The notes below the pieces were generated by a model. It made no database searches. It worked only from the letters and a program-made list of their open reading frames with translations, and had not been told where the DNA came from. A stretch of 64,000 nucleotides of DNA, taken from sequence record NC_048173.1, one strand, 5' to 3'. Of this stretch, positions 1 through 64,000 are shown one piece after another. A program made the position numbers and the translations under genes. Each line of letters starts with the position of its first letter. The stretch's first letter is position 1.

Positions 1-2
1 GT

Positions 3-761
3 ACCAAAGCAGCAGTAGAGAATTTCAAAGTGTTGGAAGGGCGTTTAGAATCAGCAATGCGTCTGTATTCAAACAACCTTGCGGTCAAAGAAGTCGAGAA
101 CTTCCGTGACATGCGCTGGGACCAGTATTCCGTTGCCCGTGAACGCTACCGTTTAATGCAACAGGAGCTGGACAAACTCGCGGAACTTGAGAAAGAGCTG
201 GAGCGGTTATTAAAGCACCAACACACTGCCAAGTTAATGGTCACCAGTTTCTCTCCGGAGAAAGGGGTATTGCGTCGTCACTTCTTTAACTCGATTGCGC
301 GCGTCACCGAGATGATGTCCAGTTACATTGAACACGTCTGGGCGTACCCAATGCAGGTGTTGCCGTGTGACATGTCAGAAGGGGATTTGGACTACCGTTT
401 CCCGTATCGCCTGAAAGACAACCCAGAGCCAGTGTTCGATATCTGCAAAGGGTCGGCGGCGCAGCGGGATATCTTTGACCTGACCTTCCGTTTAACAGCG
501 TACCGTTGTTTGGGTCTGAAGCAGTATCCGTTACTGTTAGACGAACCGGGTGCCACCTTCGATGAGGCACACCGTAACGAACTGGTTGACTTCTTGAAGA
601 TGCTGTTAAACTCCGATGAGTTCTCACAAATCATCGTGATTTCTCACAACTCGGAAGTTCACTCGAAACTCGTAGGTGCAGATTACTGCGTACTGGAATC
701 GGAAGGGATTACCCCTCCACCGGTTTATAATCAGAACGTGAAAATAACTTATACCGATTAA
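3..761 (+). CDS. sbcC: SbcC/Rad50-like ABC ATPase, C-terminal part (truncated by window start)
   Basis: Frame is open from the window edge. A coiled coil is followed by a degenerate signature (KGSAAQ), Walker B LLLDEP, D-loop ATFD and H-switch IVISH. Confidence 0.85.
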   Translation, partial: TKAAVENFKVLEGRLESAMRLYSNNLAVKEVENFRDMRWDQYSVARERYRLMQQELDKLAELEKELERLLKHQHTAKLMVTSFSPEKGVLRRHFFNSIARVTEMMSSYIEHVWAYPMQVLPCDMSEGDLDYRFPYRLKDNPEPVFDICKGSAAQRDIFDLTFRLTAYRCLGLKQYPLLLDEPGATFDEAHRNELVDFLKMLLNSDEFSQIIVISHNSEVHSKLVGADYCVLESEGITPPPVYNQNVKITYTD

Positions 762-770
762 GGAGCTATC

Positions 771-1109
771 ATGGGTGGGGCCGTTGTCATCGTAACAACG
801 GCTGCTGCTAACGCGGCAGCCAGTGCATCCATTGCAGCCAGTAATGCAGCCAATGCTGCTAACAACTTCAGCTACTCCGGTGCCGATGGGGACGTCGGGC
901 TGGAAATGGTGTTTGTCATTTTGTTTATGCTGGTTCTCATTGGTGGCGGTGTGCGTGTTACTGACTCAAAATGGGAACGTGACTGGGCGCGGGGGCATGA
1001 CCATGCAAAGTACGTGCACTTTCACAATCAGATGATTTTACGGGGCGTGTGCTTAGCCATTGCGTTGGGCATCATTGCTATTCTTGGCATTTTAACGGCG
1101 ACACTATAA
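771..1109 (+). CDS. Small membrane protein with Ala/Asn low-complexity N-terminus
   Basis: AAGGAG RBS; two hydrophobic helices (MVFVILFMLVLIGGG, GVCLAIALGIIAILGILTATL). Confidence 0.7.
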   Translation: MGGAVVIVTTAAANAAASASIAASNAANAANNFSYSGADGDVGLEMVFVILFMLVLIGGGVRVTDSKWERDWARGHDHAKYVHFHNQMILRGVCLAIALGIIAILGILTATL

Positions 1110-1192
1110 TGAACATCATGACTCTGGTAGGGCGTGTGATTAAGGCAATTATCCGTTCCATGTTCACACGGAAGAAAGAGCAACAAGAAAAA

Positions 1193-1219
1193 TAATTTCA
1201 GATATATATCATCTTCATG
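1193..1219 (+). promoter_or_regulatory. phiKZ-type early promoter motif
   Basis: TAATTTCAGATATATATCATCTTCATG matches a motif recurring at about 9 intergenic sites in the window. Confidence 0.65.
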
Positions 1220-1244
1220 CTAATCAATCCATTTGGAGTTAATC

Positions 1245-1985
1245 ATGTATCATTTTTTAAGACAGCTTGGAGATGAGCGTTCGCAGACAACCCGCGACAG
1301 TTGGCTGGACGAGTTTGATAAGTTCTACTTCCCCGTGCGGGAAAGAGGGGTAACCATCCAACGGACGTTTCGTACTTGGAACGGTATAGTCCCTCCGAAC
1401 ATCATGTGGCGTCTACGCGCTTTTGATGCGTTAGAAAAGTGGTGGGTTGACTCCGGCTATGCTGATTGTCCTGTAGCAACATATACCCCAACGTGGGACG
1501 AGCATGTCTATCGGCAGGCGTATGAAGAGATGCAGTTCCATGCGCCGTTTGATACGGTGGCGTTCTTAGCTGCCATCGACGCCAAGACTGGGCGTGACCT
1601 GTTGATATTTAAAAGCATCGTTCTGCCTGAGTGGACACTCTCACCGTCGTACAATTACGTTGATGAACCGTCCAAGCTTTATCGCGTGATGCGCGACATC
1701 TGGTACGGTCCTCGCGCACCGAACGTTCGTTTGGAATTCAGTGACTGTGCCATTCAATACGCGTGGCACCAGAACCACTATTTCCTGTACCAGCCTGAAC
1801 CGGAGCTGTGGATGTGGATAGCCCATCATGCTAAACCGTCCTACGCTAAAGGCCGTTTGTATGCACTCAACGTCAAAAACGATCTGAGTGTATTAGAGGA
1901 GCGCTACTTGCATTCTCTGGTGAATATACAAGTCACTAAACCAAACGGGAAGAAGGAATTATGGAAGGCTGGAAAGCAGAGCTAA
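1245..1985 (+). CDS. Hypothetical early protein (Trp/Tyr-rich)
   Basis: GGAG RBS at 1235, ATG 1245; long ORF downstream of the early promoter. Confidence 0.8.
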   Translation: MYHFLRQLGDERSQTTRDSWLDEFDKFYFPVRERGVTIQRTFRTWNGIVPPNIMWRLRAFDALEKWWVDSGYADCPVATYTPTWDEHVYRQAYEEMQFHAPFDTVAFLAAIDAKTGRDLLIFKSIVLPEWTLSPSYNYVDEPSKLYRVMRDIWYGPRAPNVRLEFSDCAIQYAWHQNHYFLYQPEPELWMWIAHHAKPSYAKGRLYALNVKNDLSVLEERYLHSLVNIQVTKPNGKKELWKAGKQS

Positions 1986-2069
1986 TTGGCAGCGGGATAT
2001 TTTTAGCTACATCGTTTTTATTTCTCTACATTATTCATCGTCGGGACAGGAAGTCCAGAAGGAGTTCGA

Positions 2070-2216
2070 ATGAAAAATCCTAAAATTATTTTTGGCGTCG
2101 TCATGCTGGGTCTGTTCCTCATGAAGCAGTGGTGGTTGTTCCTGCCGATGTTCGGTTTCTCACTGGGTTATTTAATGCGTGGGGAAATCGACCGGCAGGC
2201 GAGCAAGAAGTCGTGA
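2070..2216 (+). CDS. 48-aa membrane peptide (not in ORF track)
   Basis: AAGGAG RBS; MKNPKIIFGVVMLGLFLMKQWWLFLPMFGFSLGYLMRGEIDRQASKKS. Confidence 0.7.
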   Translation: MKNPKIIFGVVMLGLFLMKQWWLFLPMFGFSLGYLMRGEIDRQASKKS

Positions 2217-2360
2217 ACCCGTTCTTTAAGCCGGTGGAGAATCCGGCTTTACTTCTTGTAGCACATATCGTGCGTAAGACGACGTCGCAAAACTAAAGCG
2301 ATGCGTAAAAAGTAATAATCCAAAAGACATATCTATCAAACATACCGTGGAGCATTCAAA

Positions 2361-3281
2361 ATGAACGAACAAAAGAAAGTAACTTTACCAGGCAGCATCT
2401 CTAACATCCCAACCACTAACTACGGCCGTGCTTACTCTATCGTGAGTACGTGGGCAGGCCATTACACCGCTGACGAGATGAAGCGTATGCTTATTGGTCG
2501 TGGCATTGACATTCGTGATATTGACGTTGAAGCCATGCATCGCATCTGCCGTGAGGGTCTGGCGGAGCTGACCACGTCTGCTGGAAGCGTCGAAATTACC
2601 TACGAGGATGGCACGAAGGAAAGCCGTTCTGCATCTGCTTCAATGATGCAACCAAAAACTCCGGAAGAGCAGGAGAATGCGTGGATTGAACGCAAGCGCG
2701 GTTTGATTGTCGCCGCATTAGCTCGCCATCAGGGTAACACTGAGAAACTTGTCAGCATTGATAAGTTAACGCAACGTCTGTTTAGCAAAGACCGTACGGC
2801 TTCTCAGCGCATGATGGACATGCAAGAGCTTGCAGATTTGCTGGGCATTAATACTCTCAACGAAGACCCGGCTTGGGACATGTTTAAAACCCAAGCGCTG
2901 GAGTCCGTTCCGGGCATGCATCGTCATATCCCTAACCGCCTTACGGGTGAAACCGAACTAGCACGTTTCTGTGATTACGAGAGAGGACGCTTGCCTCAAT
3001 TCTCACTGGATAATGTTAAACTTGCCGACCTTGGCGTAGGTAAGTTGTTGGATGCTGATAGCCTGATGGCACCTCGCCCGATGAGTATTCATGCGAGCAT
3101 TGCGGAAATGGGTAGCATTTTCCAGATGCCTAAACCGGCACCGGTGCGTCTCTCTCATCCGTACGACCATGTGTTCCGCACTTACAGCGATGATTACCTC
3201 CGGGAAAAAGCTATCAAACGTAAGGCGAAGCGTATTAAGAACCAGCGTCGTCGTCGCAACGCGAAAGCACGGAGAAAGTAA
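2361..3281 (+). CDS. Hypothetical protein with very basic C-terminal tail
   Basis: GGAG RBS; ends REKAIKRKAKRIKNQRRRRNAKARRK. Confidence 0.8.
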   Translation: MNEQKKVTLPGSISNIPTTNYGRAYSIVSTWAGHYTADEMKRMLIGRGIDIRDIDVEAMHRICREGLAELTTSAGSVEITYEDGTKESRSASASMMQPKTPEEQENAWIERKRGLIVAALARHQGNTEKLVSIDKLTQRLFSKDRTASQRMMDMQELADLLGINTLNEDPAWDMFKTQALESVPGMHRHIPNRLTGETELARFCDYERGRLPQFSLDNVKLADLGVGKLLDADSLMAPRPMSIHASIAEMGSIFQMPKPAPVRLSHPYDHVFRTYSDDYLREKAIKRKAKRIKNQRRRRNAKARRK

Positions 3282-3463
3282 TGGAAAAGGAATTTGTAAT
3301 GCAGCCGGTACCGTTTATCTTGCGTCCACCGGTCGAGCCTGAGCAAACGGTATTGCGCTATCGCACAAAGACGACCATCGCGGGTAAAGACTATTTGCTC
3401 TACACGCCGGGCCCACAAGACGACACTTCCGAACTGGTCGAGGTGAAATTAGATGAATGCTGA
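3281..3463 (+). CDS. Small hypothetical protein
   Basis: TAATG stop/start overlap with the upstream gene; GGAG RBS. Confidence 0.65.
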   Translation: MEKEFVMQPVPFILRPPVEPEQTVLRYRTKTTIAGKDYLLYTPGPQDDTSELVEVKLDEC

Positions 3464-3653
3464 TGATTTGATTTTGTTCCAGAAGTTTCTCGGGGTGCTC
3501 TCTATCGGTGTCGCTCTGATTGTTGTCGTACTGGCAATCAAAGTCGGGATTGATAAATACGTTGACCGCAATAACTATTTTGAAGAGGATGAGGAATCAA
3601 GTAATGACGATGACGTGGCACACGAAGCACGAACATTACCACACTCTAAATAA
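3453..3653 (+). CDS. Small single-TM protein with acidic tail
   Basis: TM segment FLGVLSIGVALIVVVLAI followed by EEDEESSNDDD; overlaps both neighbours. Confidence 0.65.
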   Translation: MNADDLILFQKFLGVLSIGVALIVVVLAIKVGIDKYVDRNNYFEEDEESSNDDDVAHEARTLPHSK

Positions 3654-3921
3654 CGAGATTGCGGAATGGGCGAAAGTGAACGTAGGGCCAAACTGGGATT
3701 TGGAAACCACCTATACGTTCATCTGGTTTGATGGGGAAGAGCGTCTGTTCCGTGAAGATGTTCGTGAGAAAGTGATGTCGAAGATGGAAGGGCATCCGCC
3801 TATTCCAGAGAACCATCGCCGTCTTTACAACCTCTATCAAAACTACAATCACAATCCGGTGAAGACGTACTTCACGTATATCGACGTACCGGCTGAAGAC
3901 TGTTACGAGAAAGAGCGGTAA
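3604..3921 (+). CDS. Hypothetical protein
   Basis: GAGGA RBS before ATG 3604; continues the operon. Confidence 0.6.
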   Translation: MTMTWHTKHEHYHTLNNEIAEWAKVNVGPNWDLETTYTFIWFDGEERLFREDVREKVMSKMEGHPPIPENHRRLYNLYQNYNHNPVKTYFTYIDVPAEDCYEKER

Positions 3922-3923
3922 TC

Positions 3924-4421
3924 ATGCTATCATTAAAGTTTCTTCGCGAGTCGACTATCGACGGGGATTTGTTCAACGCACCGGAGACGTATAAAGTCGT
4001 TACGGTGAATCAAGTCGGGGCTATGGGTCGGGGCATAGCACTCTCTTGCAAAGAACGTTATCCCAATGTCTATCGGGAGTACCGTAAGGCATGTCGTGAG
4101 AAACTTTATTTCCCCGACGATGTCATGGTGTTCGAAGAGGAGAAGATTATTCTCCTCGCCACTAAAGACGACTGGAAAGCCCCATCCACGGTTGAAATTA
4201 TTACACGTGGGTTATATGGTTTGAGTCGTCAACTCCCGAACCTTAAAGCCTCCATTGCCATTCCGCCGTTAGGAATGGTTAATGGTTGGCTGAAGAAATC
4301 CCAGCGTGCTGAGATTTTTTCTTTGGTCGTTGAACTTTTCCACAAACAAGACTGCAACGTGAGAGTGTACCTCCCGGACGTTTTGTATGAGGAGGTACGT
4401 GAGTTGTACCATTCCAAATAG
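3924..4421 (+). CDS. Macrodomain protein (DarG/Poa1p-like ADP-ribosylhydrolase family)
   Basis: Motifs VTVNQVGAMGRGIA..K.RYP, LATKDDWK and IAIPPLG..NG.L. Confidence 0.85.
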   Translation: MLSLKFLRESTIDGDLFNAPETYKVVTVNQVGAMGRGIALSCKERYPNVYREYRKACREKLYFPDDVMVFEEEKIILLATKDDWKAPSTVEIITRGLYGLSRQLPNLKASIAIPPLGMVNGWLKKSQRAEIFSLVVELFHKQDCNVRVYLPDVLYEEVRELYHSK

Positions 4422-4425
4422 GCAT

Positions 4426-4445
4426 GGATATATATTCTCATTGTG
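4426..4445 (+). promoter_or_regulatory. Early promoter motif variant
   Basis: GGATATATATTCTCATTGTG. Confidence 0.5.
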
Positions 4446-4573
4446 GCTAATAGATTAGTCCGAGAACATCACTTTATTAATTTCCGCAGGAGGCAGACTT
4501 AGGAACACCACGCCATTGGGGTAGTAGCTTTACTACAAACCAGCGTCTATCACTCTCACGAGGAACACGTTAA

Positions 4574-5431
4574 ATGAAACATTTATTTTTAGGCTTAGCA
4601 ATCCTGCTGACAAGCCTGCCCGCATTAGCATCAACATCCACGAGCGCTTCATGGGACCGCCATAAGCAGACGGTAGCCAAAGCAGCACACAAAGTTGGAG
4701 TATCACCCAAATTAGCCACCGCCATTGCCGGCCGTGAATCAGGCGGCAACGCCAAGGCAAGAAATCCACACTCCTCGGCCTCGGGCCTGATGGGAGTCAC
4801 GCGACCGACCGCTCGCACCATGCTGCGTAAATACGGTAAAGAGTTAGGACTCTCCCGTAACGCGGATATCATGAACCCAAAGGTCAACGCGCTGTTAGGG
4901 ACTGTCTATTTGAGAGAAGTCCGTCAGGAAATGAATCAACGCTTGGGTCGTCCAGCCCGGGACCACGAAGTGTATCTTGCATATCACTTTTCTCCCGCAA
5001 AAGCTGAACGCATTATTAAAGCGCGCCCTTCAAAACGCATGGTAGATATCTATCCCTCCGCAGCACGCGGTAACAAGGCATGGTATTACCACAAAGGCGG
5101 AAAGGCGAAGTCTGCCGCTGATGTAATTAGCATGGCACGAAACAAAGTCGGCAAAGAGTCGAAGTATGGTCACGAAGCTGTGTCAATAGCCGAGAATACA
5201 CAGAAGGCTAAAGCCGCTCCTACAACGTTAGCGAGTATGGCTACCACCACACCGGTCTGCATGGCAGACGTGGTATCTGAGTCGTCTCAGCCTCGTGAAC
5301 ACCCTTTATTGGTGAAAGGTACGTTAGGCACAAGCGTGATGTCACGCTGCCGTGACACCTCCACCTTGGACCCGGAGTTTGATACTGCGATGGTGCGGTA
5401 CTCCCTAAAAGAACAGTATTTGCGTTATTAA
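4574..5431 (+). CDS. Secreted lytic transglycosylase (SLT, phiKZ gp144/gp181-like catalytic domain)
   Basis: Signal peptide MKHLFLGLAILLTSLPALA; AIAGRESG catalytic Glu, SSASGLM, NALLGTVYL; aligns by eye with the SLT domain of the tape-measure protein in this window. Confidence 0.85.
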   Translation: MKHLFLGLAILLTSLPALASTSTSASWDRHKQTVAKAAHKVGVSPKLATAIAGRESGGNAKARNPHSSASGLMGVTRPTARTMLRKYGKELGLSRNADIMNPKVNALLGTVYLREVRQEMNQRLGRPARDHEVYLAYHFSPAKAERIIKARPSKRMVDIYPSAARGNKAWYYHKGGKAKSAADVISMARNKVGKESKYGHEAVSIAENTQKAKAAPTTLASMATTTPVCMADVVSESSQPREHPLLVKGTLGTSVMSRCRDTSTLDPEFDTAMVRYSLKEQYLRY

Positions 5432-5444
5432 TCAGGAGCAGACG

Positions 5445-5918
5445 GTGAAACAGAAACAGCCGGCTTATTATCGCCCTATTGCGGAGGCACTACGCCTTAC
5501 CGCGAATCAGGCAGTGAGTCAGACGTTGAAGAGTAACTTTGGCGTGAAGAGCACGTTTTATCGTGTGCATGATTGCCAGCATACGTTAGAGCATGCCTTA
5601 GAACGCCGTCATTTTGACTTTGACACAGCGTACGGATTGCTTTATCTGATGGGTTATCGCCCATCGTTATTAGAAACGGCTGACGGTCATGCGTTGTTGC
5701 TGCTCCCGTCTACGACCTATAACCGAACCATCACACTGGAAATTGCGACTCAGGAAGCGAAAGTGTATCTGGCCAGAACACTGAAGCTCTCTGATGAAAC
5801 GCTTTCTATTAAGAAGCAGTTGGCAGCTTTCGGCGACGGCCGTCAGATTCTGCGCGATACTTCACTTCCACGTGAGAAGTTCTTACTTGAGTACAAACGT
5901 TATGAAGACGCTGCTTGA
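5445..5918 (+). CDS. Hypothetical protein
   Basis: AGGAG RBS before GTG start. Confidence 0.75.
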   Translation: MKQKQPAYYRPIAEALRLTANQAVSQTLKSNFGVKSTFYRVHDCQHTLEHALERRHFDFDTAYGLLYLMGYRPSLLETADGHALLLLPSTTYNRTITLEIATQEAKVYLARTLKLSDETLSIKKQLAAFGDGRQILRDTSLPREKFLLEYKRYEDAA

Positions 5919-6411
5919 CCTGACCCGCTTTTACAACCAGCCAGACAGCAAGGAAGTGTTAGCGCTGACTATGCCGGTATTGGTCGAGGCGTGTCGTCTT
6001 GACGTCTCTGTGGAAACTGCACTCATCTCCTCAACCGCCATTACGGACTACGATGTCGAAGCGTATCTAAATTCGCAACATATCGTCGTACCGTATAACA
6101 TGCATGTGGTGATTGCGCCGGAACATCGGATGGTGTATCAAACGGCCACACCGGTTCCGTTGTTTGGGGATGCCTTATCCTACGACCTGACAGCAGCAAC
6201 CTTTTTCAAAACCGGCGTTGGTATGTCCTATCGCAAGTGGGCTCTTGCGGTGTGGGAAGACAACGCGGATGCGATTACGGTGCTCGCAGTCATGGACGAA
6301 GAACGGCTGGACCCTGAGGTGATTACTGTTACCAATGTTGAAGGGCGGACGAACGCGTGCATCTTTACGCCAGAGATGTGTTACGTGCGAATCGACCCAA
6401 GCAAACAATAA
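5902..6411 (+). CDS. Hypothetical protein
   Basis: Probable start ATG 5902 (MKTLLDLT) overlapping the previous gene; followed by a terminator. Confidence 0.7.
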   Translation: MKTLLDLTRFYNQPDSKEVLALTMPVLVEACRLDVSVETALISSTAITDYDVEAYLNSQHIVVPYNMHVVIAPEHRMVYQTATPVPLFGDALSYDLTAATFFKTGVGMSYRKWALAVWEDNADAITVLAVMDEERLDPEVITVTNVEGRTNACIFTPEMCYVRIDPSKQ

Positions 6412-6458
6412 AAAGGCACCCTACCCCCGTCGGGGGTAGGTCCTTAGTTTATTTTTTT
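6410..6458. terminator. Bidirectional intrinsic terminator
   Basis: CCTACCCCC/GGGGGTAGG stem flanked by A- and T-tracts between convergent genes. Confidence 0.8.
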
Positions 6459-7068
6459 AGCCCTTACTTGCCGCAATTTTCATCAGCTCATCATTGAGCT
6501 TTTGCAAGTCGTCAGCACGCTTTTGTAAAGTCGCCACTTGTTCCTCCAGTGGCACCGCGTCACGAATGTTCTGTTTACGCTTACTTTCCATTTCCACGTG
6601 CTGGGCGTTGTCGACCTGACCTTCGTAGCGCATTGTGGAGATATACGGCGTAGGGATAATACCCAACTTACCCTGCAGGTAGTTTGTGAAGTCCCCAGTG
6701 AAGGCTTGCACATCTACATAGTCAGGCAGAAGGGCTAAGTCCACCACCAACACATTCCGGTTGTACTTTAACCCGGTTAACCCCGGGTAGGAAGACAGGT
6801 ACGTGTTCGGCACATAACGCACTTCACCGTCGTTTGCCTTGAACACCAGAATCGATGCACTCGCCGCCGCATCAGCCTTATAATCGGCCTGAGTGATGTT
6901 ATGAGGCGCATAGTACGTGTCGTATACCGGCTTATTGTTGCGTTCTAACTCCGGGAAGGTACGAATCGCGTCTAAGCGATAGATAACCCCTTGCGGTAAT
7001 TCAAACGGCGAGAGACAGATAAATGTCCCTTCGCAGTTGATGGGGGGCGTTAGTGGTTTACGCGCCAT
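6457..7068 (-). CDS. Putative virion structural protein
   Basis: AGGAG RBS; coupled to the upstream minus-strand gene; resembles a conserved phiKZ-like structural pair by recollection and position. Confidence 0.6.
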   Translation of the reverse strand: MARKPLTPPINCEGTFICLSPFELPQGVIYRLDAIRTFPELERNNKPVYDTYYAPHNITQADYKADAAASASILVFKANDGEVRYVPNTYLSSYPGLTGLKYNRNVLVVDLALLPDYVDVQAFTGDFTNYLQGKLGIIPTPYISTMRYEGQVDNAQHVEMESKRKQNIRDAVPLEEQVATLQKRADDLQKLNDELMKIAASKG

Positions 7069-7077
7069 TTATTCTCC

Positions 7078-8415
7078 TTAGACGACTTCAGGCCAGACCG
7101 AAGTGCGACTGAGCACACGGTATTCCACGTTCTCATGTTCGAAGACGTAGAAGGCCAGCTCTTTGTTGTTTTCATCAACAACCTTCACCACATCGGTGGT
7201 GCCGGCATACGGATGGTACTCTTCAGCTGCAATCAAAGCCTGAATGTACAGACGAATCCACTCGGTGGTGGGTTTCGATACGCGTGAGATTTCACTGGAC
7301 GACGTAGAAATTAATGCGTAGTCCTTGATGGTCTCATGCAGTGTCTTTTTATTGTCTGCGTTTTCAGGTCCGCTGATGCACACTGCACTCAGTGATTTGT
7401 ACTGGGCAGGGACGAGACAAACATCGGTGGTTGGGAGTTTGTGCGGATTATCTTCATCGATAGCCGCCGTAGACCATTCACCAAACGCGTCAATCGACTT
7501 CAGGATGAAATCGTATGGCAACATCGGGGAGTACAGTGAAGCGACATCTTCCATGTTTGGAATGCCGCGAATCTTCCACCCCGGAATAAAGGTAAAGCGT
7601 GTGGTCGAGAACAAATCTGGGAAGACTTTTGCCCAGTCCTTTCGGCTATACCCCGACTGCGACAGAACCGCATCTTGATACGCTTCTTTGACGTAGGTCG
7701 GATTGCGACCCTGTGGGCCGTAAATGATACAGGTAAAGACAATATTCGGGATAGTGGATTCACTGTCCTCACGGTCATGCCAGGTGTAGTAGTTTGTCTG
7801 GATGGCCGTATAGGGGAACTTGTTTGCCATCTCGTTCACTTTATCGTGATGGTCAGGCAACGTCCACCCTGCTAATGCTTTTTCGACCACTGTCTTAACT
7901 GACTGGAAAGTGTCGATAGGATTCAACATCAAAATGACTTCGATGTCATAGCCACGGTAATCCTTGGCAAAATCTGCATCGGAGAACCAGAGACGGATTT
8001 CGTTCTCTTCCTGCCCTTCGAGCGTGTAGGCAATCCAACGTGGGAACCAGTTCCCCTTGCCTTCCACCATCGCGCCGGTAGAAACCTTAGAAATTTTGGA
8101 TGAAAACTGTCCGACCAGCAGACGTTGGAACTCGACCTCGTCGTTTTTCAACACGCCGTTAATCGCTTGTGAGTAGATCCACTGCGTAACTGTTAAAACG
8201 TTATCGGAGAACGACGACGGAACAGTAATGGCTACCTTATCTCGTTTCGAGGTGAAGGCAACCAGTTCCACCTGGGCGTTTGCTTTACTAAACCATTGTT
8301 TATCTTTAGCAAAGCTGGTAGCATACTCTGAGAGCTCCCCTACAGGAGCTGTAACACCGCCGGGTGTATTGTCTTTCAGCGGGCCAATATTGATGAACCC
8401 TTGTAAATCGTACAT
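7078..8415 (-). CDS. Putative virion structural protein (phiKZ-like conserved)
   Basis: 445-aa ORF with GGAG RBS; N-terminus MYDLQGFINI..L.DNTPG..APVGELS is typical of a conserved jumbo-phage virion protein (recollection). Confidence 0.65.
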   Translation of the reverse strand: MYDLQGFINIGPLKDNTPGGVTAPVGELSEYATSFAKDKQWFSKANAQVELVAFTSKRDKVAITVPSSFSDNVLTVTQWIYSQAINGVLKNDEVEFQRLLVGQFSSKISKVSTGAMVEGKGNWFPRWIAYTLEGQEENEIRLWFSDADFAKDYRGYDIEVILMLNPIDTFQSVKTVVEKALAGWTLPDHHDKVNEMANKFPYTAIQTNYYTWHDREDSESTIPNIVFTCIIYGPQGRNPTYVKEAYQDAVLSQSGYSRKDWAKVFPDLFSTTRFTFIPGWKIRGIPNMEDVASLYSPMLPYDFILKSIDAFGEWSTAAIDEDNPHKLPTTDVCLVPAQYKSLSAVCISGPENADNKKTLHETIKDYALISTSSSEISRVSKPTTEWIRLYIQALIAAEEYHPYAGTTDVVKVVDENNKELAFYVFEHENVEYRVLSRTSVWPEVV

Positions 8416-8435
8416 ATAACTACTCCGAGGTAAAT

Positions 8436-8948
8436 ATGGTAGCGGGTATAATTAAGCTCCTACCACTATTGACGTTTCTGCTGGAAGTATTCAAAACTGA
8501 CGACGGGAAATTCACCGCGAAAGCTAAGGCGTTTTGTCTCGCCATGTTCGCAGTATTCAGTTTCGCTGCTTACGTTTCGTACGCATACGTTCAGCAGTTT
8601 CACGCTTTAGTGGAACTGAAAGCTCATCAGCAGTACCTGATAAAGTCCGAAGGTGAGGCAGTCGGTCGTGCTCTACGTTTAGAGAACAGGATAACCGAGT
8701 TGGAAAACAAACTCGATATCTGCCGCTCCCGGCCGCCATATGAAGGTGCGTCATTAAAGCAGCCACCTCCAAAAGCAGCAGACATTGTCCCTATCCCAGT
8801 CGTAACAAAACCCGCCCCGATTCCCAAACGTCCCATTCCTTTCACTCCCGATGCTATCACTCACGTGACAGCTATCCCTCCTCGTGAGGATAAAGAGAAA
8901 GGAATTGCCGACCGCATGGATAAAATCACAAGGCACATTAATAATTAG
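8436..8948 (+). CDS. Membrane-anchored coiled-coil/Pro-rich protein, candidate inner-membrane spanin
   Basis: TM FCLAMFAVFSFAAYVSYAYV, coiled coil ending in Cys, Pro-rich tail; adjacent to a lipoprotein gene. Confidence 0.55.
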   Translation: MVAGIIKLLPLLTFLLEVFKTDDGKFTAKAKAFCLAMFAVFSFAAYVSYAYVQQFHALVELKAHQQYLIKSEGEAVGRALRLENRITELENKLDICRSRPPYEGASLKQPPPKAADIVPIPVVTKPAPIPKRPIPFTPDAITHVTAIPPREDKEKGIADRMDKITRHINN

Positions 8949-8956
8949 AGGTTTGT

Positions 8957-9403
8957 ATGCCGTGGGTAATTTTGTTTTTAGCAATGGCAGTGTCAAGTTG
9001 TTCGCAGTTTGGTGGCCGTTATACGGGTCCAGTTCAACAGCTCAAGGATGGGCCGAACGTCTCGGAATACCAGACCAGCCAACGTAACGATGCCGCGTTG
9101 CGTGAATACGTCACCGCGGTTAATCTTTACGCCTTCTATGTCTTCAACTACACCAAGTCCCTGAACGAGTATGCCGCCAGTCATGGGTGGAAAGCGCTAC
9201 CCATGTCTCCACTGTGTGAGCAATACCAGATGCCCGGTTTGATGGACATCCCGGATTTCATGTTCCGGCGTGGGATTAAAACAGACGAAGAGGTAGACTT
9301 GGCACTAGCCGACTACATTCGTCGATTACGAGTACGCATGGAAGAAAATGCGCAGCGGGTTAACGATGCATTTGTTAAACACCGCGCTGCATGCATGTAC
9401 TGA
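8957..9403 (+). CDS. Lipoprotein, candidate outer-membrane spanin
   Basis: Short hydrophobic signal with lipobox-like AVSSC (Cys15), Ser-Gln after Cys; helical C-terminus with two further Cys. Confidence 0.6.
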   Translation: MPWVILFLAMAVSSCSQFGGRYTGPVQQLKDGPNVSEYQTSQRNDAALREYVTAVNLYAFYVFNYTKSLNEYAASHGWKALPMSPLCEQYQMPGLMDIPDFMFRRGIKTDEEVDLALADYIRRLRVRMEENAQRVNDAFVKHRAACMY

Positions 9404-9408
9404 AAAAT

Positions 9409-9445
9409 GGGGTCTGTCCTTCGGGGCAGTCCCTTTTACTTTTTT
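9409..9445 (+). terminator. Intrinsic terminator
   Basis: TTCG-loop hairpin plus T-tract. Confidence 0.8.
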
Positions 9446-9487
9446 ACGCTATGACCTAATAGTGTGTATACAATAAGGAGACTGCCA

Positions 9488-10216
9488 ATGGCGATTTATA
9501 TTCCCAAACTTCCGGTCATCATTCATGCTTTTGACTGCGAAACCAAAGCGTTACGTCCTAACGCCTACATCCTGAGCATGGGTGGTTCAACGTTTGATGT
9601 GGCAACGTTAACTATGTTGGGTTGCACCTACGTTGCGGTTGACCCGAATGACCCTGAGGCAGATAAAATCTTCGAAACTGACTCGGGCACAGTAGCATGG
9701 TGGAACGGTGAAGGCAACCCGGACTATGCCCCAACCCCTGAGGCTAAGAAAGCGGCATGGGAAGGCACCACCAAAATTGACGTGGCGCTGAAAATCGTTG
9801 TCGAATACTTCGAGGGCTTTAAGAAGTTCGACTCGGTATTGGTTAGCCGTGGGCCAGAGTTTGACATGCCGATTGTCTGCAATGCGCTGGTTGCTTGTAA
9901 CCAATTCCAAGGCATCTTCCGTAAGTTCTCAGCTTGTGAGTCTGACCGAACTGTAGAACGCTTGATGCTGGCTTTCGGGATTGACATGGACGAGGCCGTA
10001 GAAGGTCATAACTGGTTGAAGAAAGGCGAATGGGTTGAGCATCACCCAAGCTTTGACTCGGCACGCAGTGCGTATCGTACGGCACGGGCTTATCATTTGG
10101 CACACATCGCCAAGAACTTCGGGTTTGATAAAATGCTGTTAGCGCACAATGCGCTGCGTGCAGGGAACTATAACCCGGCCTTAGGATTCAAAGGGGAATT
10201 CAATGGAGCAGGCTGA
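9488..10216 (+). CDS. DEDDh 3'-5' exonuclease (RNase T/Rv2179c-like)
   Basis: AFDCET (ExoI), RGPEFD (ExoII), HHPSFDS (ExoIII); AAGGAG RBS before ATG 9488. Confidence 0.8.
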   Translation: MAIYIPKLPVIIHAFDCETKALRPNAYILSMGGSTFDVATLTMLGCTYVAVDPNDPEADKIFETDSGTVAWWNGEGNPDYAPTPEAKKAAWEGTTKIDVALKIVVEYFEGFKKFDSVLVSRGPEFDMPIVCNALVACNQFQGIFRKFSACESDRTVERLMLAFGIDMDEAVEGHNWLKKGEWVEHHPSFDSARSAYRTARAYHLAHIAKNFGFDKMLLAHNALRAGNYNPALGFKGEFNGAG

Positions 10217-11744
10217 TTTAGCGGTTCTGTATACGGACGGTAGCCACTTCCCTGACCCGCTGGGGTCAGGTGCTGGCATCTTCGTGTACACCGTTGACAA
10301 AGTGGATGAAGGGTTTGCAAACGGGTACAGTTTCCCGGGCATTCCCGAAGCTATTACGTCGGAGGGGTTCGCACCGATGACGTTGTCTGACCCGAAACCC
10401 CTTTTACCAGAAGGACGGGTCAAGTTTTACGAAGCCGTTATTCCGGTACGCCCATCCTCAGCACAGGTTGGTGAACTGGTGGCGTTTATCGCCGCATTTG
10501 ACCAGACCCCGTTTAAAGCGAAGAAGTACATTATCTACGCTGATTCCAACTACATGATTAATACAGTCACGGACTGGATTTGGGGTTGGGAGCGGAAAGG
10601 TTGGTTGCGTGCTGACGGAACACCGTGTGCGAACCTCGACTTACTCAAACGCATGATTGTCATTCTGCGTGCGATTAAAGAGCAGGGCATCACGTTGATT
10701 GTGCGTAAGATTAAAGCGCACAACGGACACTTCGGTAATGAAGCGGCTGACCAGTTAGCCAAACAAGGTGCTGCAGCCTCTGCATTGACGAACGAACATA
10801 ACTTCACCCCGTTCTGGCGTGAAGCGTATAACGACGTCGCCGATGAAGAGGACGTACCGGAAGTCTTCAACAAACCGGAACTGCCGGGCGGCGGAATGGA
10901 TATCACCACCCTGCCGTCTATCATGTCGCACAAATGGCACTACCTGCTTTCCGAAGAAGAGATGCCGAGCTTTACCTTGGCGAACGGTGAGCGTTGGGAG
11001 TATGTGTTGTCTGGCCACCATGCCAAAGACAAGAACGATTTGGTGTTGGTTGGGAAGTTCCTGCCGGATGCCATGTTCTCCGTGACAATGCACAAAACCG
11101 CGCCAAAGAATTTGAAGTTCATCGTTGACGAACATGCGAAGCGTGCATGGGACGGTGTGCCGATGCTGAAACAGTTCCGTGCCATTACCATGGTGAACGG
11201 CGACTACCTCAAACGTAAGAAGTTTGTGGAAGCAGCGAAAGACGGCTTACCAGTTGACCAGATGGAATTCAAGTCTGACGGTAACGCGTGGATGTTTGAA
11301 GACACCTGCATCAGCTACATGTTGCGACCTGCTCTGCTGTCGTACCGTGCGCTGGAGATTCGTGATGAACTGGCTGCAATGTTGAAAGACGTTGTGGAAG
11401 GGCATCCGAGCGTGGTGTTCAATGACATCACGTCGAACTTCTTTGACGACGACCATAAACCGAAAAAGGATTACTACCGTAACGTTGACCGCAGCATTAA
11501 GTTGCCGGTGAGCTACCCGGGCAGTGATAAAACTATCGATGTGATTCTGTCACGGTCTATCGACATGCCGTCCCGTACTGAACTCAACCGCATCTATGAA
11601 CCGGGCGGGCGATTCGGTATTGCGACGTGGCGTCGGGATACACATTTAACGGTCTACGCTCTGGTGTATTTGGGCAAGGATTCACACGGCCTTTGGATGG
11701 GATACTACAGCGCTAAGCGTATCCTAACAACAGAACAAATTTAA
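10203..11744 (+). CDS. rnhA: Ribonuclease HI with long C-terminal extension
   Basis: YTDGS, GELVAF, YADSNY, N.DL and KAHNGHFGNEAADQLA motifs. Confidence 0.9.
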   Translation: MEQADLAVLYTDGSHFPDPLGSGAGIFVYTVDKVDEGFANGYSFPGIPEAITSEGFAPMTLSDPKPLLPEGRVKFYEAVIPVRPSSAQVGELVAFIAAFDQTPFKAKKYIIYADSNYMINTVTDWIWGWERKGWLRADGTPCANLDLLKRMIVILRAIKEQGITLIVRKIKAHNGHFGNEAADQLAKQGAAASALTNEHNFTPFWREAYNDVADEEDVPEVFNKPELPGGGMDITTLPSIMSHKWHYLLSEEEMPSFTLANGERWEYVLSGHHAKDKNDLVLVGKFLPDAMFSVTMHKTAPKNLKFIVDEHAKRAWDGVPMLKQFRAITMVNGDYLKRKKFVEAAKDGLPVDQMEFKSDGNAWMFEDTCISYMLRPALLSYRALEIRDELAAMLKDVVEGHPSVVFNDITSNFFDDDHKPKKDYYRNVDRSIKLPVSYPGSDKTIDVILSRSIDMPSRTELNRIYEPGGRFGIATWRRDTHLTVYALVYLGKDSHGLWMGYYSAKRILTTEQI

Positions 11745-11762
11745 AATATATGTTATCGCGTG
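11741..11762 (+). promoter_or_regulatory. Early promoter motif
   Basis: TTAAAATATATGTTATCGCGTG. Confidence 0.7.
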
Positions 11763-11785
11763 ATACCATTTGAGGAGTAATAACA

Positions 11786-12562
11786 ATGCAAGTAGTAATG
11801 AGTTACGAGTTGTCGAAACTGAACGTTGCGTTTCGCAACCGCTTAATGAAACACCTCATCACGCGATACTTTGAGGAAAACAAAATCCCCGATACGTGGG
11901 CCGAAGAAAAAGAAACGATTGTTGATGAGCTGGATATTCCGGCTCAGTTGATTATTAGTCGTCTGTTTGGTGGCTGGTTAGATGCAGCCATTAACTGCGC
12001 GAACAGCGGTGACCCGGTCTTCACGCCAGAGTCGTTGGTGGAATACCCGCACAACATCGACGACCTGTACGACATGTACGGCTTCGAAAGTGAGAAAGAA
12101 TACCACCGCGATTTCTCTGGCTACATGGACCAGACCGCGTGGGAGTTTATGACCCGTGCATCCGAGTTCCTTACTGAAGATGCGATGCTCGGCTCTATCC
12201 ACAAATACCTTGTGGATATTGTGGTTGAGTTATACGGCACCATTGCTGCGTTGCGTACCGGCGGGTGTGTTGGCGTTTGGCACACCTTGGAACAATACGA
12301 GCAACAGGTCTGGATGGGTAGACCGGTTCTGTTTGCGATTTACCCGGAAGACTACACGGTTCTGCACGAAGGACCGAAGCCAGAAGTGTTTGTTGGGTCT
12401 GAGCAGGCGAAAGCCACCACAGGTCAGGGCGAATACTTCTTCCTCTGGGGTGAGCATATGTTCACATTGTCGAAGATTGACGAGGTTCCTACCGGGTCGG
12501 TTATTCGTACTTGTGAATTGACCGACAATGCAGTTAACTGGATTGAAGGAAACTGTGAATGA
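11786..12562 (+). CDS. Acidic hypothetical early protein
   Basis: GAGGAG RBS; first gene after the early promoter. Confidence 0.8.
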   Translation: MQVVMSYELSKLNVAFRNRLMKHLITRYFEENKIPDTWAEEKETIVDELDIPAQLIISRLFGGWLDAAINCANSGDPVFTPESLVEYPHNIDDLYDMYGFESEKEYHRDFSGYMDQTAWEFMTRASEFLTEDAMLGSIHKYLVDIVVELYGTIAALRTGGCVGVWHTLEQYEQQVWMGRPVLFAIYPEDYTVLHEGPKPEVFVGSEQAKATTGQGEYFFLWGEHMFTLSKIDEVPTGSVIRTCELTDNAVNWIEGNCE

Positions 12563-13365
12563 AGAAAGTCATCAGCGGTGTAATCACTTCGCTCAAAACG
12601 TCCATTCGTAATGAGTGGGATACGTGGTGGGAAAGTGAATTCAGCGTGGCGACGCCTGAGCATTACCGCCCTTACGTTGAAGGGGTGGGGCAGTTTGGCC
12701 AGTTAGGTATCGAGCAGGTTAAAAGCCTGCCGTACTGGACAATGGCTAACGATGCAGTGCAGGAGTTTCAGATTCGGCTCTTTGAAGCGCTGTTTAAAGA
12801 GTATAACCTATCCGACACCTACGACCATTCGCACTTCATGCATGTACTGCTGGATGTGTTCGGTGAAACGTGGGATAACGACCTGCAAGCCCTGCTCGAC
12901 AAAGTAGACACCCACGACTGGGAACACCGTGAAGGATGTGACACGTTCGTTAAGAACATGATTACCACCTTCATGGACCAGCTTGTGGAAATCATGACGT
13001 CCGAATGGTCAGAAGCTTTCTACTTCGGGTTCTTCGAAGAGATGGACGGCATCAAGGAAAACTTGCCGGCGTTAGGGATTACGCCGCTGGTCGACCTCCG
13101 TGATTTCGCGGCTGACCCGCAGTGTCGTATCTGCATTATCGAAAGTGATGACGTGTCCTACGAATCGATTAAGACGTGGGATGGCTCGCAGGAGGTCATC
13201 GAATGGCTCCGACAGGGGCTGGAAAATGCCCATCTGCAACGAGTCATCTGGCTGGTTAACGGTCAGGTGGAACTCGACATGGCACACCGTACGTTGAACA
13301 CCGGTGACGTCGTTAAGAAATGTCTTTTAAAATTAGGAGCTAACCCAAGTGCAGTTAATCATTGA
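12559..13365 (+). CDS. Acidic hypothetical early protein
   Basis: ATGA overlap; D/E-rich helical sequence. Confidence 0.8.
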   Translation: MKKVISGVITSLKTSIRNEWDTWWESEFSVATPEHYRPYVEGVGQFGQLGIEQVKSLPYWTMANDAVQEFQIRLFEALFKEYNLSDTYDHSHFMHVLLDVFGETWDNDLQALLDKVDTHDWEHREGCDTFVKNMITTFMDQLVEIMTSEWSEAFYFGFFEEMDGIKENLPALGITPLVDLRDFAADPQCRICIIESDDVSYESIKTWDGSQEVIEWLRQGLENAHLQRVIWLVNGQVELDMAHRTLNTGDVVKKCLLKLGANPSAVNH

Positions 13366-13882
13366 TTTTCGTAACCACGATGTATCCGAGGCGCTGCGCA
13401 ATCTCAGCAACGGCATGAAGACCAATGTTATGCTTCTGATTGAAGAAGCATTGAGCATGTCGGAAATCAACCTGTCCGTATCGACGGGTAACGATCATGT
13501 GTTTATCAACAACGCTAATTTGGCTGACATTGTAGAGGATGTCATCACCCGCGAACTGCAGCGTATTTTCGGGCAGGCGGTAACCATTAACACCGGTAAT
13601 TTCAGTGACGTGAGTGAGTTCCTTGAACTCTGTTCACAACGTTTCGGTGAAATCTTTAATCGACTGGTTACCGAAGCGCAAGCAACGGAGCTAACCGCGA
13701 AGATGTTGGTCGATGGTCAACCCGCGGGCAACTTCAAAGACACCTTAACCAATCTTATTCCTGCGGAAACGTGGGCGGGTATTGAGAAAGAGTTCGATGA
13801 AGGCCGTCAGCAAGCTCTCCGCATTATGCGTACTTCGCTGGAAAGTTTGATGGCATCCCTTGAACCGGGGTCAGTCATGTAA
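13349..13882 (+). CDS. Hypothetical protein
   Basis: AGGAG RBS, GTG start. Confidence 0.75.
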   Translation: MQLIIDFRNHDVSEALRNLSNGMKTNVMLLIEEALSMSEINLSVSTGNDHVFINNANLADIVEDVITRELQRIFGQAVTINTGNFSDVSEFLELCSQRFGEIFNRLVTEAQATELTAKMLVDGQPAGNFKDTLTNLIPAETWAGIEKEFDEGRQQALRIMRTSLESLMASLEPGSVM

Positions 13883-13892
13883 GGAGTGGCGT

Positions 13893-14348
13893 ATGCAATA
13901 CGTCTTCTCGTTATCGTACGACCAACTCTCGATTGCCCATCGGCGTGATCTCCGTAACGCTATTGCTCGGCTTCGTCGGGCGTTAGCATCGGGGATTGTG
14001 TTTTCGCATGGAAAGGGGAGTTGGCGAGGGTGTAGTAAAGCAGTGACTCATCAAGCTGTGGGGGAAATTCAACCCCACTTAAAGAAAACACACACAGTTG
14101 AGATTAAGCGCGTGGGGACTGCGGAAGCGGTCTTCAAAATCCTTCGGGATGCTGCAAACCTTGAAGTCGTATTGCCTGACAATATCCAGTTCGCTGAAAA
14201 GACCACGCGTGAACTCTCGCCTGAAGCGAAGGGTCGCATGCAGGGTGCTTGGCATTACTTCCGGGACACCATTAAGTGGATTACCGATGAAGAACTGCAC
14301 GAGCAAGCGGAGCGAATATACGCTCAGTTGATTGCTAACAAAAAATAA
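13893..14348 (+). CDS. Hypothetical protein
   Basis: AAGGAG RBS before ATG 13893. Confidence 0.75.
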   Translation: MQYVFSLSYDQLSIAHRRDLRNAIARLRRALASGIVFSHGKGSWRGCSKAVTHQAVGEIQPHLKKTHTVEIKRVGTAEAVFKILRDAANLEVVLPDNIQFAEKTTRELSPEAKGRMQGAWHYFRDTIKWITDEELHEQAERIYAQLIANKK

Positions 14349-14388
14349 GAAACTGCCTACTACCCGTGAGGGTAGTAGGTCGGTTTTA
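14341..14388. terminator. Bidirectional terminator
   Basis: CCTACTACCC-GTGA-GGGTAGTAGG between convergent genes. Confidence 0.8.
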
Positions 14389-15147
14389 TGCTTTATCTTT
14401 TTTTGCCAGCGTTTTAATCTGGTCGGTGGTACCGTTAATGCAGTTGGTCATCTCGTCAATCTGACGCATGAACAGACCGAGCAACTGTACCCACGCATCA
14501 CACATGTCCACGAGCTTCACCAGTTCTTTTGCAACGGTCGGGTTGACGTCTGCTTCACTGATGATTTCACACGAACCGGAAATGGACTCTACCAGATTCA
14601 GGGTGTCGTTACGTACGGATTTGCTGATGGAGTCACGCAGAATTTTTGCTCGGTGGAAGGTTGTTTCCAGCTCACCGGCGGAACGGTAGGTCTTTTCAAA
14701 CGCACGTTGGTCGATGTTAGCAGCCACGTAGTTCTTAGACAGCTTACCAGTCAGGTCGTCTGGGTTGACGTTGGACAGTGGGTATTTAAAGCCCGACATG
14801 CGGAATGACACCGGCACGGTTAACATCGCAGGGGCGTTAGCCAGTCCTGCCAGTTCGTTATTGACGGGCTTCAGTACCCCATCAACAATCCCTTCCAGCA
14901 CCTTCCACACATCTTCCAGTTGTTTGATGTGGTCGAACATGTACGCATTAAAACCCGGCGGGACTGGAACCTGCATGCCAAGGAAGTTGGCGTACTGCTC
15001 ACGTTTAATCCATTTGCTAACTTCCTCGACATCGTTGTGGGTGGCCAGTACGACGTCGTCTTTCGTGCCGCTGAAGAAACGCGGAACGATGGTGGTCACG
15101 TTACTGACCATGGTCGCCATTGCTGGCGCGATGTCACGGATATTCAT
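14386..15147 (-). CDS. Putative virion (head) protein divergent from uvsX
   Basis: 253-aa helical ORF; position next to the RecA-like gene as in phiKZ-like phages. Confidence 0.6.
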   Translation of the reverse strand: MNIRDIAPAMATMVSNVTTIVPRFFSGTKDDVVLATHNDVEEVSKWIKREQYANFLGMQVPVPPGFNAYMFDHIKQLEDVWKVLEGIVDGVLKPVNNELAGLANAPAMLTVPVSFRMSGFKYPLSNVNPDDLTGKLSKNYVAANIDQRAFEKTYRSAGELETTFHRAKILRDSISKSVRNDTLNLVESISGSCEIISEADVNPTVAKELVKLVDMCDAWVQLLGLFMRQIDEMTNCINGTTDQIKTLAKKDKA

Positions 15148-15250
15148 TATAAATCCTTGTGGTTAAGGGTCCGAATCATACTAATGATACTTTTTACAAC
15201 TCGACGATAAGATATGTATAACTAACCCACATTTCAAATGGAGCACTACG

Positions 15251-16729
15251 ATGGCTGGTCCGAAGAAGGCTACTCAAGGTGAGGCTATTCGCCCACGTTT
15301 TAATATCTGGACAATTTTTGACCATGCGCTGGGCGAGTACGTAAAGGGCGATGACGGCCTGTGGTACCTCAACGGTGGCTTTGGGCACATCATGGGCTTC
15401 GCAGGGCGCGGTAACACCTTTAAGTCGTTCCTGCTTGATTACTGTATCATGACCATCCTGCTGCGTTATCGTGCAGAGTGGGCATCGAAGTACGACACCG
15501 AAGTGTCTGCACAGCTCTCCCGTATGCAGACCGTGGTGCGTTGTGTCTGTACAGCGAACGGCTGGGATTTCGATTACGCCGAGCACGCGGTTGAAGTGAT
15601 GATGGAAAAAGGTTGCTTTAACATGCAATCTTCCGAACTGGTACCGGGCGAGCAGTGGTGGGCCGACTACATCCGTGATGAAGTTGAAGACCGCTACAAG
15701 CAATACATGGCCAGAAAGAACCTGCGTGAGACGCCGTTCCCTGACCCGATTCGTAAAGAAAACAAAAAGATGCTCAACCCGTGGGCGTACGGTTGCGATT
15801 CTCTGTCTGAGTGGAAAACCTCGAAGATGGAAGATGCCCGTGATGACTCTAATGTGGGTGACTCTGAGCAGAACGCCTTAGCCGCGCAGGATGCCAAACA
15901 GAAGTCCGACATGATGGGTCGTTGGCCGAACGCGTTGGCTCGTGGTCATTTCTACATGGGCTTTGTGGTTCACATCACTGACAACATGCAGATGGGGCGT
16001 ATTGAACCGGGCAAGAAGCTCGATGAGTTCAAAGGCAACATCAAGTTCGCTAACGTGCCGGGCCGTGCGGTAACCTTCCTCACCAACTCCCTGTTAGTAG
16101 CGACCCACTCCGGGGACTGTAAACAGCCAAGCAGCTTTAACTCCAAGACCGGGGTTGAAGAACCGATGTTCCCGTCCGCGGCACTGAAAGGGAAAAGTAG
16201 TTCCGTTAACGATCTGAAAATTATCCGTTACACTCAGTTCCGAGCCAAGTCAGGCCCAACCGGTGTGAAGATGGATATGATCTACTCGCAGGAGCTGGGC
16301 TTTATGCCGCACCTGTCGCTGTGGTATTACCTGAAAGAAACCCTGACCGGTGATTTTGGCTTTAACCGTTCAGGACATTTCTATGAGCTCCAACTCTTGC
16401 CGGGTGTGAAATTCGGTCGTACGACTATCTTTGACATGGCGTTAGAGAACCGTCGTTTACAGCGTGCGTTAGAAATTACTGCAGGCTTAGCCTACATGCA
16501 GAACAACTGGTTCCGTCTGGAGCCGGAGTACCATATCACGCCACAAGAGCTTTACGACAAAGTGAAGGAAGCCGGGTACGACTGGGATGAAATCCTGGAC
16601 AACACGGTAGAATATTGGCAGTTTAAAGACCAAGAGACAAAAACGTCCAAACGTTGCGTCACTGTGAAGACGCTGTTAGACATGGCGTTGAAAGGTCTTA
16701 AGCCGAAGTTCCTCACTGCGAAAAAATAA
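15251..16729 (+). CDS. uvsX: UvsX/RecA-like recombinase
   Basis: Walker A GFAGRGNTFKS, KYDTE, Walker B-like GCDSLSE, K.R..P.G.K motif; GGAG RBS. Confidence 0.85.
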   Translation: MAGPKKATQGEAIRPRFNIWTIFDHALGEYVKGDDGLWYLNGGFGHIMGFAGRGNTFKSFLLDYCIMTILLRYRAEWASKYDTEVSAQLSRMQTVVRCVCTANGWDFDYAEHAVEVMMEKGCFNMQSSELVPGEQWWADYIRDEVEDRYKQYMARKNLRETPFPDPIRKENKKMLNPWAYGCDSLSEWKTSKMEDARDDSNVGDSEQNALAAQDAKQKSDMMGRWPNALARGHFYMGFVVHITDNMQMGRIEPGKKLDEFKGNIKFANVPGRAVTFLTNSLLVATHSGDCKQPSSFNSKTGVEEPMFPSAALKGKSSSVNDLKIIRYTQFRAKSGPTGVKMDMIYSQELGFMPHLSLWYYLKETLTGDFGFNRSGHFYELQLLPGVKFGRTTIFDMALENRRLQRALEITAGLAYMQNNWFRLEPEYHITPQELYDKVKEAGYDWDEILDNTVEYWQFKDQETKTSKRCVTVKTLLDMALKGLKPKFLTAKK

Positions 16730-16738
16730 CTTTTGGCC

Positions 16739-16760
16739 GGGTAGGGGGCAACCCCTACCC
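16739..16760 (+). other. GCAA-loop hairpin without U-tract
   Basis: GGGTAGGGG-GCAA-CCCCTACCC between co-oriented genes. Confidence 0.7.
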
Positions 16761-16775
16761 TAAAGGACTTTAAAC

Positions 16776-17087
16776 ATGCGTTATCAAGACGTGATAGTAG
16801 AGCGGTTGCGTCAAGGTCTTGCAGGCGTTGACCACAGCCTCGCTCAGGAATTTGTTGATTGTTGTAGTCCACCGGCAACTACCCTGTATGAATTCTCTGA
16901 CCGTGTGAACCAGCATTTCGCTGGGTTGTTAAAAGCACACGGCGTGAAGCCACAGGCAAAGGACTTCGAAGTGCCGGAGGACAATGACGCCATTCCGTAC
17001 TGGGTGGAAGATTTGGAAAACCGTGTACACCCGGTATTAAAAGCTGCGCAGGGGAAGAAAGATGGCACTGAATCAACAGCTGCGTAG
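16776..17087 (+). CDS. Conserved hypothetical protein
   Basis: AAGGA RBS; lies between uvsX and the RNAP betaC gene. Confidence 0.75.
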   Translation: MRYQDVIVERLRQGLAGVDHSLAQEFVDCCSPPATTLYEFSDRVNQHFAGLLKAHGVKPQAKDFEVPEDNDAIPYWVEDLENRVHPVLKAAQGKKDGTESTAA

Positions 17088-17733
17088 AAAAGCCGAGGCG
17101 TATATCTATTCGGTGCTGGATGCGGTTGACCCGTCCGGTATCAATACGAAAATCGCCAAGGAATGTATTCCGGCTATGTCTGACGACAAGTTCGTTGAGA
17201 TGGCAGGCTTAGGCATTCCGATTTATCAACCTGTCGGTGGTAAGACACAAATCTCGTATCAGAACAACATCAAAGTGGCTGAGAAGATGGGGATACCCCT
17301 GTCTGAGAAATTGTGGCTGACTGAACCGAAAACCGGTATCACCACACTGACCCGTCACCCTCATCTGGTATTGCTGCTGCCGATTCGTCGCCAGACGCAG
17401 ATGCTGGAAAAGAAAATGTCGGTATCCAAGCACGATAAGATTCGTGATAAACTCACCGGGCAGGTAACCGGGCCGTCAAAAGCCTCAGGGATTTCATTCC
17501 CGGAAGCCTACATTATCTATTCCGATAAACTCGATGAGTCGCTGCAGGAGTTTCTGCATGCGCGTGGCGGTAACGAAGCTGTTAACCGTTCTTTCTATCA
17601 GGCGTTACGCATGACCGGCCGTGGGCGTATCCATATTCCGGGGGCTGAGCGCACTTCTGCAAAATCCACCCGTACATGGGCTGCGTATTACACCGCCATG
17701 CACATTGGTAGTAACATAGGGAAACCGCAATGA
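17062..17733 (+). CDS. Virion RNA polymerase beta subunit, C-terminal piece (phiKZ gp149-like)
   Basis: LPIRRQTQ.L.KK, RD.LTGQVTG.SK...ISFPE and E....RGG resemble the beta C-terminal region; synteny. Confidence 0.75.
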   Translation: MALNQQLRRKAEAYIYSVLDAVDPSGINTKIAKECIPAMSDDKFVEMAGLGIPIYQPVGGKTQISYQNNIKVAEKMGIPLSEKLWLTEPKTGITTLTRHPHLVLLLPIRRQTQMLEKKMSVSKHDKIRDKLTGQVTGPSKASGISFPEAYIIYSDKLDESLQEFLHARGGNEAVNRSFYQALRMTGRGRIHIPGAERTSAKSTRTWAAYYTAMHIGSNIGKPQ

Positions 17734-18452
17734 TATTCACGCGTCGGAGTTTGGTAGACATTAGTTGTTTGGTAGACGACCGTTTGGGACTGGTCGCCGT
17801 CCGTTATCCAGAGTTGCTGGAGAAGCTTGATGTGGATGCGTACCGTTTACGCATTACAGAAGTGTGGGCCAAAATCATCGGTATCGATAATTTCGTGGAA
17901 GAGTATGCCACCCGAGATATCGAGGTACTGAAAGCATCCCTGCCGACGCAATTTATCAAAGCGTTCCGCGAGCGTCTCGAAGAAGACCTGCTAGCCATTA
18001 AGTTGTCCGCCCCTATCGAGCGCCCAACCGTTACCATCAATCTGTATCCGTACAGTCATTTGAACGTGACTGAACGTAACGAATTCAAGCAAGTTTTCAC
18101 GGAGCTGTTCCCGATGGTGCAGGTTAACGTGGTGTGTATTTCACTCGAAGACCTGACGCCGGAATACTTGCGTTCCACGTGGGATGGGTGGTTCACCTAT
18201 GACTTCTATCCGTGGATGAAAGCCAATGCGAAACGACTAGGTAATCGCATTCCCCGCTTTGTGATTCATCGTCCCGGTATCCTCACTGATGAGTTGACGC
18301 CGGAAACGATTGAAGCCATTAAACGTGATAAGGCCGACCCGTTTACCGAGTCAAAAAAATTCCTTGCCGAGTACGTAGCTGTTGAAACGCTCAAAGCTGA
18401 GCTTTTCTGCCACGTACCCGGGTTGGACATTATGCCGAAACGTTCGATTTGA
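17730..18452 (+). CDS. Conserved hypothetical protein, possible degenerate HAD fold
   Basis: ATGA overlap; N-terminal LVDISCLVD resembles HAD motif I. Confidence 0.65.
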   Translation: MIFTRRSLVDISCLVDDRLGLVAVRYPELLEKLDVDAYRLRITEVWAKIIGIDNFVEEYATRDIEVLKASLPTQFIKAFRERLEEDLLAIKLSAPIERPTVTINLYPYSHLNVTERNEFKQVFTELFPMVQVNVVCISLEDLTPEYLRSTWDGWFTYDFYPWMKANAKRLGNRIPRFVIHRPGILTDELTPETIEAIKRDKADPFTESKKFLAEYVAVETLKAELFCHVPGLDIMPKRSI

Positions 18453-18897
18453 TTTTGCTGAACTCGTTTTCCATGATTTGCTCTACGTCGATAGATTCAC
18501 CGACCGCGGACAATTCGCCGTCAATGTGATTCGCCGCAGGGATATCTGGAATCTCAGGGTGGTAATCGCCGGGGACATCAGCGGGCTCGTCATGGCGTTG
18601 GATTTTCGCGCCGAGACGTTCACCGAGAATTTGGTTAATGGCGTTGGCCAAATCGCCCACTTTGTCTGCCGACTTCTCTTGTGCCGCAATTCGCCGACGG
18701 TTCGTGATTTGCCCATCAATACCTGACAGCATTTTATTGAGACTGTTAATCTCGTCTTTGTCTAATGAACTGGCAGGCTTGGACATAATGGCATCGGCAA
18801 CGACGACACGTATACCCTGAGTATGGCGCTCAAGCGCAACATCGTCAGCAACGTCACCTTCGAAGCTTTGATGCTTCAGCTTTATTTCCTCGCTCAT
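18430..18897 (-). CDS. Hypothetical protein
   Basis: GAGG RBS before ATG 18897 (MSEEIK...). Confidence 0.7.
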   Translation of the reverse strand: MSEEIKLKHQSFEGDVADDVALERHTQGIRVVVADAIMSKPASSLDKDEINSLNKMLSGIDGQITNRRRIAAQEKSADKVGDLANAINQILGERLGAKIQRHDEPADVPGDYHPEIPDIPAANHIDGELSAVGESIDVEQIMENEFSKIKSNVSA

Positions 18898-18919
18898 ACA
18901 GCACCTCTCTAAAAGGAAA

Positions 18920-18940
18920 CGGATATATGTTATCAATGTG
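18920..18940 (+). promoter_or_regulatory. Early-promoter-like motif overlapping a start codon
   Basis: CGGATATATGTTATCAATGTG; lacks the upstream T-tract. Confidence 0.4.
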
Positions 18941-19448
18941 CATGGGGTGGTTTAGAAAGCGTCTCTATAAACGTCGTAGAGAGCAGCTGCTAGCCACGTT
19001 TCATAATAACAGTAACAATCTATACCTGCACGTGATTACTGGCTTAGAACTGCTTACAGAGCCGTTAGAATACAATTCTGAAAACTATGCCCCGTTGCCA
19101 TTATTTGGCCGGATTGACAGCAGCGTTGCGGACTTCAATATTCTGCAGCAACGGCTGGAATGGCACCTTGAAAACTTTGAACGTGTGATACGAGGAGGAG
19201 ATTATCACCCTATCCCTGATGCGTTATCGCGTCAGAAAGATTTACCCCTGCCACGTTGGAAAGACCAGTTCTTTCAGACAACCTCTTCTGATATAGTCCG
19301 TCAGCAGCTGGCAGTTATTAGACAACTTCTGGTTACGTACGAAGCTGTGTACTTCAATCGGCATAGTCGATCAGAAGAAGACGTGCTGTGGCGACAAACC
19401 CAACCCGTCTTACGAGAGTTAGAGATTATAGTGGAACACTTTCTCTAA
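18927..19448 (+). CDS. Hypothetical protein
   Basis: AAGGA RBS; start could instead be 18942. Confidence 0.75.
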   Translation: MLSMCMGWFRKRLYKRRREQLLATFHNNSNNLYLHVITGLELLTEPLEYNSENYAPLPLFGRIDSSVADFNILQQRLEWHLENFERVIRGGDYHPIPDALSRQKDLPLPRWKDQFFQTTSSDIVRQQLAVIRQLLVTYEAVYFNRHSRSEEDVLWRQTQPVLRELEIIVEHFL

Positions 19449-19480
19449 CAACACCGCCAACCTTGGAGCAAGGATGGAAA

Positions 19481-20302
19481 ATGGACGACTTACAAAACTC
19501 GATAGAAGCCGGGCCACCGCAAGACCCGCCTACAGGCCGATATCTACAGAAGTGTTTCTGGGATCTTAACGATACGTTAGTCATCACCCCAGCTATCTGG
19601 AAACGTCTCGTAAAGGAGTATGTGGAAGACGAGCGATTCGTCGGCAAGTCAACAGCGACTCCCGAAGAACGCATGTCTCGTCTCACCACCGCATTGAGTC
19701 GTGGTAGCATTAAGCACCTGCAACCTGATTTAACATGGAAGCGGTTTATTGAAGGCTTAGTGTTTCTCAAGATTCAGTCATTACGTGTCACGGCAACCGC
19801 GAAACGCGGAAACTGGGGCGAGTCAAAGACCGTCTCTGCAATCACCCGTCCGGAAACGGATCACCTGAGAGCAGTGAACAAAGAAGATGAAGAAGTCTCG
19901 ACCGAATCGGTGGGACGGACGCTGAATCGGTTCTTTGACAACCCGGATAAAACCGCGACTCGGGTCATGGAACACATCTTACTGAAATTGTTCTGGCAGT
20001 TCATTGCTGCGTACAAGATTGATAGCCGTCGGTGGAAGGAGTTGTTAATCGCTTATGTGAACAACCCGAAAAACTGTCCGCAAATTAAATCGCGCCGTAA
20101 CGATGCACGTCATAACCTTCAACAATCCATTCGTCGAACCAAGAAGTTAACATGGCGCTTCTTCCTGAAAGCTCTGCAGGCTATTGATGTCCGCGAGTTG
20201 AAGATGGCGTTTCTCTTTACCACCGAAAGCGGGAAAGAGATTGAGTGTTACTTCAAAATCGATTTGACGAAGCATACGTTTAAGAGTGGTAAAGATGAGT
20301 AA
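19481..20302 (+). CDS. Protein with two tandem homologous helical domains, possible DNA-binding protein
   Basis: Start ATG 19481; repeated pattern WK.L...YV ... LTW..F...L. Confidence 0.75.
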   Translation: MDDLQNSIEAGPPQDPPTGRYLQKCFWDLNDTLVITPAIWKRLVKEYVEDERFVGKSTATPEERMSRLTTALSRGSIKHLQPDLTWKRFIEGLVFLKIQSLRVTATAKRGNWGESKTVSAITRPETDHLRAVNKEDEEVSTESVGRTLNRFFDNPDKTATRVMEHILLKLFWQFIAAYKIDSRRWKELLIAYVNNPKNCPQIKSRRNDARHNLQQSIRRTKKLTWRFFLKALQAIDVRELKMAFLFTTESGKEIECYFKIDLTKHTFKSGKDE

Positions 20303-21497
20303 TACTGTTCAGCCTGACCCGCGGCTAGTACAGGCCATGACCGAACTGCAAGACTATCAGGACAAGCTCGGCGAACGTATTAAAGCCGCGTCTGTTCGTG
20401 GTGCCGGCAGCGGTACTGGCCCAACTACCCGACCCACCATCTTTGAAACTGACCCGAAAGGTTTACTGCCCGACTTAGACCCGCTGCTGCGCAAGGTAGC
20501 AACGCCGTTTGAGGGGATGGATAAACTCGGGGACAGCGTACTGAAGTATTTTGACCCCACTGGAAAGTTGGGGAGCTTTGCGAAGAAGGCGGTTAACGCT
20601 TTACCGAGCGAGTTAAAAGAGGCCGGTACCAAACTGGCCCGTGGCGACGTCGTCGACGCTGCAAAAGGTATTACGGGGCTTAACAACTTCCGCGATTTGA
20701 AAAGTCTGGTCACCACAAAAGACGGTTCCTTCGGTTTAGACTTCTCTTCAGTGAAAGGTCGCATCGAGAAATCGTTTGGACTGGGTGGTAATGGTTTAGG
20801 TGGACTCTCTCCGGACGTGCAGAACCTCATTGGCAAAGCCGCGAATGAAGTGATGGGCGAAGGGAGTATGGGGATGGTGTGGAATGAAGTCTTCACGGCG
20901 GTACAGGGAGCGGACTTTGCTTCTGTCTCCAGCGTGACGGACGTCATTAACCGCATCGCGAAACAGTCTGACCTCTGGGATGTGTTTGACCTTAGCGGTG
21001 CTGCAGCATTGATTTACGGCTTGTCCGATAAGCTTATCGAGTGGGATGCCCCCGATATGCTGGACGATGTGCTCGATAAAATCAAAGATGTGAATGCGCA
21101 GAAAGCAATGCTCGATGAGCTGGCTATCCGTGCGTCGGCATCCGGTTCATTGTCCTCGACGGAACATTACGTCAGTCGACTGGATGCGAACCGTAAAGCG
21201 GCCATTGCCGATTTGGTCATCACAAACATGATGCGCAGCGTCAGTTTCTGGGCCTCGGATTCTCGTGACACCTCGTATGCTGAATACGGGAGTCGTCTGA
21301 AGAAACTGTTTGATAGCCTCGATCCGAACTGGGATAAAGACCCCTACGACAACACCGGGCACAGCTGCTATTACTTCACCCTGATGAACGATACGGCGTA
21401 TCAGGCGTTCTTAACGACTGACAAACGTCCGTTCTGCGCCGTCTTCGGCATCGTTCGTAGAGAAGATGTGGACACCATCATCTCTAACAACTTTTAG
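20286..21497 (+). CDS. Putative virion structural protein
   Basis: 403-aa ORF with Gly-rich amphipathic central part, in a late-type operon. Confidence 0.65.
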   Translation: MVKMSNTVQPDPRLVQAMTELQDYQDKLGERIKAASVRGAGSGTGPTTRPTIFETDPKGLLPDLDPLLRKVATPFEGMDKLGDSVLKYFDPTGKLGSFAKKAVNALPSELKEAGTKLARGDVVDAAKGITGLNNFRDLKSLVTTKDGSFGLDFSSVKGRIEKSFGLGGNGLGGLSPDVQNLIGKAANEVMGEGSMGMVWNEVFTAVQGADFASVSSVTDVINRIAKQSDLWDVFDLSGAAALIYGLSDKLIEWDAPDMLDDVLDKIKDVNAQKAMLDELAIRASASGSLSSTEHYVSRLDANRKAAIADLVITNMMRSVSFWASDSRDTSYAEYGSRLKKLFDSLDPNWDKDPYDNTGHSCYYFTLMNDTAYQAFLTTDKRPFCAVFGIVRREDVDTIISNNF

Positions 21498-21508
21498 TGG
21501 GAACGAGT

Positions 21509-22525
21509 ATGACTACAATTGACCCGAAAGTAGTACCGTTAACACGCCTCGCAGGACTGTTGAGAGTGTTAACGCTGGGTACGCGCTACGACCAGTCTTG
21601 CCAAGGAGCCGGTAAAGAGAAAGTCATTGCCCGTATCAGACACGATATGCTGTTAGAGCAGGTGTTCCCGTCAAAGTTCGAAGTGGGGATGTCTGAGCTA
21701 ATGCTACTCGAGATTTATAAAACGGGGAAATACGACGCGACGTACGGCGTGGCAATGGCGCAACGTAACGGTTTAAATATACCGAAGGCGAATGCCAATG
21801 ACTACGACGTCACCAAATGCAGTGTGCGGTCACTGAGCCACCATCCCGGTCCTGTTCGTCACGACCGCGATACGGAATTCTTCATTCACATGCGCCGCAT
21901 CGGTGCCGTGCCTATTACGGGTGAGAAAGATGACGGTACTGACGGGGTCAACCATGTCAATATCTATTCGGACGGTCGCACCACAGTAGGTCGCCTGGCA
22001 AGTAATTTCAGTGAGGGTCCGTTTGACACACCCGACGGCACGTTCTTTACGCTCGAAGGCTACTACCACTGGCTGCGCATTCGTGACTGGACACTGGCCA
22101 CCAAATACGCTTTTAACATGGCAGATATGGAAGATACGTATCCGAGCCTACGGAAATTGCGGACCGTAACCGGTACAGAAGCAATTCGCTTAGGGCGCAT
22201 ACTCAAGTCCAACATCTACGGCGGTACGAAATACCGCACGGGGCCGTTCTCGAAAGAGTCGCTGGAGCGTTTTCGTTGGGCGTTGGCCGGAAAGTTACAC
22301 AAGCTGCGTTACAATAATGTGACACTGGGTAATTATTTGTCGATGATGGTGTATTGTGGTTTCACGTTGACGCACTATTACGTGTACAACGGTAAAGTGA
22401 AATACCCGGACTTCCGCGAATGGCTACCTAACTTATTGTCTGGCTTGTTGGAGCATATCGATCCCAATGATTCGGACTTCGATTTAGCCGCGCTACAAGC
22501 GAAAATAACTGAGGGTTCCGTATGA
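21509..22525 (+). CDS. NADAR (YbiA/T4 gp30.3-like) domain protein with N-terminal extension
   Basis: HVNIYS...GRLASNF..PF.TPDG.F.TLEGYYHWLR, EAIRLGR, WALAGKL. Confidence 0.7.
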   Translation: MTTIDPKVVPLTRLAGLLRVLTLGTRYDQSCQGAGKEKVIARIRHDMLLEQVFPSKFEVGMSELMLLEIYKTGKYDATYGVAMAQRNGLNIPKANANDYDVTKCSVRSLSHHPGPVRHDRDTEFFIHMRRIGAVPITGEKDDGTDGVNHVNIYSDGRTTVGRLASNFSEGPFDTPDGTFFTLEGYYHWLRIRDWTLATKYAFNMADMEDTYPSLRKLRTVTGTEAIRLGRILKSNIYGGTKYRTGPFSKESLERFRWALAGKLHKLRYNNVTLGNYLSMMVYCGFTLTHYYVYNGKVKYPDFREWLPNLLSGLLEHIDPNDSDFDLAALQAKITEGSV

Positions 22526-23190
22526 GTGGTTTCAGTCTGAATGCCCTGCTTCAAGGGCTGGACAAAGACAAGGAGTGGGGCCATCAACAGGCAGCTCAAG
22601 AATCAATCTCCACGGAGAAAGAGAAAGAGTATTGCATGTGGGTGAAGCCGACGTCTGCGGGTTGGCAGTGGCTGGGTGAGCAGCAAAGCACCCCGACACT
22701 CGACATCCTGATGCCTATTGAAGGTGCTCGTCGTCGTTGCCGTATTCGTCCGGATGGGGCACAGCTGACGTACAAGCAACGGGTGAACAACGAAACTGTG
22801 GAAGAGAACAGCGATGTCGGTTTTGCGATGGCGTTGTCGTTCTATGCTGACGGGTTTAACTCGCACCTGTTCCGCCGAATTCGTCTGGAAGCCAGTCCTG
22901 AACTGATGGGTCAAGGTGCAAAGCATTGGGACATCGATATTTTCCATATCGTACCCCAGCATCCTAACCTGCCGGACATTCAGGCGTTGAATGAGCTGTC
23001 TGACACTTTACGTCAAAGCACCGCGTACGGCGATTTAGTCAAAGTGGAGCTGGAGGTCGAGAAGTTCTTTACTGACAGTATCCGTGACCTGATTCCGTTT
23101 GAAGTGGAGGCAGTGTACTCCTCTCGTCCGAAAGACGAAGAGACGCAAGTGATGCTTGCCGATTACTGGGACAATGTCACCAGTATTTAA
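22522..23190 (+). CDS. CYTH (triphosphate tunnel metalloenzyme) domain protein
   Basis: EKEKEY (ExExK-like), RCRIR, LTYK, EENS, WDIDIF, VELEVE. Confidence 0.75.
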   Translation: MSGFSLNALLQGLDKDKEWGHQQAAQESISTEKEKEYCMWVKPTSAGWQWLGEQQSTPTLDILMPIEGARRRCRIRPDGAQLTYKQRVNNETVEENSDVGFAMALSFYADGFNSHLFRRIRLEASPELMGQGAKHWDIDIFHIVPQHPNLPDIQALNELSDTLRQSTAYGDLVKVELEVEKFFTDSIRDLIPFEVEAVYSSRPKDEETQVMLADYWDNVTSI

Positions 23191-23192
23191 TG

Positions 23193-23230
23193 AGCACCCA
23201 ACCCTTCGGGGTTGGGGCTTTCTATTTTTA
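23193..23230 (+). terminator. Intrinsic terminator
   Basis: CCCAACCC-TTCG-GGGTTGGG plus T-rich tail. Confidence 0.8.
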
Positions 23231-23244
23231 ACTGTGGAGTTTTC

Positions 23245-23616
23245 ATGAAGAAGATAAGTTGTAATAACCGTGCTGTGTTGGTTGACGGTAAGCCTCGCTA
23301 TGCGCCAAACGTATTAGGGCAACTGCATTTCTTTGAAGGGATTACCGAGGCGGTGATTATCGCGCCCGATAACCCGGACAATTTACTCAGTCCACCGATG
23401 ACAGATGCGAGCATCCAGCACGTCAGCTTTATCCGCATCACCGAAGGGGCACGTCTGGCCCTGCTGAACGATGTGGAAGAACTCCCAACCAACTGGCGGG
23501 AATTAACCGTACTCATTCTCCACCGCCGCAAATACGACGGGGTGGTTATTGATGAACTCTTTCGTGTCGAGTCCCGTGACCCCGTTGCGGATGACGACGA
23601 AGATGAGGAAGAGTAA
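23245..23616 (+). CDS. Hypothetical protein with acidic tail
   Basis: GGAG RBS before ATG 23245; ends DDDEDEEE. Confidence 0.7.
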   Translation: MKKISCNNRAVLVDGKPRYAPNVLGQLHFFEGITEAVIIAPDNPDNLLSPPMTDASIQHVSFIRITEGARLALLNDVEELPTNWRELTVLILHRRKYDGVVIDELFRVESRDPVADDDEDEEE

Positions 23617-23670
23617 TTTTTTAACGTCACACCCGTTAGTTATGTAAACCTTCCTGAGGTCCCAATTTAA

Positions 23671-23817
23671 ATGCGCAAAAAGTTCTGGCGGTCGGTTCTA
23701 ACCTTATTAGTTCTCCTGTCGATTATCGGCTACGGGTGTACTCTTGTACACTCGCTAATTTGGTCGGGTGTCGTACGAGCGTCTAACGTCAATTACTTCC
23801 GAGGATATGATGAATAA
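23671..23817 (+). CDS. 48-aa membrane peptide (not in ORF track)
   Basis: GAGG RBS; MRKKFWRSVLTLLVLLSIIGYGCTLVHSLIWSGVV...; overlaps the next start. Confidence 0.55.
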   Translation: MRKKFWRSVLTLLVLLSIIGYGCTLVHSLIWSGVVRASNVNYFRGYDE

Positions 23818-24268
23818 ATTCGATTTTACTGAAGACCACCGTTTGGTATTGAACGGGATGACCTCCGAACCGGTATCGGAAGAAATCGTCGCGATGTGTG
23901 AGCGTATCCGCCAGTTTGCGAAAGATCGCGAGTTCAAAATCATTCTGACCACCAACCCCTTGGCCCCGTTGCCAAAAGAAGTGGACGATCAGATTCTGAT
24001 GCCGATGTACGAGCCGTTGCCGTTGCGTGAAGCTGACTTTATCCTGACCATGGGTAACCTCACCAATGATATTGACGGACATTACGGGTTAACGTGTGTG
24101 AAGTCGCGCGTCCCCTCGACTGAGAAGTGGGAAGTGCGTGCAGACGGGCGCGAAGTATTAACTGGCCGTGACCTCGTGCTGTCTTACATTCCGGGCGAGA
24201 ACGAAGACCCGCGCACTTTCGTTACCTATTGGGGAGCCGGAGACAATGCCGAACAAACTGAAGATTGA
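23810..24268 (+). CDS. Hypothetical protein
   Basis: GAGGA RBS; start 23807 or 23810. Confidence 0.7.
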   Translation: MNKFDFTEDHRLVLNGMTSEPVSEEIVAMCERIRQFAKDREFKIILTTNPLAPLPKEVDDQILMPMYEPLPLREADFILTMGNLTNDIDGHYGLTCVKSRVPSTEKWEVRADGREVLTGRDLVLSYIPGENEDPRTFVTYWGAGDNAEQTED

Positions 24269-24644
24269 AAACGACCAGATCGTTATCAATGACAAACCCA
24301 TTGGTAATCTCGGCCTGGCCCGTTGGGTGCTGGACGAGTTAGGTAGCAAGTTCGAACACGACTTCTACTTGACAGTTATCGGCACCCCACCGACGAACGA
24401 GCACTGGAAAAACCGTCTGCCGGTGATGCGTCAAATCAACGAAGAACAATTCGTGACGCTGTACAAAGCCGCCACTATCCGCGGGTGGATTACTGACCCG
24501 GAAGTGGCTGCGCACCTTGCTATGGTCGCGCAAAAGGCTGTCCCGTTTGCACAGGGATCTGTTCCTGCCGGTGCAAACGATATGTTGTTGTGGGCTAACC
24601 ACGACATTGAAAACAAAACCACAACCTATTTTATCGTTTATTAA
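24246..24644 (+). CDS. Hypothetical protein
   Basis: GGAG RBS before ATG 24246. Confidence 0.7.
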   Translation: MPNKLKIENDQIVINDKPIGNLGLARWVLDELGSKFEHDFYLTVIGTPPTNEHWKNRLPVMRQINEEQFVTLYKAATIRGWITDPEVAAHLAMVAQKAVPFAQGSVPAGANDMLLWANHDIENKTTTYFIVY

Positions 24645-24653
24645 GGAAGCGTC

Positions 24654-25085
24654 ATGGAGCAGTCAATGCTAAACACCCTCGAGTACAGCGACGAAGACCT
24701 GTACGTTAATAATCTGACCATCGTGCTGGACAAACTCGACCCTGAATACCTCACTGGTCTGATAAAGCGCTTCCCTGAACCGGTGGCGATTGTGCAGTTA
24801 TCGCGTTTGGCCCAACTCCCTGTTGAAGGTGTGGTTGGTCAGCTTGAAGTGAAACCGATCGCCTCTTACGAAGCGTCCGGAATTGTGAACTCGTCCAGTG
24901 CTTATTCTCTGGTTGATGACCCATCAATCAAGAAAGTCGTCTGCAAAGAGCTCATCGGTTCCCCGCATGATATGGTGATGGCCGCACCACAGCCTCCTGC
25001 AGACTTTGATTACAAGAACGCGTTGTACATTGTCTTTACGGCGACAGACGCCGGAATCGAATACGCGTTAGCGTATTTTAAATAA
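24654..25085 (+). CDS. Hypothetical protein
   Basis: AAGGA RBS; followed by a terminator. Confidence 0.75.
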   Translation: MEQSMLNTLEYSDEDLYVNNLTIVLDKLDPEYLTGLIKRFPEPVAIVQLSRLAQLPVEGVVGQLEVKPIASYEASGIVNSSSAYSLVDDPSIKKVVCKELIGSPHDMVMAAPQPPADFDYKNALYIVFTATDAGIEYALAYFK

Positions 25086-25091
25086 CACAGT

Positions 25092-25117
25092 GGTGTCTCT
25101 TCGGGGACACCGTTTTT
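25092..25117 (+). terminator. Intrinsic terminator
   Basis: GGTGTCTC-TTCG-GGGACACC-GTTTTT. Confidence 0.8.
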
Positions 25118-25142
25118 AATTATTTTTCGTGAGGTATTCATC

Positions 25143-25526
25143 ATGTTGAAGAAACTCCTGGTCGTCATGTGTTTATCGCTGTTCAGTTTCTCTAGCCACG
25201 CGTTGGCGCTCTCGTTTAAAGAAGTGGCAAGTTGGCCTGAGCCCATGCGTCCGCAGTTTAAGACCGTCGTGGGAATGAACGACAACAAGGTTGCAATTCA
25301 GGCCGGTAGCTTTATGCTGATTCGCGCTTATGCTGGGGATGCTTGTCCTGCGGGGCAGTATTTCTTAGCGAACCTTGAACTGCGTACCGTCACCGCGGTG
25401 GAGATTGGCACCTGTGACGAAGAAGAACTTACCTTCGGCGTGAACAAAGCCAAAGGAACCACTACCAATAAATCGATTGATGTGTTTAGCCACGGTGACC
25501 TGGCTGCCCGCATCCCGGTCTATTGA
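25143..25526 (+). CDS. Small secreted/periplasmic protein
   Basis: Signal peptide MLKKLLVVMCLSLFSFSSHA; two Cys in the mature part; GAGG RBS. Confidence 0.75.
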   Translation: MLKKLLVVMCLSLFSFSSHALALSFKEVASWPEPMRPQFKTVVGMNDNKVAIQAGSFMLIRAYAGDACPAGQYFLANLELRTVTAVEIGTCDEEELTFGVNKAKGTTTNKSIDVFSHGDLAARIPVY

Positions 25527-25527
25527 T

Positions 25528-25578
25528 AAAAAAATAAAAGGTACACCCCCCATCGGGGGTGTATTCTTTTTTTTGTTT
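25528..25578. terminator. Bidirectional terminator
   Basis: A-tract, TACACCCCC/GGGGGTGTA stem, T-tract between convergent genes. Confidence 0.85.
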
Positions 25579-25579
25579 C

Positions 25580-27766
25580 TTACAGTCGAGACGGGCCGCC
25601 CATGAACGCTGCCACGATACGGGCAGGTGGGGTGTCCATTACGGCGTTGGTGATGTTACTCACTGACGCAGCAGACTTCCAGCTCATCAGCCATTTGTTC
25701 CAGTTCATGTTCAGCATCTCAATCCCTTTGGTACGCTGATGTAATGACGCACCACCCAACACCGCCATAAAGTCTGAGAACTTATTATCGTCATCAAACA
25801 CGGACGGGTCGGTTACCAGCGGCATGTGCATTACACGAGACAGGTCTTTAATGGTCACACTGATATCCACGCTCAACGGGATACCGTCTTTACGCCAACC
25901 CAAGTTACCTACCCCAAAGGTCATACTGACGTTGGTCACCATCGCGTTACGGAAGGCAAAGCGGCCACGGGAATAACATTCAAGGTAGAACGGGTGGATG
26001 TACGACTGTTTACCGGTCGACAGCGGGCAGACCGCAGCAATCCAGAACGCAATCGGGACGATGATTTCTTGGAACACGTCCAAGTCATTACCTGACCATG
26101 CGCGTAATGGGATGTTGAGCGTTAAGTCATCGCCGGAAGTATCCGAGGAATCCCACACTTCCGGGAAGTCGACCACCGACTGGCTGTAAAGCGCCGCCAG
26201 CCCGGTTAAGTGCAGCGTATCAAGTGCCCCACCTAACGCCGACTTCACCCCCTCAATTGCCCCATCGACAAAGTCCGCACCGGTTTTCCCGCCGGAGGTA
26301 TTGACGTCGAGACTACGGGCTGCCGAGGTCATGCTGTTGACTTTACCCGAGATTTCCGGTTCTTTGGTGGAGTTCGACCAACTACGCTGTGTGGTATCAC
26401 GTCCATCAATACGCCATGTAACCCACTGTGCGCCATCTTGCAGCTCAGACAAGGCTTGGGTACCGATTTGTGTTTTGAGCTTGTTGACGGCCTCTGCAGC
26501 GCCATCTACGAAGCTACCAAACAGGTCGCCCATGGATTTCCCGCCGGTTTCGTCGGCATACTTCGAAATCTCTTCGTCGGTCAGGCCACCGGTCGCCAGT
26601 TTCTCGACGCCACTGGTGGTCATCACCGGTTCAGGAGCTGTACCATCTGCAGAAGGGGTCTGCTGCTGCGTATAGTTCTGCCGCAACTGGTTCAGTGTCC
26701 CTTCGGCTTCGGCGGCTTTCGCATCGTCAATCCCTAAATAGCCGGCATTGGACTTGTGATACAGTTCCAAATCGGCCAACGAGACTTCGTACTTCTGCGC
26801 TGACTCACGCACCTGTTGGGTATAACGGGCATTACGGTAGAAACGCTCCAGCTTAGCCTCGACGTCTTCCGTGTTGCTACCGTCATTGTAAATCTGCTCC
26901 AGCATGCTCGCCTGATAGTTCGCCAGTGTCTGGTAGCGGTTAATCATCTTGTAGATGTCAAACTCACCACTCGACTTCCAGATACCCGGTAACATCCCGT
27001 ACAGGTCTTTACGGTCGTTGAAGTATTTGTTTTCTGGTTTGTCGATACCTTTCATCTGCGCTTGCTGACGTTTGTCATCGTACACGTTCCATTGACCTAA
27101 TGACTGAATAGGAACAAGGCGACGATACAACAGCTGGGTGTTGACGATGTTCTGTACCGCACGCAAGTACAAGTGCATCGTGGGCCGTACGTAGTAATAC
27201 TTCGACGACTGCTTGTTCAACACCATTTTGATGATGCGCGGGATAATCAGGATAGCGGCGAAAGCTACCGTTCCCGTGGCTGCCCAAATTGCTGCACCTG
27301 TCACCCACGAGGCGACGGTGCGAATGATACGGGTGTAATCACCGGTACGGGCCAAATATGCCAAGTTTGAATCGTACATGTTCGCAAAGAATGCCACGAC
27401 TCCGAGGTACTTCGGCTTACCGTATCGACAGTGAACGTAGAAGGCGTTCTCCTCAATCGACTCCTGATAATAGGTGCCCATGGTGTACGAGCCGACTTCC
27501 GCTTGTGCCTGAATCTTCTCTTGTTGGTCGCCGCGTGAATAGTTAAGCGGGTTAGCAAAAAGGCCACCTACAGAAGGGTCAGCAAAGCGAGTAAACTGCG
27601 GTGGCGCATTGAGCGCTTGGTTACCACCCATGGTCGTATCAGATGATGCGAAGTACGCTGAACTGTACATGCGCAAGTTACGTAACCGGTTGTCCCCCAT
27701 TTGCGGTGCCAACCCAAACACGGAACGCACCCAAGATTGGTCCGATAATCTTTCTGTGGTTGCCAT
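25580..27766 (-). CDS. Tail/baseplate protein (phiKZ gp182-like), possible tube-initiator-like C-terminus
   Basis: Directly downstream of the tape-measure gene; C-terminal AMVTNVSMTFG...G.PLSVDISVTIKDL resembles T4 gp48/gp54-type proteins. Confidence 0.65.
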   Translation of the reverse strand: MATTERLSDQSWVRSVFGLAPQMGDNRLRNLRMYSSAYFASSDTTMGGNQALNAPPQFTRFADPSVGGLFANPLNYSRGDQQEKIQAQAEVGSYTMGTYYQESIEENAFYVHCRYGKPKYLGVVAFFANMYDSNLAYLARTGDYTRIIRTVASWVTGAAIWAATGTVAFAAILIIPRIIKMVLNKQSSKYYYVRPTMHLYLRAVQNIVNTQLLYRRLVPIQSLGQWNVYDDKRQQAQMKGIDKPENKYFNDRKDLYGMLPGIWKSSGEFDIYKMINRYQTLANYQASMLEQIYNDGSNTEDVEAKLERFYRNARYTQQVRESAQKYEVSLADLELYHKSNAGYLGIDDAKAAEAEGTLNQLRQNYTQQQTPSADGTAPEPVMTTSGVEKLATGGLTDEEISKYADETGGKSMGDLFGSFVDGAAEAVNKLKTQIGTQALSELQDGAQWVTWRIDGRDTTQRSWSNSTKEPEISGKVNSMTSAARSLDVNTSGGKTGADFVDGAIEGVKSALGGALDTLHLTGLAALYSQSVVDFPEVWDSSDTSGDDLTLNIPLRAWSGNDLDVFQEIIVPIAFWIAAVCPLSTGKQSYIHPFYLECYSRGRFAFRNAMVTNVSMTFGVGNLGWRKDGIPLSVDISVTIKDLSRVMHMPLVTDPSVFDDDNKFSDFMAVLGGASLHQRTKGIEMLNMNWNKWLMSWKSAASVSNITNAVMDTPPARIVAAFMGGPSRL

Positions 27767-27783
27767 TTTAGACTCCAGTTAAA

Positions 27784-27803
27784 GGGGGAGGTTGCCCTCC
27801 CCC
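27784..27803 (-). other. GCAA-loop hairpin after the tape-measure gene
   Basis: GGGGGAGG-GCAA-CCTCCCCC on the minus strand with only a short U run. Confidence 0.65.
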
Positions 27804-27810
27804 ATGATTA

Positions 27811-30800
27811 CTACTGTGTGGTGATACGGTTTGTCGCGATGGTAGGTTCGCCATGCACAACTTTTGCGCCCGGTGCTGCAGACGGTTGCGCGCCTGCGGA
27901 ACGGTCACCTGCCCCGCCCATAGACGCCCCACCGGTAACAGCCGTGGCAATCGTAATCAGTTGCGTCAACATCTGACGCTGAACATTCAGAGACTGCTGC
28001 GGAATGGACAGTGAGTTGTCATTAACCGACGCCGGTGTCTCAGTTGGCGCTGAGGACACTGGGTCGCTGCCGACAGCGGCAGTTTGTGCTGCCGCCTGAT
28101 ACTTCTCTTTCTGTTCCGGCGACACGGTTGGATACGTCTGAGACACACCTTCTGCCGCGGTCGACATTGGCTGACTCATATCCGGCGGCGCATCGCTTGC
28201 TTTCACCCCAGCAGGGTTAGGCACGCTGCTCGCGCCCGCGCTTTCCGCAATGGCTTGACCATCACGGGCCCCTTTCTGTTCAATCACCTCATCACGACGC
28301 TCGGCGTTTTCTGCCGGCACGTTCCCCATTTCCGGACCGGACAATGACGTACTGCCCGGGGCGAACTGACGCACGTTCGCTTCAGCGGCCGAGACTTTCT
28401 GACGCATCAGATTGTATACCTGGGCAAACGACCGTGGGTTACCCGATTTATCATAGAAGATAGATGGGTTCGCCGTCGCTGCTTTCGGCATAGCCGCTGC
28501 CGCACTTCCGTTCGGGTTCTGACGCATCGCATTCAAGAACTGCGATACCCCGCCCGCGCCTAAGAAGTGGTGCATGTAGATAGACGTGGCCGATGGGTCT
28601 GAACCGGTCTTCTGCTTAACCACGGAGTGGCCTTCTTTCAGGTACAGCGCTCCCAGAATGGCGTTGGCTACCGGGTCTTTTGGCGAAGTCCCTGCAGGTA
28701 TACCGTACTGGTTGGCGTAGCGCTTCATCATGTCATCCCACGTACCGGATGTGAACTGGAACAGACCGGTTGCACTCGAGCCTTTGGCTTTAATGCTTGG
28801 GTTCATCCCCGATTCAATCATCGCGATAGTCAAGCCGAGTAATGGCGGAATGCCCACTAAACGACAAGCTGCGGTAATGATGTCCTGAATAGAACGGCCG
28901 GACTGACGGATAGACATGTAATCGCCTTGACCGCCTTCGCCCATGGTGAGTCCTTGGTCACGCATAAACGCATCGTTACCAATGTCAGGCACGTTGCCGC
29001 CTGTTACGCCACCATTCCCACTGATACCGGTATTGGCCGCACTGATGGTGTTACTGACGTTATTACGCAGTGCATCAGCGCTACCCCCGGTTTGGTCAGA
29101 GTTGTACAGCGCCGAGTCAAGACGCTCACGTTCGCCACCACTCCCCCCGTTCTCGTAAACCTTCCCGCCTTTCGACCCCATTCGTTTTGCCAGCGATTTG
29201 GCATCGAGCACGTTGCGGATAGCCATGTCTGCTTTCTTCGACAACTCTTTTAAAGTTGCGAGTTCGTCAGTAATGGTACCGGCATCATCATTCGCTGGTC
29301 CGCCGAACGGGTTGATTGGAATGGTCCATACCGACTCTTTAAAGCCGTTACGGTCAGCCTGTGCACGTGAGGTCATTAACGCCACTTCGTACAGATAGCC
29401 ACCACTCAGTACCAGACGGTTCGGGTTAGCCGCTGGCGCATAACGCGCAACCGCCAACACATACGTCACGTACGCTGGGAGGAAACGGAAGGTGAACCAT
29501 GTCATCAGGTCACTCTTACGGTTGGTCTGCATCACACCCGGGACGAGGCCGTTAAGCAGGTTCTCAATCTTACCTTCAAACTTCCCACTGCGTTTATCAA
29601 TACACGGCAACACCGCATCTTCAAACAGCAGCAAGGATTTCACCTGAGCAGGCTCAAGGGTTTTCAGGCCGTACGTTTTCAGACGTACCGATTGCAACGC
29701 ATCCAAGTCTTTCTTCTGCGCTTGTACCTGTTCAACTTGCATCTCGATAATGTCGGTCGATTTCCCGTCACCATCTTTGACCTCGTTCTCTTTGCGCTTC
29801 TCATCGTCTTTACGAATCTCGGCGAACTGGTCAGAGACCGCCGTAGATTCTTTGATAAACGTCTCTTTGTTCGCTAAACGTTTGATGCGGTCGGCGCGAC
29901 GTTCACGGCGACGTTTAATGTCGCTTTCAACCTCTTTCTGTACACTGATGACTTCATCAGCACTTAACAGGTCAGGGTCGCTGAACGTCACCGCATCCCA
30001 CGTTTTCGACATCCAACCGCGGTCCACTTTGCGTGGGTCGGTCAGGGTCTTCAGGAACGGTGAGTCTTTGTCCAACGCCAATTTACCGAAGAGGGTTTTC
30101 ATGTCCTCTTTGGAAACTTTCTTATCATCGCCCAAATCTTCTAAGCGAGGAGCCGATTGTAATTGACGAATGGCCGTTAACCAACGTAAATAGATAGGAA
30201 TGAAACGCTGTTGCGCAAAGGCGTGGAACGCAATCAGTTCCCCTTTGTTCTCCGGGTCAATACCAAAGCCGACCGAGACCTTCTCAGCCTCTTGCGCACT
30301 CAGTCCACGCAGAGAAGCTTCACCGTTGGCCGCAAACGCCACGTACTTACGCAGCTGGTCTTCCAGATACTTCGCTTTCGCGCCGTCATCAGATGACCAC
30401 AGGTCGTAGTCACGGAAGCCGTACTGCGCTAAACGCATGCGGTCGAGGTAACGGGTCGGTTCACGGGTGGCGAGTTTATACCCACCCCACAGTGCAGCCC
30501 CGGCAGCAGCAACACCCAGAATGACCGGCCAACCTACTGCCGTCACAATGGCACTGCCTGCGGCTAATGCCCCACGCCCCAACCACGCTAATGGCGAGAG
30601 TAACGCACCTCCAATCTTCGTCGCGGCTTTCCATGCCCCACCCAAGGCAAACTTGGAGACGATTTTGGTCAGGCCCCAAATCCCTTTGCTCAGTCCAGAG
30701 ATGGCTGTCCACAGGCCGCCCATGATAGTCATGAGCATACCTTTACCGCCTTCCTCTTTTTTACCGAACAGTCCGGAGAAGAATCCTTTCTTCTTCTCAC

Positions 30801-33800
30801 CGTCTTCGCGCTGTTCCTTACGTCGACGGAACCAACGGAAGTAGTCGCGCTTCTCCCCATCCTTGTTGAATTTCACACGTTGTCCAAACTTACTGAACAT
30901 CCCACGGAGCATCCCTTCCGGCATACCGGCTTCTTCTGAAGATTGGCGCATGGTGTTGAACCATGATGCTTCAGAGATGTCGACCAGTCGGGTGAGTTTT
31001 GCGAGAATACCCTCGGACTTCTTCGGCCCCACAAAATCATCAGAACGGGAATGACGCCATGCGTCTAACCGTCCCTTCGCCCCATCGAGATATCCCCCGA
31101 TGCCTCCTTTCACACGACCGGCACGTTGACCCAGGCGTTTCAGGATACCGTGTGTTTGACGACGCGGCCCCATGAAGTCATCGGAGTTCTCGTAACGCAG
31201 CGCCCCCAGACGGCCACGGAAGCGGTCTGCCAAGTTAGCCAAATCCTCATCCAAATCTTGGCGGATTAGTTTCGGATTGATTTTTCCTTTGGCCATCAAA
31301 CGTTCACGATAATATTCTGCAACATCATCGTCACGCCCTTCCAGTGACTCGAGGATACGTTGTTTGGTTTCATCATCAAACCGGTCTGGACGGTAGGAGT
31401 CGATTGCCCCCCGCACACGTCCTGCAAAGCCTTGACCTTTTGCCTTCGCCCGGTTAAACCAGCCTGAACTGCCGACCTTATCACGGAACGCCACCCCTTC
31501 ACGCTGCGCCCGTCGGCGCGCAATGCGGGCAAGTCGTCTCGCACGTTGGAGCACTTCTTTGGCACGCTTACCGTTAGCACCTGGCTCCTCACCCAACTCC
31601 TTAATCCAGCTTTCGTCTTCCGGTTCCCCGGTCATCCGTGCGTTCAGGAGTTTATAGATACGGATAAGGATATGGTTGGTCTTCTTCGCAGGCCCACCAC
31701 CGAAGATGGTGTTGTTGCGGAACCAGCCGTTGTTGTCCCCACTGCCAGAGTCTTTGTTCAGCCATCGGGTAATGAAGTTGTCACCCAGCGATTTCTTCAC
31801 GCCAGTGACCCACTTGCTGTTACGGATGCGATTGTTCATACCGCGCACGTAACCGGGTATCTTACTCAGCTTATCCAAAGCGAAACGACCTATCCCGGTT
31901 ATACGCCCCACCATGCGTCCCAGCGGTGTGCGCACGGCGCGACCCCAACGGTCAACCAGTTTAAAGTTAGGGTTAGCGACTTCAGCCTCGCTGATAATCA
32001 CATCACCTTTCCGGTTAACCACGGCACCCGTAATATCATCCGGGCGGTAGATAACCTTCCCGCCCTTCTGCAGCAGATACTCGCCTTCACGCATCATGTT
32101 CGCACGAATACGCGGACTCTGCTCATTCCCGACGTACATGTCAGGGTAGTTGGTGAACCAGTCTTTGCCGCGCTTAGCAATGTTGCCTACGCCGCCAAAA
32201 CCTTTCCCCAGTCCAGTGACCAGCGTGTTAGCCAGTCCCCCGACCTTTGACCCCAGCACTTCCGTGACCTTCCACCACCGCCCACCTTTGTAGTAGGACA
32301 GCTCCCCGCCAGCTTGCAGGGTTTGTTTGGTGACCACCACTTTCCCGTCAGGGTCGTAGATGTTCCCATTGAGGTTGATGTCGTCGATTTTGTAGACGGC
32401 TTTGGTGATGTTGTTAATCTTCTGGAAATATTGCCCGTTCTTGAGCTTGTTCCCTTCCAATACCACATCGCCATTGGAGTTGTAGATGTCCCGTGCACCG
32501 ATGGCGGCTTTCGCCATAGCCCCGACGCCCCGGAAACCTGACAATACCCCGTCCTTACCGAACTTCAGGGCTTTCGAGAAGAAGCCCGGACCTTCCGACC
32601 CGAACACCTTATTCCCTAATGAACGCAGACCGCGATAACCCCCACGAATACCCCGTCCAATCCCTTCAACCCCTTTACCGGCCGTCTCGCCCATCAGGCC
32701 GAACCATTGGCTAATCAGCCCGCCAGTACGGTGTAGGGCAATACGGCGGCGTTTAGCCCGACGCTTCGCCCGGCGACGGCGAGAGTTACGCTGGTCGCTG
32801 GTTTCCCCGCTCCCGTCTTGATCAGGCCCCTCGTCAACATAGTCCGGCTCACCGGAGTTGAGGAGAATGCCTTGCTCGTCCATCGATTTCACATGCTCGA
32901 GGATTTGCTGCACCAAGTCTTTGCTGGAATGCATGCGGATGGCTTCGACAATCGCTTCACTACCACCTGCACCTGTACCACTCTCTTGACTTAAGGCGCG
33001 TTCACGCATCAAGGTTGGGAAGTTGGTCATCTCTCCGCCGTACAGTACCCCGGAGAGTTCCTGCACAGACAGACCGATACCGCCCCCTCCTTTCGGTGGT
33101 CGTCCTTTCTGCCGTTTACCTTTACCTTTCGGCCCGCTACCCGCACCTAAGTCTTCGCCCGACGTACCAAACCGGTCACGCAGTAAATCCCCCATGGCCG
33201 ACCCATTACCTAACTTACGCGCAATCTCTTGCTCGCGGGTCAAGGAACGTCCAGATTTGGTCTTACCGCTCTCCAGTGTACCGAAGGTGGTATAGATGTC
33301 GGTCAAATCCCCATCGGGGACTAACTCATCTTTAATCGGGTCGTAACGGAAGAGACCGGAATCAATCAATGCCCGGTCACCGTAAATGGCGCGGGCTTCT
33401 TCCACACGTTTCTGATAAGACGTCGCCCCCGCACGCAACCCTCTCATTTCTGAGTTGATTTTGTTCGAGAATTCCGCTGCCCCACCCGTCCCGTTCGACT
33501 GTTTCTGAATCAGGTCTTTGACCTTCATCGTGCCTTCAGCCCCCATGAAGCGACCCAAGACATGGTCGTCTTTCAATAAGGCTTCCGCATTGAACTCACG
33601 GGCGGTGGAGATACGGTCTTCCAAGAACGCACCGAGTTTCTGACGTTGGTCATTGGTCATTGACTTGTCGGTATCGAACATGTCAATCACTTCGTTGATA
33701 CGGGTACGTTGGCGTTCACGCTGTGCATCCGCAGCGACGTGTTTACGCACACGGTTACCCACCACTTTCTTATCCACGAAACCGCGGGTCGTCAAGTCGT

Positions 33801-35250
33801 AGGTTTGGTTAACCGTTTCACCGTAACCCCAACGAATGGAGCGGTTGATTTCTGCCAGCCATGCCGGGATGACTTCATTGATAGATAGCCACGTACGGCG
33901 GTCGAACTTCGCCACCCCCGCCAGCATCTCTCCATCACGCCCACCAATGTCAATCTTCTCACGCTTGTAGCTTGGCGCAATGCCCAGCTCATTCATGACC
34001 TTAAAGACATTCCCAAGGCCCGACTCACGCTCACCTGAAATCGCGGAGTTCGCAATCATCGGCAAGTTCATCAGGTTATACGCGGCCCGGTTAGCAAACG
34101 TATTCGCGCCCTGATGGTCTTCTAAGCGACTACGCACCTTACCCAGCATCTTATCACGCAGGGGGTTAATGAATCGCTTAGAGAGGAAACCGACGCCCAA
34201 CCCGACACCTTTCTGGGCCAAGTTTGTTCGCTGTTTGTCCGGAGAAAGTTCCGACTGGTCATCCAAGTCCATGTCGTCTTCAATCATTGACCCCATGAGC
34301 ATATCGGAAATACCACGACCTTCCGTGAGTACGTTCGATATCTTTTTCTTCATGTTGTCGCGGATTTGCTCAATGAAGGTCTCAGCATAGCGGGCAGGTG
34401 AAATCCACTCCGCTATCTTACGCTTCATTAAGGCCCCGGTAATCTCACCAAACTCTTCTTTGGCGTAGTCCGGTAAGGCCGTGTTCTTCACGATAGCTTC
34501 GAGGGCCGGTGTGTTACGGTCGAACTCGGACTGCTTGAGTTTGGCAATGTCTTGTAGTGCAAACAGCTGACGGTAGGACAGCTCTAACTGTTTACGCTGG
34601 ACATTAATCATCACCCCTTTCTGAAGATTGGTGGTGAGACGAATGTCTTTGGCAATCTGAATCAGCAGGCCCTGATTCTGGTCGCCTTTCATTGTTTCGA
34701 TGGTGCTACGCAGTTTGTCTTCTACTGCGTCTTCTTGCATCTCACGCTGTTCAGCCTGTGACTGTGGCGCATCACCGCCGCCACTGAACACATCCGACAT
34801 CATGCGGTCGATTGCCGCCTGTTGTGGATCGTAGTCCTGACCACCTGAACCGAGGTCGACGTTCTTTGCCCATTTCTCTACCGGATTAACCAACATCTTC
34901 GGCAGATACTTGCGCATCGTCGGAACCATCTGACGCGTCTGCATTTTCAGCGCGCGTTCAGTCTTGACAAGCTCCTCTTTTGTATGAGAGAAGACGTCCG
35001 ACGCAGCGTCCGCGACATTTTTATAGCCTTCGTACGCATCCTCGGTTGCCTTCGGCATCCCCTTCATGATTATGCGGGTACGTTCACCATCAGGGAAAAC
35101 CGAATCGAGCGCAGACTTCCTCGCAGTACGCGCGGTGTCTAATATTGGATTGCGACTCTTCCCGGTTTGTTGACGGGGTGGTTCGTCGAAATCATCGAAG
35201 TCGTCCATGTTGTCGAGATCGATATCGTCAATACCATTTTTCTTTGCCAT
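27811..35250 (-). CDS. Tail tape-measure-like protein with C-terminal lytic transglycosylase (phiKZ gp181-like)
   Basis: 2479 aa; SLT motifs IAMIESG, SSATGLFQF...TW, ANAILGALYL, HFLG; TM-like segment; divergent from the vRNAP genes. Confidence 0.9.
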   Translation of the reverse strand: MAKKNGIDDIDLDNMDDFDDFDEPPRQQTGKSRNPILDTARTARKSALDSVFPDGERTRIIMKGMPKATEDAYEGYKNVADAASDVFSHTKEELVKTERALKMQTRQMVPTMRKYLPKMLVNPVEKWAKNVDLGSGGQDYDPQQAAIDRMMSDVFSGGGDAPQSQAEQREMQEDAVEDKLRSTIETMKGDQNQGLLIQIAKDIRLTTNLQKGVMINVQRKQLELSYRQLFALQDIAKLKQSEFDRNTPALEAIVKNTALPDYAKEEFGEITGALMKRKIAEWISPARYAETFIEQIRDNMKKKISNVLTEGRGISDMLMGSMIEDDMDLDDQSELSPDKQRTNLAQKGVGLGVGFLSKRFINPLRDKMLGKVRSRLEDHQGANTFANRAAYNLMNLPMIANSAISGERESGLGNVFKVMNELGIAPSYKREKIDIGGRDGEMLAGVAKFDRRTWLSINEVIPAWLAEINRSIRWGYGETVNQTYDLTTRGFVDKKVVGNRVRKHVAADAQRERQRTRINEVIDMFDTDKSMTNDQRQKLGAFLEDRISTAREFNAEALLKDDHVLGRFMGAEGTMKVKDLIQKQSNGTGGAAEFSNKINSEMRGLRAGATSYQKRVEEARAIYGDRALIDSGLFRYDPIKDELVPDGDLTDIYTTFGTLESGKTKSGRSLTREQEIARKLGNGSAMGDLLRDRFGTSGEDLGAGSGPKGKGKRQKGRPPKGGGGIGLSVQELSGVLYGGEMTNFPTLMRERALSQESGTGAGGSEAIVEAIRMHSSKDLVQQILEHVKSMDEQGILLNSGEPDYVDEGPDQDGSGETSDQRNSRRRRAKRRAKRRRIALHRTGGLISQWFGLMGETAGKGVEGIGRGIRGGYRGLRSLGNKVFGSEGPGFFSKALKFGKDGVLSGFRGVGAMAKAAIGARDIYNSNGDVVLEGNKLKNGQYFQKINNITKAVYKIDDINLNGNIYDPDGKVVVTKQTLQAGGELSYYKGGRWWKVTEVLGSKVGGLANTLVTGLGKGFGGVGNIAKRGKDWFTNYPDMYVGNEQSPRIRANMMREGEYLLQKGGKVIYRPDDITGAVVNRKGDVIISEAEVANPNFKLVDRWGRAVRTPLGRMVGRITGIGRFALDKLSKIPGYVRGMNNRIRNSKWVTGVKKSLGDNFITRWLNKDSGSGDNNGWFRNNTIFGGGPAKKTNHILIRIYKLLNARMTGEPEDESWIKELGEEPGANGKRAKEVLQRARRLARIARRRAQREGVAFRDKVGSSGWFNRAKAKGQGFAGRVRGAIDSYRPDRFDDETKQRILESLEGRDDDVAEYYRERLMAKGKINPKLIRQDLDEDLANLADRFRGRLGALRYENSDDFMGPRRQTHGILKRLGQRAGRVKGGIGGYLDGAKGRLDAWRHSRSDDFVGPKKSEGILAKLTRLVDISEASWFNTMRQSSEEAGMPEGMLRGMFSKFGQRVKFNKDGEKRDYFRWFRRRKEQREDGEKKKGFFSGLFGKKEEGGKGMLMTIMGGLWTAISGLSKGIWGLTKIVSKFALGGAWKAATKIGGALLSPLAWLGRGALAAGSAIVTAVGWPVILGVAAAGAALWGGYKLATREPTRYLDRMRLAQYGFRDYDLWSSDDGAKAKYLEDQLRKYVAFAANGEASLRGLSAQEAEKVSVGFGIDPENKGELIAFHAFAQQRFIPIYLRWLTAIRQLQSAPRLEDLGDDKKVSKEDMKTLFGKLALDKDSPFLKTLTDPRKVDRGWMSKTWDAVTFSDPDLLSADEVISVQKEVESDIKRRRERRADRIKRLANKETFIKESTAVSDQFAEIRKDDEKRKENEVKDGDGKSTDIIEMQVEQVQAQKKDLDALQSVRLKTYGLKTLEPAQVKSLLLFEDAVLPCIDKRSGKFEGKIENLLNGLVPGVMQTNRKSDLMTWFTFRFLPAYVTYVLAVARYAPAANPNRLVLSGGYLYEVALMTSRAQADRNGFKESVWTIPINPFGGPANDDAGTITDELATLKELSKKADMAIRNVLDAKSLAKRMGSKGGKVYENGGSGGERERLDSALYNSDQTGGSADALRNNVSNTISAANTGISGNGGVTGGNVPDIGNDAFMRDQGLTMGEGGQGDYMSIRQSGRSIQDIITAACRLVGIPPLLGLTIAMIESGMNPSIKAKGSSATGLFQFTSGTWDDMMKRYANQYGIPAGTSPKDPVANAILGALYLKEGHSVVKQKTGSDPSATSIYMHHFLGAGGVSQFLNAMRQNPNGSAAAAMPKAATANPSIFYDKSGNPRSFAQVYNLMRQKVSAAEANVRQFAPGSTSLSGPEMGNVPAENAERRDEVIEQKGARDGQAIAESAGASSVPNPAGVKASDAPPDMSQPMSTAAEGVSQTYPTVSPEQKEKYQAAAQTAAVGSDPVSSAPTETPASVNDNSLSIPQQSLNVQRQMLTQLITIATAVTGGASMGGAGDRSAGAQPSAAPGAKVVHGEPTIATNRITTQ

Positions 35251-35273
35251 AACGATTTTCCGTGGAGTAGACA

Positions 35274-36905
35274 GTGAGAAAGCTGAACTGGGTAGACTTC
35301 TATTTGTTGAACGTCAACAAAAGTCTGGTATCGACCCTAAAACCGATAACCACCACCGACACCTTCGCGGGGATGACCAAGAACTTTCACCCTGAGGGAT
35401 TGTATTCGACCGAAGTATTCGGGCCTGTAGGAAAAGAAGAGCGTGATGCGACATTCGCCTACATCGACGTTAAGCTGGAGATTATCTCGCCAACCGTTGC
35501 GCTGGCACTCTTCGGTCTTAAACAACTTTATGAAGAAATTTGTTCCGGTCGCCGTTATGCCACGTGGAACGAAAAAGAAAAGGACTTCGAGCCTGCCCTG
35601 CCGACGGATGCGGGCGCGGATACAGGCTACACGTTTTTCATGAAGCACTACCTTGAATTGACTCCGGCACGCAATACGTCCTTACGGCGTGATGACACGC
35701 TGGACTTCTTTTTTAAATTTCGCCAATACTCACTGAGCCGCTATGTGCTGGTGCTTCCAGCCGGACTGCGTGACCTGATGATTCGTCAGGATGGGCGAGA
35801 TCAAGAAGAAGAGATTAACCCCATCTACCGTCGTCTGATTACGTTGGCGCGCGCTGTCCCTGAAAAGGCACAGGCGTCGACGATTACGGACCCGGTACGT
35901 TGGAGGATTCAGTCCACCTTTAATGAAATCTGGGAATACTTCTTCACGCTGATGGACGGTAAACGAGGCTATGCGCGCTCGAAGGTTACCAGCCGTAAAA
36001 TCATGAACGGTACGCGAAACGTACTGTCCTCAGCACAGGTCGGCTCCATTGAGATGGGCCGTGAAGACCAGATTCGTGCAACCGATACCCGTCAGGGTTT
36101 GTTGCAGACCTTAAAGGCGTTGCTTCCGGTGGCCCAGCATTACATTCGTGAACGCTATCTGGCCAACATCCGAGCAGGGGACGGAAACCTTTACGGGGTT
36201 AATGTCAAATCATTAAAACGTGAGTTTCTGGAAGTGTCGGGGAAAGTCTATGACCAGTTTGCTACGGACGATGGGATCGAAAAACTCATCAACCGTCTGG
36301 AAGACCGTACTGCACGACACCAACCACTTTATATCGATAAGAACCACTACGTGGCCCTGATTTATCAGGACGACACGCAGTTTAAAGTGTTCTACGATAT
36401 CGATGAATTACCTTCGAACTTCAAGCGCGAGAACGTCAGCGGGATTACCCTCGTTGAGTTACTCTACCTGTCGGGGTATGACATCTGGAACGACTACTTC
36501 ACATTTGTTACCCGTTATCCAGTCGCAGGCCGAGGCTCGACCTACAGCTCGACCATAAGATTGGAAACCACCACCCCGTCTGCCTTGAAAACAGAGCTTG
36601 ATGAGAACTGGGAACCGAAATCAGGTAAGCCTGCTATTTCGTTTCCGCTGCGTCACATTAACGACTTTGTTGAGTCAATGGCGGTACACCCTTCACGACT
36701 GAATGGGCTGGGCGGGGACTACGACGGGGACATGACATCCAGCAATGCCGTGATGAGTGAAGAAGCTTTGGAAGAGAACCGTAAGTGGCTCGACAGCCGC
36801 GAATACTGGTTCGATACTTCCGGTCGTTTCAAGATGAACCCGACCAACGACATCATTGACCGAACGCTCGCTGCGCTATTGAAGCCGCCGGTCAAAAGGA
36901 CCTAG
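35274..36905 (+). CDS. rpoC: Virion RNA polymerase beta' subunit N-terminal/catalytic piece (phiKZ gp180-like)
   Basis: GLYSTEVFG, VLPAGLRD, RKIMNGTRNV and catalytic LGGDYDGD motif. Confidence 0.92.
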   Translation: MRKLNWVDFYLLNVNKSLVSTLKPITTTDTFAGMTKNFHPEGLYSTEVFGPVGKEERDATFAYIDVKLEIISPTVALALFGLKQLYEEICSGRRYATWNEKEKDFEPALPTDAGADTGYTFFMKHYLELTPARNTSLRRDDTLDFFFKFRQYSLSRYVLVLPAGLRDLMIRQDGRDQEEEINPIYRRLITLARAVPEKAQASTITDPVRWRIQSTFNEIWEYFFTLMDGKRGYARSKVTSRKIMNGTRNVLSSAQVGSIEMGREDQIRATDTRQGLLQTLKALLPVAQHYIRERYLANIRAGDGNLYGVNVKSLKREFLEVSGKVYDQFATDDGIEKLINRLEDRTARHQPLYIDKNHYVALIYQDDTQFKVFYDIDELPSNFKRENVSGITLVELLYLSGYDIWNDYFTFVTRYPVAGRGSTYSSTIRLETTTPSALKTELDENWEPKSGKPAISFPLRHINDFVESMAVHPSRLNGLGGDYDGDMTSSNAVMSEEALEENRKWLDSREYWFDTSGRFKMNPTNDIIDRTLAALLKPPVKRT

Positions 36906-36907
36906 TC

Positions 36908-39900
36908 ATGTTGCTGATTAAACAGTTTAATAGAATGTTTTCGGTGCGTATGTTGCAAGAGTACGGTGCACCGCGAATTATCTCGCTGGATAAACTTAAA
37001 ATCCCGCGCGGTTCCATTTACCATAGCTTTGACATGTCGGGGGAGATTGCTCCTCCGCAAACCCTGCCGATTCTGGAACTGGAAAAGCCAGCCCAGATTC
37101 GCCACCACGCTAAACTGGCCGCCGAAGGGTTAGTCGGTCGGCCTATCCCGGTCCCGGTGCAGGGACAAGAGCGTACCATTCTGCAGTACCACCGTAACAA
37201 CCGCCAGATGCGCCGCATGAAGTCTGAAGAAGTCATCATGAAGGATATGCGTACCCTGCTGGTTGAGAACTATGCGCCGATTCTGCCACGTTACCGTTAT
37301 GCGGACACCATCTTTGCGTGGTACGACCGCCTGCGTAACCTGATGATTACCATGCGTGACCAGATTGCGGAAGATGCGGCGAAGTTCCCGCGTCAGAACT
37401 ACATCATGATTGATGTGGGCGACACGATGCCGGCCTTCAACCGTTTTCGCAACACCTATGCTGATCGCACGAACAAAGGGAAGATGGAGAACTTCCAGTC
37501 GTGGAACCTGCTGTGGTTGTTAGAGCTGTTTGCTTGGGCCGACGGCGATCGTGACAACTCCCTGATTGGGCAGATGGACATGACCCAACTGTCGCGTATC
37601 AACATTATCCTGACCCACAACCAAGCGTTCACCACCATTAACTTGGGGATGCTGGAACGTCTGCGCGATGGCGATAAAGGCAAGCTGTCTGATGACCAGA
37701 TGGCGCGTCGTTTCTACCGCACCGTTGTGGCAGTGATGACCCAACCCCCAATTCAGAACATCGACACCGACTTCGTGACCCCGCTGGGTGATGAGTTGCA
37801 CGTTGAGCGTCATGACCCGGCTGAAGACATTACCCCGATTCAGGATTTGGACGATTCTGAACTGGAAGCCGAAATTGCCCGTTTCGACCAGCAGATGTTT
37901 GATGCGGAAGAAGAAGTCAAAGTCAGCAAGCCGAAAGAAGACCAGAAACCAACCACCATCGTGGTGGAGAAAGCCATCAGCCACGATGCCATCATTCAGC
38001 AAGAGCTGGATAAATTGGCCGAGGCCGGTCGTCTGTCCGCGAAAGCCTATCAGGTATTGAAAGAAGCACCGGGCAAATTCAAACAGTTGCCGAACCCGTA
38101 CAACCCGAAAGAGACGTACGGCGATGCACTGGTGATTAAAGACGAAGAACTGGAAGTGGTGCCGGAAGTGGTCTTCAAGGATGCCACGCTGGTCGAGGAC
38201 TCTTGGGTCGAGAACACGACGGATGAGATGATTCGTCGCTACAACAAAACCATGCTGCCAAAAGACATCTTAGGCGCAGTTGCTTCATCACAACGTCTGG
38301 GCTTGGTGATTCATGACCACCGGGTTGAGAAAGAGTATGCGGTAACCGGTAACGTTGAGCATCACAGCCTGCGTATTCAGCCGGTGGGTGGCGAACCGAC
38401 GACTGTCCACTTCTCGATGCCGATTCTGGACCGTGACGGGAACTGGCGGGCGAACGGCGTGGACTACACCATGCGTCGTCAGCGTGTGGATATCCCGATC
38501 CGTAAAGTGGCACACGATACCGTGGCCCTGACCACTGCTTACGGTAAGAACTTTGTTACCCGCAGTGAGAAGGTAGTCAACGACTACGGCCGTTGGTTAA
38601 CCAACGAAGTCGTGATTCGTGCCATTGACATCAAAGACACGCACATCAGTGATGCGCGTCTGGCGAACGTGTTTGACCCTGCGTATGTCTTGCCAAAACA
38701 GTACACCATGATGGCCCGCCGTGTGGCGACCTTTAACTCCATGGGGTATATGTGGAACTTCGACGTCAAGAAGATGGACGAGTTCTTCGGCAAAGAAATC
38801 ATGGCGGACATGGCGAAGAAGAAACTTACGCCAGTGGCCAAAGGGAAAGCGGGACAGATCGCAATGGACGATCAGTCTCAACTGTACATTGTCAAAGGCG
38901 ACAAAGTCGAAGCACAGGGTACCCTTACCGACCTGTTGGCTATCGATGCAACCAAAGCGCCGAAGGAAGTCAGCGAGTTGTCTCTCATGGGCAAATCTAT
39001 CTCGCTCGGCTTTGTGTTCTCTTACTATCTGGGCCTAACCGGAATGCTCAAGCACTTCGGGGTTCGCTATGAGGTGCTCCCGCCGGGTCAACGACTTGAC
39101 AAATCTGAGTACGACATGATTATCCGTCTGGCTGACGCGAAGATTGTCGTGATGTGTGACAGCGACCAGCAACGCATGGTCGTCAACGGGATGGACAAGT
39201 ACCTCAAGCACATGACCACGTATACCGAGTCGGAAATGGAGCGTGAGGACGTCTACCTGAACCTGCTCATGGAAGGAGATAAACTGACTGCCCGCTACGT
39301 GAACGAACTGACGCTGATGCGTAAAGGTTTCGTTGATGACATGCACGCCCGTATCCTGCGGCGCATGGGCGAACCTGAAACCTTTATCGGCCTGCTGGAA
39401 CGGGCAAATGAAATGCTGACCAACGACCACACCAAGCCGGAGATTAACGGCGAAGAGATGATGTTCGTGGGCAATGCGCGCTTGGCCTACCATCTGTACG
39501 GGGCACTGGCCAAAGCTAACCGTAACTATCTGAACGCACCGGTTTCACAACGCCGCTTTGAGCTGCCGAATGAACTGGTCTGGGGAGCGATTAACTCCGA
39601 CCCATCTGTGTTGGTAACACAGGGGGCGAACCCAATCCAATCGATTAAAGAAAAAGACGTCATTACCATGGGTGGTACCGGTGGTCGTGACCGTAAGACC
39701 ATGGTGAAGCACACGCGTGCGTTTACCAAGTCAGATTTGGGTGTGGTATCTGGCGACACCGTCGATAACGGTGACGTAGGGATTACCTCCTTCCTGTCGG
39801 CGAATCCACAGTTTGCAACGGTGGACGGGTTGACGAAACCACGGGAATTGGACGGACAACCTATCGGGAGTCTGATGTCGTTTTGTGTTGGGTTGGCGCC

Positions 39901-41065
39901 TGACTCACTTATCGACGATGACAAACGTTGGAACTTCGTGAATATCCAAATGGGGTCTGCACAAGCTGCAGAGGGGCACGTAGTTACTCCTTACCAAACC
40001 GGTCAGGGGAAACTTGTGGCACACCGTACCTCAACCAAACATGCACGCATTCTGGACAAAGACGCAACGGTGTTAGACGTAACGCCTGATGCGATTCGCG
40101 TTCGTTATGCCGACAAGACTGAAGAGTCGTTCCCACTAGGACGCTGGTTCGGAGCACACGAAGGTCAACTCTATCCGCATGACATGGTTACCAATTGGAA
40201 GAAGGGCGACAAGCTCAAAGCCAAAACCGTGATGACGTACAACAGCAAACACTTTGCCCCGGACTACTATAACCCGACGCAAGTCAACTGGAAGAATGGC
40301 GCTTTGGCGACCGTCGTTCTGATAGAGGGTGAAGAGACGTACGAGGACTCCAACGCAATTGACAGTACCATTGCGAAGCAGTTAGAGGCAGAGACAACCA
40401 AACCGAAGGAAGTGGTCATCGGCTTTAACCAGAACATCCTTGAGGTTATCAAAGAGGGCAGTGAGGTGGACATCGATACCATCCTATGCACCTTTAGCGA
40501 CAACCTGTCTGGCGATATGGAGAACTTCTCAGAAGAGTCCGCAGCGACGCTGCATGACTTGAGTGCATTTGCACCGCGTGCTGGCGTGCGTGGTCGAGTG
40601 GACAAAATCGAGATTGTCTATCACGGCGAAATCGAAGAGATGTCTCCGTCTGTCGGTGAGCAGGTTCGTAAGTACGACCGGATACGCAAACGGGAAGCTG
40701 CGGCTTCGAATGAAGAGCTGACCTCCACTGGCGCGGTAACAGGCGATTACCGTGTTGATGGTGTTCCACTGGCGTATCAGTCTGTCTGTGTGAAATTCTA
40801 CATCTCGCATTTAACGGAGATGGCAGCAGGCGATAAAGCGGTGGTAGCGAACCAGCTGAAAACCACGGTGCAGTATCGCATGGTCGGCACGAACGAAACT
40901 TATTCAGGTCGTCCTATCAACGTGTACTTTGGCCGTAACTCGGTTGAAGCACGTATCGTGGGCTCGCTCTACAACATCGGTACGTCGAACTTCATTGCTG
41001 TTGAAAGCGGGAAGAACGTGCTGAAGATTCTTGCCGGGGAGAATATCCCACTGCTGAGAATGTAA
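36908..41065 (+). CDS. rpoB: Virion RNA polymerase beta subunit N-terminal piece (phiKZ gp178-like)
   Basis: 1385 aa; GGTGGR, DNGDVGI, sandwich-barrel-hybrid motifs, YEDSNAI, GDK..VANQLKT, GRNS..AR. Confidence 0.92.
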   Translation: MLLIKQFNRMFSVRMLQEYGAPRIISLDKLKIPRGSIYHSFDMSGEIAPPQTLPILELEKPAQIRHHAKLAAEGLVGRPIPVPVQGQERTILQYHRNNRQMRRMKSEEVIMKDMRTLLVENYAPILPRYRYADTIFAWYDRLRNLMITMRDQIAEDAAKFPRQNYIMIDVGDTMPAFNRFRNTYADRTNKGKMENFQSWNLLWLLELFAWADGDRDNSLIGQMDMTQLSRINIILTHNQAFTTINLGMLERLRDGDKGKLSDDQMARRFYRTVVAVMTQPPIQNIDTDFVTPLGDELHVERHDPAEDITPIQDLDDSELEAEIARFDQQMFDAEEEVKVSKPKEDQKPTTIVVEKAISHDAIIQQELDKLAEAGRLSAKAYQVLKEAPGKFKQLPNPYNPKETYGDALVIKDEELEVVPEVVFKDATLVEDSWVENTTDEMIRRYNKTMLPKDILGAVASSQRLGLVIHDHRVEKEYAVTGNVEHHSLRIQPVGGEPTTVHFSMPILDRDGNWRANGVDYTMRRQRVDIPIRKVAHDTVALTTAYGKNFVTRSEKVVNDYGRWLTNEVVIRAIDIKDTHISDARLANVFDPAYVLPKQYTMMARRVATFNSMGYMWNFDVKKMDEFFGKEIMADMAKKKLTPVAKGKAGQIAMDDQSQLYIVKGDKVEAQGTLTDLLAIDATKAPKEVSELSLMGKSISLGFVFSYYLGLTGMLKHFGVRYEVLPPGQRLDKSEYDMIIRLADAKIVVMCDSDQQRMVVNGMDKYLKHMTTYTESEMEREDVYLNLLMEGDKLTARYVNELTLMRKGFVDDMHARILRRMGEPETFIGLLERANEMLTNDHTKPEINGEEMMFVGNARLAYHLYGALAKANRNYLNAPVSQRRFELPNELVWGAINSDPSVLVTQGANPIQSIKEKDVITMGGTGGRDRKTMVKHTRAFTKSDLGVVSGDTVDNGDVGITSFLSANPQFATVDGLTKPRELDGQPIGSLMSFCVGLAPDSLIDDDKRWNFVNIQMGSAQAAEGHVVTPYQTGQGKLVAHRTSTKHARILDKDATVLDVTPDAIRVRYADKTEESFPLGRWFGAHEGQLYPHDMVTNWKKGDKLKAKTVMTYNSKHFAPDYYNPTQVNWKNGALATVVLIEGEETYEDSNAIDSTIAKQLEAETTKPKEVVIGFNQNILEVIKEGSEVDIDTILCTFSDNLSGDMENFSEESAATLHDLSAFAPRAGVRGRVDKIEIVYHGEIEEMSPSVGEQVRKYDRIRKREAAASNEELTSTGAVTGDYRVDGVPLAYQSVCVKFYISHLTEMAAGDKAVVANQLKTTVQYRMVGTNETYSGRPINVYFGRNSVEARIVGSLYNIGTSNFIAVESGKNVLKILAGENIPLLRM

Positions 41066-41070
41066 ACCAC

Positions 41071-41093
41071 CCTGCCGGGTCGCTCCCGGCAGG
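41071..41093 (+). other. Hairpin without U-tract
   Basis: CCTGCCGGG-TCGCT-CCCGGCAGG between co-oriented genes. Confidence 0.65.
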
Positions 41094-41116
41094 TTATCTA
41101 ACTTCCGGAGTTAACC

Positions 41117-41407
41117 ATGGATATTATTCAACAGATTAAACTGCGTTCGGGTCAGGCAGCGTCTAACCCGCAGCAGACTACGGACACCGCAAGCTACAAC
41201 CCTAAGATGCGTTTGAACTATCTCACCATGGCCAACGCCGTTGAGTTGTCAACCGAAATCATTGCCGCGGTTATCAAAAGCAGCAATGGGGTCAGTGGTG
41301 AAGTGGGCGGCGCGCGTTTACTTAAGCGCGATATCGCGGATATGACAGCAGCACGCATGGCAGCACGTCTGTCGGAAGCAGCGGCATCCAAAGGGGATAA
41401 CCAATAA
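41117..41407 (+). CDS. Small putative virion protein
   Basis: GGAG RBS; lies in the vRNAP/head operon. Confidence 0.7.
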   Translation: MDIIQQIKLRSGQAASNPQQTTDTASYNPKMRLNYLTMANAVELSTEIIAAVIKSSNGVSGEVGGARLLKRDIADMTAARMAARLSEAAASKGDNQ

Positions 41408-42849
41408 TGATTAACGTCTACTCTTTTAATGCCATTACGCAAGCGATGGACGTCGCGAAGGCAAACAATTTGAAAGTAGTGACCTGTCAGGACAGCCCGG
41501 TTGATTTACTGAACCGTGCTGCGTCTGGCCCGTCTCTGCTGAACGCTGGCATTACCGATGAAGAGTTTATTCATCGTCTGCCGGACGAGCTGAAAATCGG
41601 CGCTATCCTCGGCGAAGGGAAAGAAGTGGCTTTCGTTAAAGACGGTGCCCACTCTTCGCTCGTGCCGATTAGCGAACACGAGATGACGCTGAAAGAGCTG
41701 GTGAAAATGGCGAGCGGCCGTATTGCCGGTCTGCTGGACTTCTCCCGTAACGTGGCACAACCGTTTATCCGTTCTGTGATTGAACAGATTAACGAGCCGG
41801 CCCCTACTGAAGTAGTAGAGGAGTGGTCTCTGGTGCCTATCGCGCTGGACTCTATCTTTGATGCCCCGGTCGTACAGGGTATGCTGAAATCCGTTCCGAA
41901 CCTGCAAGTGGCGAGCTATGAGTACGATCGTTTAGACGGTCTGCAAGTGCCGGCTAACCTGCCAGTGCCAGTGACCGGCTCTAAAGCGTACGATGACCTG
42001 ATTGTCATCCTGCTGAACGACCTGAAAGTGACCCCGGCTGAACTGATGACGCAGGCCATTGCCGGTTGCGGCATGAACCCGTTCCGCCCTGAAGCATGGC
42101 GTGTGGTCAAAGAGCGTGTAGCCACCATGTTGCTGGCGGCGTACTACGTGGAAAACCCGTGGGTTGATTCCGGCATCACGTCGACCAAGTGGGATCTGTA
42201 CCTGCCGCGCGTTTCCGTCGCGAATATCGCCTGGCTGATGACTTACCTGAACCAGTTGAACGATAAAGTGAAAGCTGGTCAGACCGTGCTCTCTATCGAT
42301 GGCGATAGCATGAACGTGTACGTGTGTCAGGAAGTCTACTCCGTGTACGTCGAGCAAGGCGGTTGCGCAGAAGCCCTGCTGGGCGCGGTGTACTCGCAGG
42401 AAGACGAAGACGGTGGCCCGGTTTCCACTAACGCCACCTACCTGCTGGAAAACCAGAACCAGCTGGTCTCTGCATGGTCACGTCGCAGCGCAGTCAGCAA
42501 AGCAGCACAGGAAACCGACTGGGTTAACCTGCACCGTACCAACCTGAAGAACTCGTTCTATCAACAGATTGGAGCGGCGGAACAAGGTCATCTGGGCTTC
42601 CCGGCCGACGTGGCACGTAAACAGTGCTCTGAGTCCATCGACAAGTGCTTCGGTCGTCAGACGACGGACATCACCGAGTTTGCCATTGAAGTGGCGGCGC
42701 GCGATGTGTTCGGTGACGAGTCGGTAGGCCGTATCCTCAAAGCGATTCACCGTGGCATGAAAGACGGCGTTGAGCCGGATGTGGCTGCGCGTGATGAAGT
42801 GGTTGAGTACGTACTGGACTGGGTACTGGGTAGCCTGTATTTAGAATAA
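41407..42849 (+). CDS. Putative head structural protein (phiKZ gp177-like)
   Basis: 480 aa; synteny between vRNAP beta and the beta'C/protease genes. Confidence 0.65.
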   Translation: MINVYSFNAITQAMDVAKANNLKVVTCQDSPVDLLNRAASGPSLLNAGITDEEFIHRLPDELKIGAILGEGKEVAFVKDGAHSSLVPISEHEMTLKELVKMASGRIAGLLDFSRNVAQPFIRSVIEQINEPAPTEVVEEWSLVPIALDSIFDAPVVQGMLKSVPNLQVASYEYDRLDGLQVPANLPVPVTGSKAYDDLIVILLNDLKVTPAELMTQAIAGCGMNPFRPEAWRVVKERVATMLLAAYYVENPWVDSGITSTKWDLYLPRVSVANIAWLMTYLNQLNDKVKAGQTVLSIDGDSMNVYVCQEVYSVYVEQGGCAEALLGAVYSQEDEDGGPVSTNATYLLENQNQLVSAWSRRSAVSKAAQETDWVNLHRTNLKNSFYQQIGAAEQGHLGFPADVARKQCSESIDKCFGRQTTDITEFAIEVAARDVFGDESVGRILKAIHRGMKDGVEPDVAARDEVVEYVLDWVLGSLYLE

Positions 42850-42859
42850 GGAAGAGAGA

Positions 42860-43582
42860 ATGAACGCCATTGAAACAGCTTCGCGTGACCCGAAGAAGGT
42901 GCATGCGGATTTAGTAGACCGGGATAACATGACCCTCACCAAAGGGGGTTGTTACATCTACATTCCGGTTGGGTTTGCATCGAAAGAGATGGCGTTCATC
43001 TCTTCTGAAGTTCTTATCATGGGGTTGTTTGCCATCTCCACTGACCGTAAAACATACGGCGTCTCCAACGTTACGACGTTGATTGAAATTACCCCCACCA
43101 CATTTGAACAGGTGGATTTATTTGGGGAGCCGTATTACGAGTTTCGATTTGACCCGGGCACTGTGGTGTTCCCGAACCGGATGCTTTCTTGCTTACCCGG
43201 TCACGTGTACAACATTGTCTCGTATCTGTACGATTACGGGAATGTGCCTTTTTGGATGAATGCTGTCGACCACGCCGAATTACTTGCCGATGTGCCGTTG
43301 TGGAATACGTTTAAAGTGTTCAACGACCAAATAGACCGCGACGTTTACGCCGCCCACATCCAACGTAATCCTAAAAACGTCCGTGAGTTTTTCCGCGCCA
43401 GTCTGAAAAAGGATAGCGATATTTATAACCCGGTGCAATTCATTCCTCTACGTGACGGTTCTTTGAACAAAACGTCTCGGCTGGCGAAACTGTCCGACAC
43501 GGAACTCCGCCGTGGTATCCGGTCAGCCTTAACCAACGACCCGGTTCGTGCCGAGCCGCTCGAAGACATCTTTATGCGATAA
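42860..43582 (+). CDS. Probable virion RNA polymerase beta' C-terminal piece (phiKZ gp176-like)
   Basis: Immediately upstream of the prohead protease as in phiKZ/SPN3US; C-terminal SRLAKL....L..GI..AL....E..EPLE resembles the beta' C-terminal region. Confidence 0.7.
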   Translation: MNAIETASRDPKKVHADLVDRDNMTLTKGGCYIYIPVGFASKEMAFISSEVLIMGLFAISTDRKTYGVSNVTTLIEITPTTFEQVDLFGEPYYEFRFDPGTVVFPNRMLSCLPGHVYNIVSYLYDYGNVPFWMNAVDHAELLADVPLWNTFKVFNDQIDRDVYAAHIQRNPKNVREFFRASLKKDSDIYNPVQFIPLRDGSLNKTSRLAKLSDTELRRGIRSALTNDPVRAEPLEDIFMR

Positions 43583-43597
43583 AATTTGGAGGATTGC

Positions 43598-44401
43598 ATG
43601 GAAAATATGACGTTGCGCTATAACTGCGTAGCGCTGGCCGGGGTCAACAACCCTCAGCAACTGCAGCGTGATGGGGATTACTACCGCGTGCTGTTAGGCG
43701 CACTGAACGTGTTCAACTCTGAGAACATCTTCTACACCTACAACGAATCGAAACACGTGTTCGAGCGTTCCAGTGTGTTCATGCGCAAGATTGCTGCCGG
43801 TAACCTGTTCGGGGAGTGTGACCACCCGGAATGGGCACAGGGTATGACCGAAGCCGAATTCATGGAGCGCAATGAGTGGATTGAAATCACCAACACGGCG
43901 TTCCATATTCGCGACGTGGATGTCATCACGACCGATGAGATGTGCAATGGCCAGCCGGTCGTGGAAATCTGGGGATGGATTAAACCAGAAGACAACGACC
44001 TCGGTCGTCGCCTGCGCGCCGGTCTGGACAACCCGCACCAAAACGTGTGCTTCTCTCTGCGTGCGATTGTACGCCAGGGGGTCATCGGTGGCGTACGTAC
44101 TCGTCGTATCGATAAGCTGGTCACCTTTGACTGGGTTATTGAAGACGGGCTGCGTATCTGTAACAAATACTCCAGCATGGTTCGTGGGTCTACTGTTGCG
44201 CAAGAGTCTACGCGTACGTATATCGACCGCCCAGTGAGTCGTGAAGCGTGTGAGCAATTGATTGCCACGGGTGCCCGACAACTGGCTGTCGCTACGGAGT
44301 CCCGCCGTGCGTCGGTGGTGAGCTCAGCGCGAGAGTACCTCAAAACGATTGACAGTCGTCCTACGGTGAAACATGTTGGCATGGGAGCGAGGGCTTGGTA
44401 A
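43598..44401 (+). CDS. Prohead (head maturation) serine protease (phiKZ gp175-like)
   Basis: GECDHP (His), FSLRA (Ser), VTFDWVIE (Asp); C-terminal AQE/ATE candidate autocleavage sites. Confidence 0.88.
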   Translation: MENMTLRYNCVALAGVNNPQQLQRDGDYYRVLLGALNVFNSENIFYTYNESKHVFERSSVFMRKIAAGNLFGECDHPEWAQGMTEAEFMERNEWIEITNTAFHIRDVDVITTDEMCNGQPVVEIWGWIKPEDNDLGRRLRAGLDNPHQNVCFSLRAIVRQGVIGGVRTRRIDKLVTFDWVIEDGLRICNKYSSMVRGSTVAQESTRTYIDRPVSREACEQLIATGARQLAVATESRRASVVSSAREYLKTIDSRPTVKHVGMGARAW

Positions 44402-45016
44402 ATGGCGTTGTTATCGTCGTTGGAATTATGGCGTAACGGACAGAATCCCAAGCTTTACTCGCGATTGCGGCCTCGCGGGATTGAGACCGCACCTTTGCAC
44501 ATCAGTGCAAACCCTGTTCGTAAATTTATACCTCGTATTCCGTTGTCCTGTGCGCCGGGCGAAGACCAAACGGTCGCTCGTGTCTGTTGTGCATTATCGT
44601 TGGAGAACTGTTTCAAGGGTGCAGCCTGGAATTTCAAAGGAGTCCCTCCGAAGAGATTCCACGTGTATGGTTTCAATGAAGACGCGGTGATTGACCCCAC
44701 CCCGACTCTGACTCAGGAACCGTCTCGGAACGGTGAGGTTTGGATTGTGCCTCACCGTTTATCGAATTGGGATTTAACACCAGAAGCCGTAGGGCAGATG
44801 CGCTTGCATTCGCATACGGAAAATTTGGGTCGCTTTACTTACATCTTGCAGACTTACACGGATGTGATTCTCAATGATGAACAGACCCTCGGCGCGGGGT
44901 GGTGGAAAATCGTTGTCCATTTCAATGGCAATAACGGTATAACCCTATCTTACGACGGGGAATCAAACAGTAATGAATTTGGTAACGCGGCAAATGTTTA
45001 TTCGGTCATTAGCTAG
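44402..45016 (+). CDS. Hypothetical protein, candidate ADP-ribosyltransferase fold
   Basis: LHIS....FIPRIP...ED.T..RVCCALSLENC...FHVY...GEVWI pattern; start codon directly follows the protease stop. Confidence 0.5.
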   Translation: MALLSSLELWRNGQNPKLYSRLRPRGIETAPLHISANPVRKFIPRIPLSCAPGEDQTVARVCCALSLENCFKGAAWNFKGVPPKRFHVYGFNEDAVIDPTPTLTQEPSRNGEVWIVPHRLSNWDLTPEAVGQMRLHSHTENLGRFTYILQTYTDVILNDEQTLGAGWWKIVVHFNGNNGITLSYDGESNSNEFGNAANVYSVIS

Positions 45017-45069
45017 GCTCATCTGGAGCGGTATTCGCGGTCTGCACCCCTTGAATACAGGAGTCCTCC

Positions 45070-45366
45070 ATGAAATCAGTGAACATCGAGATACCTCCAA
45101 CTTTGCGCACGCTTACGACTAGTGAACTGGAGAGTTTGGTTATCCACACGGTCAACGGTCGAGCCGGGAAGCCGGTTTTAAGTGAAATCCTGAGTGAGCG
45201 ATTCGACACCAAACGAAAAGTAAACTCAGCAGTCAACCATCTCGCACAGGACGAGCTGATTAAGTTCTATTGTGATGTGGATGCTGCGAAAGCCAAGATT
45301 GACTTCGGAAGAGGTTACTTCTTGTTGACTGAGCCGCACCGGAGTTTTTTCGCTATTAAGCAGTAA
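45070..45366 (+). CDS. Small protein, possible winged-helix
   Basis: GGAG RBS; helix-helix-strand pattern (VNSAVNHLAQDELIKF). Confidence 0.6.
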   Translation: MKSVNIEIPPTLRTLTTSELESLVIHTVNGRAGKPVLSEILSERFDTKRKVNSAVNHLAQDELIKFYCDVDAAKAKIDFGRGYFLLTEPHRSFFAIKQ

Positions 45367-45372
45367 GTGAAT

Positions 45373-45408
45373 TACCCTCCTTCGGGAGGGTATTCCATTT
45401 TCTTTTTT
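45373..45408 (+). terminator. Intrinsic terminator
   Basis: TACCCTCC-TTCG-GGAGGGTA plus T-tract. Confidence 0.8.
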
Positions 45409-45450
45409 CACATGGATTCCTAGGTATGTAGATTACACCTGTTTAGGAAT

Positions 45451-46008
45451 ATGAAAAAGATGATACACTTGGACTGCGATGGCGTAATTGCCGACTGGCG
45501 TTTGTATATGGAAACGCACCATTTTAAAGAATTCACTGTGGCGCAATTTAATGCAATGGACCCGTGCCGTCGTAGCACTATCCTGCAAGAAGTGTACCGC
45601 AAAGACAAAGACCTGTTCGCCAAACTGCCGGTAATTCCGAAGATTGGCCGTCTCATTTATCACCTGAACAAAACAGGTGAGCCGTGGGGCATTCTGACGT
45701 CGGCTGGGGAAGACCATCCGGATTATAACCATGCCGCAGAGTCAAAGCGTCAGTGGCTGTATAACCGTTTCGGTATTCCCCGTCACAATGTTATCGTGAC
45801 CGAGAACTCCCATCAGAAAGTACAGTACGCTGACCCGGAGTCGTTATTGATTGATGATTTTGGCCGTAACTGCCGGGAATGGGTAGAGGCAGGCGGTAAA
45901 GCAATTTGGGTACATACCGGTGCGCCTAACGTAGACGCCGTCATTGACGCTGTGGACGACTTTATCCACGACCGTGCCATGTTTACTGAATCCCTGATTA
46001 GCGTCTGA
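45451..46008 (+). CDS. HAD-superfamily 5'(3')-deoxyribonucleotidase-like phosphatase
   Basis: HLDCDGVIADW (motif I), ILTS (II), K (III), LLIDD...N..EW...GG (IV). Confidence 0.88.
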   Translation: MKKMIHLDCDGVIADWRLYMETHHFKEFTVAQFNAMDPCRRSTILQEVYRKDKDLFAKLPVIPKIGRLIYHLNKTGEPWGILTSAGEDHPDYNHAAESKRQWLYNRFGIPRHNVIVTENSHQKVQYADPESLLIDDFGRNCREWVEAGGKAIWVHTGAPNVDAVIDAVDDFIHDRAMFTESLISV

Positions 46009-46047
46009 TACACGCGCCTACGCTTCGGCGTAGGCTGTATTATTTTT
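46009..46047 (+). terminator. Intrinsic terminator
   Basis: GCCTACGC-TTCG-GCGTAGGC plus T-tract. Confidence 0.8.
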
Positions 46048-46069
46048 CACAAATATATCATCTTTTATG
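46041..46069 (+). promoter_or_regulatory. Early promoter motif
   Basis: TATTTTTCACAAATATATCATCTTTTATG. Confidence 0.6.
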
Positions 46070-46096
46070 ATAACCCCCATTTAGATAGGAATAAGG

Positions 46097-46765
46097 ATGT
46101 CAAGTTTACGTCAGCGAATACTTGATGATGTGGCTGAGTATTATCAACACACTGACCCCGCTCACCGCATAGATCACATTGTGAAGACCATGAACAACGC
46201 AGAGATTCTTTTCGATAAACTGAATCTGCGCCACGATAAAGCATTGATGAAGAAAGTTCTCATTGCGATTGGTTATCACGACGTCTGGTCACAGAACCGT
46301 AAGTATCACCATGTCGATGCGTATTTAGAAGTCTGTAAGCACACGCGTCGTATTCAGGAACATTACGGCATCTCGCAAGAGGATGTCTGGAGGATTGCCC
46401 ATGCCTGCTTGGAACATCGCGCGTCGTTCAAAGGGAAGTACGACTCGATTATCTCGGAGATTACAGCGGCGGCTGACCGCGGCATCCCGAGCTTTGACGT
46501 CGCTTCGCTCTTCTACCGCTCCTATGTCTACGCCCGTGGCATCGGCAAAGTAAGGGAGCTTGCGAAGATACATTGTGTTCAGCACATCAAAGAGAAATAC
46601 GGTGATGGTGGATACGGGGCCGTACCTGCGTGGTACAATGAAAAGTTTGCAGCAGAGTTAGCCCAACGCAAAGTTCTTATTGCTGACTTTACTGTAAACG
46701 ATTTAGACGATAATAAGCTGGATGCGTTAGAAGATGTGATAGCTGGATACCAGCCTGCATCCTAA
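46097..46765 (+). CDS. HD-domain phosphohydrolase
   Basis: DPAHRIDH, IGYHDV, EHRAS, AAADRG. Confidence 0.85.
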   Translation: MSSLRQRILDDVAEYYQHTDPAHRIDHIVKTMNNAEILFDKLNLRHDKALMKKVLIAIGYHDVWSQNRKYHHVDAYLEVCKHTRRIQEHYGISQEDVWRIAHACLEHRASFKGKYDSIISEITAAADRGIPSFDVASLFYRSYVYARGIGKVRELAKIHCVQHIKEKYGDGGYGAVPAWYNEKFAAELAQRKVLIADFTVNDLDDNKLDALEDVIAGYQPAS

Positions 46766-46793
46766 ATAATTTCAGCAATATATTATCATTGTG
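46766..46793 (+). promoter_or_regulatory. Early promoter motif
   Basis: AATAATTTCAGCAATATATTATCATTGTG; shares AAATAATTTCAG with the 1193 site. Confidence 0.7.
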
Positions 46794-46843
46794 AACATTA
46801 CCATCTAATGTTGTAAACCTAAACTATAATTGTGGAGAAAGAC

Positions 46844-47308
46844 ATGTCAACTAAAACTCGTGAAGACCTGATTGTTGAGCGCCTGTTCGGTAAACTGGAA
46901 CTGGACGACAGCAAGAAGCTGGTGCAAGCACCGCTGACTGAGGTCTACACCGCGGCCGTGGCTGAAGACGATCGCGTTAAACACCTGTCGATTGAAGACA
47001 TCCAAAACGTCGGCGAATTCAACCGTGACTTCCTCGGCGCATTCGGGCGCGTAGGTTCTGACTTTATTATTGAGCAGGCCAAAGCTGACGACGATCTGGG
47101 CGCAATGGATTTGACTGCGGATATCGCAGGCAATCTGTTCAGCGTAACCTTCTCCCGTCCGACCGGTGAGAACCCAACTGAAAACGACTGGGCTGCTGCT
47201 TTCGGCCTGGGCATGGGCGTGCCGAAGCCAACGGGCTTCGAAGCTGAACTGCGTAAGAAAACGCGCGATGCCTTCTTCTCATCTGACGAAGATGAAGACG
47301 AAGAGTAA
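46844..47308 (+). CDS. Acidic small protein, probably highly expressed and monocistronic
   Basis: GGAG RBS before ATG 46844; own promoter motif and terminator; ends SSDEDEDEE. Confidence 0.8.
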   Translation: MSTKTREDLIVERLFGKLELDDSKKLVQAPLTEVYTAAVAEDDRVKHLSIEDIQNVGEFNRDFLGAFGRVGSDFIIEQAKADDDLGAMDLTADIAGNLFSVTFSRPTGENPTENDWAAAFGLGMGVPKPTGFEAELRKKTRDAFFSSDEDEDEE

Positions 47309-47322
47309 TCGCCTAAATTCAC

Positions 47323-47349
47323 AAGGGGCCTAGCGCCCCTTATTTTTTT
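47323..47349 (+). terminator. Intrinsic terminator
   Basis: AAGGGGC/GCCCCTT stem plus T-tract. Confidence 0.8.
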
Positions 47350-47362
47350 GTTAGAGGTTACC

Positions 47363-47887
47363 ATGTTCCCTGAAAAGAAAACGTTAACGCTTGAGCAGCG
47401 TGACTTCATCATGCAGCGTTTAGAAGCCATGCTGTATCCGTTGTACACGCAACTGCGCACGGCGGTGATTGATGAGGCATCGTTTGAAGCATTGGCCCGT
47501 GAACCACAGGATGCGATACTGACCACCCCGAACGGTTACGAGCGTTTCCTGACCAACCTGCACAACAACGACCACAAAGGCGGGGCGATTATCTCGGTCA
47601 TTATCAACTTCAAGTCTTCGGCTGTCTTGCAGTTTGGCCGTGACGTACTGGAAGAATTAGAACGTGACTTGTTCCGCTTTACTGTCACCCCGGACGATCT
47701 GAAATCACAAGCCGGGTTGGCTGCGTTCCCAGCTGCTGGTAATCCGTTGAACGTTCAGCGTAACAGCTACCAGCAGTTTGATGCGCTGGCGACCTACCTG
47801 TTCCTGATGTTCCTCAAGTTCTACGTATACGGTCTGAAAATTGACCCGCGTAAAGCTGCGCAGGAAGATGACAAAGATAAAAAATAA
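47363..47887 (+). CDS. Hypothetical protein
   Basis: GAGG RBS before ATG 47363. Confidence 0.75.
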   Translation: MFPEKKTLTLEQRDFIMQRLEAMLYPLYTQLRTAVIDEASFEALAREPQDAILTTPNGYERFLTNLHNNDHKGGAIISVIINFKSSAVLQFGRDVLEELERDLFRFTVTPDDLKSQAGLAAFPAAGNPLNVQRNSYQQFDALATYLFLMFLKFYVYGLKIDPRKAAQEDDKDKK

Positions 47888-47933
47888 AAGAATACCAACC
47901 GACCCCCAACGGGGTCGGAAGGCTTCTTTTTTT
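47881..47933. terminator. Bidirectional terminator
   Basis: CCGACCCC-CAAC-GGGGTCGG flanked by A- and T-tracts between convergent genes. Confidence 0.8.
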
Positions 47934-47941
47934 GTCGCAGA

Positions 47942-48820
47942 TTACATCTGATTGCTCATGAAGTCGTCTGCAACCGTGCGGTAACCACCCTGAGTACCGT
48001 CGACATCCGGGTTCGGACCGCCTTCAGTCTGCTGGCCAGGAGTAGCCCACATTTTGCGCGTCATTGGACGCAGGCCGTTAAGCTTCATGCGCTGCAGCTC
48101 TTGCTGAGCCGCCTGCATGACACCCCAACCGGTTTGCTGCTGACTGGTGAAGCTGATGGACAGCTCATTCGTCTGCGGACCGGAGTTAGGGTCGCGCTCA
48201 CCGATATCCGGGCCGTTAGATTCCGGAGCCATGTTAGTACACCACCAGGCGTTCACAACTTTACGCTGATACGCATCTGGTTCGAAGTACAGCACGGTCA
48301 TGGAATACATGTCGGGCAGGAAGTCGGGGACGTTAGGGTTGATTGCCGCAATACCCGGGTGACCGGTCTGCGGGTCACAGACCCCGTAAATCAGCCATGC
48401 TGAGAACATGTTCTGGAAGACCTTACCGTCTTTATCCACACCGGTGTGGGTGATGGAAGACTGCGCTTCGGTAACCAGACCAGCTTCAGATTGCTGACGG
48501 TTGTTACGGCCCTGTTGGGTCTGCACGTATTCGGCAGTCAGACCTTTATCCAGACCCGAGAAGGTGGTGTGCACCTCAATAAAGGTCTTGATAGCCTGAC
48601 GCCAAACCGCTGGGTTTGGCATGTAGTCAACCCAGCGCGGGTACTCCATCACACGCGCGATGAGGTTACGACGCAGACGGCTGGCGTTGGTTACAAACTT
48701 ACCAGTCTGGTTCGTCGGACCCTGCATGCCCGAGTCGAACGGACGTACCATCTGGTAGTCGCCGCCGTCAATGTGCAGCCCGTCAGCAGGGAGAATCAAG
48801 CGTTCAGAAAGTCCAGCCAT
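47942..48820 (-). CDS. Tail tube protein (phiKZ gp30-like)
   Basis: Directly downstream of the sheath gene; about 290 aa; YFEPD.....V..AW.CTNM.P motif. Confidence 0.85.
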   Translation of the reverse strand: MAGLSERLILPADGLHIDGGDYQMVRPFDSGMQGPTNQTGKFVTNASRLRRNLIARVMEYPRWVDYMPNPAVWRQAIKTFIEVHTTFSGLDKGLTAEYVQTQQGRNNRQQSEAGLVTEAQSSITHTGVDKDGKVFQNMFSAWLIYGVCDPQTGHPGIAAINPNVPDFLPDMYSMTVLYFEPDAYQRKVVNAWWCTNMAPESNGPDIGERDPNSGPQTNELSISFTSQQQTGWGVMQAAQQELQRMKLNGLRPMTRKMWATPGQQTEGGPNPDVDGTQGGYRTVADDFMSNQM

Positions 48821-48826
48821 TTCTCA

Positions 48827-50866
48827 TTACTCCTGACGATAAACACGGATGGTAGTGTTGAACTGGGTCAACAGCGTACCGCCTTCGCAACGCAGGTCAA
48901 CAGTTACGGAGTTACCGGAACTGATGTCTTCGTCGGTGAATCGCGCCGTTGGGATAACGTTGGCGTTACCATCCAGACGGTTAGCGAGACGTGCGATGAT
49001 ATTGTTTTCAATATCCTTCGCGGCTTCTGCACGGGTCATACCGCTCAGACCGGTGGTGTCAGCCCATACGCGATCCGTTACACGGTACACGTAGGTCATC
49101 AGGAAGTTGAACAGCGCGTTGTTCAGCACTGAACGTTCTTCCGGATAGATAGACTGAATCGCCGGGATGAAGACACGGTAGTAATCGTAGCTGCGGGCAG
49201 AGATAAGCGACACATCCCAGTCGGACGCGTACACTTCGTTCCCTTTCCACGGCAGGCTTACATCGGTCACATCTTCGATGATAGTCTTGCTACCACGGTT
49301 GAAACGATATTCCGGTTTGCAGTACCCGTCTTTCGCACCCATGTACTTCGAGAAGAAGTTCGCGATTGAGTAAATCAGCGGTACTGCTTCTTTATAGGAG
49401 CTGTTACGGATTTTACCGGTCTGGCCCATGATGAGGCCACGCGCAGCTGGGGTACCGAACTTGTCGGATTCCGGCACGGCAGACACCATTTCCATCAGCG
49501 CAACTTTTGCCGACTCTTCAGCCTGCAGGTCGTTACGGCCTTCATTGTACACATGCGTACACAGACCGAGGAAGGTGTTACGGCTACGGCCAATGAAGTT
49601 GCAAAGCACTTCTTTGGTTTCGAAGCTGAAGCCGGAGTCCCAGAAGCAGCCCAGGGAATACTTCAGTTCGTTGTCGTAACGAACTTTACCGTCTTCCGGG
49701 AACAGGGACATTTCACGACGAACGAGTTCATCGAAGACGTCATTGTTCAGCGTACCGTCGCTACCGCCGCTCAGATAATGAACGTGCTGGGAGCTGAAAG
49801 TGGCTTTACCGGTCACGGTTCCCGGGTTGACGATCAGACCATCATATGGGTTCCCGTTGAGATCCACGCCGTTGAAAATGTCAACTAAGTATGGGTCAGC
49901 CGGAGCGTTGTCAATCAGACCTGCCGCCTGCGTGAGCAGAGCTTCGAGGTTGTCCTGATAAACATAGAACTCTTCGAACGGGCCGTAATCTGGCAGTGCG
50001 CCGATTTCCGGGATGGTGTTACGCCATGCTGGGGTAACGATACTCGCGAAGTCCAGGTCCGTCGCCATCGGCTCGTAGTAAGCGTCTGGTTTGAAGCTGA
50101 AGTTCAGCGTGGTCATACCCTTCAAGGTTTTCCAGATAACTGGAGACGAGACGCCAGCAAGCGTTTCGAACCATTGCATGGTATAAACACGACCACCCAC
50201 CTTCTGCTGGTAAGCCGCAGACAAGGCAGGTGAAGATTTCGCGTTCGGGACGGTCAGCTTATAGCCGAAACCGTTCACGTCGCCAGAAGCAAATGGTCCT
50301 TTGATATCCCACAGCGGGATAACTGTCGATTTCTCGCCACCGCTACCGGTCAAAGTGCCCTGCATCTGTTTGCCGTTTTTGAACAGACCGTTCGTGGCAT
50401 TAATTTCAATGACACGGAATACAATCTGCAGGCCCATGCGCTTCTCTTTGACGAGAGCCTGGCCAGTCTGATCGTACTTGATGCTACCGTCGGTGTTGCG
50501 CTCGTAGATGTCCACTTCAGTCAGTAAGACTTCGGCGGCCATACGCTGCGTGGCAACTTCGGCATCGTCAGGACGGACTACCTGAACCATCATTTCGTTG
50601 CCGTTGGCATTGAACATGTTCAGGAACGGGGTGTTGAACGTAGCGTATTTGCTACGATAATCGACGACATCACGGCCTACCAAAGAAAGCAGGTTATCGC
50701 CCGAAAGCGGGAATGCCTCGTTATCGACACAACGTCCGCCGAAAGTAAAAATCAGCGGCTTGTGAATCGGGTCGCCGATCGCTTGCCGCACAAGCTCAGG
50801 GACGGAGTTATCCTGCCATCCCTGCTTGTTATTCAGCGGCGAGCTGTTTCGTGGGATATAAGTCAT
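48827..50866 (-). CDS. Tail sheath protein (phiKZ gp29-like)
   Basis: 679 aa; sheath-type C-terminus (WDSGF, LCTH, E.SVLN); synteny with tube and terminase. Confidence 0.88.
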   Translation of the reverse strand: MTYIPRNSSPLNNKQGWQDNSVPELVRQAIGDPIHKPLIFTFGGRCVDNEAFPLSGDNLLSLVGRDVVDYRSKYATFNTPFLNMFNANGNEMMVQVVRPDDAEVATQRMAAEVLLTEVDIYERNTDGSIKYDQTGQALVKEKRMGLQIVFRVIEINATNGLFKNGKQMQGTLTGSGGEKSTVIPLWDIKGPFASGDVNGFGYKLTVPNAKSSPALSAAYQQKVGGRVYTMQWFETLAGVSSPVIWKTLKGMTTLNFSFKPDAYYEPMATDLDFASIVTPAWRNTIPEIGALPDYGPFEEFYVYQDNLEALLTQAAGLIDNAPADPYLVDIFNGVDLNGNPYDGLIVNPGTVTGKATFSSQHVHYLSGGSDGTLNNDVFDELVRREMSLFPEDGKVRYDNELKYSLGCFWDSGFSFETKEVLCNFIGRSRNTFLGLCTHVYNEGRNDLQAEESAKVALMEMVSAVPESDKFGTPAARGLIMGQTGKIRNSSYKEAVPLIYSIANFFSKYMGAKDGYCKPEYRFNRGSKTIIEDVTDVSLPWKGNEVYASDWDVSLISARSYDYYRVFIPAIQSIYPEERSVLNNALFNFLMTYVYRVTDRVWADTTGLSGMTRAEAAKDIENNIIARLANRLDGNANVIPTARFTDEDISSGNSVTVDLRCEGGTLLTQFNTTIRVYRQE

Positions 50867-50925
50867 GGATCAGAGTCTCCATACATTGTTTTGAAAGACC
50901 AGATGGTCATACTAAGGATTTTCTC

Positions 50926-51840
50926 ATGGCACTTGAAAACGCATATAAGGGCTTTCATTTCACCAGCTTCAATCTGGAAAAGATTAAAGCCGACCTCGAT
51001 TTAGCCCGTGTTCAGAACCAAACGATCGCAATGTCGGAGCAGATTCACTACGTCATTGAGACAGCGACGGTCGCCGGATTCCCGTTACCGATTGTTCACG
51101 ACGGTATTGTGTACGTCGATGCTCGCCCGTTCACAAAACTGGACCGTGAAGGTAAACTGCAGATTCGTGACGTGCTTGAGCACGACCTTCGTCTGGATGA
51201 AGCGCGGTGGGAGCTGGTCTGGACAAACCCGGCTGTTAACCGTCAAACGCTCATGTCGCAGTTCCCTTACTACCATGAGATTTTCAGTACGTGGGTGGCA
51301 GATGCTATCTCCCATACCTACGGACTAACCCCATATCAAAGTAGCCAGATAAAAGCACTCGCAGCTTTATTCAGTATTGGCCACTTTTATAATGGCGTTC
51401 CGGACGAGTTGACTGCCTACCGCTTGCAAGAGATGGTAGGGAAAGAGCTTTATTTACCGATGCAAATCTTTGAGTCGGTGACCGGTCGTACCGAGTTCTT
51501 TATTCCTCGGGATGCAGCAGAGTTTGTGGAAATGGTAGTCAAAGCGGACGTAACACCACGCCTGCGTGAGTTCAACATTTCGGCATTGCTGCAAAACCTG
51601 TCCGGAGCATTTTTCGGGGTGTCGTTCGCCAAACAGCTGACCAGCTCTGCGGTGGAATACGCGCCGAGCATGCTGGTCATTATGAAAGCATGTCTGGAAA
51701 ACTCTACCTATAACCGTACCCGTCTGGGACAAGTGGTGAAACGTTCGAAAGTGACGAAGGTGCATGACAAGTTTGTGCGCTCCTACGAAATCACCCTGAA
51801 CGAACACACCAAACCCCCGGTGGACTTTAAGGAGTTCTAA
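50926..51840 (+). CDS. Virion structural protein (phiKZ gp28-like)
   Basis: AAGGA RBS before ATG 50926; first gene of the conserved block between sheath and terminase. Confidence 0.7.
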   Translation: MALENAYKGFHFTSFNLEKIKADLDLARVQNQTIAMSEQIHYVIETATVAGFPLPIVHDGIVYVDARPFTKLDREGKLQIRDVLEHDLRLDEARWELVWTNPAVNRQTLMSQFPYYHEIFSTWVADAISHTYGLTPYQSSQIKALAALFSIGHFYNGVPDELTAYRLQEMVGKELYLPMQIFESVTGRTEFFIPRDAAEFVEMVVKADVTPRLREFNISALLQNLSGAFFGVSFAKQLTSSAVEYAPSMLVIMKACLENSTYNRTRLGQVVKRSKVTKVHDKFVRSYEITLNEHTKPPVDFKEF

Positions 51841-54350
51841 TGGATAACTGGCTTGTAGCTCATGCGCAGCAATACGCATGGCAACGTCCGGGTGCGGATG
51901 GCACGCTGATTATCGCCCCGCACAAAATCACGCAGAAGACCGGGGCTATAGGCCATGTCCGTGACGGACTCTCCGACATCCCACTGCCGGGGTCCGGATG
52001 GTGGCATGCATACCACCTCGGCAAACTGCATGCGCGGGAAGGTAATCTCGATATCCCGGCGGGGATTTGGTATAAAGTCTCCGCGGTGATTAATAAGTTA
52101 AGTGCCTTTATTCTTGTCTACAATGAGAAGGGTATTGGCATGCCGACTGACCGGATGTATTTCTACCGTGACCGCAGTGGGGCCATTCTGCTGGCCATGC
52201 AGCAAAACGGAAAATACGCGTGGCCGGAAACGGACACCTTATACATCAAGTTCTACCCGGGTTGGTCAGGCGGCGAAAACGCACCGTCTATTCCTGCCAC
52301 CACCACCGAATACATGACGGTACCGAACCTGTTAGCGCGACAAGCGGTCATTGACCGGATTGCCAAACTGAAGGCCGAGCGTCAGGGGTATGTGGCGGTG
52401 TGGGTTAACGGCGAACTGCGTGACAACCTGAAAGTGGATGACTTGGTCACATGGGACGATATCGAACTGCGTGTTGACGGCCGTGTCCGTCGTGTGGTCG
52501 ATTACGTGCTGGGTGATGTCAAGTCGTTTACCTCAACGCTTGATAACAAGCGTAAGTATTTACTGCACCTTCCGAAAGGGGATGATAAGTGGACGTTCAA
52601 CGACGATGTAGAGATTCATGTCTACTACAAAAACCGCGGACGTTATTACCACCATCACCGTAGTGAAGCGATGCGTAACCTGACGTACAATGACCTCAGT
52701 ATTCCGACCGAGCGCGTAAAAGACTTGCGTGTGACGTGGGGACAGTTGACGAACATCGACGAGGTGATTGTGCGCGTGTTGATTCGCGACGATTACATGG
52801 AGCAGCAAGCCCTCTTTAATACCGACCGTCTGTTCGACTTGTATCGTCTCAGTGACGAAGATATCGTGGCGGCGATGGTAGGGGCAAATGCCAACGTGGT
52901 CGAATGGCAGGCCGCCAGTCTGGAACAATCTGCAGCGAACCGTTTAGCCGCCGCAAAGCCGAAGAATATCACTCGCAAGCTTTGTACGGATGCTTACGGT
53001 TACAATGCGGTTTCCGTCTATGCCGCCAATACCCCACAGAAACTGGAATTAAATGAACAGGGCTGGTTCTGTCGTTTACCGGATTTGTTAGCCCGTCGCT
53101 CGACCGTGTACGAGTACGATGCGAATGGCAAACTGTTAGGTTCTTATCCGCACAACGACGATGCTTTCTACTACGCACGTAACCCGGCAGCTCGTCTGGT
53201 TGAAGCGTTAGCGAGTGTGCAGAACACAGCAATGGACATCACTGACGATGCGCCGGACTTCCAACTGGAAGAAGGGTTGAACTACACGTTCTACCTCCAG
53301 AAGTTGAAGTCAGGGGCAATAACGGGCGAGTACATTCTCGCGGAAGAAGGCGTGGACTATACCAACACCGCTGGTTTGATTGAGTGGAAGGTAGACCGGA
53401 CTCGTCGTCGTCCTACAGTTATTACTGACCGTTATCATCTCTTCTCCTCTACCACCTTTAAAGTGGAAGACGGAGAGATTCGCATTGGTGTGACGTCTCG
53501 CGGCACCGACGGTATTGACCGTCCGTTATTCGTGCCTATGGAAACTGTCGAAGCATGGCTGAACGGCTACCCGCTGGTACACGGGGTGGACTTTACCGTT
53601 CAATGGCCAGCGGTGACTGTCGTGAACAAAGTGTTCATTAACGACGGGGCAGTGAACAAGCTCGAACTGCGTGCGCGGGGCGTCACTGGGACCTTACGGG
53701 TACCAGAGCATGGTTTTGTAACAAGTGGCGTGTTGTCCAACAACGACCGCTACGATATCCGTGAGGATAAAGTGGTTCGCATTGTAGCCGGTGGGCGGCT
53801 GATGCACCGTGACGACGTTGTCTTTCGCGAAGACAGCGCATTGGGCGTGTCGACAATTCCCGATGGGGTTCCGTATTCCATCGATGACCCGACCGTCCCG
53901 TTGCGAACATTGGTAGAGGGTGACACGTACTCCTTGAGAGATAAAGCGCGGGATATGGATAGTCGAATTGAAGACTACCTGTCTGCGTGGTTCCCTACAC
54001 CGCCCCCGGCTGACATTGTACCGCTTCCCACGTGGTATCACTTGTACAGCCCTGTGTTAAATAAGGTCATGTGGGATATCCAGATGAAACGGTTGACTGT
54101 GATTGAGGACGATGAAACAAATCGTATCTCGACGACTCAGCTCGATGACATCATGGTGGCCTACGAAGACCTGTTGGCGTTTGACCCCGCCTTCATCGGT
54201 TTTGACCGGCGCTTCGTTCGTGTGCATCCACATCTGCAGTACAAAACTGTGGAGGTTGCCGAGTTGACGTACGCCCTGCTCGACCGCATTAATGCGCGTT
54301 ATCTCAATAACGCGGTAACGCTCAATCAGTATCTGAAAATTAAGGGTTGA
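51840..54350 (+). CDS. Virion structural protein (phiKZ gp27-like, baseplate/tail associated)
   Basis: 836 aa, beta-rich; synteny. Confidence 0.72.
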   Translation: MDNWLVAHAQQYAWQRPGADGTLIIAPHKITQKTGAIGHVRDGLSDIPLPGSGWWHAYHLGKLHAREGNLDIPAGIWYKVSAVINKLSAFILVYNEKGIGMPTDRMYFYRDRSGAILLAMQQNGKYAWPETDTLYIKFYPGWSGGENAPSIPATTTEYMTVPNLLARQAVIDRIAKLKAERQGYVAVWVNGELRDNLKVDDLVTWDDIELRVDGRVRRVVDYVLGDVKSFTSTLDNKRKYLLHLPKGDDKWTFNDDVEIHVYYKNRGRYYHHHRSEAMRNLTYNDLSIPTERVKDLRVTWGQLTNIDEVIVRVLIRDDYMEQQALFNTDRLFDLYRLSDEDIVAAMVGANANVVEWQAASLEQSAANRLAAAKPKNITRKLCTDAYGYNAVSVYAANTPQKLELNEQGWFCRLPDLLARRSTVYEYDANGKLLGSYPHNDDAFYYARNPAARLVEALASVQNTAMDITDDAPDFQLEEGLNYTFYLQKLKSGAITGEYILAEEGVDYTNTAGLIEWKVDRTRRRPTVITDRYHLFSSTTFKVEDGEIRIGVTSRGTDGIDRPLFVPMETVEAWLNGYPLVHGVDFTVQWPAVTVVNKVFINDGAVNKLELRARGVTGTLRVPEHGFVTSGVLSNNDRYDIREDKVVRIVAGGRLMHRDDVVFREDSALGVSTIPDGVPYSIDDPTVPLRTLVEGDTYSLRDKARDMDSRIEDYLSAWFPTPPPADIVPLPTWYHLYSPVLNKVMWDIQMKRLTVIEDDETNRISTTQLDDIMVAYEDLLAFDPAFIGFDRRFVRVHPHLQYKTVEVAELTYALLDRINARYLNNAVTLNQYLKIKG

Positions 54351-54352
54351 CA

Positions 54353-55999
54353 ATGGCGACGACTATTACAACCGGTATCGTGGATAAAGACCGTGGGATG
54401 CGCTTGTGGGACCCCTCGGAACTTTACAACAAGGAAACGGGGACAGGCTTTGTCCCCAACAACCTTGACTTAGTAAAGAACGACGTATACCGCATGCTGT
54501 TCGAAATCTACGATGTGGATTACACCAACTTCACGTGGAAATCGAAGCCTTACGGTACGGTGCAGATTTACAACGACAGTGAGCGTTTAGGCGGTCACTA
54601 CCCGTTGAAGTCTGACAAATACCGTATCTACGTGGACAGTAGCAAACATCCGGCCACGCTGGACTTCCATGACCACCTGACCTTTAACGGGCCGGATGTG
54701 TTAGGGGTGCGTTTGTTCCGCGGAGTGGACATCGACGACAATGCTGAAGTCCTTTCGGGGTTCTACAAAAACGGGAAGCTCGACGAGACGCTGCTACCAG
54801 TTCGGCCGGTGCGTAACGAAGGGCTGGATACGCAAGTCAACACCGTGCTGCCGGGGTATTGCACCGCGGAAGTAGAAGACGGTGAGAACGTGTCCTTCGT
54901 AGCCTATGCTGACAACGACCGGGTGATTCTGGTTGGGGTAGCGAAAATCATCAAGACCAATCTGGTGATGGCCGCGGAAACACCGGCACGTACTATCGTG
55001 GATGTCAAACTCGAGTCGCCGTTCATTCTGGACACCGACTCCCGGGTACTGACCTTACCGATTAACTTGCCTATCGAAGACATTCCGTTGAACGCCCTGA
55101 TTATCTACACCGACGGGCAGAAGCGTTTACCGATTGACGGTAGCCGGGTTATGTTAAACGGCCTGCGTAACGCGGGCAGTCACGACACGTACTACATCGC
55201 GTCGAATGCCGGGCAGGAACTGCCGCTGGTACTCAGTTATCGCATGGCGAAAGGGGAAACGTATGCGGGTGAAGGCTATGTCAATGGCGCGATTGTGCGC
55301 GATTATAAAGCAGCGACGGAAGCAGTCGATGGCGGTTACTCGCTGAAACTGTTTGCGGTTCCTACATGGCTCGATGTCAACCGTGGGTATCGCTTGTCGT
55401 TCTTCCTGTATAACTTGACCCGTGGGCAGGTGTATGACGCCTCCGCCTTTGTGGATTATACGGCGAACACTTCGTTCGACCCGTTACTATACGGGGTGAA
55501 GCAGCGCTTGAATGTGCAGGTCGATGTCAGTAAGGTCAATCCGACTTACCGCGCGTTTGTCCATGCGCAGTCATTCCACATTACCTTGATTAATCCGGGT
55601 AACGAGCTGAACACGAACTTCTATCTGGAGTACGTGCAGGACGGTAAACGTTACGGCGAAAACGTGTATGCGAAATTCAAATACTCGAACGTGTCGTATT
55701 CTGATATCGACCTGAAGTGTGGGGCGCTGACCCAAGCGGAATGGATTGCGAAACTGTACGACACCAGCTATCCGCTCTATGACCGCCGCACGGAGGCTAA
55801 TGCGCCGACCCCTACCCACTTTGAATTGCATGTGGGTGGACAGGTACAGACGTACGCCGTGGGTGAATGGCTCAACAAGTTAACCGTCCCGTACAAAGTG
55901 CCGGAAGGCGGCACAGTTGTCATTCGTTGGCTGGCGCGTACGCCGACCGATACGTTGCAGTTAGGTTTGTCTCCGCTACTCGCTCATTTAACAACATAA
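54353..55999 (+). CDS. Virion structural protein (phiKZ gp26-like)
   Basis: Beta-rich, about 548 aa, directly upstream of the terminase. Confidence 0.72.
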   Translation: MATTITTGIVDKDRGMRLWDPSELYNKETGTGFVPNNLDLVKNDVYRMLFEIYDVDYTNFTWKSKPYGTVQIYNDSERLGGHYPLKSDKYRIYVDSSKHPATLDFHDHLTFNGPDVLGVRLFRGVDIDDNAEVLSGFYKNGKLDETLLPVRPVRNEGLDTQVNTVLPGYCTAEVEDGENVSFVAYADNDRVILVGVAKIIKTNLVMAAETPARTIVDVKLESPFILDTDSRVLTLPINLPIEDIPLNALIIYTDGQKRLPIDGSRVMLNGLRNAGSHDTYYIASNAGQELPLVLSYRMAKGETYAGEGYVNGAIVRDYKAATEAVDGGYSLKLFAVPTWLDVNRGYRLSFFLYNLTRGQVYDASAFVDYTANTSFDPLLYGVKQRLNVQVDVSKVNPTYRAFVHAQSFHITLINPGNELNTNFYLEYVQDGKRYGENVYAKFKYSNVSYSDIDLKCGALTQAEWIAKLYDTSYPLYDRRTEANAPTPTHFELHVGGQVQTYAVGEWLNKLTVPYKVPEGGTVVIRWLARTPTDTLQLGLSPLLAHLTT

Positions 56000-56008
56000 T
56001 CTCGACAC

Positions 56009-56034
56009 AGGTCTAGGGGTTGCCCCCTAGACCT
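56009..56034. other. Perfect 11-bp hairpin without U-tract ahead of the terminase
   Basis: AGGTCTAGGGG-TTGC-CCCCTAGACCT. Confidence 0.7.
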
Positions 56035-56054
56035 ACACCGGGAGGTATCGCAGC

Positions 56055-58160
56055 ATGATTCTACGTAAAGGTGACTGGGCCCGATATCCCGGTGCCATCA
56101 TTCACAACACCACACGCAACAAGCACTTCTTGAAATTCGCTGACACGTTAAAGAAATTGAACGTGGAGCACTGGTATGTTCACTTGGCGCTGCATAACCC
56201 GGCGTTGGCAAACCTGAACCCACATGACCCAAACCTGACTGTGAAAGAACAGATTATGGTGACGGAAGAATGCGCGGTCAACCCATGGTATTACTTCCGC
56301 GAATGTGTGCGTATCCCGGCGGACGGTTCAAACGGCGTGCCGTTCCGTATCGACCGTGGTAACTTCGCGATGTACTGGATTTTCTTTAACAACATCGACT
56401 CCGGGGTTGAGTTCCTGCGTCAGCACGGTAAGACCATCGGTATCTGTGGGTTAGAGAGCTGGCTGATTCGTTTCTTAGAGAACTCCCGTACCATTCACGT
56501 TACTCGTGGCCCTATCCTGCGCGAGGAAACGATTGTTACCCTGAAACGTATCCGTGATAACTTACCGCCGTACTTGTGGCCGCACCATCCTGATGACCCG
56601 GACAACAAAGAAGCATTCGCATGTCTGGCGCAAGGCAACAAACTGATTACCGCTATCGGTCAGAACGACATCCCCTCTGCTAACGGCGTGGGTCGTGGAC
56701 TGACTGCCGGTCGTCTTATCTCGGATGAGGGCCCGTTCACCAACAACATTCACCACATCTTACCTGCCGCCTTCGGTTCGGGTACCGCGGCTCGACGTAT
56801 CAACGAAGAGCACGGTGTGCCATATGGCAACGTCATCGCGACAACGCCGGGAGACCTTGCAACCGAAGAAGGGGTGTACATTCACAACCTGATGACATCA
56901 GGTATCGTATGGGACGAGCGTTACATTGACATCCCATCCCGTAAGATGTTGATTGACCTTATCATCCGCAACGCAACATGTGAGCAACCCCGCTTGATCT
57001 TCTACGTCAAGTTGAACCACCGACAGCTGGGTACCTCGGATGCTGAATTAGCGGGAATGATATCGAACGCCACAGGTACACGTGACCAGATCCTCCGTGA
57101 CTACGGTGGTACGTGGACAACAGGCGGGCTTAACAAGCCGTATAGCGAAGAAGATGCGCGTCGTATGACGCAGTCGAGAATGTCTCCCGCATTCAAGGAA
57201 ATCTCTTCGTCCGGTTATGTGTTAGATTGGTTCTACAAAGAATCTGAGCATGCGTCTAAGATGCGCACACGGCACATCATCGGTCTGGATACCTCGGAAG
57301 CTGTCGGGCGAGATGCCATTGGCTTTACGATGATCAATTCAGAGACCGCTGAGACTGCCGCAAAACTGAACGTGAAAGAAACTAACGTCATCGGTTTTGC
57401 TAACTGGCTTGCTGGCTTCATGGAGAAATATACCAGCACAGTGTTAATCCTTGAGCGACGTTCTACGGGGTCGTCTGTGGCAGACGCGTTGTTGCTTGTG
57501 CTACAGAATAAAGTCCGCGACCTGCATCGTCGTATATTTGTTCGTGTTACTCAGGACTCGTCACGTTATGATGACCTGTTCACGGAGTTCCGTCGAGGGC
57601 CGGGGTCAGTGCCTGAGAGGTTCTGGGATAAGTTCCGCAAATATATTGGATTCTCTACGGACCAGGATAAACGTCGTAAGCTCTACGGTGAAGTCTTCAC
57701 CATGGCTCTACGCATTTCGGCCCACTTAATAAGGTCAGGCGAGTTAATCGACCAGATCTTAGGTTTGGTGGAAAGAGGCGGCCGCATCGACCACGTACGT
57801 TCGGGGCACGATGACTTGGTAATCTCTTGGCTGTTGGCCATGTGGCTTTTAATCTTCGGCAAGAACCTCGGACATTATGAGATTTCTAACCACCGTGTGA
57901 TGATACGTCATCAGAACATGGTTACCGGGCGGAAAGATGATGATGAAGAGAAACAATTGCAGGAAGAGCAAGAGCAGCGTGAGTTGATGGTTAAGATTGA
58001 AGCTTTGTCACGTGATATTCAGGCAACCCGGTGCCCAGTGAAAACCATGAGTCTGCGAGCGAAACTGCAGTCGCTGGTTGGGGACCTCAACACTGACCTT
58101 CAGAATGTCGCAACGATGGAGTCCTTAAAAGAGCTCCTCGCACGGCAGAGGATGAAATAA
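56055..58160 (+). CDS. terL: Terminase large subunit
   Basis: Walker A LRQHGKT, GRGLT, Walker B ISDEGPF, ATTPG, nuclease IGLDTSE and HDDLV. Confidence 0.93.
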   Translation: MILRKGDWARYPGAIIHNTTRNKHFLKFADTLKKLNVEHWYVHLALHNPALANLNPHDPNLTVKEQIMVTEECAVNPWYYFRECVRIPADGSNGVPFRIDRGNFAMYWIFFNNIDSGVEFLRQHGKTIGICGLESWLIRFLENSRTIHVTRGPILREETIVTLKRIRDNLPPYLWPHHPDDPDNKEAFACLAQGNKLITAIGQNDIPSANGVGRGLTAGRLISDEGPFTNNIHHILPAAFGSGTAARRINEEHGVPYGNVIATTPGDLATEEGVYIHNLMTSGIVWDERYIDIPSRKMLIDLIIRNATCEQPRLIFYVKLNHRQLGTSDAELAGMISNATGTRDQILRDYGGTWTTGGLNKPYSEEDARRMTQSRMSPAFKEISSSGYVLDWFYKESEHASKMRTRHIIGLDTSEAVGRDAIGFTMINSETAETAAKLNVKETNVIGFANWLAGFMEKYTSTVLILERRSTGSSVADALLLVLQNKVRDLHRRIFVRVTQDSSRYDDLFTEFRRGPGSVPERFWDKFRKYIGFSTDQDKRRKLYGEVFTMALRISAHLIRSGELIDQILGLVERGGRIDHVRSGHDDLVISWLLAMWLLIFGKNLGHYEISNHRVMIRHQNMVTGRKDDDEEKQLQEEQEQRELMVKIEALSRDIQATRCPVKTMSLRAKLQSLVGDLNTDLQNVATMESLKELLARQRMK

Positions 58161-58402
58161 TGACTACAGCTTTTGTATCTGCGATATTAGTGATTTGGCT
58201 TTGTGTCGCTTTTGGTTTACGTCACTCGGTCGGGATTATCCGCGCGGGCGAAGTGGCCATTGGGCGCACGAAAGAACAGCTTAATCGCAAAGCATTAACG
58301 TTAGTCGTTTTTACAATCAGTACGAGCGCGGGCATGACTTACGTTATGACGCAAATCTACTTCCTGCATCAAACCACGTTGCAGCTTGCGGGAAATATGT
58401 AA
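58160..58402 (+). CDS. Small two-TM membrane protein (holin-like candidate)
   Basis: Two hydrophobic helices in 80 aa; coupled to the terL stop. Confidence 0.6.
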   Translation: MTTAFVSAILVIWLCVAFGLRHSVGIIRAGEVAIGRTKEQLNRKALTLVVFTISTSAGMTYVMTQIYFLHQTTLQLAGNM

Positions 58403-58448
58403 TTTCCCTTTAAAAACAACTGCTTCCTCTATTATGGAGGAATAACAG

Positions 58449-58640
58449 ATGTTAATGTACTTGAACGTCTGGCTCTGGTTCTTCTGCACTTCGGTGCTGA
58501 TTTGGCTGGGGTTGGAACAAGCTGCAGACATGGTGAAGCCCACACCGCCTCCTGATGACTACTCGTTGCGAAAAGCGCGTAACTTTCTGGAGATTAAGGA
58601 CCGCGTACTTAAGGTGTACGTATGGACTTGTGGGCACTAA
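58449..58640 (+). CDS. Small single-TM protein
   Basis: GGAGGA RBS; N-terminal TM. Confidence 0.65.
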   Translation: MLMYLNVWLWFFCTSVLIWLGLEQAADMVKPTPPPDDYSLRKARNFLEIKDRVLKVYVWTCGH

Positions 58641-58642
58641 GG

Positions 58643-58680
58643 GAGAGGGCTTCGGCCCTCTCTTCTTATTTTATTTTTTT
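58643..58680 (+). terminator. Intrinsic terminator
   Basis: GAGAGGGC-TTCG-GCCCTCTC plus T-tract. Confidence 0.85.
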
Positions 58681-58702
58681 ACGGATATATGTTACCTCTA
58701 TG
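58671..58702 (+). promoter_or_regulatory. Early promoter motif
   Basis: TTTTTTTACGGATATATGTTACCTCTATG. Confidence 0.75.
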
Positions 58703-58728
58703 ACAGTTGATAAAAATTTGGAGGATTC

Positions 58729-59313
58729 ATGTTGGTAAGAGAAGCAGGGTACATTTACTTTAAAGACAAACTCGACTTGCTGGCGTGTGAATTGGATTAC
58801 ATGTCGGCCATTAATTGGAACGTTATCAAAGGCCACCGCCCTAAAGCCATCATGGGGACTCAGTACCAGTACCTGCTGGGTAGACGAAAAGACGGGCGGT
58901 TAGAAATTATACCGATGATTTACAGCGGTAACCGGCACCACTTAAACATTGACCCGCGGGAACACGATGTGGCGAGTCTTTTCAGTTCGTTGCTGTTAGT
59001 GCAGGAAAGTTTAGTTCTTGAGATTTCCCACCCCATCGATACCACCATCATGGGAACGCCGGTCAATCAGCAAGAGTTCACTAACGTACATCACGCGAAG
59101 GTTGACCGCACTAAACCACAAACGTTTATGTTCATTGACGCACGGGCGTGGGTGACCGATTTGATGGAAGTCATCACGGCTCATCAGCAGCATAAACACC
59201 TGCATGTCAATGTGTCGCACGGCTACCTTGACCCGGGCGGTGCGGTGATGCGTAATCTCGACCAAATGGGTTTTGTTGGGCGTCGGTCGTTCACGACCAT
59301 GATTCTAACTTAG
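58729..59313 (+). CDS. Hypothetical early protein (monocistronic)
   Basis: GGAGGA RBS; own promoter and terminator. Confidence 0.8.
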   Translation: MLVREAGYIYFKDKLDLLACELDYMSAINWNVIKGHRPKAIMGTQYQYLLGRRKDGRLEIIPMIYSGNRHHLNIDPREHDVASLFSSLLLVQESLVLEISHPIDTTIMGTPVNQQEFTNVHHAKVDRTKPQTFMFIDARAWVTDLMEVITAHQQHKHLHVNVSHGYLDPGGAVMRNLDQMGFVGRRSFTTMILT

Positions 59314-59337
59314 GGGCTTCGGCCCCTTTTATTTTTT
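59312..59337 (+). terminator. Intrinsic terminator
   Basis: AGGGGC-TTCG-GCCCCT-TTTATTTTTT. Confidence 0.8.
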
Positions 59338-59342
59338 GCCTG

Positions 59343-59379
59343 AAAAAAAGAAAGCCCTACCTCACGAAGAGGTAGGGTT
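59343..59379 (-). terminator. Intrinsic terminator
   Basis: CCCTACCTC/GAGGTAGGG stem with a plus-strand A-tract (U-tract on minus). Confidence 0.8.
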
Positions 59380-59383
59380 GGAA

Positions 59384-60706
59384 TCAAGTATTAACTGATG
59401 CCAAGGCGCGTATCATGAAGTAAAGCAGCAAGGCGTTTCGCAGAGCCGCAAGGTCTGCGTCACGACGCAAGTGCGTGTGTTTCTTGGCTAACTTTTCAAT
59501 CCTGCTACGGAGGGTCAGAATATAGGGATCGGTTGTTTTCGATGCCATGTACAATGCACGCAGCTTATTCAACAGGAACGCCACATCGGTAAAGTTAACG
59601 CGGTTGGTGGTGACATAGTCAAATGCATGCGTGAGGGTGTCAATCATGATTTGCTCTATCTCGGCCCGCTCCTTACCGTAGGGCAGACTGGTGATATAAA
59701 CAATGATGGTCTTCAGAGCGTTTGGGGACGCCTTAGGGACGATTTCTAACACAACCCGGGCTAACTCCTCCTTATACATGTTTGAAAGCGACATAGAGGC
59801 TTCCAGGAGGTTTTGCTTGGCGGTGTTAAATGCGCTGACCTTATCACGCAGAATCGTTTCCCCGTTGACGTCTACCATTGCCGACTGAACCAACATACGT
59901 GAGTTATCGCGACGTACCACATCGAGAATGGCGTAGTAGTCTTTTACGGTCTGTTTGGTACGCGTGTTCAAGTCCGAGATAAAGTAGATAATCTTCGGGG
60001 TGTCCTGAAAACGTTTGATGTTGTCGTAATGCGGGGATTCCTTCGACACGAAATACTCAGCACGTGCACGGATGTGTTTGCCCCATGCACCGACTTGTTT
60101 GATGTCGAACTTCATGGACAAAGCGGCATACGTGGCTTCTGCTGCCGGCAAGTCTACCGGGCGCTTAAAGAAGTGTGAGTAAATGGATGTGTAGAATTTA
60201 AACTGCAGTAATTCGACTAACGACACGATGGCATCATATGCTAATTTGTCTTTGTCGATAATCGACAAATACCGATGCACCAGATACACCACAGTTAAGT
60301 TAAAGACGTCCCCGGTAACATTCCATTCCATCACCATGTCTGAAAGCTTTTTATCATTCAGCAGTTCGGTCAGGTAATCTTCATCAACTTGGATTACCTC
60401 ATCGAAGAAACGGTCACGGTCAGTGTCGTAGAAACGAATGGTGTGCACGCCTAACAGGGCGGAACCAAACCACTCCACGTTCGTATCACGGCTAAAGATG
60501 GTCGACACGTAATGCAGAATGCGTTTGTGCAGACGAACATCAATGGTTATCTTGCTGAACAACTGGTCGTAGATTTTGCGCACGGAAGCCGGCATCGCCG
60601 ATTCGGTGCCGAGTACCCGATTTGATAACTCGTACAAACCTGTCGTAAAGTTGTAGCGTAGCGGCTCATCTTGGTTATCCCAAGAAGGCGGGTCGTAAGT
60701 GCGCAT
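59384..60706 (-). CDS. Conserved virion structural protein (phiKZ gp32-like)
   Basis: 440-aa helical protein near the terminase/sheath block; W...ALLGV..IRF and LSMKFDIK..G.W patterns (recollection). Confidence 0.65.
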   Translation of the reverse strand: MRTYDPPSWDNQDEPLRYNFTTGLYELSNRVLGTESAMPASVRKIYDQLFSKITIDVRLHKRILHYVSTIFSRDTNVEWFGSALLGVHTIRFYDTDRDRFFDEVIQVDEDYLTELLNDKKLSDMVMEWNVTGDVFNLTVVYLVHRYLSIIDKDKLAYDAIVSLVELLQFKFYTSIYSHFFKRPVDLPAAEATYAALSMKFDIKQVGAWGKHIRARAEYFVSKESPHYDNIKRFQDTPKIIYFISDLNTRTKQTVKDYYAILDVVRRDNSRMLVQSAMVDVNGETILRDKVSAFNTAKQNLLEASMSLSNMYKEELARVVLEIVPKASPNALKTIIVYITSLPYGKERAEIEQIMIDTLTHAFDYVTTNRVNFTDVAFLLNKLRALYMASKTTDPYILTLRSRIEKLAKKHTHLRRDADLAALRNALLLYFMIRALASVNT

Positions 60707-60728
60707 AGCTTACCCTTAATTGTGAAAA

Positions 60729-60754
60729 GATTTTCGGATATATGTAATTACGTG
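60729..60754 (+). promoter_or_regulatory. Early promoter motif
   Basis: TTTTCGGATATATGTAATTACGTG. Confidence 0.7.
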
Positions 60755-60776
60755 ACATTCAATTGGAGCTATTAAA

Positions 60777-61952
60777 ATGATTAGAGATTACTTGAAGAAA
60801 ACTGACTGGTCCAACCGCGTTGGAAATATGATTCCTGAAAACGAACCGGTTGAACTCTGGGTCTATCCCCATGGCTGCGTCTGCTCCGTAAAGCGGGTAG
60901 ACGGCATCTCTGTTATTCAGAACGGGCATTACACTGCGGTCAACACGACCTTGGGTAACATGCTCCTCGACGCCGGCATCGAAGGCGAGTTTATTCTGTA
61001 CTCGACTGAAGCCATTCCACAGAACACCTCTCGTTGGTTGACTTGGTGGTTAAGCAACCAGCCGGGCCCTGACGATGAAAAGCTGCCGACCATTCAGGTC
61101 ACCACGTTCGGCATCATTCCGAAGAAAACCTTGCCGTTCCAAGTGACGGTGATTCGTCCACAACTGATGCGGGCCACGGAAGTCACTCCAACAGTGATGA
61201 CCAAGTCCCGTGACCGTCGAGTAAGTATCTTCATTGTGAAACGCAGTAACGGTGAAGCGTACGAACTGGAACCAACTCGTCGTGTGGATGCCACGATTCT
61301 GTCGTATACCGACTATGGCTTCATTGTTCGCTGTGCGGCGAACAACGCCATCTTCCGGGTTCCGCGTATCGCCCGGCGGGTAATGGATGCACTGAACCGT
61401 GCTCGGGTCTCCGCAAAAGACCTGTGCGGTCAGAAGGTCACCGTGCAGTACACCATGAAGACGGAAGGGTTGCGCCTGTCCAGTTATAAGTCACCGCTGC
61501 TGTTGCGGGCACATGGCCTCGACGAAATTGAAGTCGACGAAACCGATGTTCCCACATACGAAAAACAATACCCGTTTAATTACGCCCCGAGCGTGAAATC
61601 GGGTAGCCTGACTCCGACCCGTTGCTCTCGTGCCTCTATCCGTAAAACGGAGAACGGTATCGAAGGTTACGAAGACGGGACCAGTACGATTCTGTTCACC
61701 CTGAAGCCAACGGTTGAGTTTGGGCAGTATGCCACGACTATGTCCAAAGGCGATGGGTTAGAAGTGTGGGCCTTCGAAAGCGACTTCGCTATCGACAGCT
61801 TAAACCCGAAAGCATTCGCGCGTTGTGTGTCGGACGCTATCTTCCAAGAGACCGGCTATTCGCTGGACGCCTTGGGTCTGTACTACTCGACTCCGGAAGG
61901 CACCTGGATTGGTGACCGTTCTCTGGCAAGCGAAGCAGTCGCTGTCGCTTAA
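60777..61952 (+). CDS. Conserved hypothetical protein, possible degenerate ATP-dependent ligase fold
   Basis: Motif spacing resembles NTase plus OB fold, but KxDG is replaced by YPHG. Confidence 0.5.
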   Translation: MIRDYLKKTDWSNRVGNMIPENEPVELWVYPHGCVCSVKRVDGISVIQNGHYTAVNTTLGNMLLDAGIEGEFILYSTEAIPQNTSRWLTWWLSNQPGPDDEKLPTIQVTTFGIIPKKTLPFQVTVIRPQLMRATEVTPTVMTKSRDRRVSIFIVKRSNGEAYELEPTRRVDATILSYTDYGFIVRCAANNAIFRVPRIARRVMDALNRARVSAKDLCGQKVTVQYTMKTEGLRLSSYKSPLLLRAHGLDEIEVDETDVPTYEKQYPFNYAPSVKSGSLTPTRCSRASIRKTENGIEGYEDGTSTILFTLKPTVEFGQYATTMSKGDGLEVWAFESDFAIDSLNPKAFARCVSDAIFQETGYSLDALGLYYSTPEGTWIGDRSLASEAVAVA

Positions 61953-61976
61953 CCCCTATTAGATATCGAGGTTTCT

Positions 61977-62498
61977 ATGACTATCGCCCTGAGTGTTGGC
62001 TCTGAACACTTTAAACTGAAAACGGCTATTAGCTTTAAATTCAATCCTAACTGGATGTTGTTCAATAACCGCGCTAACCGTAAGGCGGTCATTAGCAAGT
62101 TCACTGATGTCATCGAGGGCGGTGATTTCGTCATCGTAGAGCGCACCATGGTTGTCGATGGTGACTGCACCAGTGATTCGTTTATCTTTGAGAAAGCCTT
62201 CTTTAAGAAGCTTCCAGTACAAGACTTCATCTTGTGGGATGAATCTAAGCAGCAACATAAAGTGGATGGGATTTGGCGCAACATCGGTAACGTTAGTTAT
62301 CGCCTGCGCTACATTCTGGTTACCACGCTGCATCGTCAGCGTATTCACACCCAGCCGTTTGCAGGGGCGAGCTATATCGATTCATTAGTCATGGACACCG
62401 TGGTCAAGGAACTTTCTTACACTAAGGCAATGGAGCAGCTTCAGCTTACTGAAGACCAGCGTCATGCATTAGCGAAGAAAGAAGGCTGCAAGAAGTAA
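61977..62498 (+). CDS. Conserved hypothetical protein
   Basis: GAGG RBS; followed by a strong terminator. Confidence 0.75.
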   Translation: MTIALSVGSEHFKLKTAISFKFNPNWMLFNNRANRKAVISKFTDVIEGGDFVIVERTMVVDGDCTSDSFIFEKAFFKKLPVQDFILWDESKQQHKVDGIWRNIGNVSYRLRYILVTTLHRQRIHTQPFAGASYIDSLVMDTVVKELSYTKAMEQLQLTEDQRHALAKKEGCKK

Positions 62499-62504
62499 GT
62501 GGAC

Positions 62505-62534
62505 AGGTACCCTTCGGGGTACCTTTCTTTTTTT
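62505..62534 (+). terminator. Intrinsic terminator
   Basis: AGGTACCC-TTCG-GGGTACCT-TTCTTTTTTT. Confidence 0.88.
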
Positions 62535-62542
62535 GATCTGAC

Positions 62543-62575
62543 AAAAAAGAAAGTCCTCCCCAACAAGGGGAGGAC
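62543..62575 (-). terminator. Intrinsic terminator with no upstream minus-strand CDS
   Basis: GTCCTCCCC/GGGGAGGAC 9-bp stem with plus-strand AAAAAAGAAA. Confidence 0.75.
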
Positions 62576-62683
62576 CGTTCCCGGTAAGCGAGGGAACATT
62601 CTAAAAAGACATATCTCGAAGTTCGCCTGCTGCTACAGGTTCACTCCTATACCGGCTAGAAGCAACGCAATACTTCCAGCATA
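62543..62683 (-). ncRNA. Candidate structured non-coding RNA of about 140 nt
   Basis: TATG motif at 62680-62683 on the minus strand, only an 8-codon ORF after it, internal hairpins, ends in a terminator. Confidence 0.35.
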
Positions 62684-62695
62684 ATAAGCAGAACA

Positions 62696-62960
62696 GTTGT
62701 AAAAAAAGTTCTGGGACTTCACCGTCCCGGTGTCCCGTTTCGCCTGTTTCTTACATTTTTTACAACACATTCTTATCCTTTGGAAGGGGGGATCAAGGGG
62801 GGATGGATAAATTTGTTATTAGTTATAATGGATAATTAGATTGAAATGAATGAGTAATTGATTGTATCAATTAGGAATGAATGGTAATCGTAATTAGACA
62901 GTTAACTAATACCCTACGTGAAGAGTTGGTTAAGTAAGGTATCCTGTAAGGGATACCGTT
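62696..62960. other. Non-coding element with inverted repeats, G6 direct repeats and an AT-rich, C-poor tract (origin/pac-like)
   Basis: 11-bp inverted repeat, AAGGGGGGAT twice, about 23% GC tract, 7-bp inverted repeat. Confidence 0.45.
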
Positions 62961-62967
62961 ATTGCTT

Positions 62968-62995
62968 ATTTTTTCGGATATATGTTACTTCCATG
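62968..62995 (+). promoter_or_regulatory. Early promoter motif
   Basis: TTTTTTCGGATATATGTTACTTCCATG. Confidence 0.78.
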
Positions 62996-63040
62996 AGAAC
63001 TAACCTTCTTAACCTATTAAACAACATGGAGATTTCACTT

Positions 63041-63484
63041 ATGCAATTACACTTAGTAACCAACAACGAACAAACCCAAATCATCGAGTCGTGTTTCACA
63101 GCGGACATCAGTAAACGCGGTGGCCTTTACAAAGAAACCTTACTGGCGGCGGAGCGTAAGCTTGCCCGTCTGTCACTGCAACCTACCTGCCGTCAGATTT
63201 ACCTGTTACAGGAAGTGCTGGACAAAGAAGGGAACTACCGCTATACGCTGTTTGTTCCTACTGAGTCGCGTGTCGAGTTAACCAACATCGATACTGACCG
63301 TACGTACGTTGATGACAACGGAACGGTTTTCTGGTGCAAAGGAGACGAAGACCGTAACCGTCGTTTCTTTGCCCTCATTCGCACCCCGTTCAATCAAGTC
63401 CGTGAGCACGGCTTTGGTGAAGCCATGGGCGAAGGTTTGCATTCTACTCAGTTGCTGGTTCACATCGCAGACAACTGGAATTAA
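63041..63484 (+). CDS. Early protein, paralog A of a tandem family
   Basis: GGAG RBS before ATG 63041; aligns with the next ORF. Confidence 0.78.
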   Translation: MQLHLVTNNEQTQIIESCFTADISKRGGLYKETLLAAERKLARLSLQPTCRQIYLLQEVLDKEGNYRYTLFVPTESRVELTNIDTDRTYVDDNGTVFWCKGDEDRNRRFFALIRTPFNQVREHGFGEAMGEGLHSTQLLVHIADNWN

Positions 63485-63490
63485 TACCCC

Positions 63491-63510
63491 GGGGTAGCAA
63501 TACCCCTTTG
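63491..63510 (+). terminator. Weak terminator/hairpin
   Basis: GGGGTA-GCAA-TACCCC-TTTGT. Confidence 0.5.
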
Positions 63511-63538
63511 TCTATTCTTAAACTTGGAGCATTCAATT

Positions 63539-63991
63539 ATGTTACTTAATCTTGTTACTCCCGCCGGGGAACGTTTTGACTTTATCGCTAACGCGGGGCT
63601 GCACTATCCCATCAAGCCCACGCCCGAGCAGGTTATTGAGCGTGAGAACTCAATTGGGGATAGTCTGCACAGCATCCGTATTCCGGCAGTGACTCAGCTG
63701 TACCTGTTAGAGCAGGTACACCGTCACCACCTCGTTTACCGTTACTGGCTGTTTGTCCCGGAGCCTTGCCCGGTAGAAGGGTATCAAGTTAACCCTGACC
63801 GAACGACTGTCATTAATGGCACAACTGTCAAGTGGGATGCAGACAGCGCCTTTGCCCACAACCGTCTTTTCGTTCTGCGCCGTAACCAAGACGGCTTCAC
63901 TTACGAATCTGGGTTTGTCGAAGCAGCTGGAAAGAAAGTAGCTGTACCCGCAATGATGGAACTCATTAACCGCCATTGGCCACAACGTTAA
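63539..63991 (+). CDS. Early protein, paralog B of a tandem family
   Basis: GGAG RBS before ATG 63539; shares Q.YLL..V, YRY.LFVP, DRT.V and E.GF.EA.G with the previous ORF. Confidence 0.78.
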   Translation: MLLNLVTPAGERFDFIANAGLHYPIKPTPEQVIERENSIGDSLHSIRIPAVTQLYLLEQVHRHHLVYRYWLFVPEPCPVEGYQVNPDRTTVINGTTVKWDADSAFAHNRLFVLRRNQDGFTYESGFVEAAGKKVAVPAMMELINRHWPQR

Positions 63992-64000
63992 GGAATCGAC

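Follow-up and report, generated by a model that had tools for sequence, protein, structure and literature searches.

The chimallivirus phiKZ encodes AdfM (gp104, anti-DarT factor macro), which removes the thymidine ADP-ribose made by DarT2 and acts against DarTG2 (Morgan et al., Cell Rep 2026; PMC13309987). AdfM homologues of Asesino, phiKZ and PhiPA3 are imported into the phage nucleus, and a macro gene is present in about half of chimalliviruses (PMC13309987). The NADAR superfamily, which includes YbiA and DarG1 (PMC11543638), is represented in phages by AdfN (T4 gp30.3) and the NADARs of Bas32 and Bas60 (PMC11825919). NADAR enzymes use a catalytic Glu and Lys spaced seven residues apart (E43/K50 in PnNADAR, E88/K95 in E. 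coli C7, E36/K43 in T4, the AdfN pair being covered by published mutational data). T4 AdfN does not rescue cells from DarT1 toxicity outside infection; a NADAR fold is thus no guarantee of anti-DarT1 function. Combinations of Macro, NADAR and SLOG domains in jumbo phages, and virion-packaged ADP-ribosyltransferases (ARTs), were catalogued in silico in 2021-2022 (Iyer et al., PMC7824862, PMC9503650).

The window analysed here is the final 64 kb of the genome of Erwinia phage Derbicus, a fire-blight jumbo phage. Derbicus is of the nucleus-forming type, as judged from its encoded chimallin, which is 43% identical to the experimentally confirmed ChmA of Asesino. A tblastn search of the Derbicus genome with phiKZ chimallin, PicA and PhuZ gave no matches because these sequences have diverged; the Asesino ChmA query did match. 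A first-pass annotation of the window had proposed three unlinked genes for a DarG-type macrodomain, a NADAR domain and an ART fold. The three reading frames coincide exactly with annotated CDSs, gp183, gp206 and gp221, and they lie in separate gene runs with gaps of 17 and 22 kb between them. The features discussed below are:

3924..4421, plus strand: gp183, a stand-alone DarG-type macrodomain of 165 aa (AdfM orthologue by DarG HMMs and identity to phiKZ, Asesino and SPN3US proteins)
21509..21922, plus strand: gp206 N-terminal helical extension, residues 1-138 (helices at 8-130 in the model)
21923..22474, plus strand: gp206 NADAR-fold domain, residues about 139-322 (SNF at 165-167, Glu183, Arg190, His289)
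43586..44401, plus strand: gp220, prohead (head maturation) protease, a context gene (64% identity to SPN3US gp245)
44402..44797, plus strand: gp221 ART-like core, residues about 1-132 (residues conserved family-wide)
44798..45016, plus strand: gp221 C-terminal beta-sheet domain, residues about 133-204 (strands at 128-187 in the model)

The reading we favor, with moderate confidence, is that Derbicus carries two separate ADP-ribose functions, a pair of erasers (gp183 and gp206) and a head-packaged protein (gp221), and not one demonstrated system.

The assignment of gp183 is strongly confirmed by DarG HMMs (E about 1e-32) and by the sequences of DarG structures. The PADLOC DarG model matches at E = 1.5e-32 and NCBIfam antitoxin_DarG at E = 2.2e-32, the latter scoring below the cut-off set for full-length proteins, since gp183 consists of the macro half (positions 4-154 of the 338 in the DarG profile). 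The macrodomain of Mtb DarG (5m3i) matches at E = 7e-19 and Taq DarG (5m31) at E = 7.5e-16; the generic Pfam Macro model reaches only 16 bits. Asn29 of gp183 aligns with N23 of phiKZ and falls on the TVN motif in the two DarG structures (N22 in Taq DarG), and Lys81 matches the first of the two Lys in their PTKKHW motif (K80 in Taq DarG, the Taq residue numbers following an inferred numbering of the tagged PDB chains). Identity is 32% to phiKZ AdfM and 46% to the macro proteins of Asesino and SPN3US. Like AdfM, gp183 is a stand-alone, DarG2-like chimallivirus macrodomain of ~160 aa with the catalytic Asn aligned; activity and nuclear import are experimental results for AdfM. It also keeps the catalytic Asn and Lys of bacterial DarG, the DarTG2 antitoxin, but differs in having neither the C-terminal DarT-binding domain, absent from its 165 residues by comparison with the DarG profile, nor a neighboring DarT gene, the adjoining genes being a hypothetical gene and a transglycosylase. 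On these alignments, gp183 is an orthologue of AdfM, a proven anti-DarT2 factor of chimalliviruses, and since it has neither a DarT-binding domain nor a DarT neighbor, it is an orphan antitoxin-like enzyme rather than a toxin-antitoxin component. Most likely, gp183 would strip DarT2-made ADP-ribose from thymidine in single-stranded phage DNA.

The NADAR domain proposed for gp206 is borne out by its predicted fold. The structure model is YbiA-like, and its top three matches are NADAR structures, clearly separated from the remainder. Sequence models do not recover the relationship: even with E limits of 1 for gp206, 5 for its 14 aligned relatives and 0.1 for four single-domain homologues from phages, Pfam NADAR (PF08719) and Phage_30_3 (PF08010) match none of them. 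A transitive link through these four homologues was dropped since none matched Pfam; the record of one of them carries an annotator's remark of NADAR similarity. NCBIfam and PADLOC scans of gp206 gave no usable match, and the gp206-family profile found only chance matches among PDB sequences. Glu183 is invariant and aligns with E36 of T4 AdfN, and the position of the catalytic Lys is occupied by Arg190. When hhalign compared the gp206 family with T4 gp30.3 as a single sequence, the catalytic motif lined up, but with poor statistics (Prob 3.8); a search for relatives with T4 gp30.3 returned only near-identical sequences of T4-like phages, too alike for a profile. His289, in a C-terminal beta-hairpin, is invariant and common to the single-domain phage homologues, which makes it a candidate counterpart of the catalytic His in phage gp30.3-type NADARs. 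gp206 resembles AdfN and other phage NADARs in fold, SNF motif, Glu spacing, a putatively equivalent hairpin His and its status as an orphan phage gene. It differs in the lack of detectable similarity to PF08719 and PF08010, in the Arg for Lys, and in the extra 138-residue helical N-terminus. This extension is largely missing from shorter relatives such as SPN3US gp224, which begin at about profile position 61, and it gave no informative fold or feature match (language-model search score 0.62).

These features suggest that gp206 is a divergent NADAR-fold glycohydrolase, most likely removing base-linked ADP-ribose that macrodomains do not reach. The default substrate to expect would be guanine-ADP-ribose, as made by DarT1-type enzymes; gp206, with Arg190 at the catalytic Lys position, may have anti-DarT1 activity. 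A rather unlikely alternative is that DarT1-type guanine-ADP-ribose in DNA is not the target of gp206, which would instead process another N-glycosidic substrate or only bind such a ligand; ADP-ribosylated cytidine or RNA, soluble ADP-ribose-derived immune signals and a nucleotide metabolite are possible substrates. The failure of all NADAR HMMs on gp206 and the replacement of the catalytic Lys by Arg in 20/20 aligned family members are in its favor. So is the fusion of relatives to a SLOG nucleotide-binding domain, fusions that the literature ties to soluble NAD+-derived signals, and NADARs also reverse cytidine ADP-ribosylation according to PMC12945103. Yet every NADAR subfamily assayed to date hydrolyses guanine-ADP-ribose, three unrelated NADARs from phages act against DarTG1, and a NADAR of this type stands beside a DarG-type DNA eraser in Deimos-Minion, which suggests a common role in DNA repair.

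In that Erwinia chimallivirus, gp158 is a NADAR-SLOG fusion that matches the gp206 type (Prob 98.1), its SLOG domain being a weak match, and the gene follows the macro gene gp157 after a gap of 30 nt. This adjacency suggests that the two erasers behave as one counter-defense module, which is split up in Derbicus, where gp183 and gp206 would be an eraser pair expressed within the infected cell. The same domain types co-occur in the modules of Iyer et al., and the order in Deimos-Minion is macro, then NADAR-SLOG. SLOG fusion and a neighboring macro gene set the gp206-type domain of these relatives apart from known NADARs; the Derbicus erasers are separated by 17 kb, and a SLOG domain was not detected in gp206. 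Both classes of eraser claimed by the first-pass annotation are present, a DarG-type macrodomain and a NADAR-fold protein. The novelty that it had claimed for the combination is partly outdated, as AdfM was published in 2026 and the domain combinations and virion ARTs were catalogued in 2021-2022 (PMC7824862, PMC9503650).

The ART fold proposed for gp221 is probable. The structure model (pLDDT 94) resembles the ART superfamily, which accounts for all ten of the best matches in a wide search, but a catalytic triad is not cleanly assignable because Arg60 occupies the position expected of the second motif. Pfam, NCBIfam and PADLOC scans of gp221 gave no usable match, no member of the gp206 and gp221 family alignments matched an ART or NADAR family in Pfam, and the gp221-family profile found only chance matches among PDB sequences. 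Residues conserved in the family are His33-x-Ser35, Glu54-Asp55, Arg60, Tyr89, Glu112 and Trp114. The motif [LY]-His33-x-Ser35 lies on one strand, Arg60 on the next and Tyr89 on a third, and a later strand opens with Glu112; His33-x-Ser35, Arg60, Tyr89 and Glu112 are conserved at 88-100%. Among the 101 diverse relatives aligned (of 748 found), Arg60 and Glu112 do not vary and His33 hardly does. Neither the triad order of RES-domain toxins (Arg...Glu...Ser) nor the H-Y-D motif of small Arr-type ARTs maps cleanly onto gp221, which differs from both in its extra beta-sheet domain and its probable virion location. A short paralogue, phiKZ gp283, covers profile positions 32-123 only and is without the C-terminal beta-sheet domain, and further viral matches are likewise short and core-only. 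More distant relatives are fused to HNH, to a Pol-beta NTase or to a weak YoeB match, with no clear functional clue.

gp221 might instead not be a transferase at all, and be a RES/MbcT-type NAD+ degrader, a Tpt1/KptA-like RNA 2'-phosphotransferase, or a catalytically inert head-assembly or internal-body protein in which an ART-like fold simply persists. We give this a minority share of the probability. The lack of a clean H-Y-E or R-S-E triad would fit it, as would the location of the gene among head-assembly genes, many head proteins of SPN3US being structural. However, three polar residues that are invariant or nearly so over 101 relatives of 16-40% identity argue for catalysis, Glu112 begins the strand following the post-strand-4 loop, the usual site of the catalytic Glu in ARTs, the language-model neighbors of gp221 are Arr-type transferases, and NAD+ depletion would presumably burden a phage reliant on host metabolism.

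An ART-like enzyme remains the preferred reading of gp221, and its genomic setting points to the head. The stop codon of the prohead protease gene gp220 abuts the gp221 start codon; the two genes would be co-transcribed and probably translationally coupled. A protease and a gp221-family gene are linked in four lineages (Derbicus, SPN3US, Deimos-Minion and a metagenomic relative). The SPN3US orthologue, gp246, is 45% identical and occupies the same position after the protease gp245. By mass spectrometry, gp246 (SPN3US_0246) yielded ~107 PSM from virions, 122 from tailless heads and the class 'Head' (PMC10052503, Table S2), whereas SPN3US gp224 (NADAR) and gp196 (macro) are missing from the virion tables. 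The presence of the orthologue in heads makes delivery with the DNA, as the first-pass annotation had supposed for its candidate writer, plausible. A conserved prohead-protease cleavage motif was sought in gp221, and the one candidate, G-I-E at 28-30, is not conserved in relatives. The closest parallel is T4 Alt, which shares the ART-superfamily fold predicted for gp221, a gene amid head genes and, through SPN3US, a place in the head. gp221 nevertheless has no sequence similarity to Alt, is far shorter (204 aa vs 682), and has a His/Arg/Tyr/Glu motif set rather than R-S-E. Most likely gp221 travels inside the capsid and is ejected together with the DNA in the manner of Alt, and would then use NAD+ against a host or early-infection target. 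The family is present in every chimallivirus lineage examined, under the public annotation 'uncharacterized', and it seems that this capsid protein family has not been named before. A bolder proposal, which we regard as doubtful, is that it constitutes an unnamed ART lineage and conserved capsid cargo, injected with the genome to ADP-ribosylate a host target in the vulnerable first minutes, before the nucleus forms, or, boldest, to place on DNA or RNA a mark that the phage macro and NADAR proteins reverse.

We infer that gp221 is independent of the erasers. In a self-contained reversible circuit, as the first-pass annotation had also suggested, head-delivered gp221 would write ADP-ribose early and gp183 and/or gp206 would later erase it from phage molecules. 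Writer-like and eraser-like proteins are found together in every member of the PhuZ-less clade checked (Derbicus, SPN3US and Asesino); phiKZ has a macro protein and the short ART-like paralogue, and no gp206-type NADAR was found in it. The timing would fit, with the writer-like protein in the head and the erasers outside the virion in SPN3US, and the invariant Arg and Glu of gp221 are reminiscent of the catalytic Arg/Glu pair reported in DarT enzymes. The circuit is nonetheless very improbable and the claim unsupported: gp221 is unlinked to either eraser gene in all genomes examined, the phyletic spreads differ (gp221 family widespread, macro in about half, gp206-type NADAR not found in phiKZ), gp221 is unmatched in the PADLOC library, which includes DarT-system models and whose sole match to the three proteins is DarG for gp183, vertical descent would by itself lead to shared presence inside one clade, and a role against host DarT2 already explains AdfM sufficiently. 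No ART gene adjoins gp183 or gp206 in Derbicus, unlike the pairing of toxin and eraser in a DarTG system.

If the eraser pair works in this way, Derbicus-like phages would be armed against both chemical classes of DNA ADP-ribosylation by DarT. Such a capacity would build on the AdfM finding of 2026 that the phage nucleus alone is no shield for chimallivirus DNA, and would bear on the choice and engineering of phages against fire blight. gp206 is a NADAR missed by current sequence models, and with its Arg for Lys it offers a good way to probe the determinants of NADAR substrate specificity. gp221 may matter most: its SPN3US orthologue is a confirmed head component, and its predicted fold is that of an NAD+-using modifying enzyme. 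It is thus a concrete candidate for an ejected enzyme of host takeover or early protection in nucleus-forming phages.

The three ORFs picked out by the first-pass annotation coincide exactly with annotated coding sequences of Erwinia phage Derbicus, each present in one copy in the genome and each housed in a different gene run:

3924-4421, gp183, DarG-type macrodomain protein, annotated in the record as 'putative APPr-1-p processing domain protein'
21509-22525, gp206, NADAR-like protein, annotated as 'hypothetical'
44402-45016, gp221, ART-like protein, annotated as 'hypothetical'

The Derbicus genome is 223,950 bp long and the window is its final 64 kb (window base 1 is record base 159,951), which by the record's annotation includes split genes for RNA polymerase as well as genes for a tail sheath and a head maturation protease. 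EarlPhillipIV and pEa_SNUABM_38 are near-identical relatives, and Cronobacter phage CR5 is a relative closer than family level. The phiKZ chimallin, PicA and PhuZ sequences, which are too diverged, found no match in the Derbicus genome by tblastn. A Derbicus protein encoded outside the window (genome 15296-16990) matches gp039 of the jumbo phage Asesino, the experimentally confirmed chimallin (ChmA) of that phage, with 43% identity (E 1e-136). Derbicus is therefore a nucleus-forming chimallivirus, and its most probable placement is the PhuZ-less clade, which takes in Erwinia, Salmonella and Cronobacter phages. Despite the encoded chimallin homologue, the genus Derbicusvirus is assigned to no family in the NCBI taxonomy line.

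The DarG-type macrodomain is real. Generic Pfam Macro gives gp183 a marginal score (16 bits). The DarG-specific models decide the matter: PADLOC DarG matches at E 1.5e-32 and antitoxin_DarG of NCBIfam at E 2.2e-32, each over just the first ~150 of ~330 profile positions; gp183 thus resembles the macrodomain of bacterial DarG without the DarT-binding half. Among proteins of solved structure, its top relatives are DarG macrodomains, one from M. tuberculosis (E 7e-19) and one from T. aquaticus (E 7.5e-16). Alignment with either shows conservation of the TVN motif and, within PTKKHW, of the T-K; these would correspond to the catalytic Asn and Lys80 of the literature, with a chain-numbering offset that we infer. 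Its identity is 46% to gp196 of the jumbo phage SPN3US and to the one macro match that the Asesino genome gave, and 32% to phiKZ gp104 (E 5e-24), with Asn29 opposite phiKZ Asn23 in the BLASTP alignment. In 2026, phiKZ gp104 was described as AdfM, which strips DarT2-made ADP-ribose from DNA, rescues DarT2 toxicity and shields phiKZ from DarTG2; the N23A substitution lowers its activity, about half of chimalliviruses encode a homologue, and that of Asesino goes to the phage nucleus (PMC13309987). The macro gene is already known, and the gp183 part of the observation is explained by this published work.

The NADAR assignment of gp206 stands in its predicted fold and part of its active site, and fails at the level of sequence models. 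None in Pfam, NCBIfam or PADLOC recognises gp206, nor does Pfam recognise any of 14 aligned relatives; a six-frame search of the Derbicus genome with PF08719 missed the gene, and the family profile recognised nothing among PDB sequences. The AlphaFold2 model (20 relatives; pLDDT 88.8, pTM 0.84) has YbiA as its best PDB match in Foldseek (prob 0.97), and NADAR-named AlphaFold clusters rank after the protein's own family. When gp206 is aligned by hhalign and MAFFT with T4 gp30.3, the phage NADAR AdfN, SNF165-167 pairs with SNF18-20, Glu183 with Glu36, and Arg190 with Lys43. Mutation of E36 or K43 weakens AdfN (PMC11825919), and PnNADAR has E43/K50, and the E. coli C7 NADAR E88/K95, as the corresponding pair. 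Glu183 is invariant in the gp206 family, and the 20 aligned members all have Arg at the Lys position. An invariant His289 lies in the C-terminal beta-hairpin of gp206, the place at which phage NADARs of the gp30.3 type are said to carry a catalytic His where cellular families have Glu or Asp; His289 may be its equivalent. The protein is thus predicted to be a NADAR fold with a partly canonical active site, one catalytic residue being substituted, and a divergent member new to a known family. Residues 1-138 form an additional helical domain that is mostly absent from SPN3US-type relatives. Relatives of full length come only from jumbo phages like SPN3US, Asesino and Wellington, and hundreds of other large phages encode single-domain homologues of the C-terminal ~180 residues.

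The gene could start at GTG 21497, which overlaps the gp205 stop codon, or at the annotated ATG 21509, and it overlaps gp207 by 4 nt. In the records of the Salmonella jumbo phages SPFM1, SPFM15, SPFM20 and SPFM12 the homologues appear as short or rearranged pieces (157-284 aa, 6-19% of the query matched), one of which, P0024, aligns in segments as though permuted. Such pieces may reflect genuine disruption of the gene, or else artefacts of assembly or of where a record starts.

The two candidate erasers, gp183 and gp206, lie 17 kb apart in Derbicus. In Deimos-Minion, an Erwinia phage of another chimallivirus genus (NC_041972.1, 114016-115373), gp158 begins 30 nt after a DarG-like macro gene, gp157, and hhalign matches the first 158 residues of gp158 to the domain of the gp206 family (Prob 98.1, E 9.6e-14). 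The C-terminus of gp158 has a weak YAcAr/SLOG match (E 1.3e-4, under the Pfam cut-off); SLOG was not seen in Derbicus with its two eraser types. Macro and gp206-type NADAR therefore behave as a module in relatives. This supports the two-eraser toolkit that had been proposed, and it also means that the combination is not novel.

The candidate writer, gp221, matched no family in Pfam, NCBIfam or PADLOC and gave chance-level matches to PDB sequences; it falls solely in a PHROG of unknown function. Searched at E up to 1e-3 against 1.84 billion cluster representatives, a profile built from ten close relatives collected a family of 748 proteins, mostly of 210-250 aa, and the Pfam ART domain was found in none of 100 sampled relatives. 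Arg60, Glu112 and Trp114 are invariant across 101 aligned members, His33 is present in 100 of them, and Pro44, Glu54, Asp55, Ser35 and Tyr89 are nearly invariant. In a language-model search, 53 of the 100 nearest clusters were Arr-type rifampin ARTs. The AlphaFold2 model (pLDDT 94, pTM 0.89) places His33-x-Ser35, Arg60 and Tyr89 on three successive strands and Glu112 at the opening of a later strand, where the catalytic Glu of an ART would be expected. At the second motif, gp221 has neither the Tyr found in H-Y-E enzymes nor the S-T-S found in R-S-E enzymes. Full-length structural homologues in Noxifer, Eowyn, Ea35-70 and Stratton are all named 'uncharacterized', and as far as could be found the family is unnamed, though it may already stand in the ART list of the key in-silico survey. 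There seem to be two size classes: the only member in phiKZ, gp283 (NC_004629.1, 257085-257549), is a short core-only paralogue of 154 aa (profile E 1.6e-10, positions 32-123) that is not beside the prohead protease. Deimos-Minion has a second short match at 60395-60613.

The ATG of gp221 directly abuts the stop codon of gp220, the prohead protease gene, and synteny with SPN3US is exact (Derbicus gp218-gp223 are SPN3US gp243-gp248), with gp220 64% identical to protease gp245 and gp221 45% identical to gp246. The linkage recurs in Deimos-Minion, where the homologue gp175 is directly upstream of protease gp176, and in an uncultured relative (~23% identical), where two small genes separate it from a Peptidase_S80 gene upstream. 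In a 2023 mass-spectrometry supplementary table, SPN3US_0246 (23.9 kDa) is listed as 'Head', with PSM of 116/111/95 in wild-type virions and 127/121/118 in tailless heads, resembling those of the protease and a virion RNA-polymerase subunit (PMC10052503). Homology thus gives good support to a head location for the virion-delivered writer that had been suggested; that it is ejected into the host, and any processing of it, are inferred. Neither gp224 nor gp196, which in SPN3US correspond to the erasers, is in the virion tables, and the genes flanking gp224 are present in them (gp223, tail; gp225, head) (PMC10052503). Homologues of these two flank gp206 in Derbicus (20295-23190, gp205-gp207), a non-structural gene within a structural gene run. 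Near gp221, Derbicus gp223 (45451-46008, + strand; 185 aa) starts with a motif of the DxDGV type, characteristic of HAD-family nucleotidases, and is 46% identical to SPN3US gp248, a head protein in the same table (PMC10052503); a second small enzyme-like protein may thus be packaged beside gp221.

The most economical reading is that gp183 and gp206 would act as a counter-defence eraser pair against host DarT-type enzymes, and gp221, independently of them, as an ART-like enzyme delivered by the capsid in the manner of T4 Alt. That gp221 and the erasers form a self-contained writer/eraser circuit, as the first-pass annotation had also entertained, is improbable and finds no support here. The three types are jointly present in Derbicus, SPN3US and Asesino, which is the expectation from vertical descent in one clade; published surveys find macro in 56% of jumbo phages, NADAR in ~48% and ARTs in >40%, and co-occurrence alone is therefore unremarkable. 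Against a single system stand the separate gene runs, the lack of linkage between gp221 and an eraser gene in any genome examined, and differing distributions: the gp221 family is in all five chimalliviruses checked, and a gp206-type NADAR is not detectable in phiKZ. The original observation is confirmed, and its interpretation is supported in part: for the presence of both eraser types, and not for one circuit. Beside a macro gene known as AdfM, what is new is a divergent NADAR-like protein tied in relatives to macro and SLOG, and the most interesting element is the head-packaged ART-like family.

Follow-up and report, generated by a model that had tools for sequence, protein, structure and literature searches.

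Infection by nucleus-forming jumbo phages delivers a set of proteins along with the DNA, and to our knowledge almost none of these has a known activity besides the virion RNA polymerase (vRNAP). A small gene directly behind the prohead protease gene of an Erwinia jumbo phage raises the question of whether one more of them could be an ADP-ribosyltransferase (ART) that is carried in the head. The stretch of DNA analyzed here (the window, 64,000 nucleotides of sequence record NC_048173.1) is the last 64 kb of the 223,950-bp Erwinia jumbo phage Derbicus/EarlPhillipIV genome. The original prediction, made from the letters and their translations, had read the product of this gene as an ART of the H-x-E type that is packaged and injected in analogy with T4 Alt, and that could modify host targets before transcription starts.

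The open reading frame at 44402-45016 (plus strand) encodes 204 amino acids followed by a stop codon, and its ATG is the first start in frame. The predicted arrangement was found as described, with the protease TAA (44399-44401) followed without a gap by the ATG (44402-44404). Since a GAGGG ribosome-binding site is situated inside the protease gene, 8 nt before this ATG, the sequence implies that the gene is translationally coupled to that of the prohead protease. The product is 100% identical to an unnamed CDS annotated in two Erwinia phages, EarlPhillipIV (gp222) and Derbicus, 93% identical to its homolog in Cronobacter phage CR5 and 45% identical to gp246 of phage SPN3US. The identical annotated CDS, the identity to SPN3US gp246 and the virion peptides of the SPN3US and Goslar orthologs (see below) confirm that this is a real gene, present as the single copy of its family in the Erwinia phage. 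The coordinates of all features are collected in Table 1.

Table 1. Positions in the window of the gene, its upstream neighbor and the features of its product; domain borders and strand assignments follow the AlphaFold2 (AF2) models, and conservation is given for 111 aligned family members and 8 distant ones.
Feature	Positions	Strand	Evidence and remarks
Prohead (head maturation) protease, conserved upstream neighbor	43586..44401	+	Pfam Peptidase_S80 1.2e-71; PHROG 3014
GAGGG Shine-Dalgarno/ribosome-binding site	44389..44393	+	Within the 3'-terminal part of the protease gene, 8 nt ahead of the start codon; read from the sequence
Complete ORF	44402..45016	+	Ortholog of EarlPhillipIV gp222, SPN3US gp246 and Goslar gp211; PHROG 5043
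Predicted ART-fold domain, residues 1-155	44402..44866	+	AF2 models; structural matches mostly ART-superfamily chains
H33-I34-S35 codons, H-x-S motif, strand 1	44498..44506	+	H33 110/111, S35 92/111; both 8/8 distant members
E54-D55-Q-T57-V-A-R60 codons, conserved acidic loop, then invariant Arg starting strand 2	44561..44581	+	E54 107/111, D55 103/111, R60 111/111
Y89 codon, strand 3, candidate nicotinamide-stacking Tyr	44666..44668	+	96/111; 8/8 distant members
E112-V-W114 codons, start of strand 5, E112 as candidate catalytic Glu	44735..44743	+	E112 and W114 each 111/111
Acidic C-terminal extension, residues 156-204, pI 4.2	44867..45013	+	Beta hairpin in AF2; motif G166-[YW]-[YW]

The protein belongs to PHROG 5043 (E = 5.4e-79, residues 3-203), a family whose function entry is given as unknown. 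A word-based search recovered nine relatives only, while 748 (mostly 220-250 aa) were found at E ≤ 0.001 when 1.84 billion cluster representatives were searched with a profile, each of the 748 standing for a cluster at 50% identity. Carriers include SPN3US-like and Derbicus-like phages, Goslar (gp211), Agrican-like Erwinia phages, phiKZ (gp283), the Pseudomonas phage Noxifer and jumbo phages of Serratia, Klebsiella and Vibrio. The longer relatives were uninformative, being fusions to HNH endonucleases (probably merged homing-endonuclease genes), one protein with a Pol-beta nucleotidyltransferase N-terminus, and a weak YoeB match. Conservation was counted in an alignment of 111 members and in a second set of 8 distant members (18-44% identity), phiKZ gp283 and Goslar gp211 among them. 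H33, S35, P44, E54, R60, Y89, E112, W114 and G131 were invariant in all eight; within the larger set, P44, R60, E112 and W114 occurred in every sequence (111/111 each) and H33, E54, D55, P99 and G131 were near-invariant. The resulting family signature reads H-x-S ... R ... Y ... E-x-W.

Structure prediction with the family alignment gave confident AF2 models both for the full-length protein (pLDDT 93.7, pTM 0.89) and for residues 1-160 alone (pLDDT 94.5). The predicted elements are an N-terminal helix, a strand at 32-35, a loop at 36-59, a strand at 60-64, helices at 67-78, strands at 85-90 and 95-99, a loop plus helix at 100-111, a strand at 112-115 and a hairpin at 128-151, an order that fits the split beta-sheet ART core (strand 1, strand 2, helix, strand 3, strand 4, loop, strand 5, strands 6/7). 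The motifs that had been picked out from the translation fall on this model where the original prediction placed them: LHIS is strand 1 with its His, FIPRIP (with P44) belongs to the loop, RVCCALSLENC covers strand 2 (starting at R60) and the first helix behind it (67-73), FHVY (with Y89) is on the core strand 85-90, and GEVWI, with its candidate catalytic Glu, corresponds to the strand at 112-115. The proposed motif order of an H-x-E type core was thus recovered, with the named His, Tyr and Glu on strands 1, 3 and 5 and all of them invariant or nearly so. The C-terminal extension (residues 156-204) is missing from the short phiKZ gp283; its role is a matter of guesswork, with capsid incorporation or target binding as candidates.

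The domain model (residues 1-160) was compared exhaustively with 48,161 PDB representatives using VIA-align, and 184 of these chains reached Z ≥ 2. The best match was Scabin (Z 6.0 and rmsd 3.9 over 123 residues, N-terminal helix included), accompanied by TreX (5.5), mouse Tpt1 in third place (Z 5.3, rmsd 3.2, 91 residues; other Tpt1 entries were also found), the RES toxin of Xre-RES (5.2), MTX (5.2), LT (5.1), pertussis toxin S1 (5.0) and ParT (4.9). Further RES-type matches were VPA0770 (4.8), NatT (4.5) and MbcT (4.3), and lower matches comprised Pierisin, PltA, CARDS toxin, diphtheria toxin, tankyrase and other PARPs, ExoA (exotoxin A), Tne2 and HopU1, with Arr at Z 3.8 and DarT entries at Z 3.2-3.6. 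By title, at least 40 of the best 50 of the 184 matches are ART-superfamily entries; the matches to LT and pertussis toxin cover residues ~27-154, and the full-length model gave a likewise ART-dominated outcome at slightly lower Z. These Z scores are modest and within the range that the tool flags as reachable by chance or by unrelated folds, so the argument for the fold comes from the near-exclusive enrichment of one superfamily together with the coverage of the whole domain. Foldseek searches of both models against the PDB produced no match at E ≤ 0.001, and E never fell below 0.1; the rows of highest probability were ARTs nevertheless (EcPltA 0.66, pertussis and cholera toxin 0.51, Arr 0.38). 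The check by structure prediction that had been proposed at the outset thus supported an ART-like fold, through the ART-dominated VIA-align matches and the ARTs at the top of the Foldseek probabilities, at modest scores and with no significant Foldseek E-value. In the ESM Atlas, all of the 30 nearest named clusters were Arr-ms rifampin ADP-ribosyltransferases (scores 0.94-0.95). On the strength of the models and their matches, residues ~1-155 very probably adopt a divergent ART fold.

The start offsets of the structural alignments allow the strand-1 His to be placed relative to known enzymes. The alignments with LT and CT begin at model residue 30 or 29, opposite chain residue 4 or 3, which sets H33 on R7; in pertussis toxin and PltA, model residue 26 or 27 pairs with chain residue 2 or 3 (H33 on R9); in diphtheria toxin, residue 17 pairs with residue 5 (H33 on H21); and in Arr, H33 is off by one from H19. 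R7 of LT/CT, R9 of pertussis toxin/PltA and H21 of diphtheria toxin are the established strand-1 catalytic residues, and from these alignment ranges we infer that H33 may be their equivalent. Secondary structure and alignment ranges likewise suggest that H33, Y89 and E112 would cluster in space. The strand-1 motif of diphtheria toxin, PARP and Arr is H-G-[ST]; compared with this usual form, the middle residue in the phage family is I, L or M (H-[ILM]-S).

At the sequence level, the family could not be assigned to any established ART group. A Pfam scan of the protein and its 111 relatives returned no ART family, the sole repeated match being DUF6886 in 2 members (E 0.04), and phmmer as well as hmmsearch with the family profile against PDB sequences gave chance matches only (Cry8Ba2 0.32, lipocalin 0.86). 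Membership of Arr (PF12120) was rejected: there was no Pfam match, a search of the phage genome with the Arr HMM came back empty at E ≤ 10, and hhalign of the family profile with 13 aligned Arr sequences of Bacillota gave a probability of 0.4, which is a weak negative given how shallow the Arr alignment is (Neff about 2); the only pointers to Arr are the ESM Atlas neighbors and the structural Z of 3.8. Tpt1/KptA (PF01885) was also discarded, as there was no Pfam match, L, Y or F occupies position 32, and R60 is the sole invariant Arg, without the Arg-His-Arg-Arg tetrad. For RES (PF08808), no Pfam match was obtained in the protein or the 111 relatives, strand 1 has His and not Arg, and the Z of 5.2 is tied with that of other ARTs, while DarT (PF14487) had no Pfam match and Z scores of 3.2-3.6 only. 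The R-S-E group of Alt/ModA/ModB was set aside because the family has His33, Tyr89 and E112-x-W114 instead of Arg, S-T-S and (Q/E)-x-E. What was found agrees with the H-Y-[EDQ] clade, i.e., H-x-[ST] on strand 1, Tyr on strand 3 and an acidic residue at the start of strand 5, where E112 is the first residue after an ARTT-like loop and the helix (100-111). As no known ART family was matched at the sequence level, we therefore regard PHROG 5043 as a separate, sequence-orphan branch with a signature that fits the H-Y-[EDQ] clade.

The gene was expected to be part of a vRNAP/head operon, and the genes upstream agree with this: beyond the protease gene, farther upstream, there are genes for a vRNAP subunit (36908-41065), for a product of PHROG 3841 and for vRNAP beta'C (PHROG 2926), whose homolog in SPN3US is gp244 (PMC5105663). 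The order protease to PHROG 5043, with the genes abutting or nearly so, is present in the Erwinia phage window and in SPN3US, and in Goslar the gp211 gene is flanked by vRNAP beta'C and the protease. A distant jumbo-phage contig of 118 kb, which had been binned with a Clostridium MAG, contains the block vRNAP beta, PHROG 3841, beta'C and protease, and then two tandem PHROG 5043 copies with 21-24% identity. This synteny is not universal; two metagenomic jumbo phages, in which the family gene adjoins a helicase, rule this out together with phiKZ, where gp283 is a short copy of 154 aa located away from the head genes amid small genes without assigned function. Elsewhere in the window, positions 3924-4421 encode a homolog of AdfM, a DarG2-like macrodomain, and AdfM was published in 2026 as removing DarT2 ADP-ribose from phiKZ DNA (PMC13309987). 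Another gene of the window codes for an NT5C-like protein; its ortholog in SPN3US, gp248, belongs to the head proteins as well. A NADAR identity of 21509-22525 was rejected, as it had no Pfam match and PF08719 is absent from the phage genome.

Published proteomics of two orthologs bear out the prediction that the protein is packaged in the virion. In purified preparations of two amber mutants from permissive and non-permissive hosts, among them tailless heads and particles that lack the whole vRNAP, SPN3US gp246 (23.9 kDa) was represented by 32, 39, 28 and 39 spectra (PMC5105663, Table S4). It was classified as 'Head', with a spectral count per kDa (SC/M) of 0.92 vs. 0.93 for the portal (12 copies), its sequence coverage was 61%, and it peaked in the gel slice that corresponds to its uncleaved size (PMC5694885 supplement); the same class was assigned again in a 2023 dataset (PMC10052503). 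The eight head proteins that the prohead protease cleaves do not include gp246 (PMC5694885), and neither an AQE nor an ATE motif occurs in the protein encoded by 44402-45016. Goslar gp211 was detected with 4 peptides in CsCl-purified virions, at an estimated ~3-8 copies per virion (10.64898/2026.04.21.720040 supplement). Capsid packaging of the family protein is thus supported in SPN3US and Goslar, and no virion evidence was found for phiKZ gp283.

Taken together, we lean, by a modest degree, towards an active, NAD+-using ART-fold enzyme of the H-Y-E type that is packaged in the head. In such an enzyme, NAD+ would be bound in the cleft between the two half-sheets, with the ADP-ribose and phosphates held by H33 and S35 of strand 1 and R60 of strand 2, the nicotinamide stacked by Y89 of strand 3, and, where strand 5 begins, E112 activating the ribose C1'' so that an acceptor can receive the ADP-ribose. 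The gene would be expressed alongside the head and vRNAP genes, in translational coupling with the prohead protease, and a handful of copies would be built into the capsid as an internal or capsid-associated head protein. Most likely, ejection of the DNA and the virion RNA polymerase would carry these copies along, and a host protein or nucleic acid would be modified as soon as infection begins. The use of NAD+, a transferase rather than a hydrolase chemistry, the ejection into the host with the DNA and the target are all inferred parts of this scheme. Members of the H-Y-E clade include modifiers of proteins, DNA, RNA and small molecules.

The same location in the head block and in the capsid would also suit a protein without catalysis, e.g., an assembly factor or a scaffold-like or DNA-associated protein built on an ART-like scaffold, with its invariant residues serving folding or binding. 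Structural Z scores of just 4-6 and the lack of a sequence profile that ties the family to active ARTs speak for this, as does the presence among the matches of AvrPphF ORF2 and CC0527, which have ART-like folds without demonstrated transferase activity. Nevertheless, we consider it unlikely, since the strand-1 His, strand-3 Tyr and strand-5 Glu that stay invariant at 18-44% identity form an H-Y-E catalytic signature, which is hard to explain by folding alone, and about 5-12 copies per virion are few for a structural component. SPN3US gp246 is also not among the essential head genes identified by amber mutants in the publications covered, although this is weak evidence.

If the protein does use NAD+, its chemistry or its target could differ from those favored here. 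A RES/MbcT/Tne2-type NAD+ glycohydrolase or phosphorylase that lowers host NAD+, or an Arr-like ART for small molecules, could be imagined from the RES-type toxins (Xre-RES, VPA0770, NatT and MbcT) and Tne2 among the structural matches and from Arr as the nearest named language-model neighbor. Such activities are quite improbable in our view: the R-E-S residues that define RES are unmatched, with His and not Arg on strand 1, Pfam matches to RES or Arr are missing, the Z scores of the RES entries are tied with those of true transferases, and the few molecules per virion seem insufficient for NAD+ depletion unless turnover is very high.

Alternatively, the enzyme might act on components of the phage itself, ADP-ribosylating phage DNA ends, RNA or head proteins (e.g., the vRNAP or inner-body proteins) in the capsid, in the early vesicle or during assembly. 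Within the H-Y-E clade, nucleic acids are frequent targets, e.g., of DarT, Tpt1 and PARPs. The location of the protein in the head and the linkage of its gene to vRNAP, protease and head genes in four lineages would be compatible with this, as would the AdfM-type macrodomain that de-ADP-ribosylates DNA in the same phage (PMC13309987). Against it, SPN3US gp246 is incorporated independently of the vRNAP, the availability of NAD+ in the capsid is doubtful, and phiKZ without AdfM is restricted only in the presence of DarTG2 (PMC13309987), an observation that speaks, for phiKZ at any rate, against a phage ADP-ribosylating its own DNA; we accordingly give this reading little weight. An even bolder scenario, of low probability, is a head-delivered, nucleic-acid-directed ART that blocks or marks host DNA or RNA at injection, with the AdfM macrodomain (3924-4421) clearing the phage genome. 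If this were true, the ART and the nucleus-localized AdfM would form an offensive, phage-borne counterpart of DarT/DarG that is conserved across nucleus-forming jumbo phages. Finally, a Tpt1/KptA-like RNA 2'-phosphotransferase for RNA repair is very hard to credit, since mouse Tpt1 as the third-best structural match (Z 5.3) and the KptA-family ARTs for RNA repair that have been reported from jumbo phages (PMC7824862) are opposed by the missing Arg-His-Arg-Arg tetrad, the lack of a Pfam PTS_2-RNA match, an invariant strand-5 Glu that Tpt1 does not have, and a head location unexpected for a repair enzyme.

A packaged H-Y-E type ART, the reading preferred here, appears to be unpublished for this family. 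SPN3US gp246 and Goslar gp211 are labeled only 'Head' or 'hypothetical' in the publications covered, and we found no assignment of an ART fold or function for either of them, for phiKZ gp283 or for PHROG 5043. In its main text, the jumbo-phage ART survey of Iyer et al. 2021 describes ARTs as commonest in phages without their own RNAP and does not name the PHROG 5043 family. If the fold is correct, a sequence-orphan family (748 representatives at 50% identity, no Pfam model) would be added to the ART superfamily, and the entries PHROG 5043, SPN3US gp246, Goslar gp211 and phiKZ gp283, now all 'hypothetical', would be affected in their annotation. A conserved, low-copy capsid protein with a predicted ART fold would thereby become a testable candidate for an NAD+-dependent early effector of nucleus-forming jumbo phages, and its function is directly accessible through the genetic systems for SPN3US (amber mutants), phiKZ and Goslar.

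Among known systems, SPN3US gp246 and Goslar gp211 are true orthologs, sharing PHROG 5043 and the gene neighborhood, and neither is different in kind. The best structural matches, Scabin/Pierisin-1/MTX and the cholera/LT/pertussis group, have a sequence identity of 8-13% and are of the R-S-E or R-S-QxE type, with a strand-1 Arg and S-T-S on strand 3, whereas the phage family has His and Tyr. Arr is similar in its minimal ART domain of ~140-150 residues, in which strands 1, 3 and 5 bear His-x-[ST], Tyr and an acidic residue, respectively, but its catalytic acid is Asp vs. the candidate Glu of the phage family, the spacing differs, and the phage family adds an N-terminal helix, the segment with the invariant E54/R60 and a C-terminal hairpin domain.

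T4 Alt, to which the original prediction had likened the protein, is a functional analogy only; the two are set apart here by motifs and features. Both are low-copy phage proteins carried in the head, encoded or assembled with head components, with an ART superfamily fold (predicted in our case) and a proposed role in modifying host targets immediately upon infection. T4 Alt, however, belongs to the R-S-E clade, has a mass of ~76 kDa and is cleaved by the T4 prohead protease (PMC5694885), whereas the Erwinia phage protein is of the H-Y-E type with 23 kDa, and its SPN3US ortholog gp246 is unprocessed and runs at full size. The Erwinia phage also brings its own virion RNA polymerase and hence has no need to retarget that of the host. 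The idea of an ART carried in a phage capsid is already familiar from T4 Alt, and what would be new here is one from a different clade, left unprocessed, in phages with their own RNA polymerase.

The ADP-ribosyltransferase-fold protein of PHROG 5043, read as head-packaged, appears to be accompanied in the capsid by a nucleotidase-like enzyme, since the latter's counterpart in the jumbo phage SPN3US, matched by position (gp248, 21 kDa), has been found in tailless heads as well as in purified virions, and the SPN3US proteomes class it as 'Head'. A further gene, located two genes downstream of that for the nucleotidase-like protein, encodes a product annotated as 'putative HD domain protein' in both EarlPhillipIV and SPN3US.

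Features considered in the window and in the distant contig L018
Feature	Location	Strand	Basis
DarG/TARG1-like macrodomain protein, 165 aa	window 3924-4421	+	PDB sequence matches
ORF considered as NADAR-like	window 21509-22525	+	without Pfam support
NT5C-like 5'(3')-deoxyribonucleotidase/HAD protein	window 45451-46008	+	Pfam NT5C 1.5e-05; PHROG 420/2643
HD-domain protein	window 46097-46765	+	Pfam HD 0.0024 (under cut-off); PHROG 3921
Tandem pair of PHROG 5043 genes, 218 aa and 222 aa	L018:4348-5669		contig NZ_JBOGCC010000278.1

The gene block of the window was also recovered in L018, a jumbo-phage contig within a Clostridium sp. MAG, in the order virion RNA polymerase beta, PHROG 3841, beta'C and head maturation protease, followed directly by both PHROG 5043 copies (21-24% identity), each of which retains the H, S, E, R, Y and E-x-W residues. 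Other PHROG 5043 relatives were joined to additional domains, namely an HNH endonuclease (HNH_3) in P0057 and P0083, a Pol-beta NTase N-terminus (nucleotidyltransferase) in P0101 and possibly GNAT in BFVD A0A8S5PQ72 (785 aa, 'Acetyltransferase'); these extra domains represent either fusions or gene-calling merges.

Neither the ORF considered as NADAR-like nor its two neighbours had a Pfam match at E ≤ 0.01, and the NADAR model PF08719 gave zero matches at E ≤ 1 when searched against the entire phage genome. For the macrodomain protein, Pfam Macro scored only 16 bits, under the cut-off. The search of PDB sequences retrieved the DarG macrodomain of M. tuberculosis (5m3i, 7e-19), Thermus DarG (5m31, 7.5e-16) and DarTG (7omu, 4.7e-9). 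In phiKZ a homolog lies at 107.5 kb; Goslar, SPN3US and two further jumbo phages carry homologs as well, and the window protein is very probably an ortholog of AdfM (PhiKZ gp104), an anti-DarT2 factor (PMC13309987).
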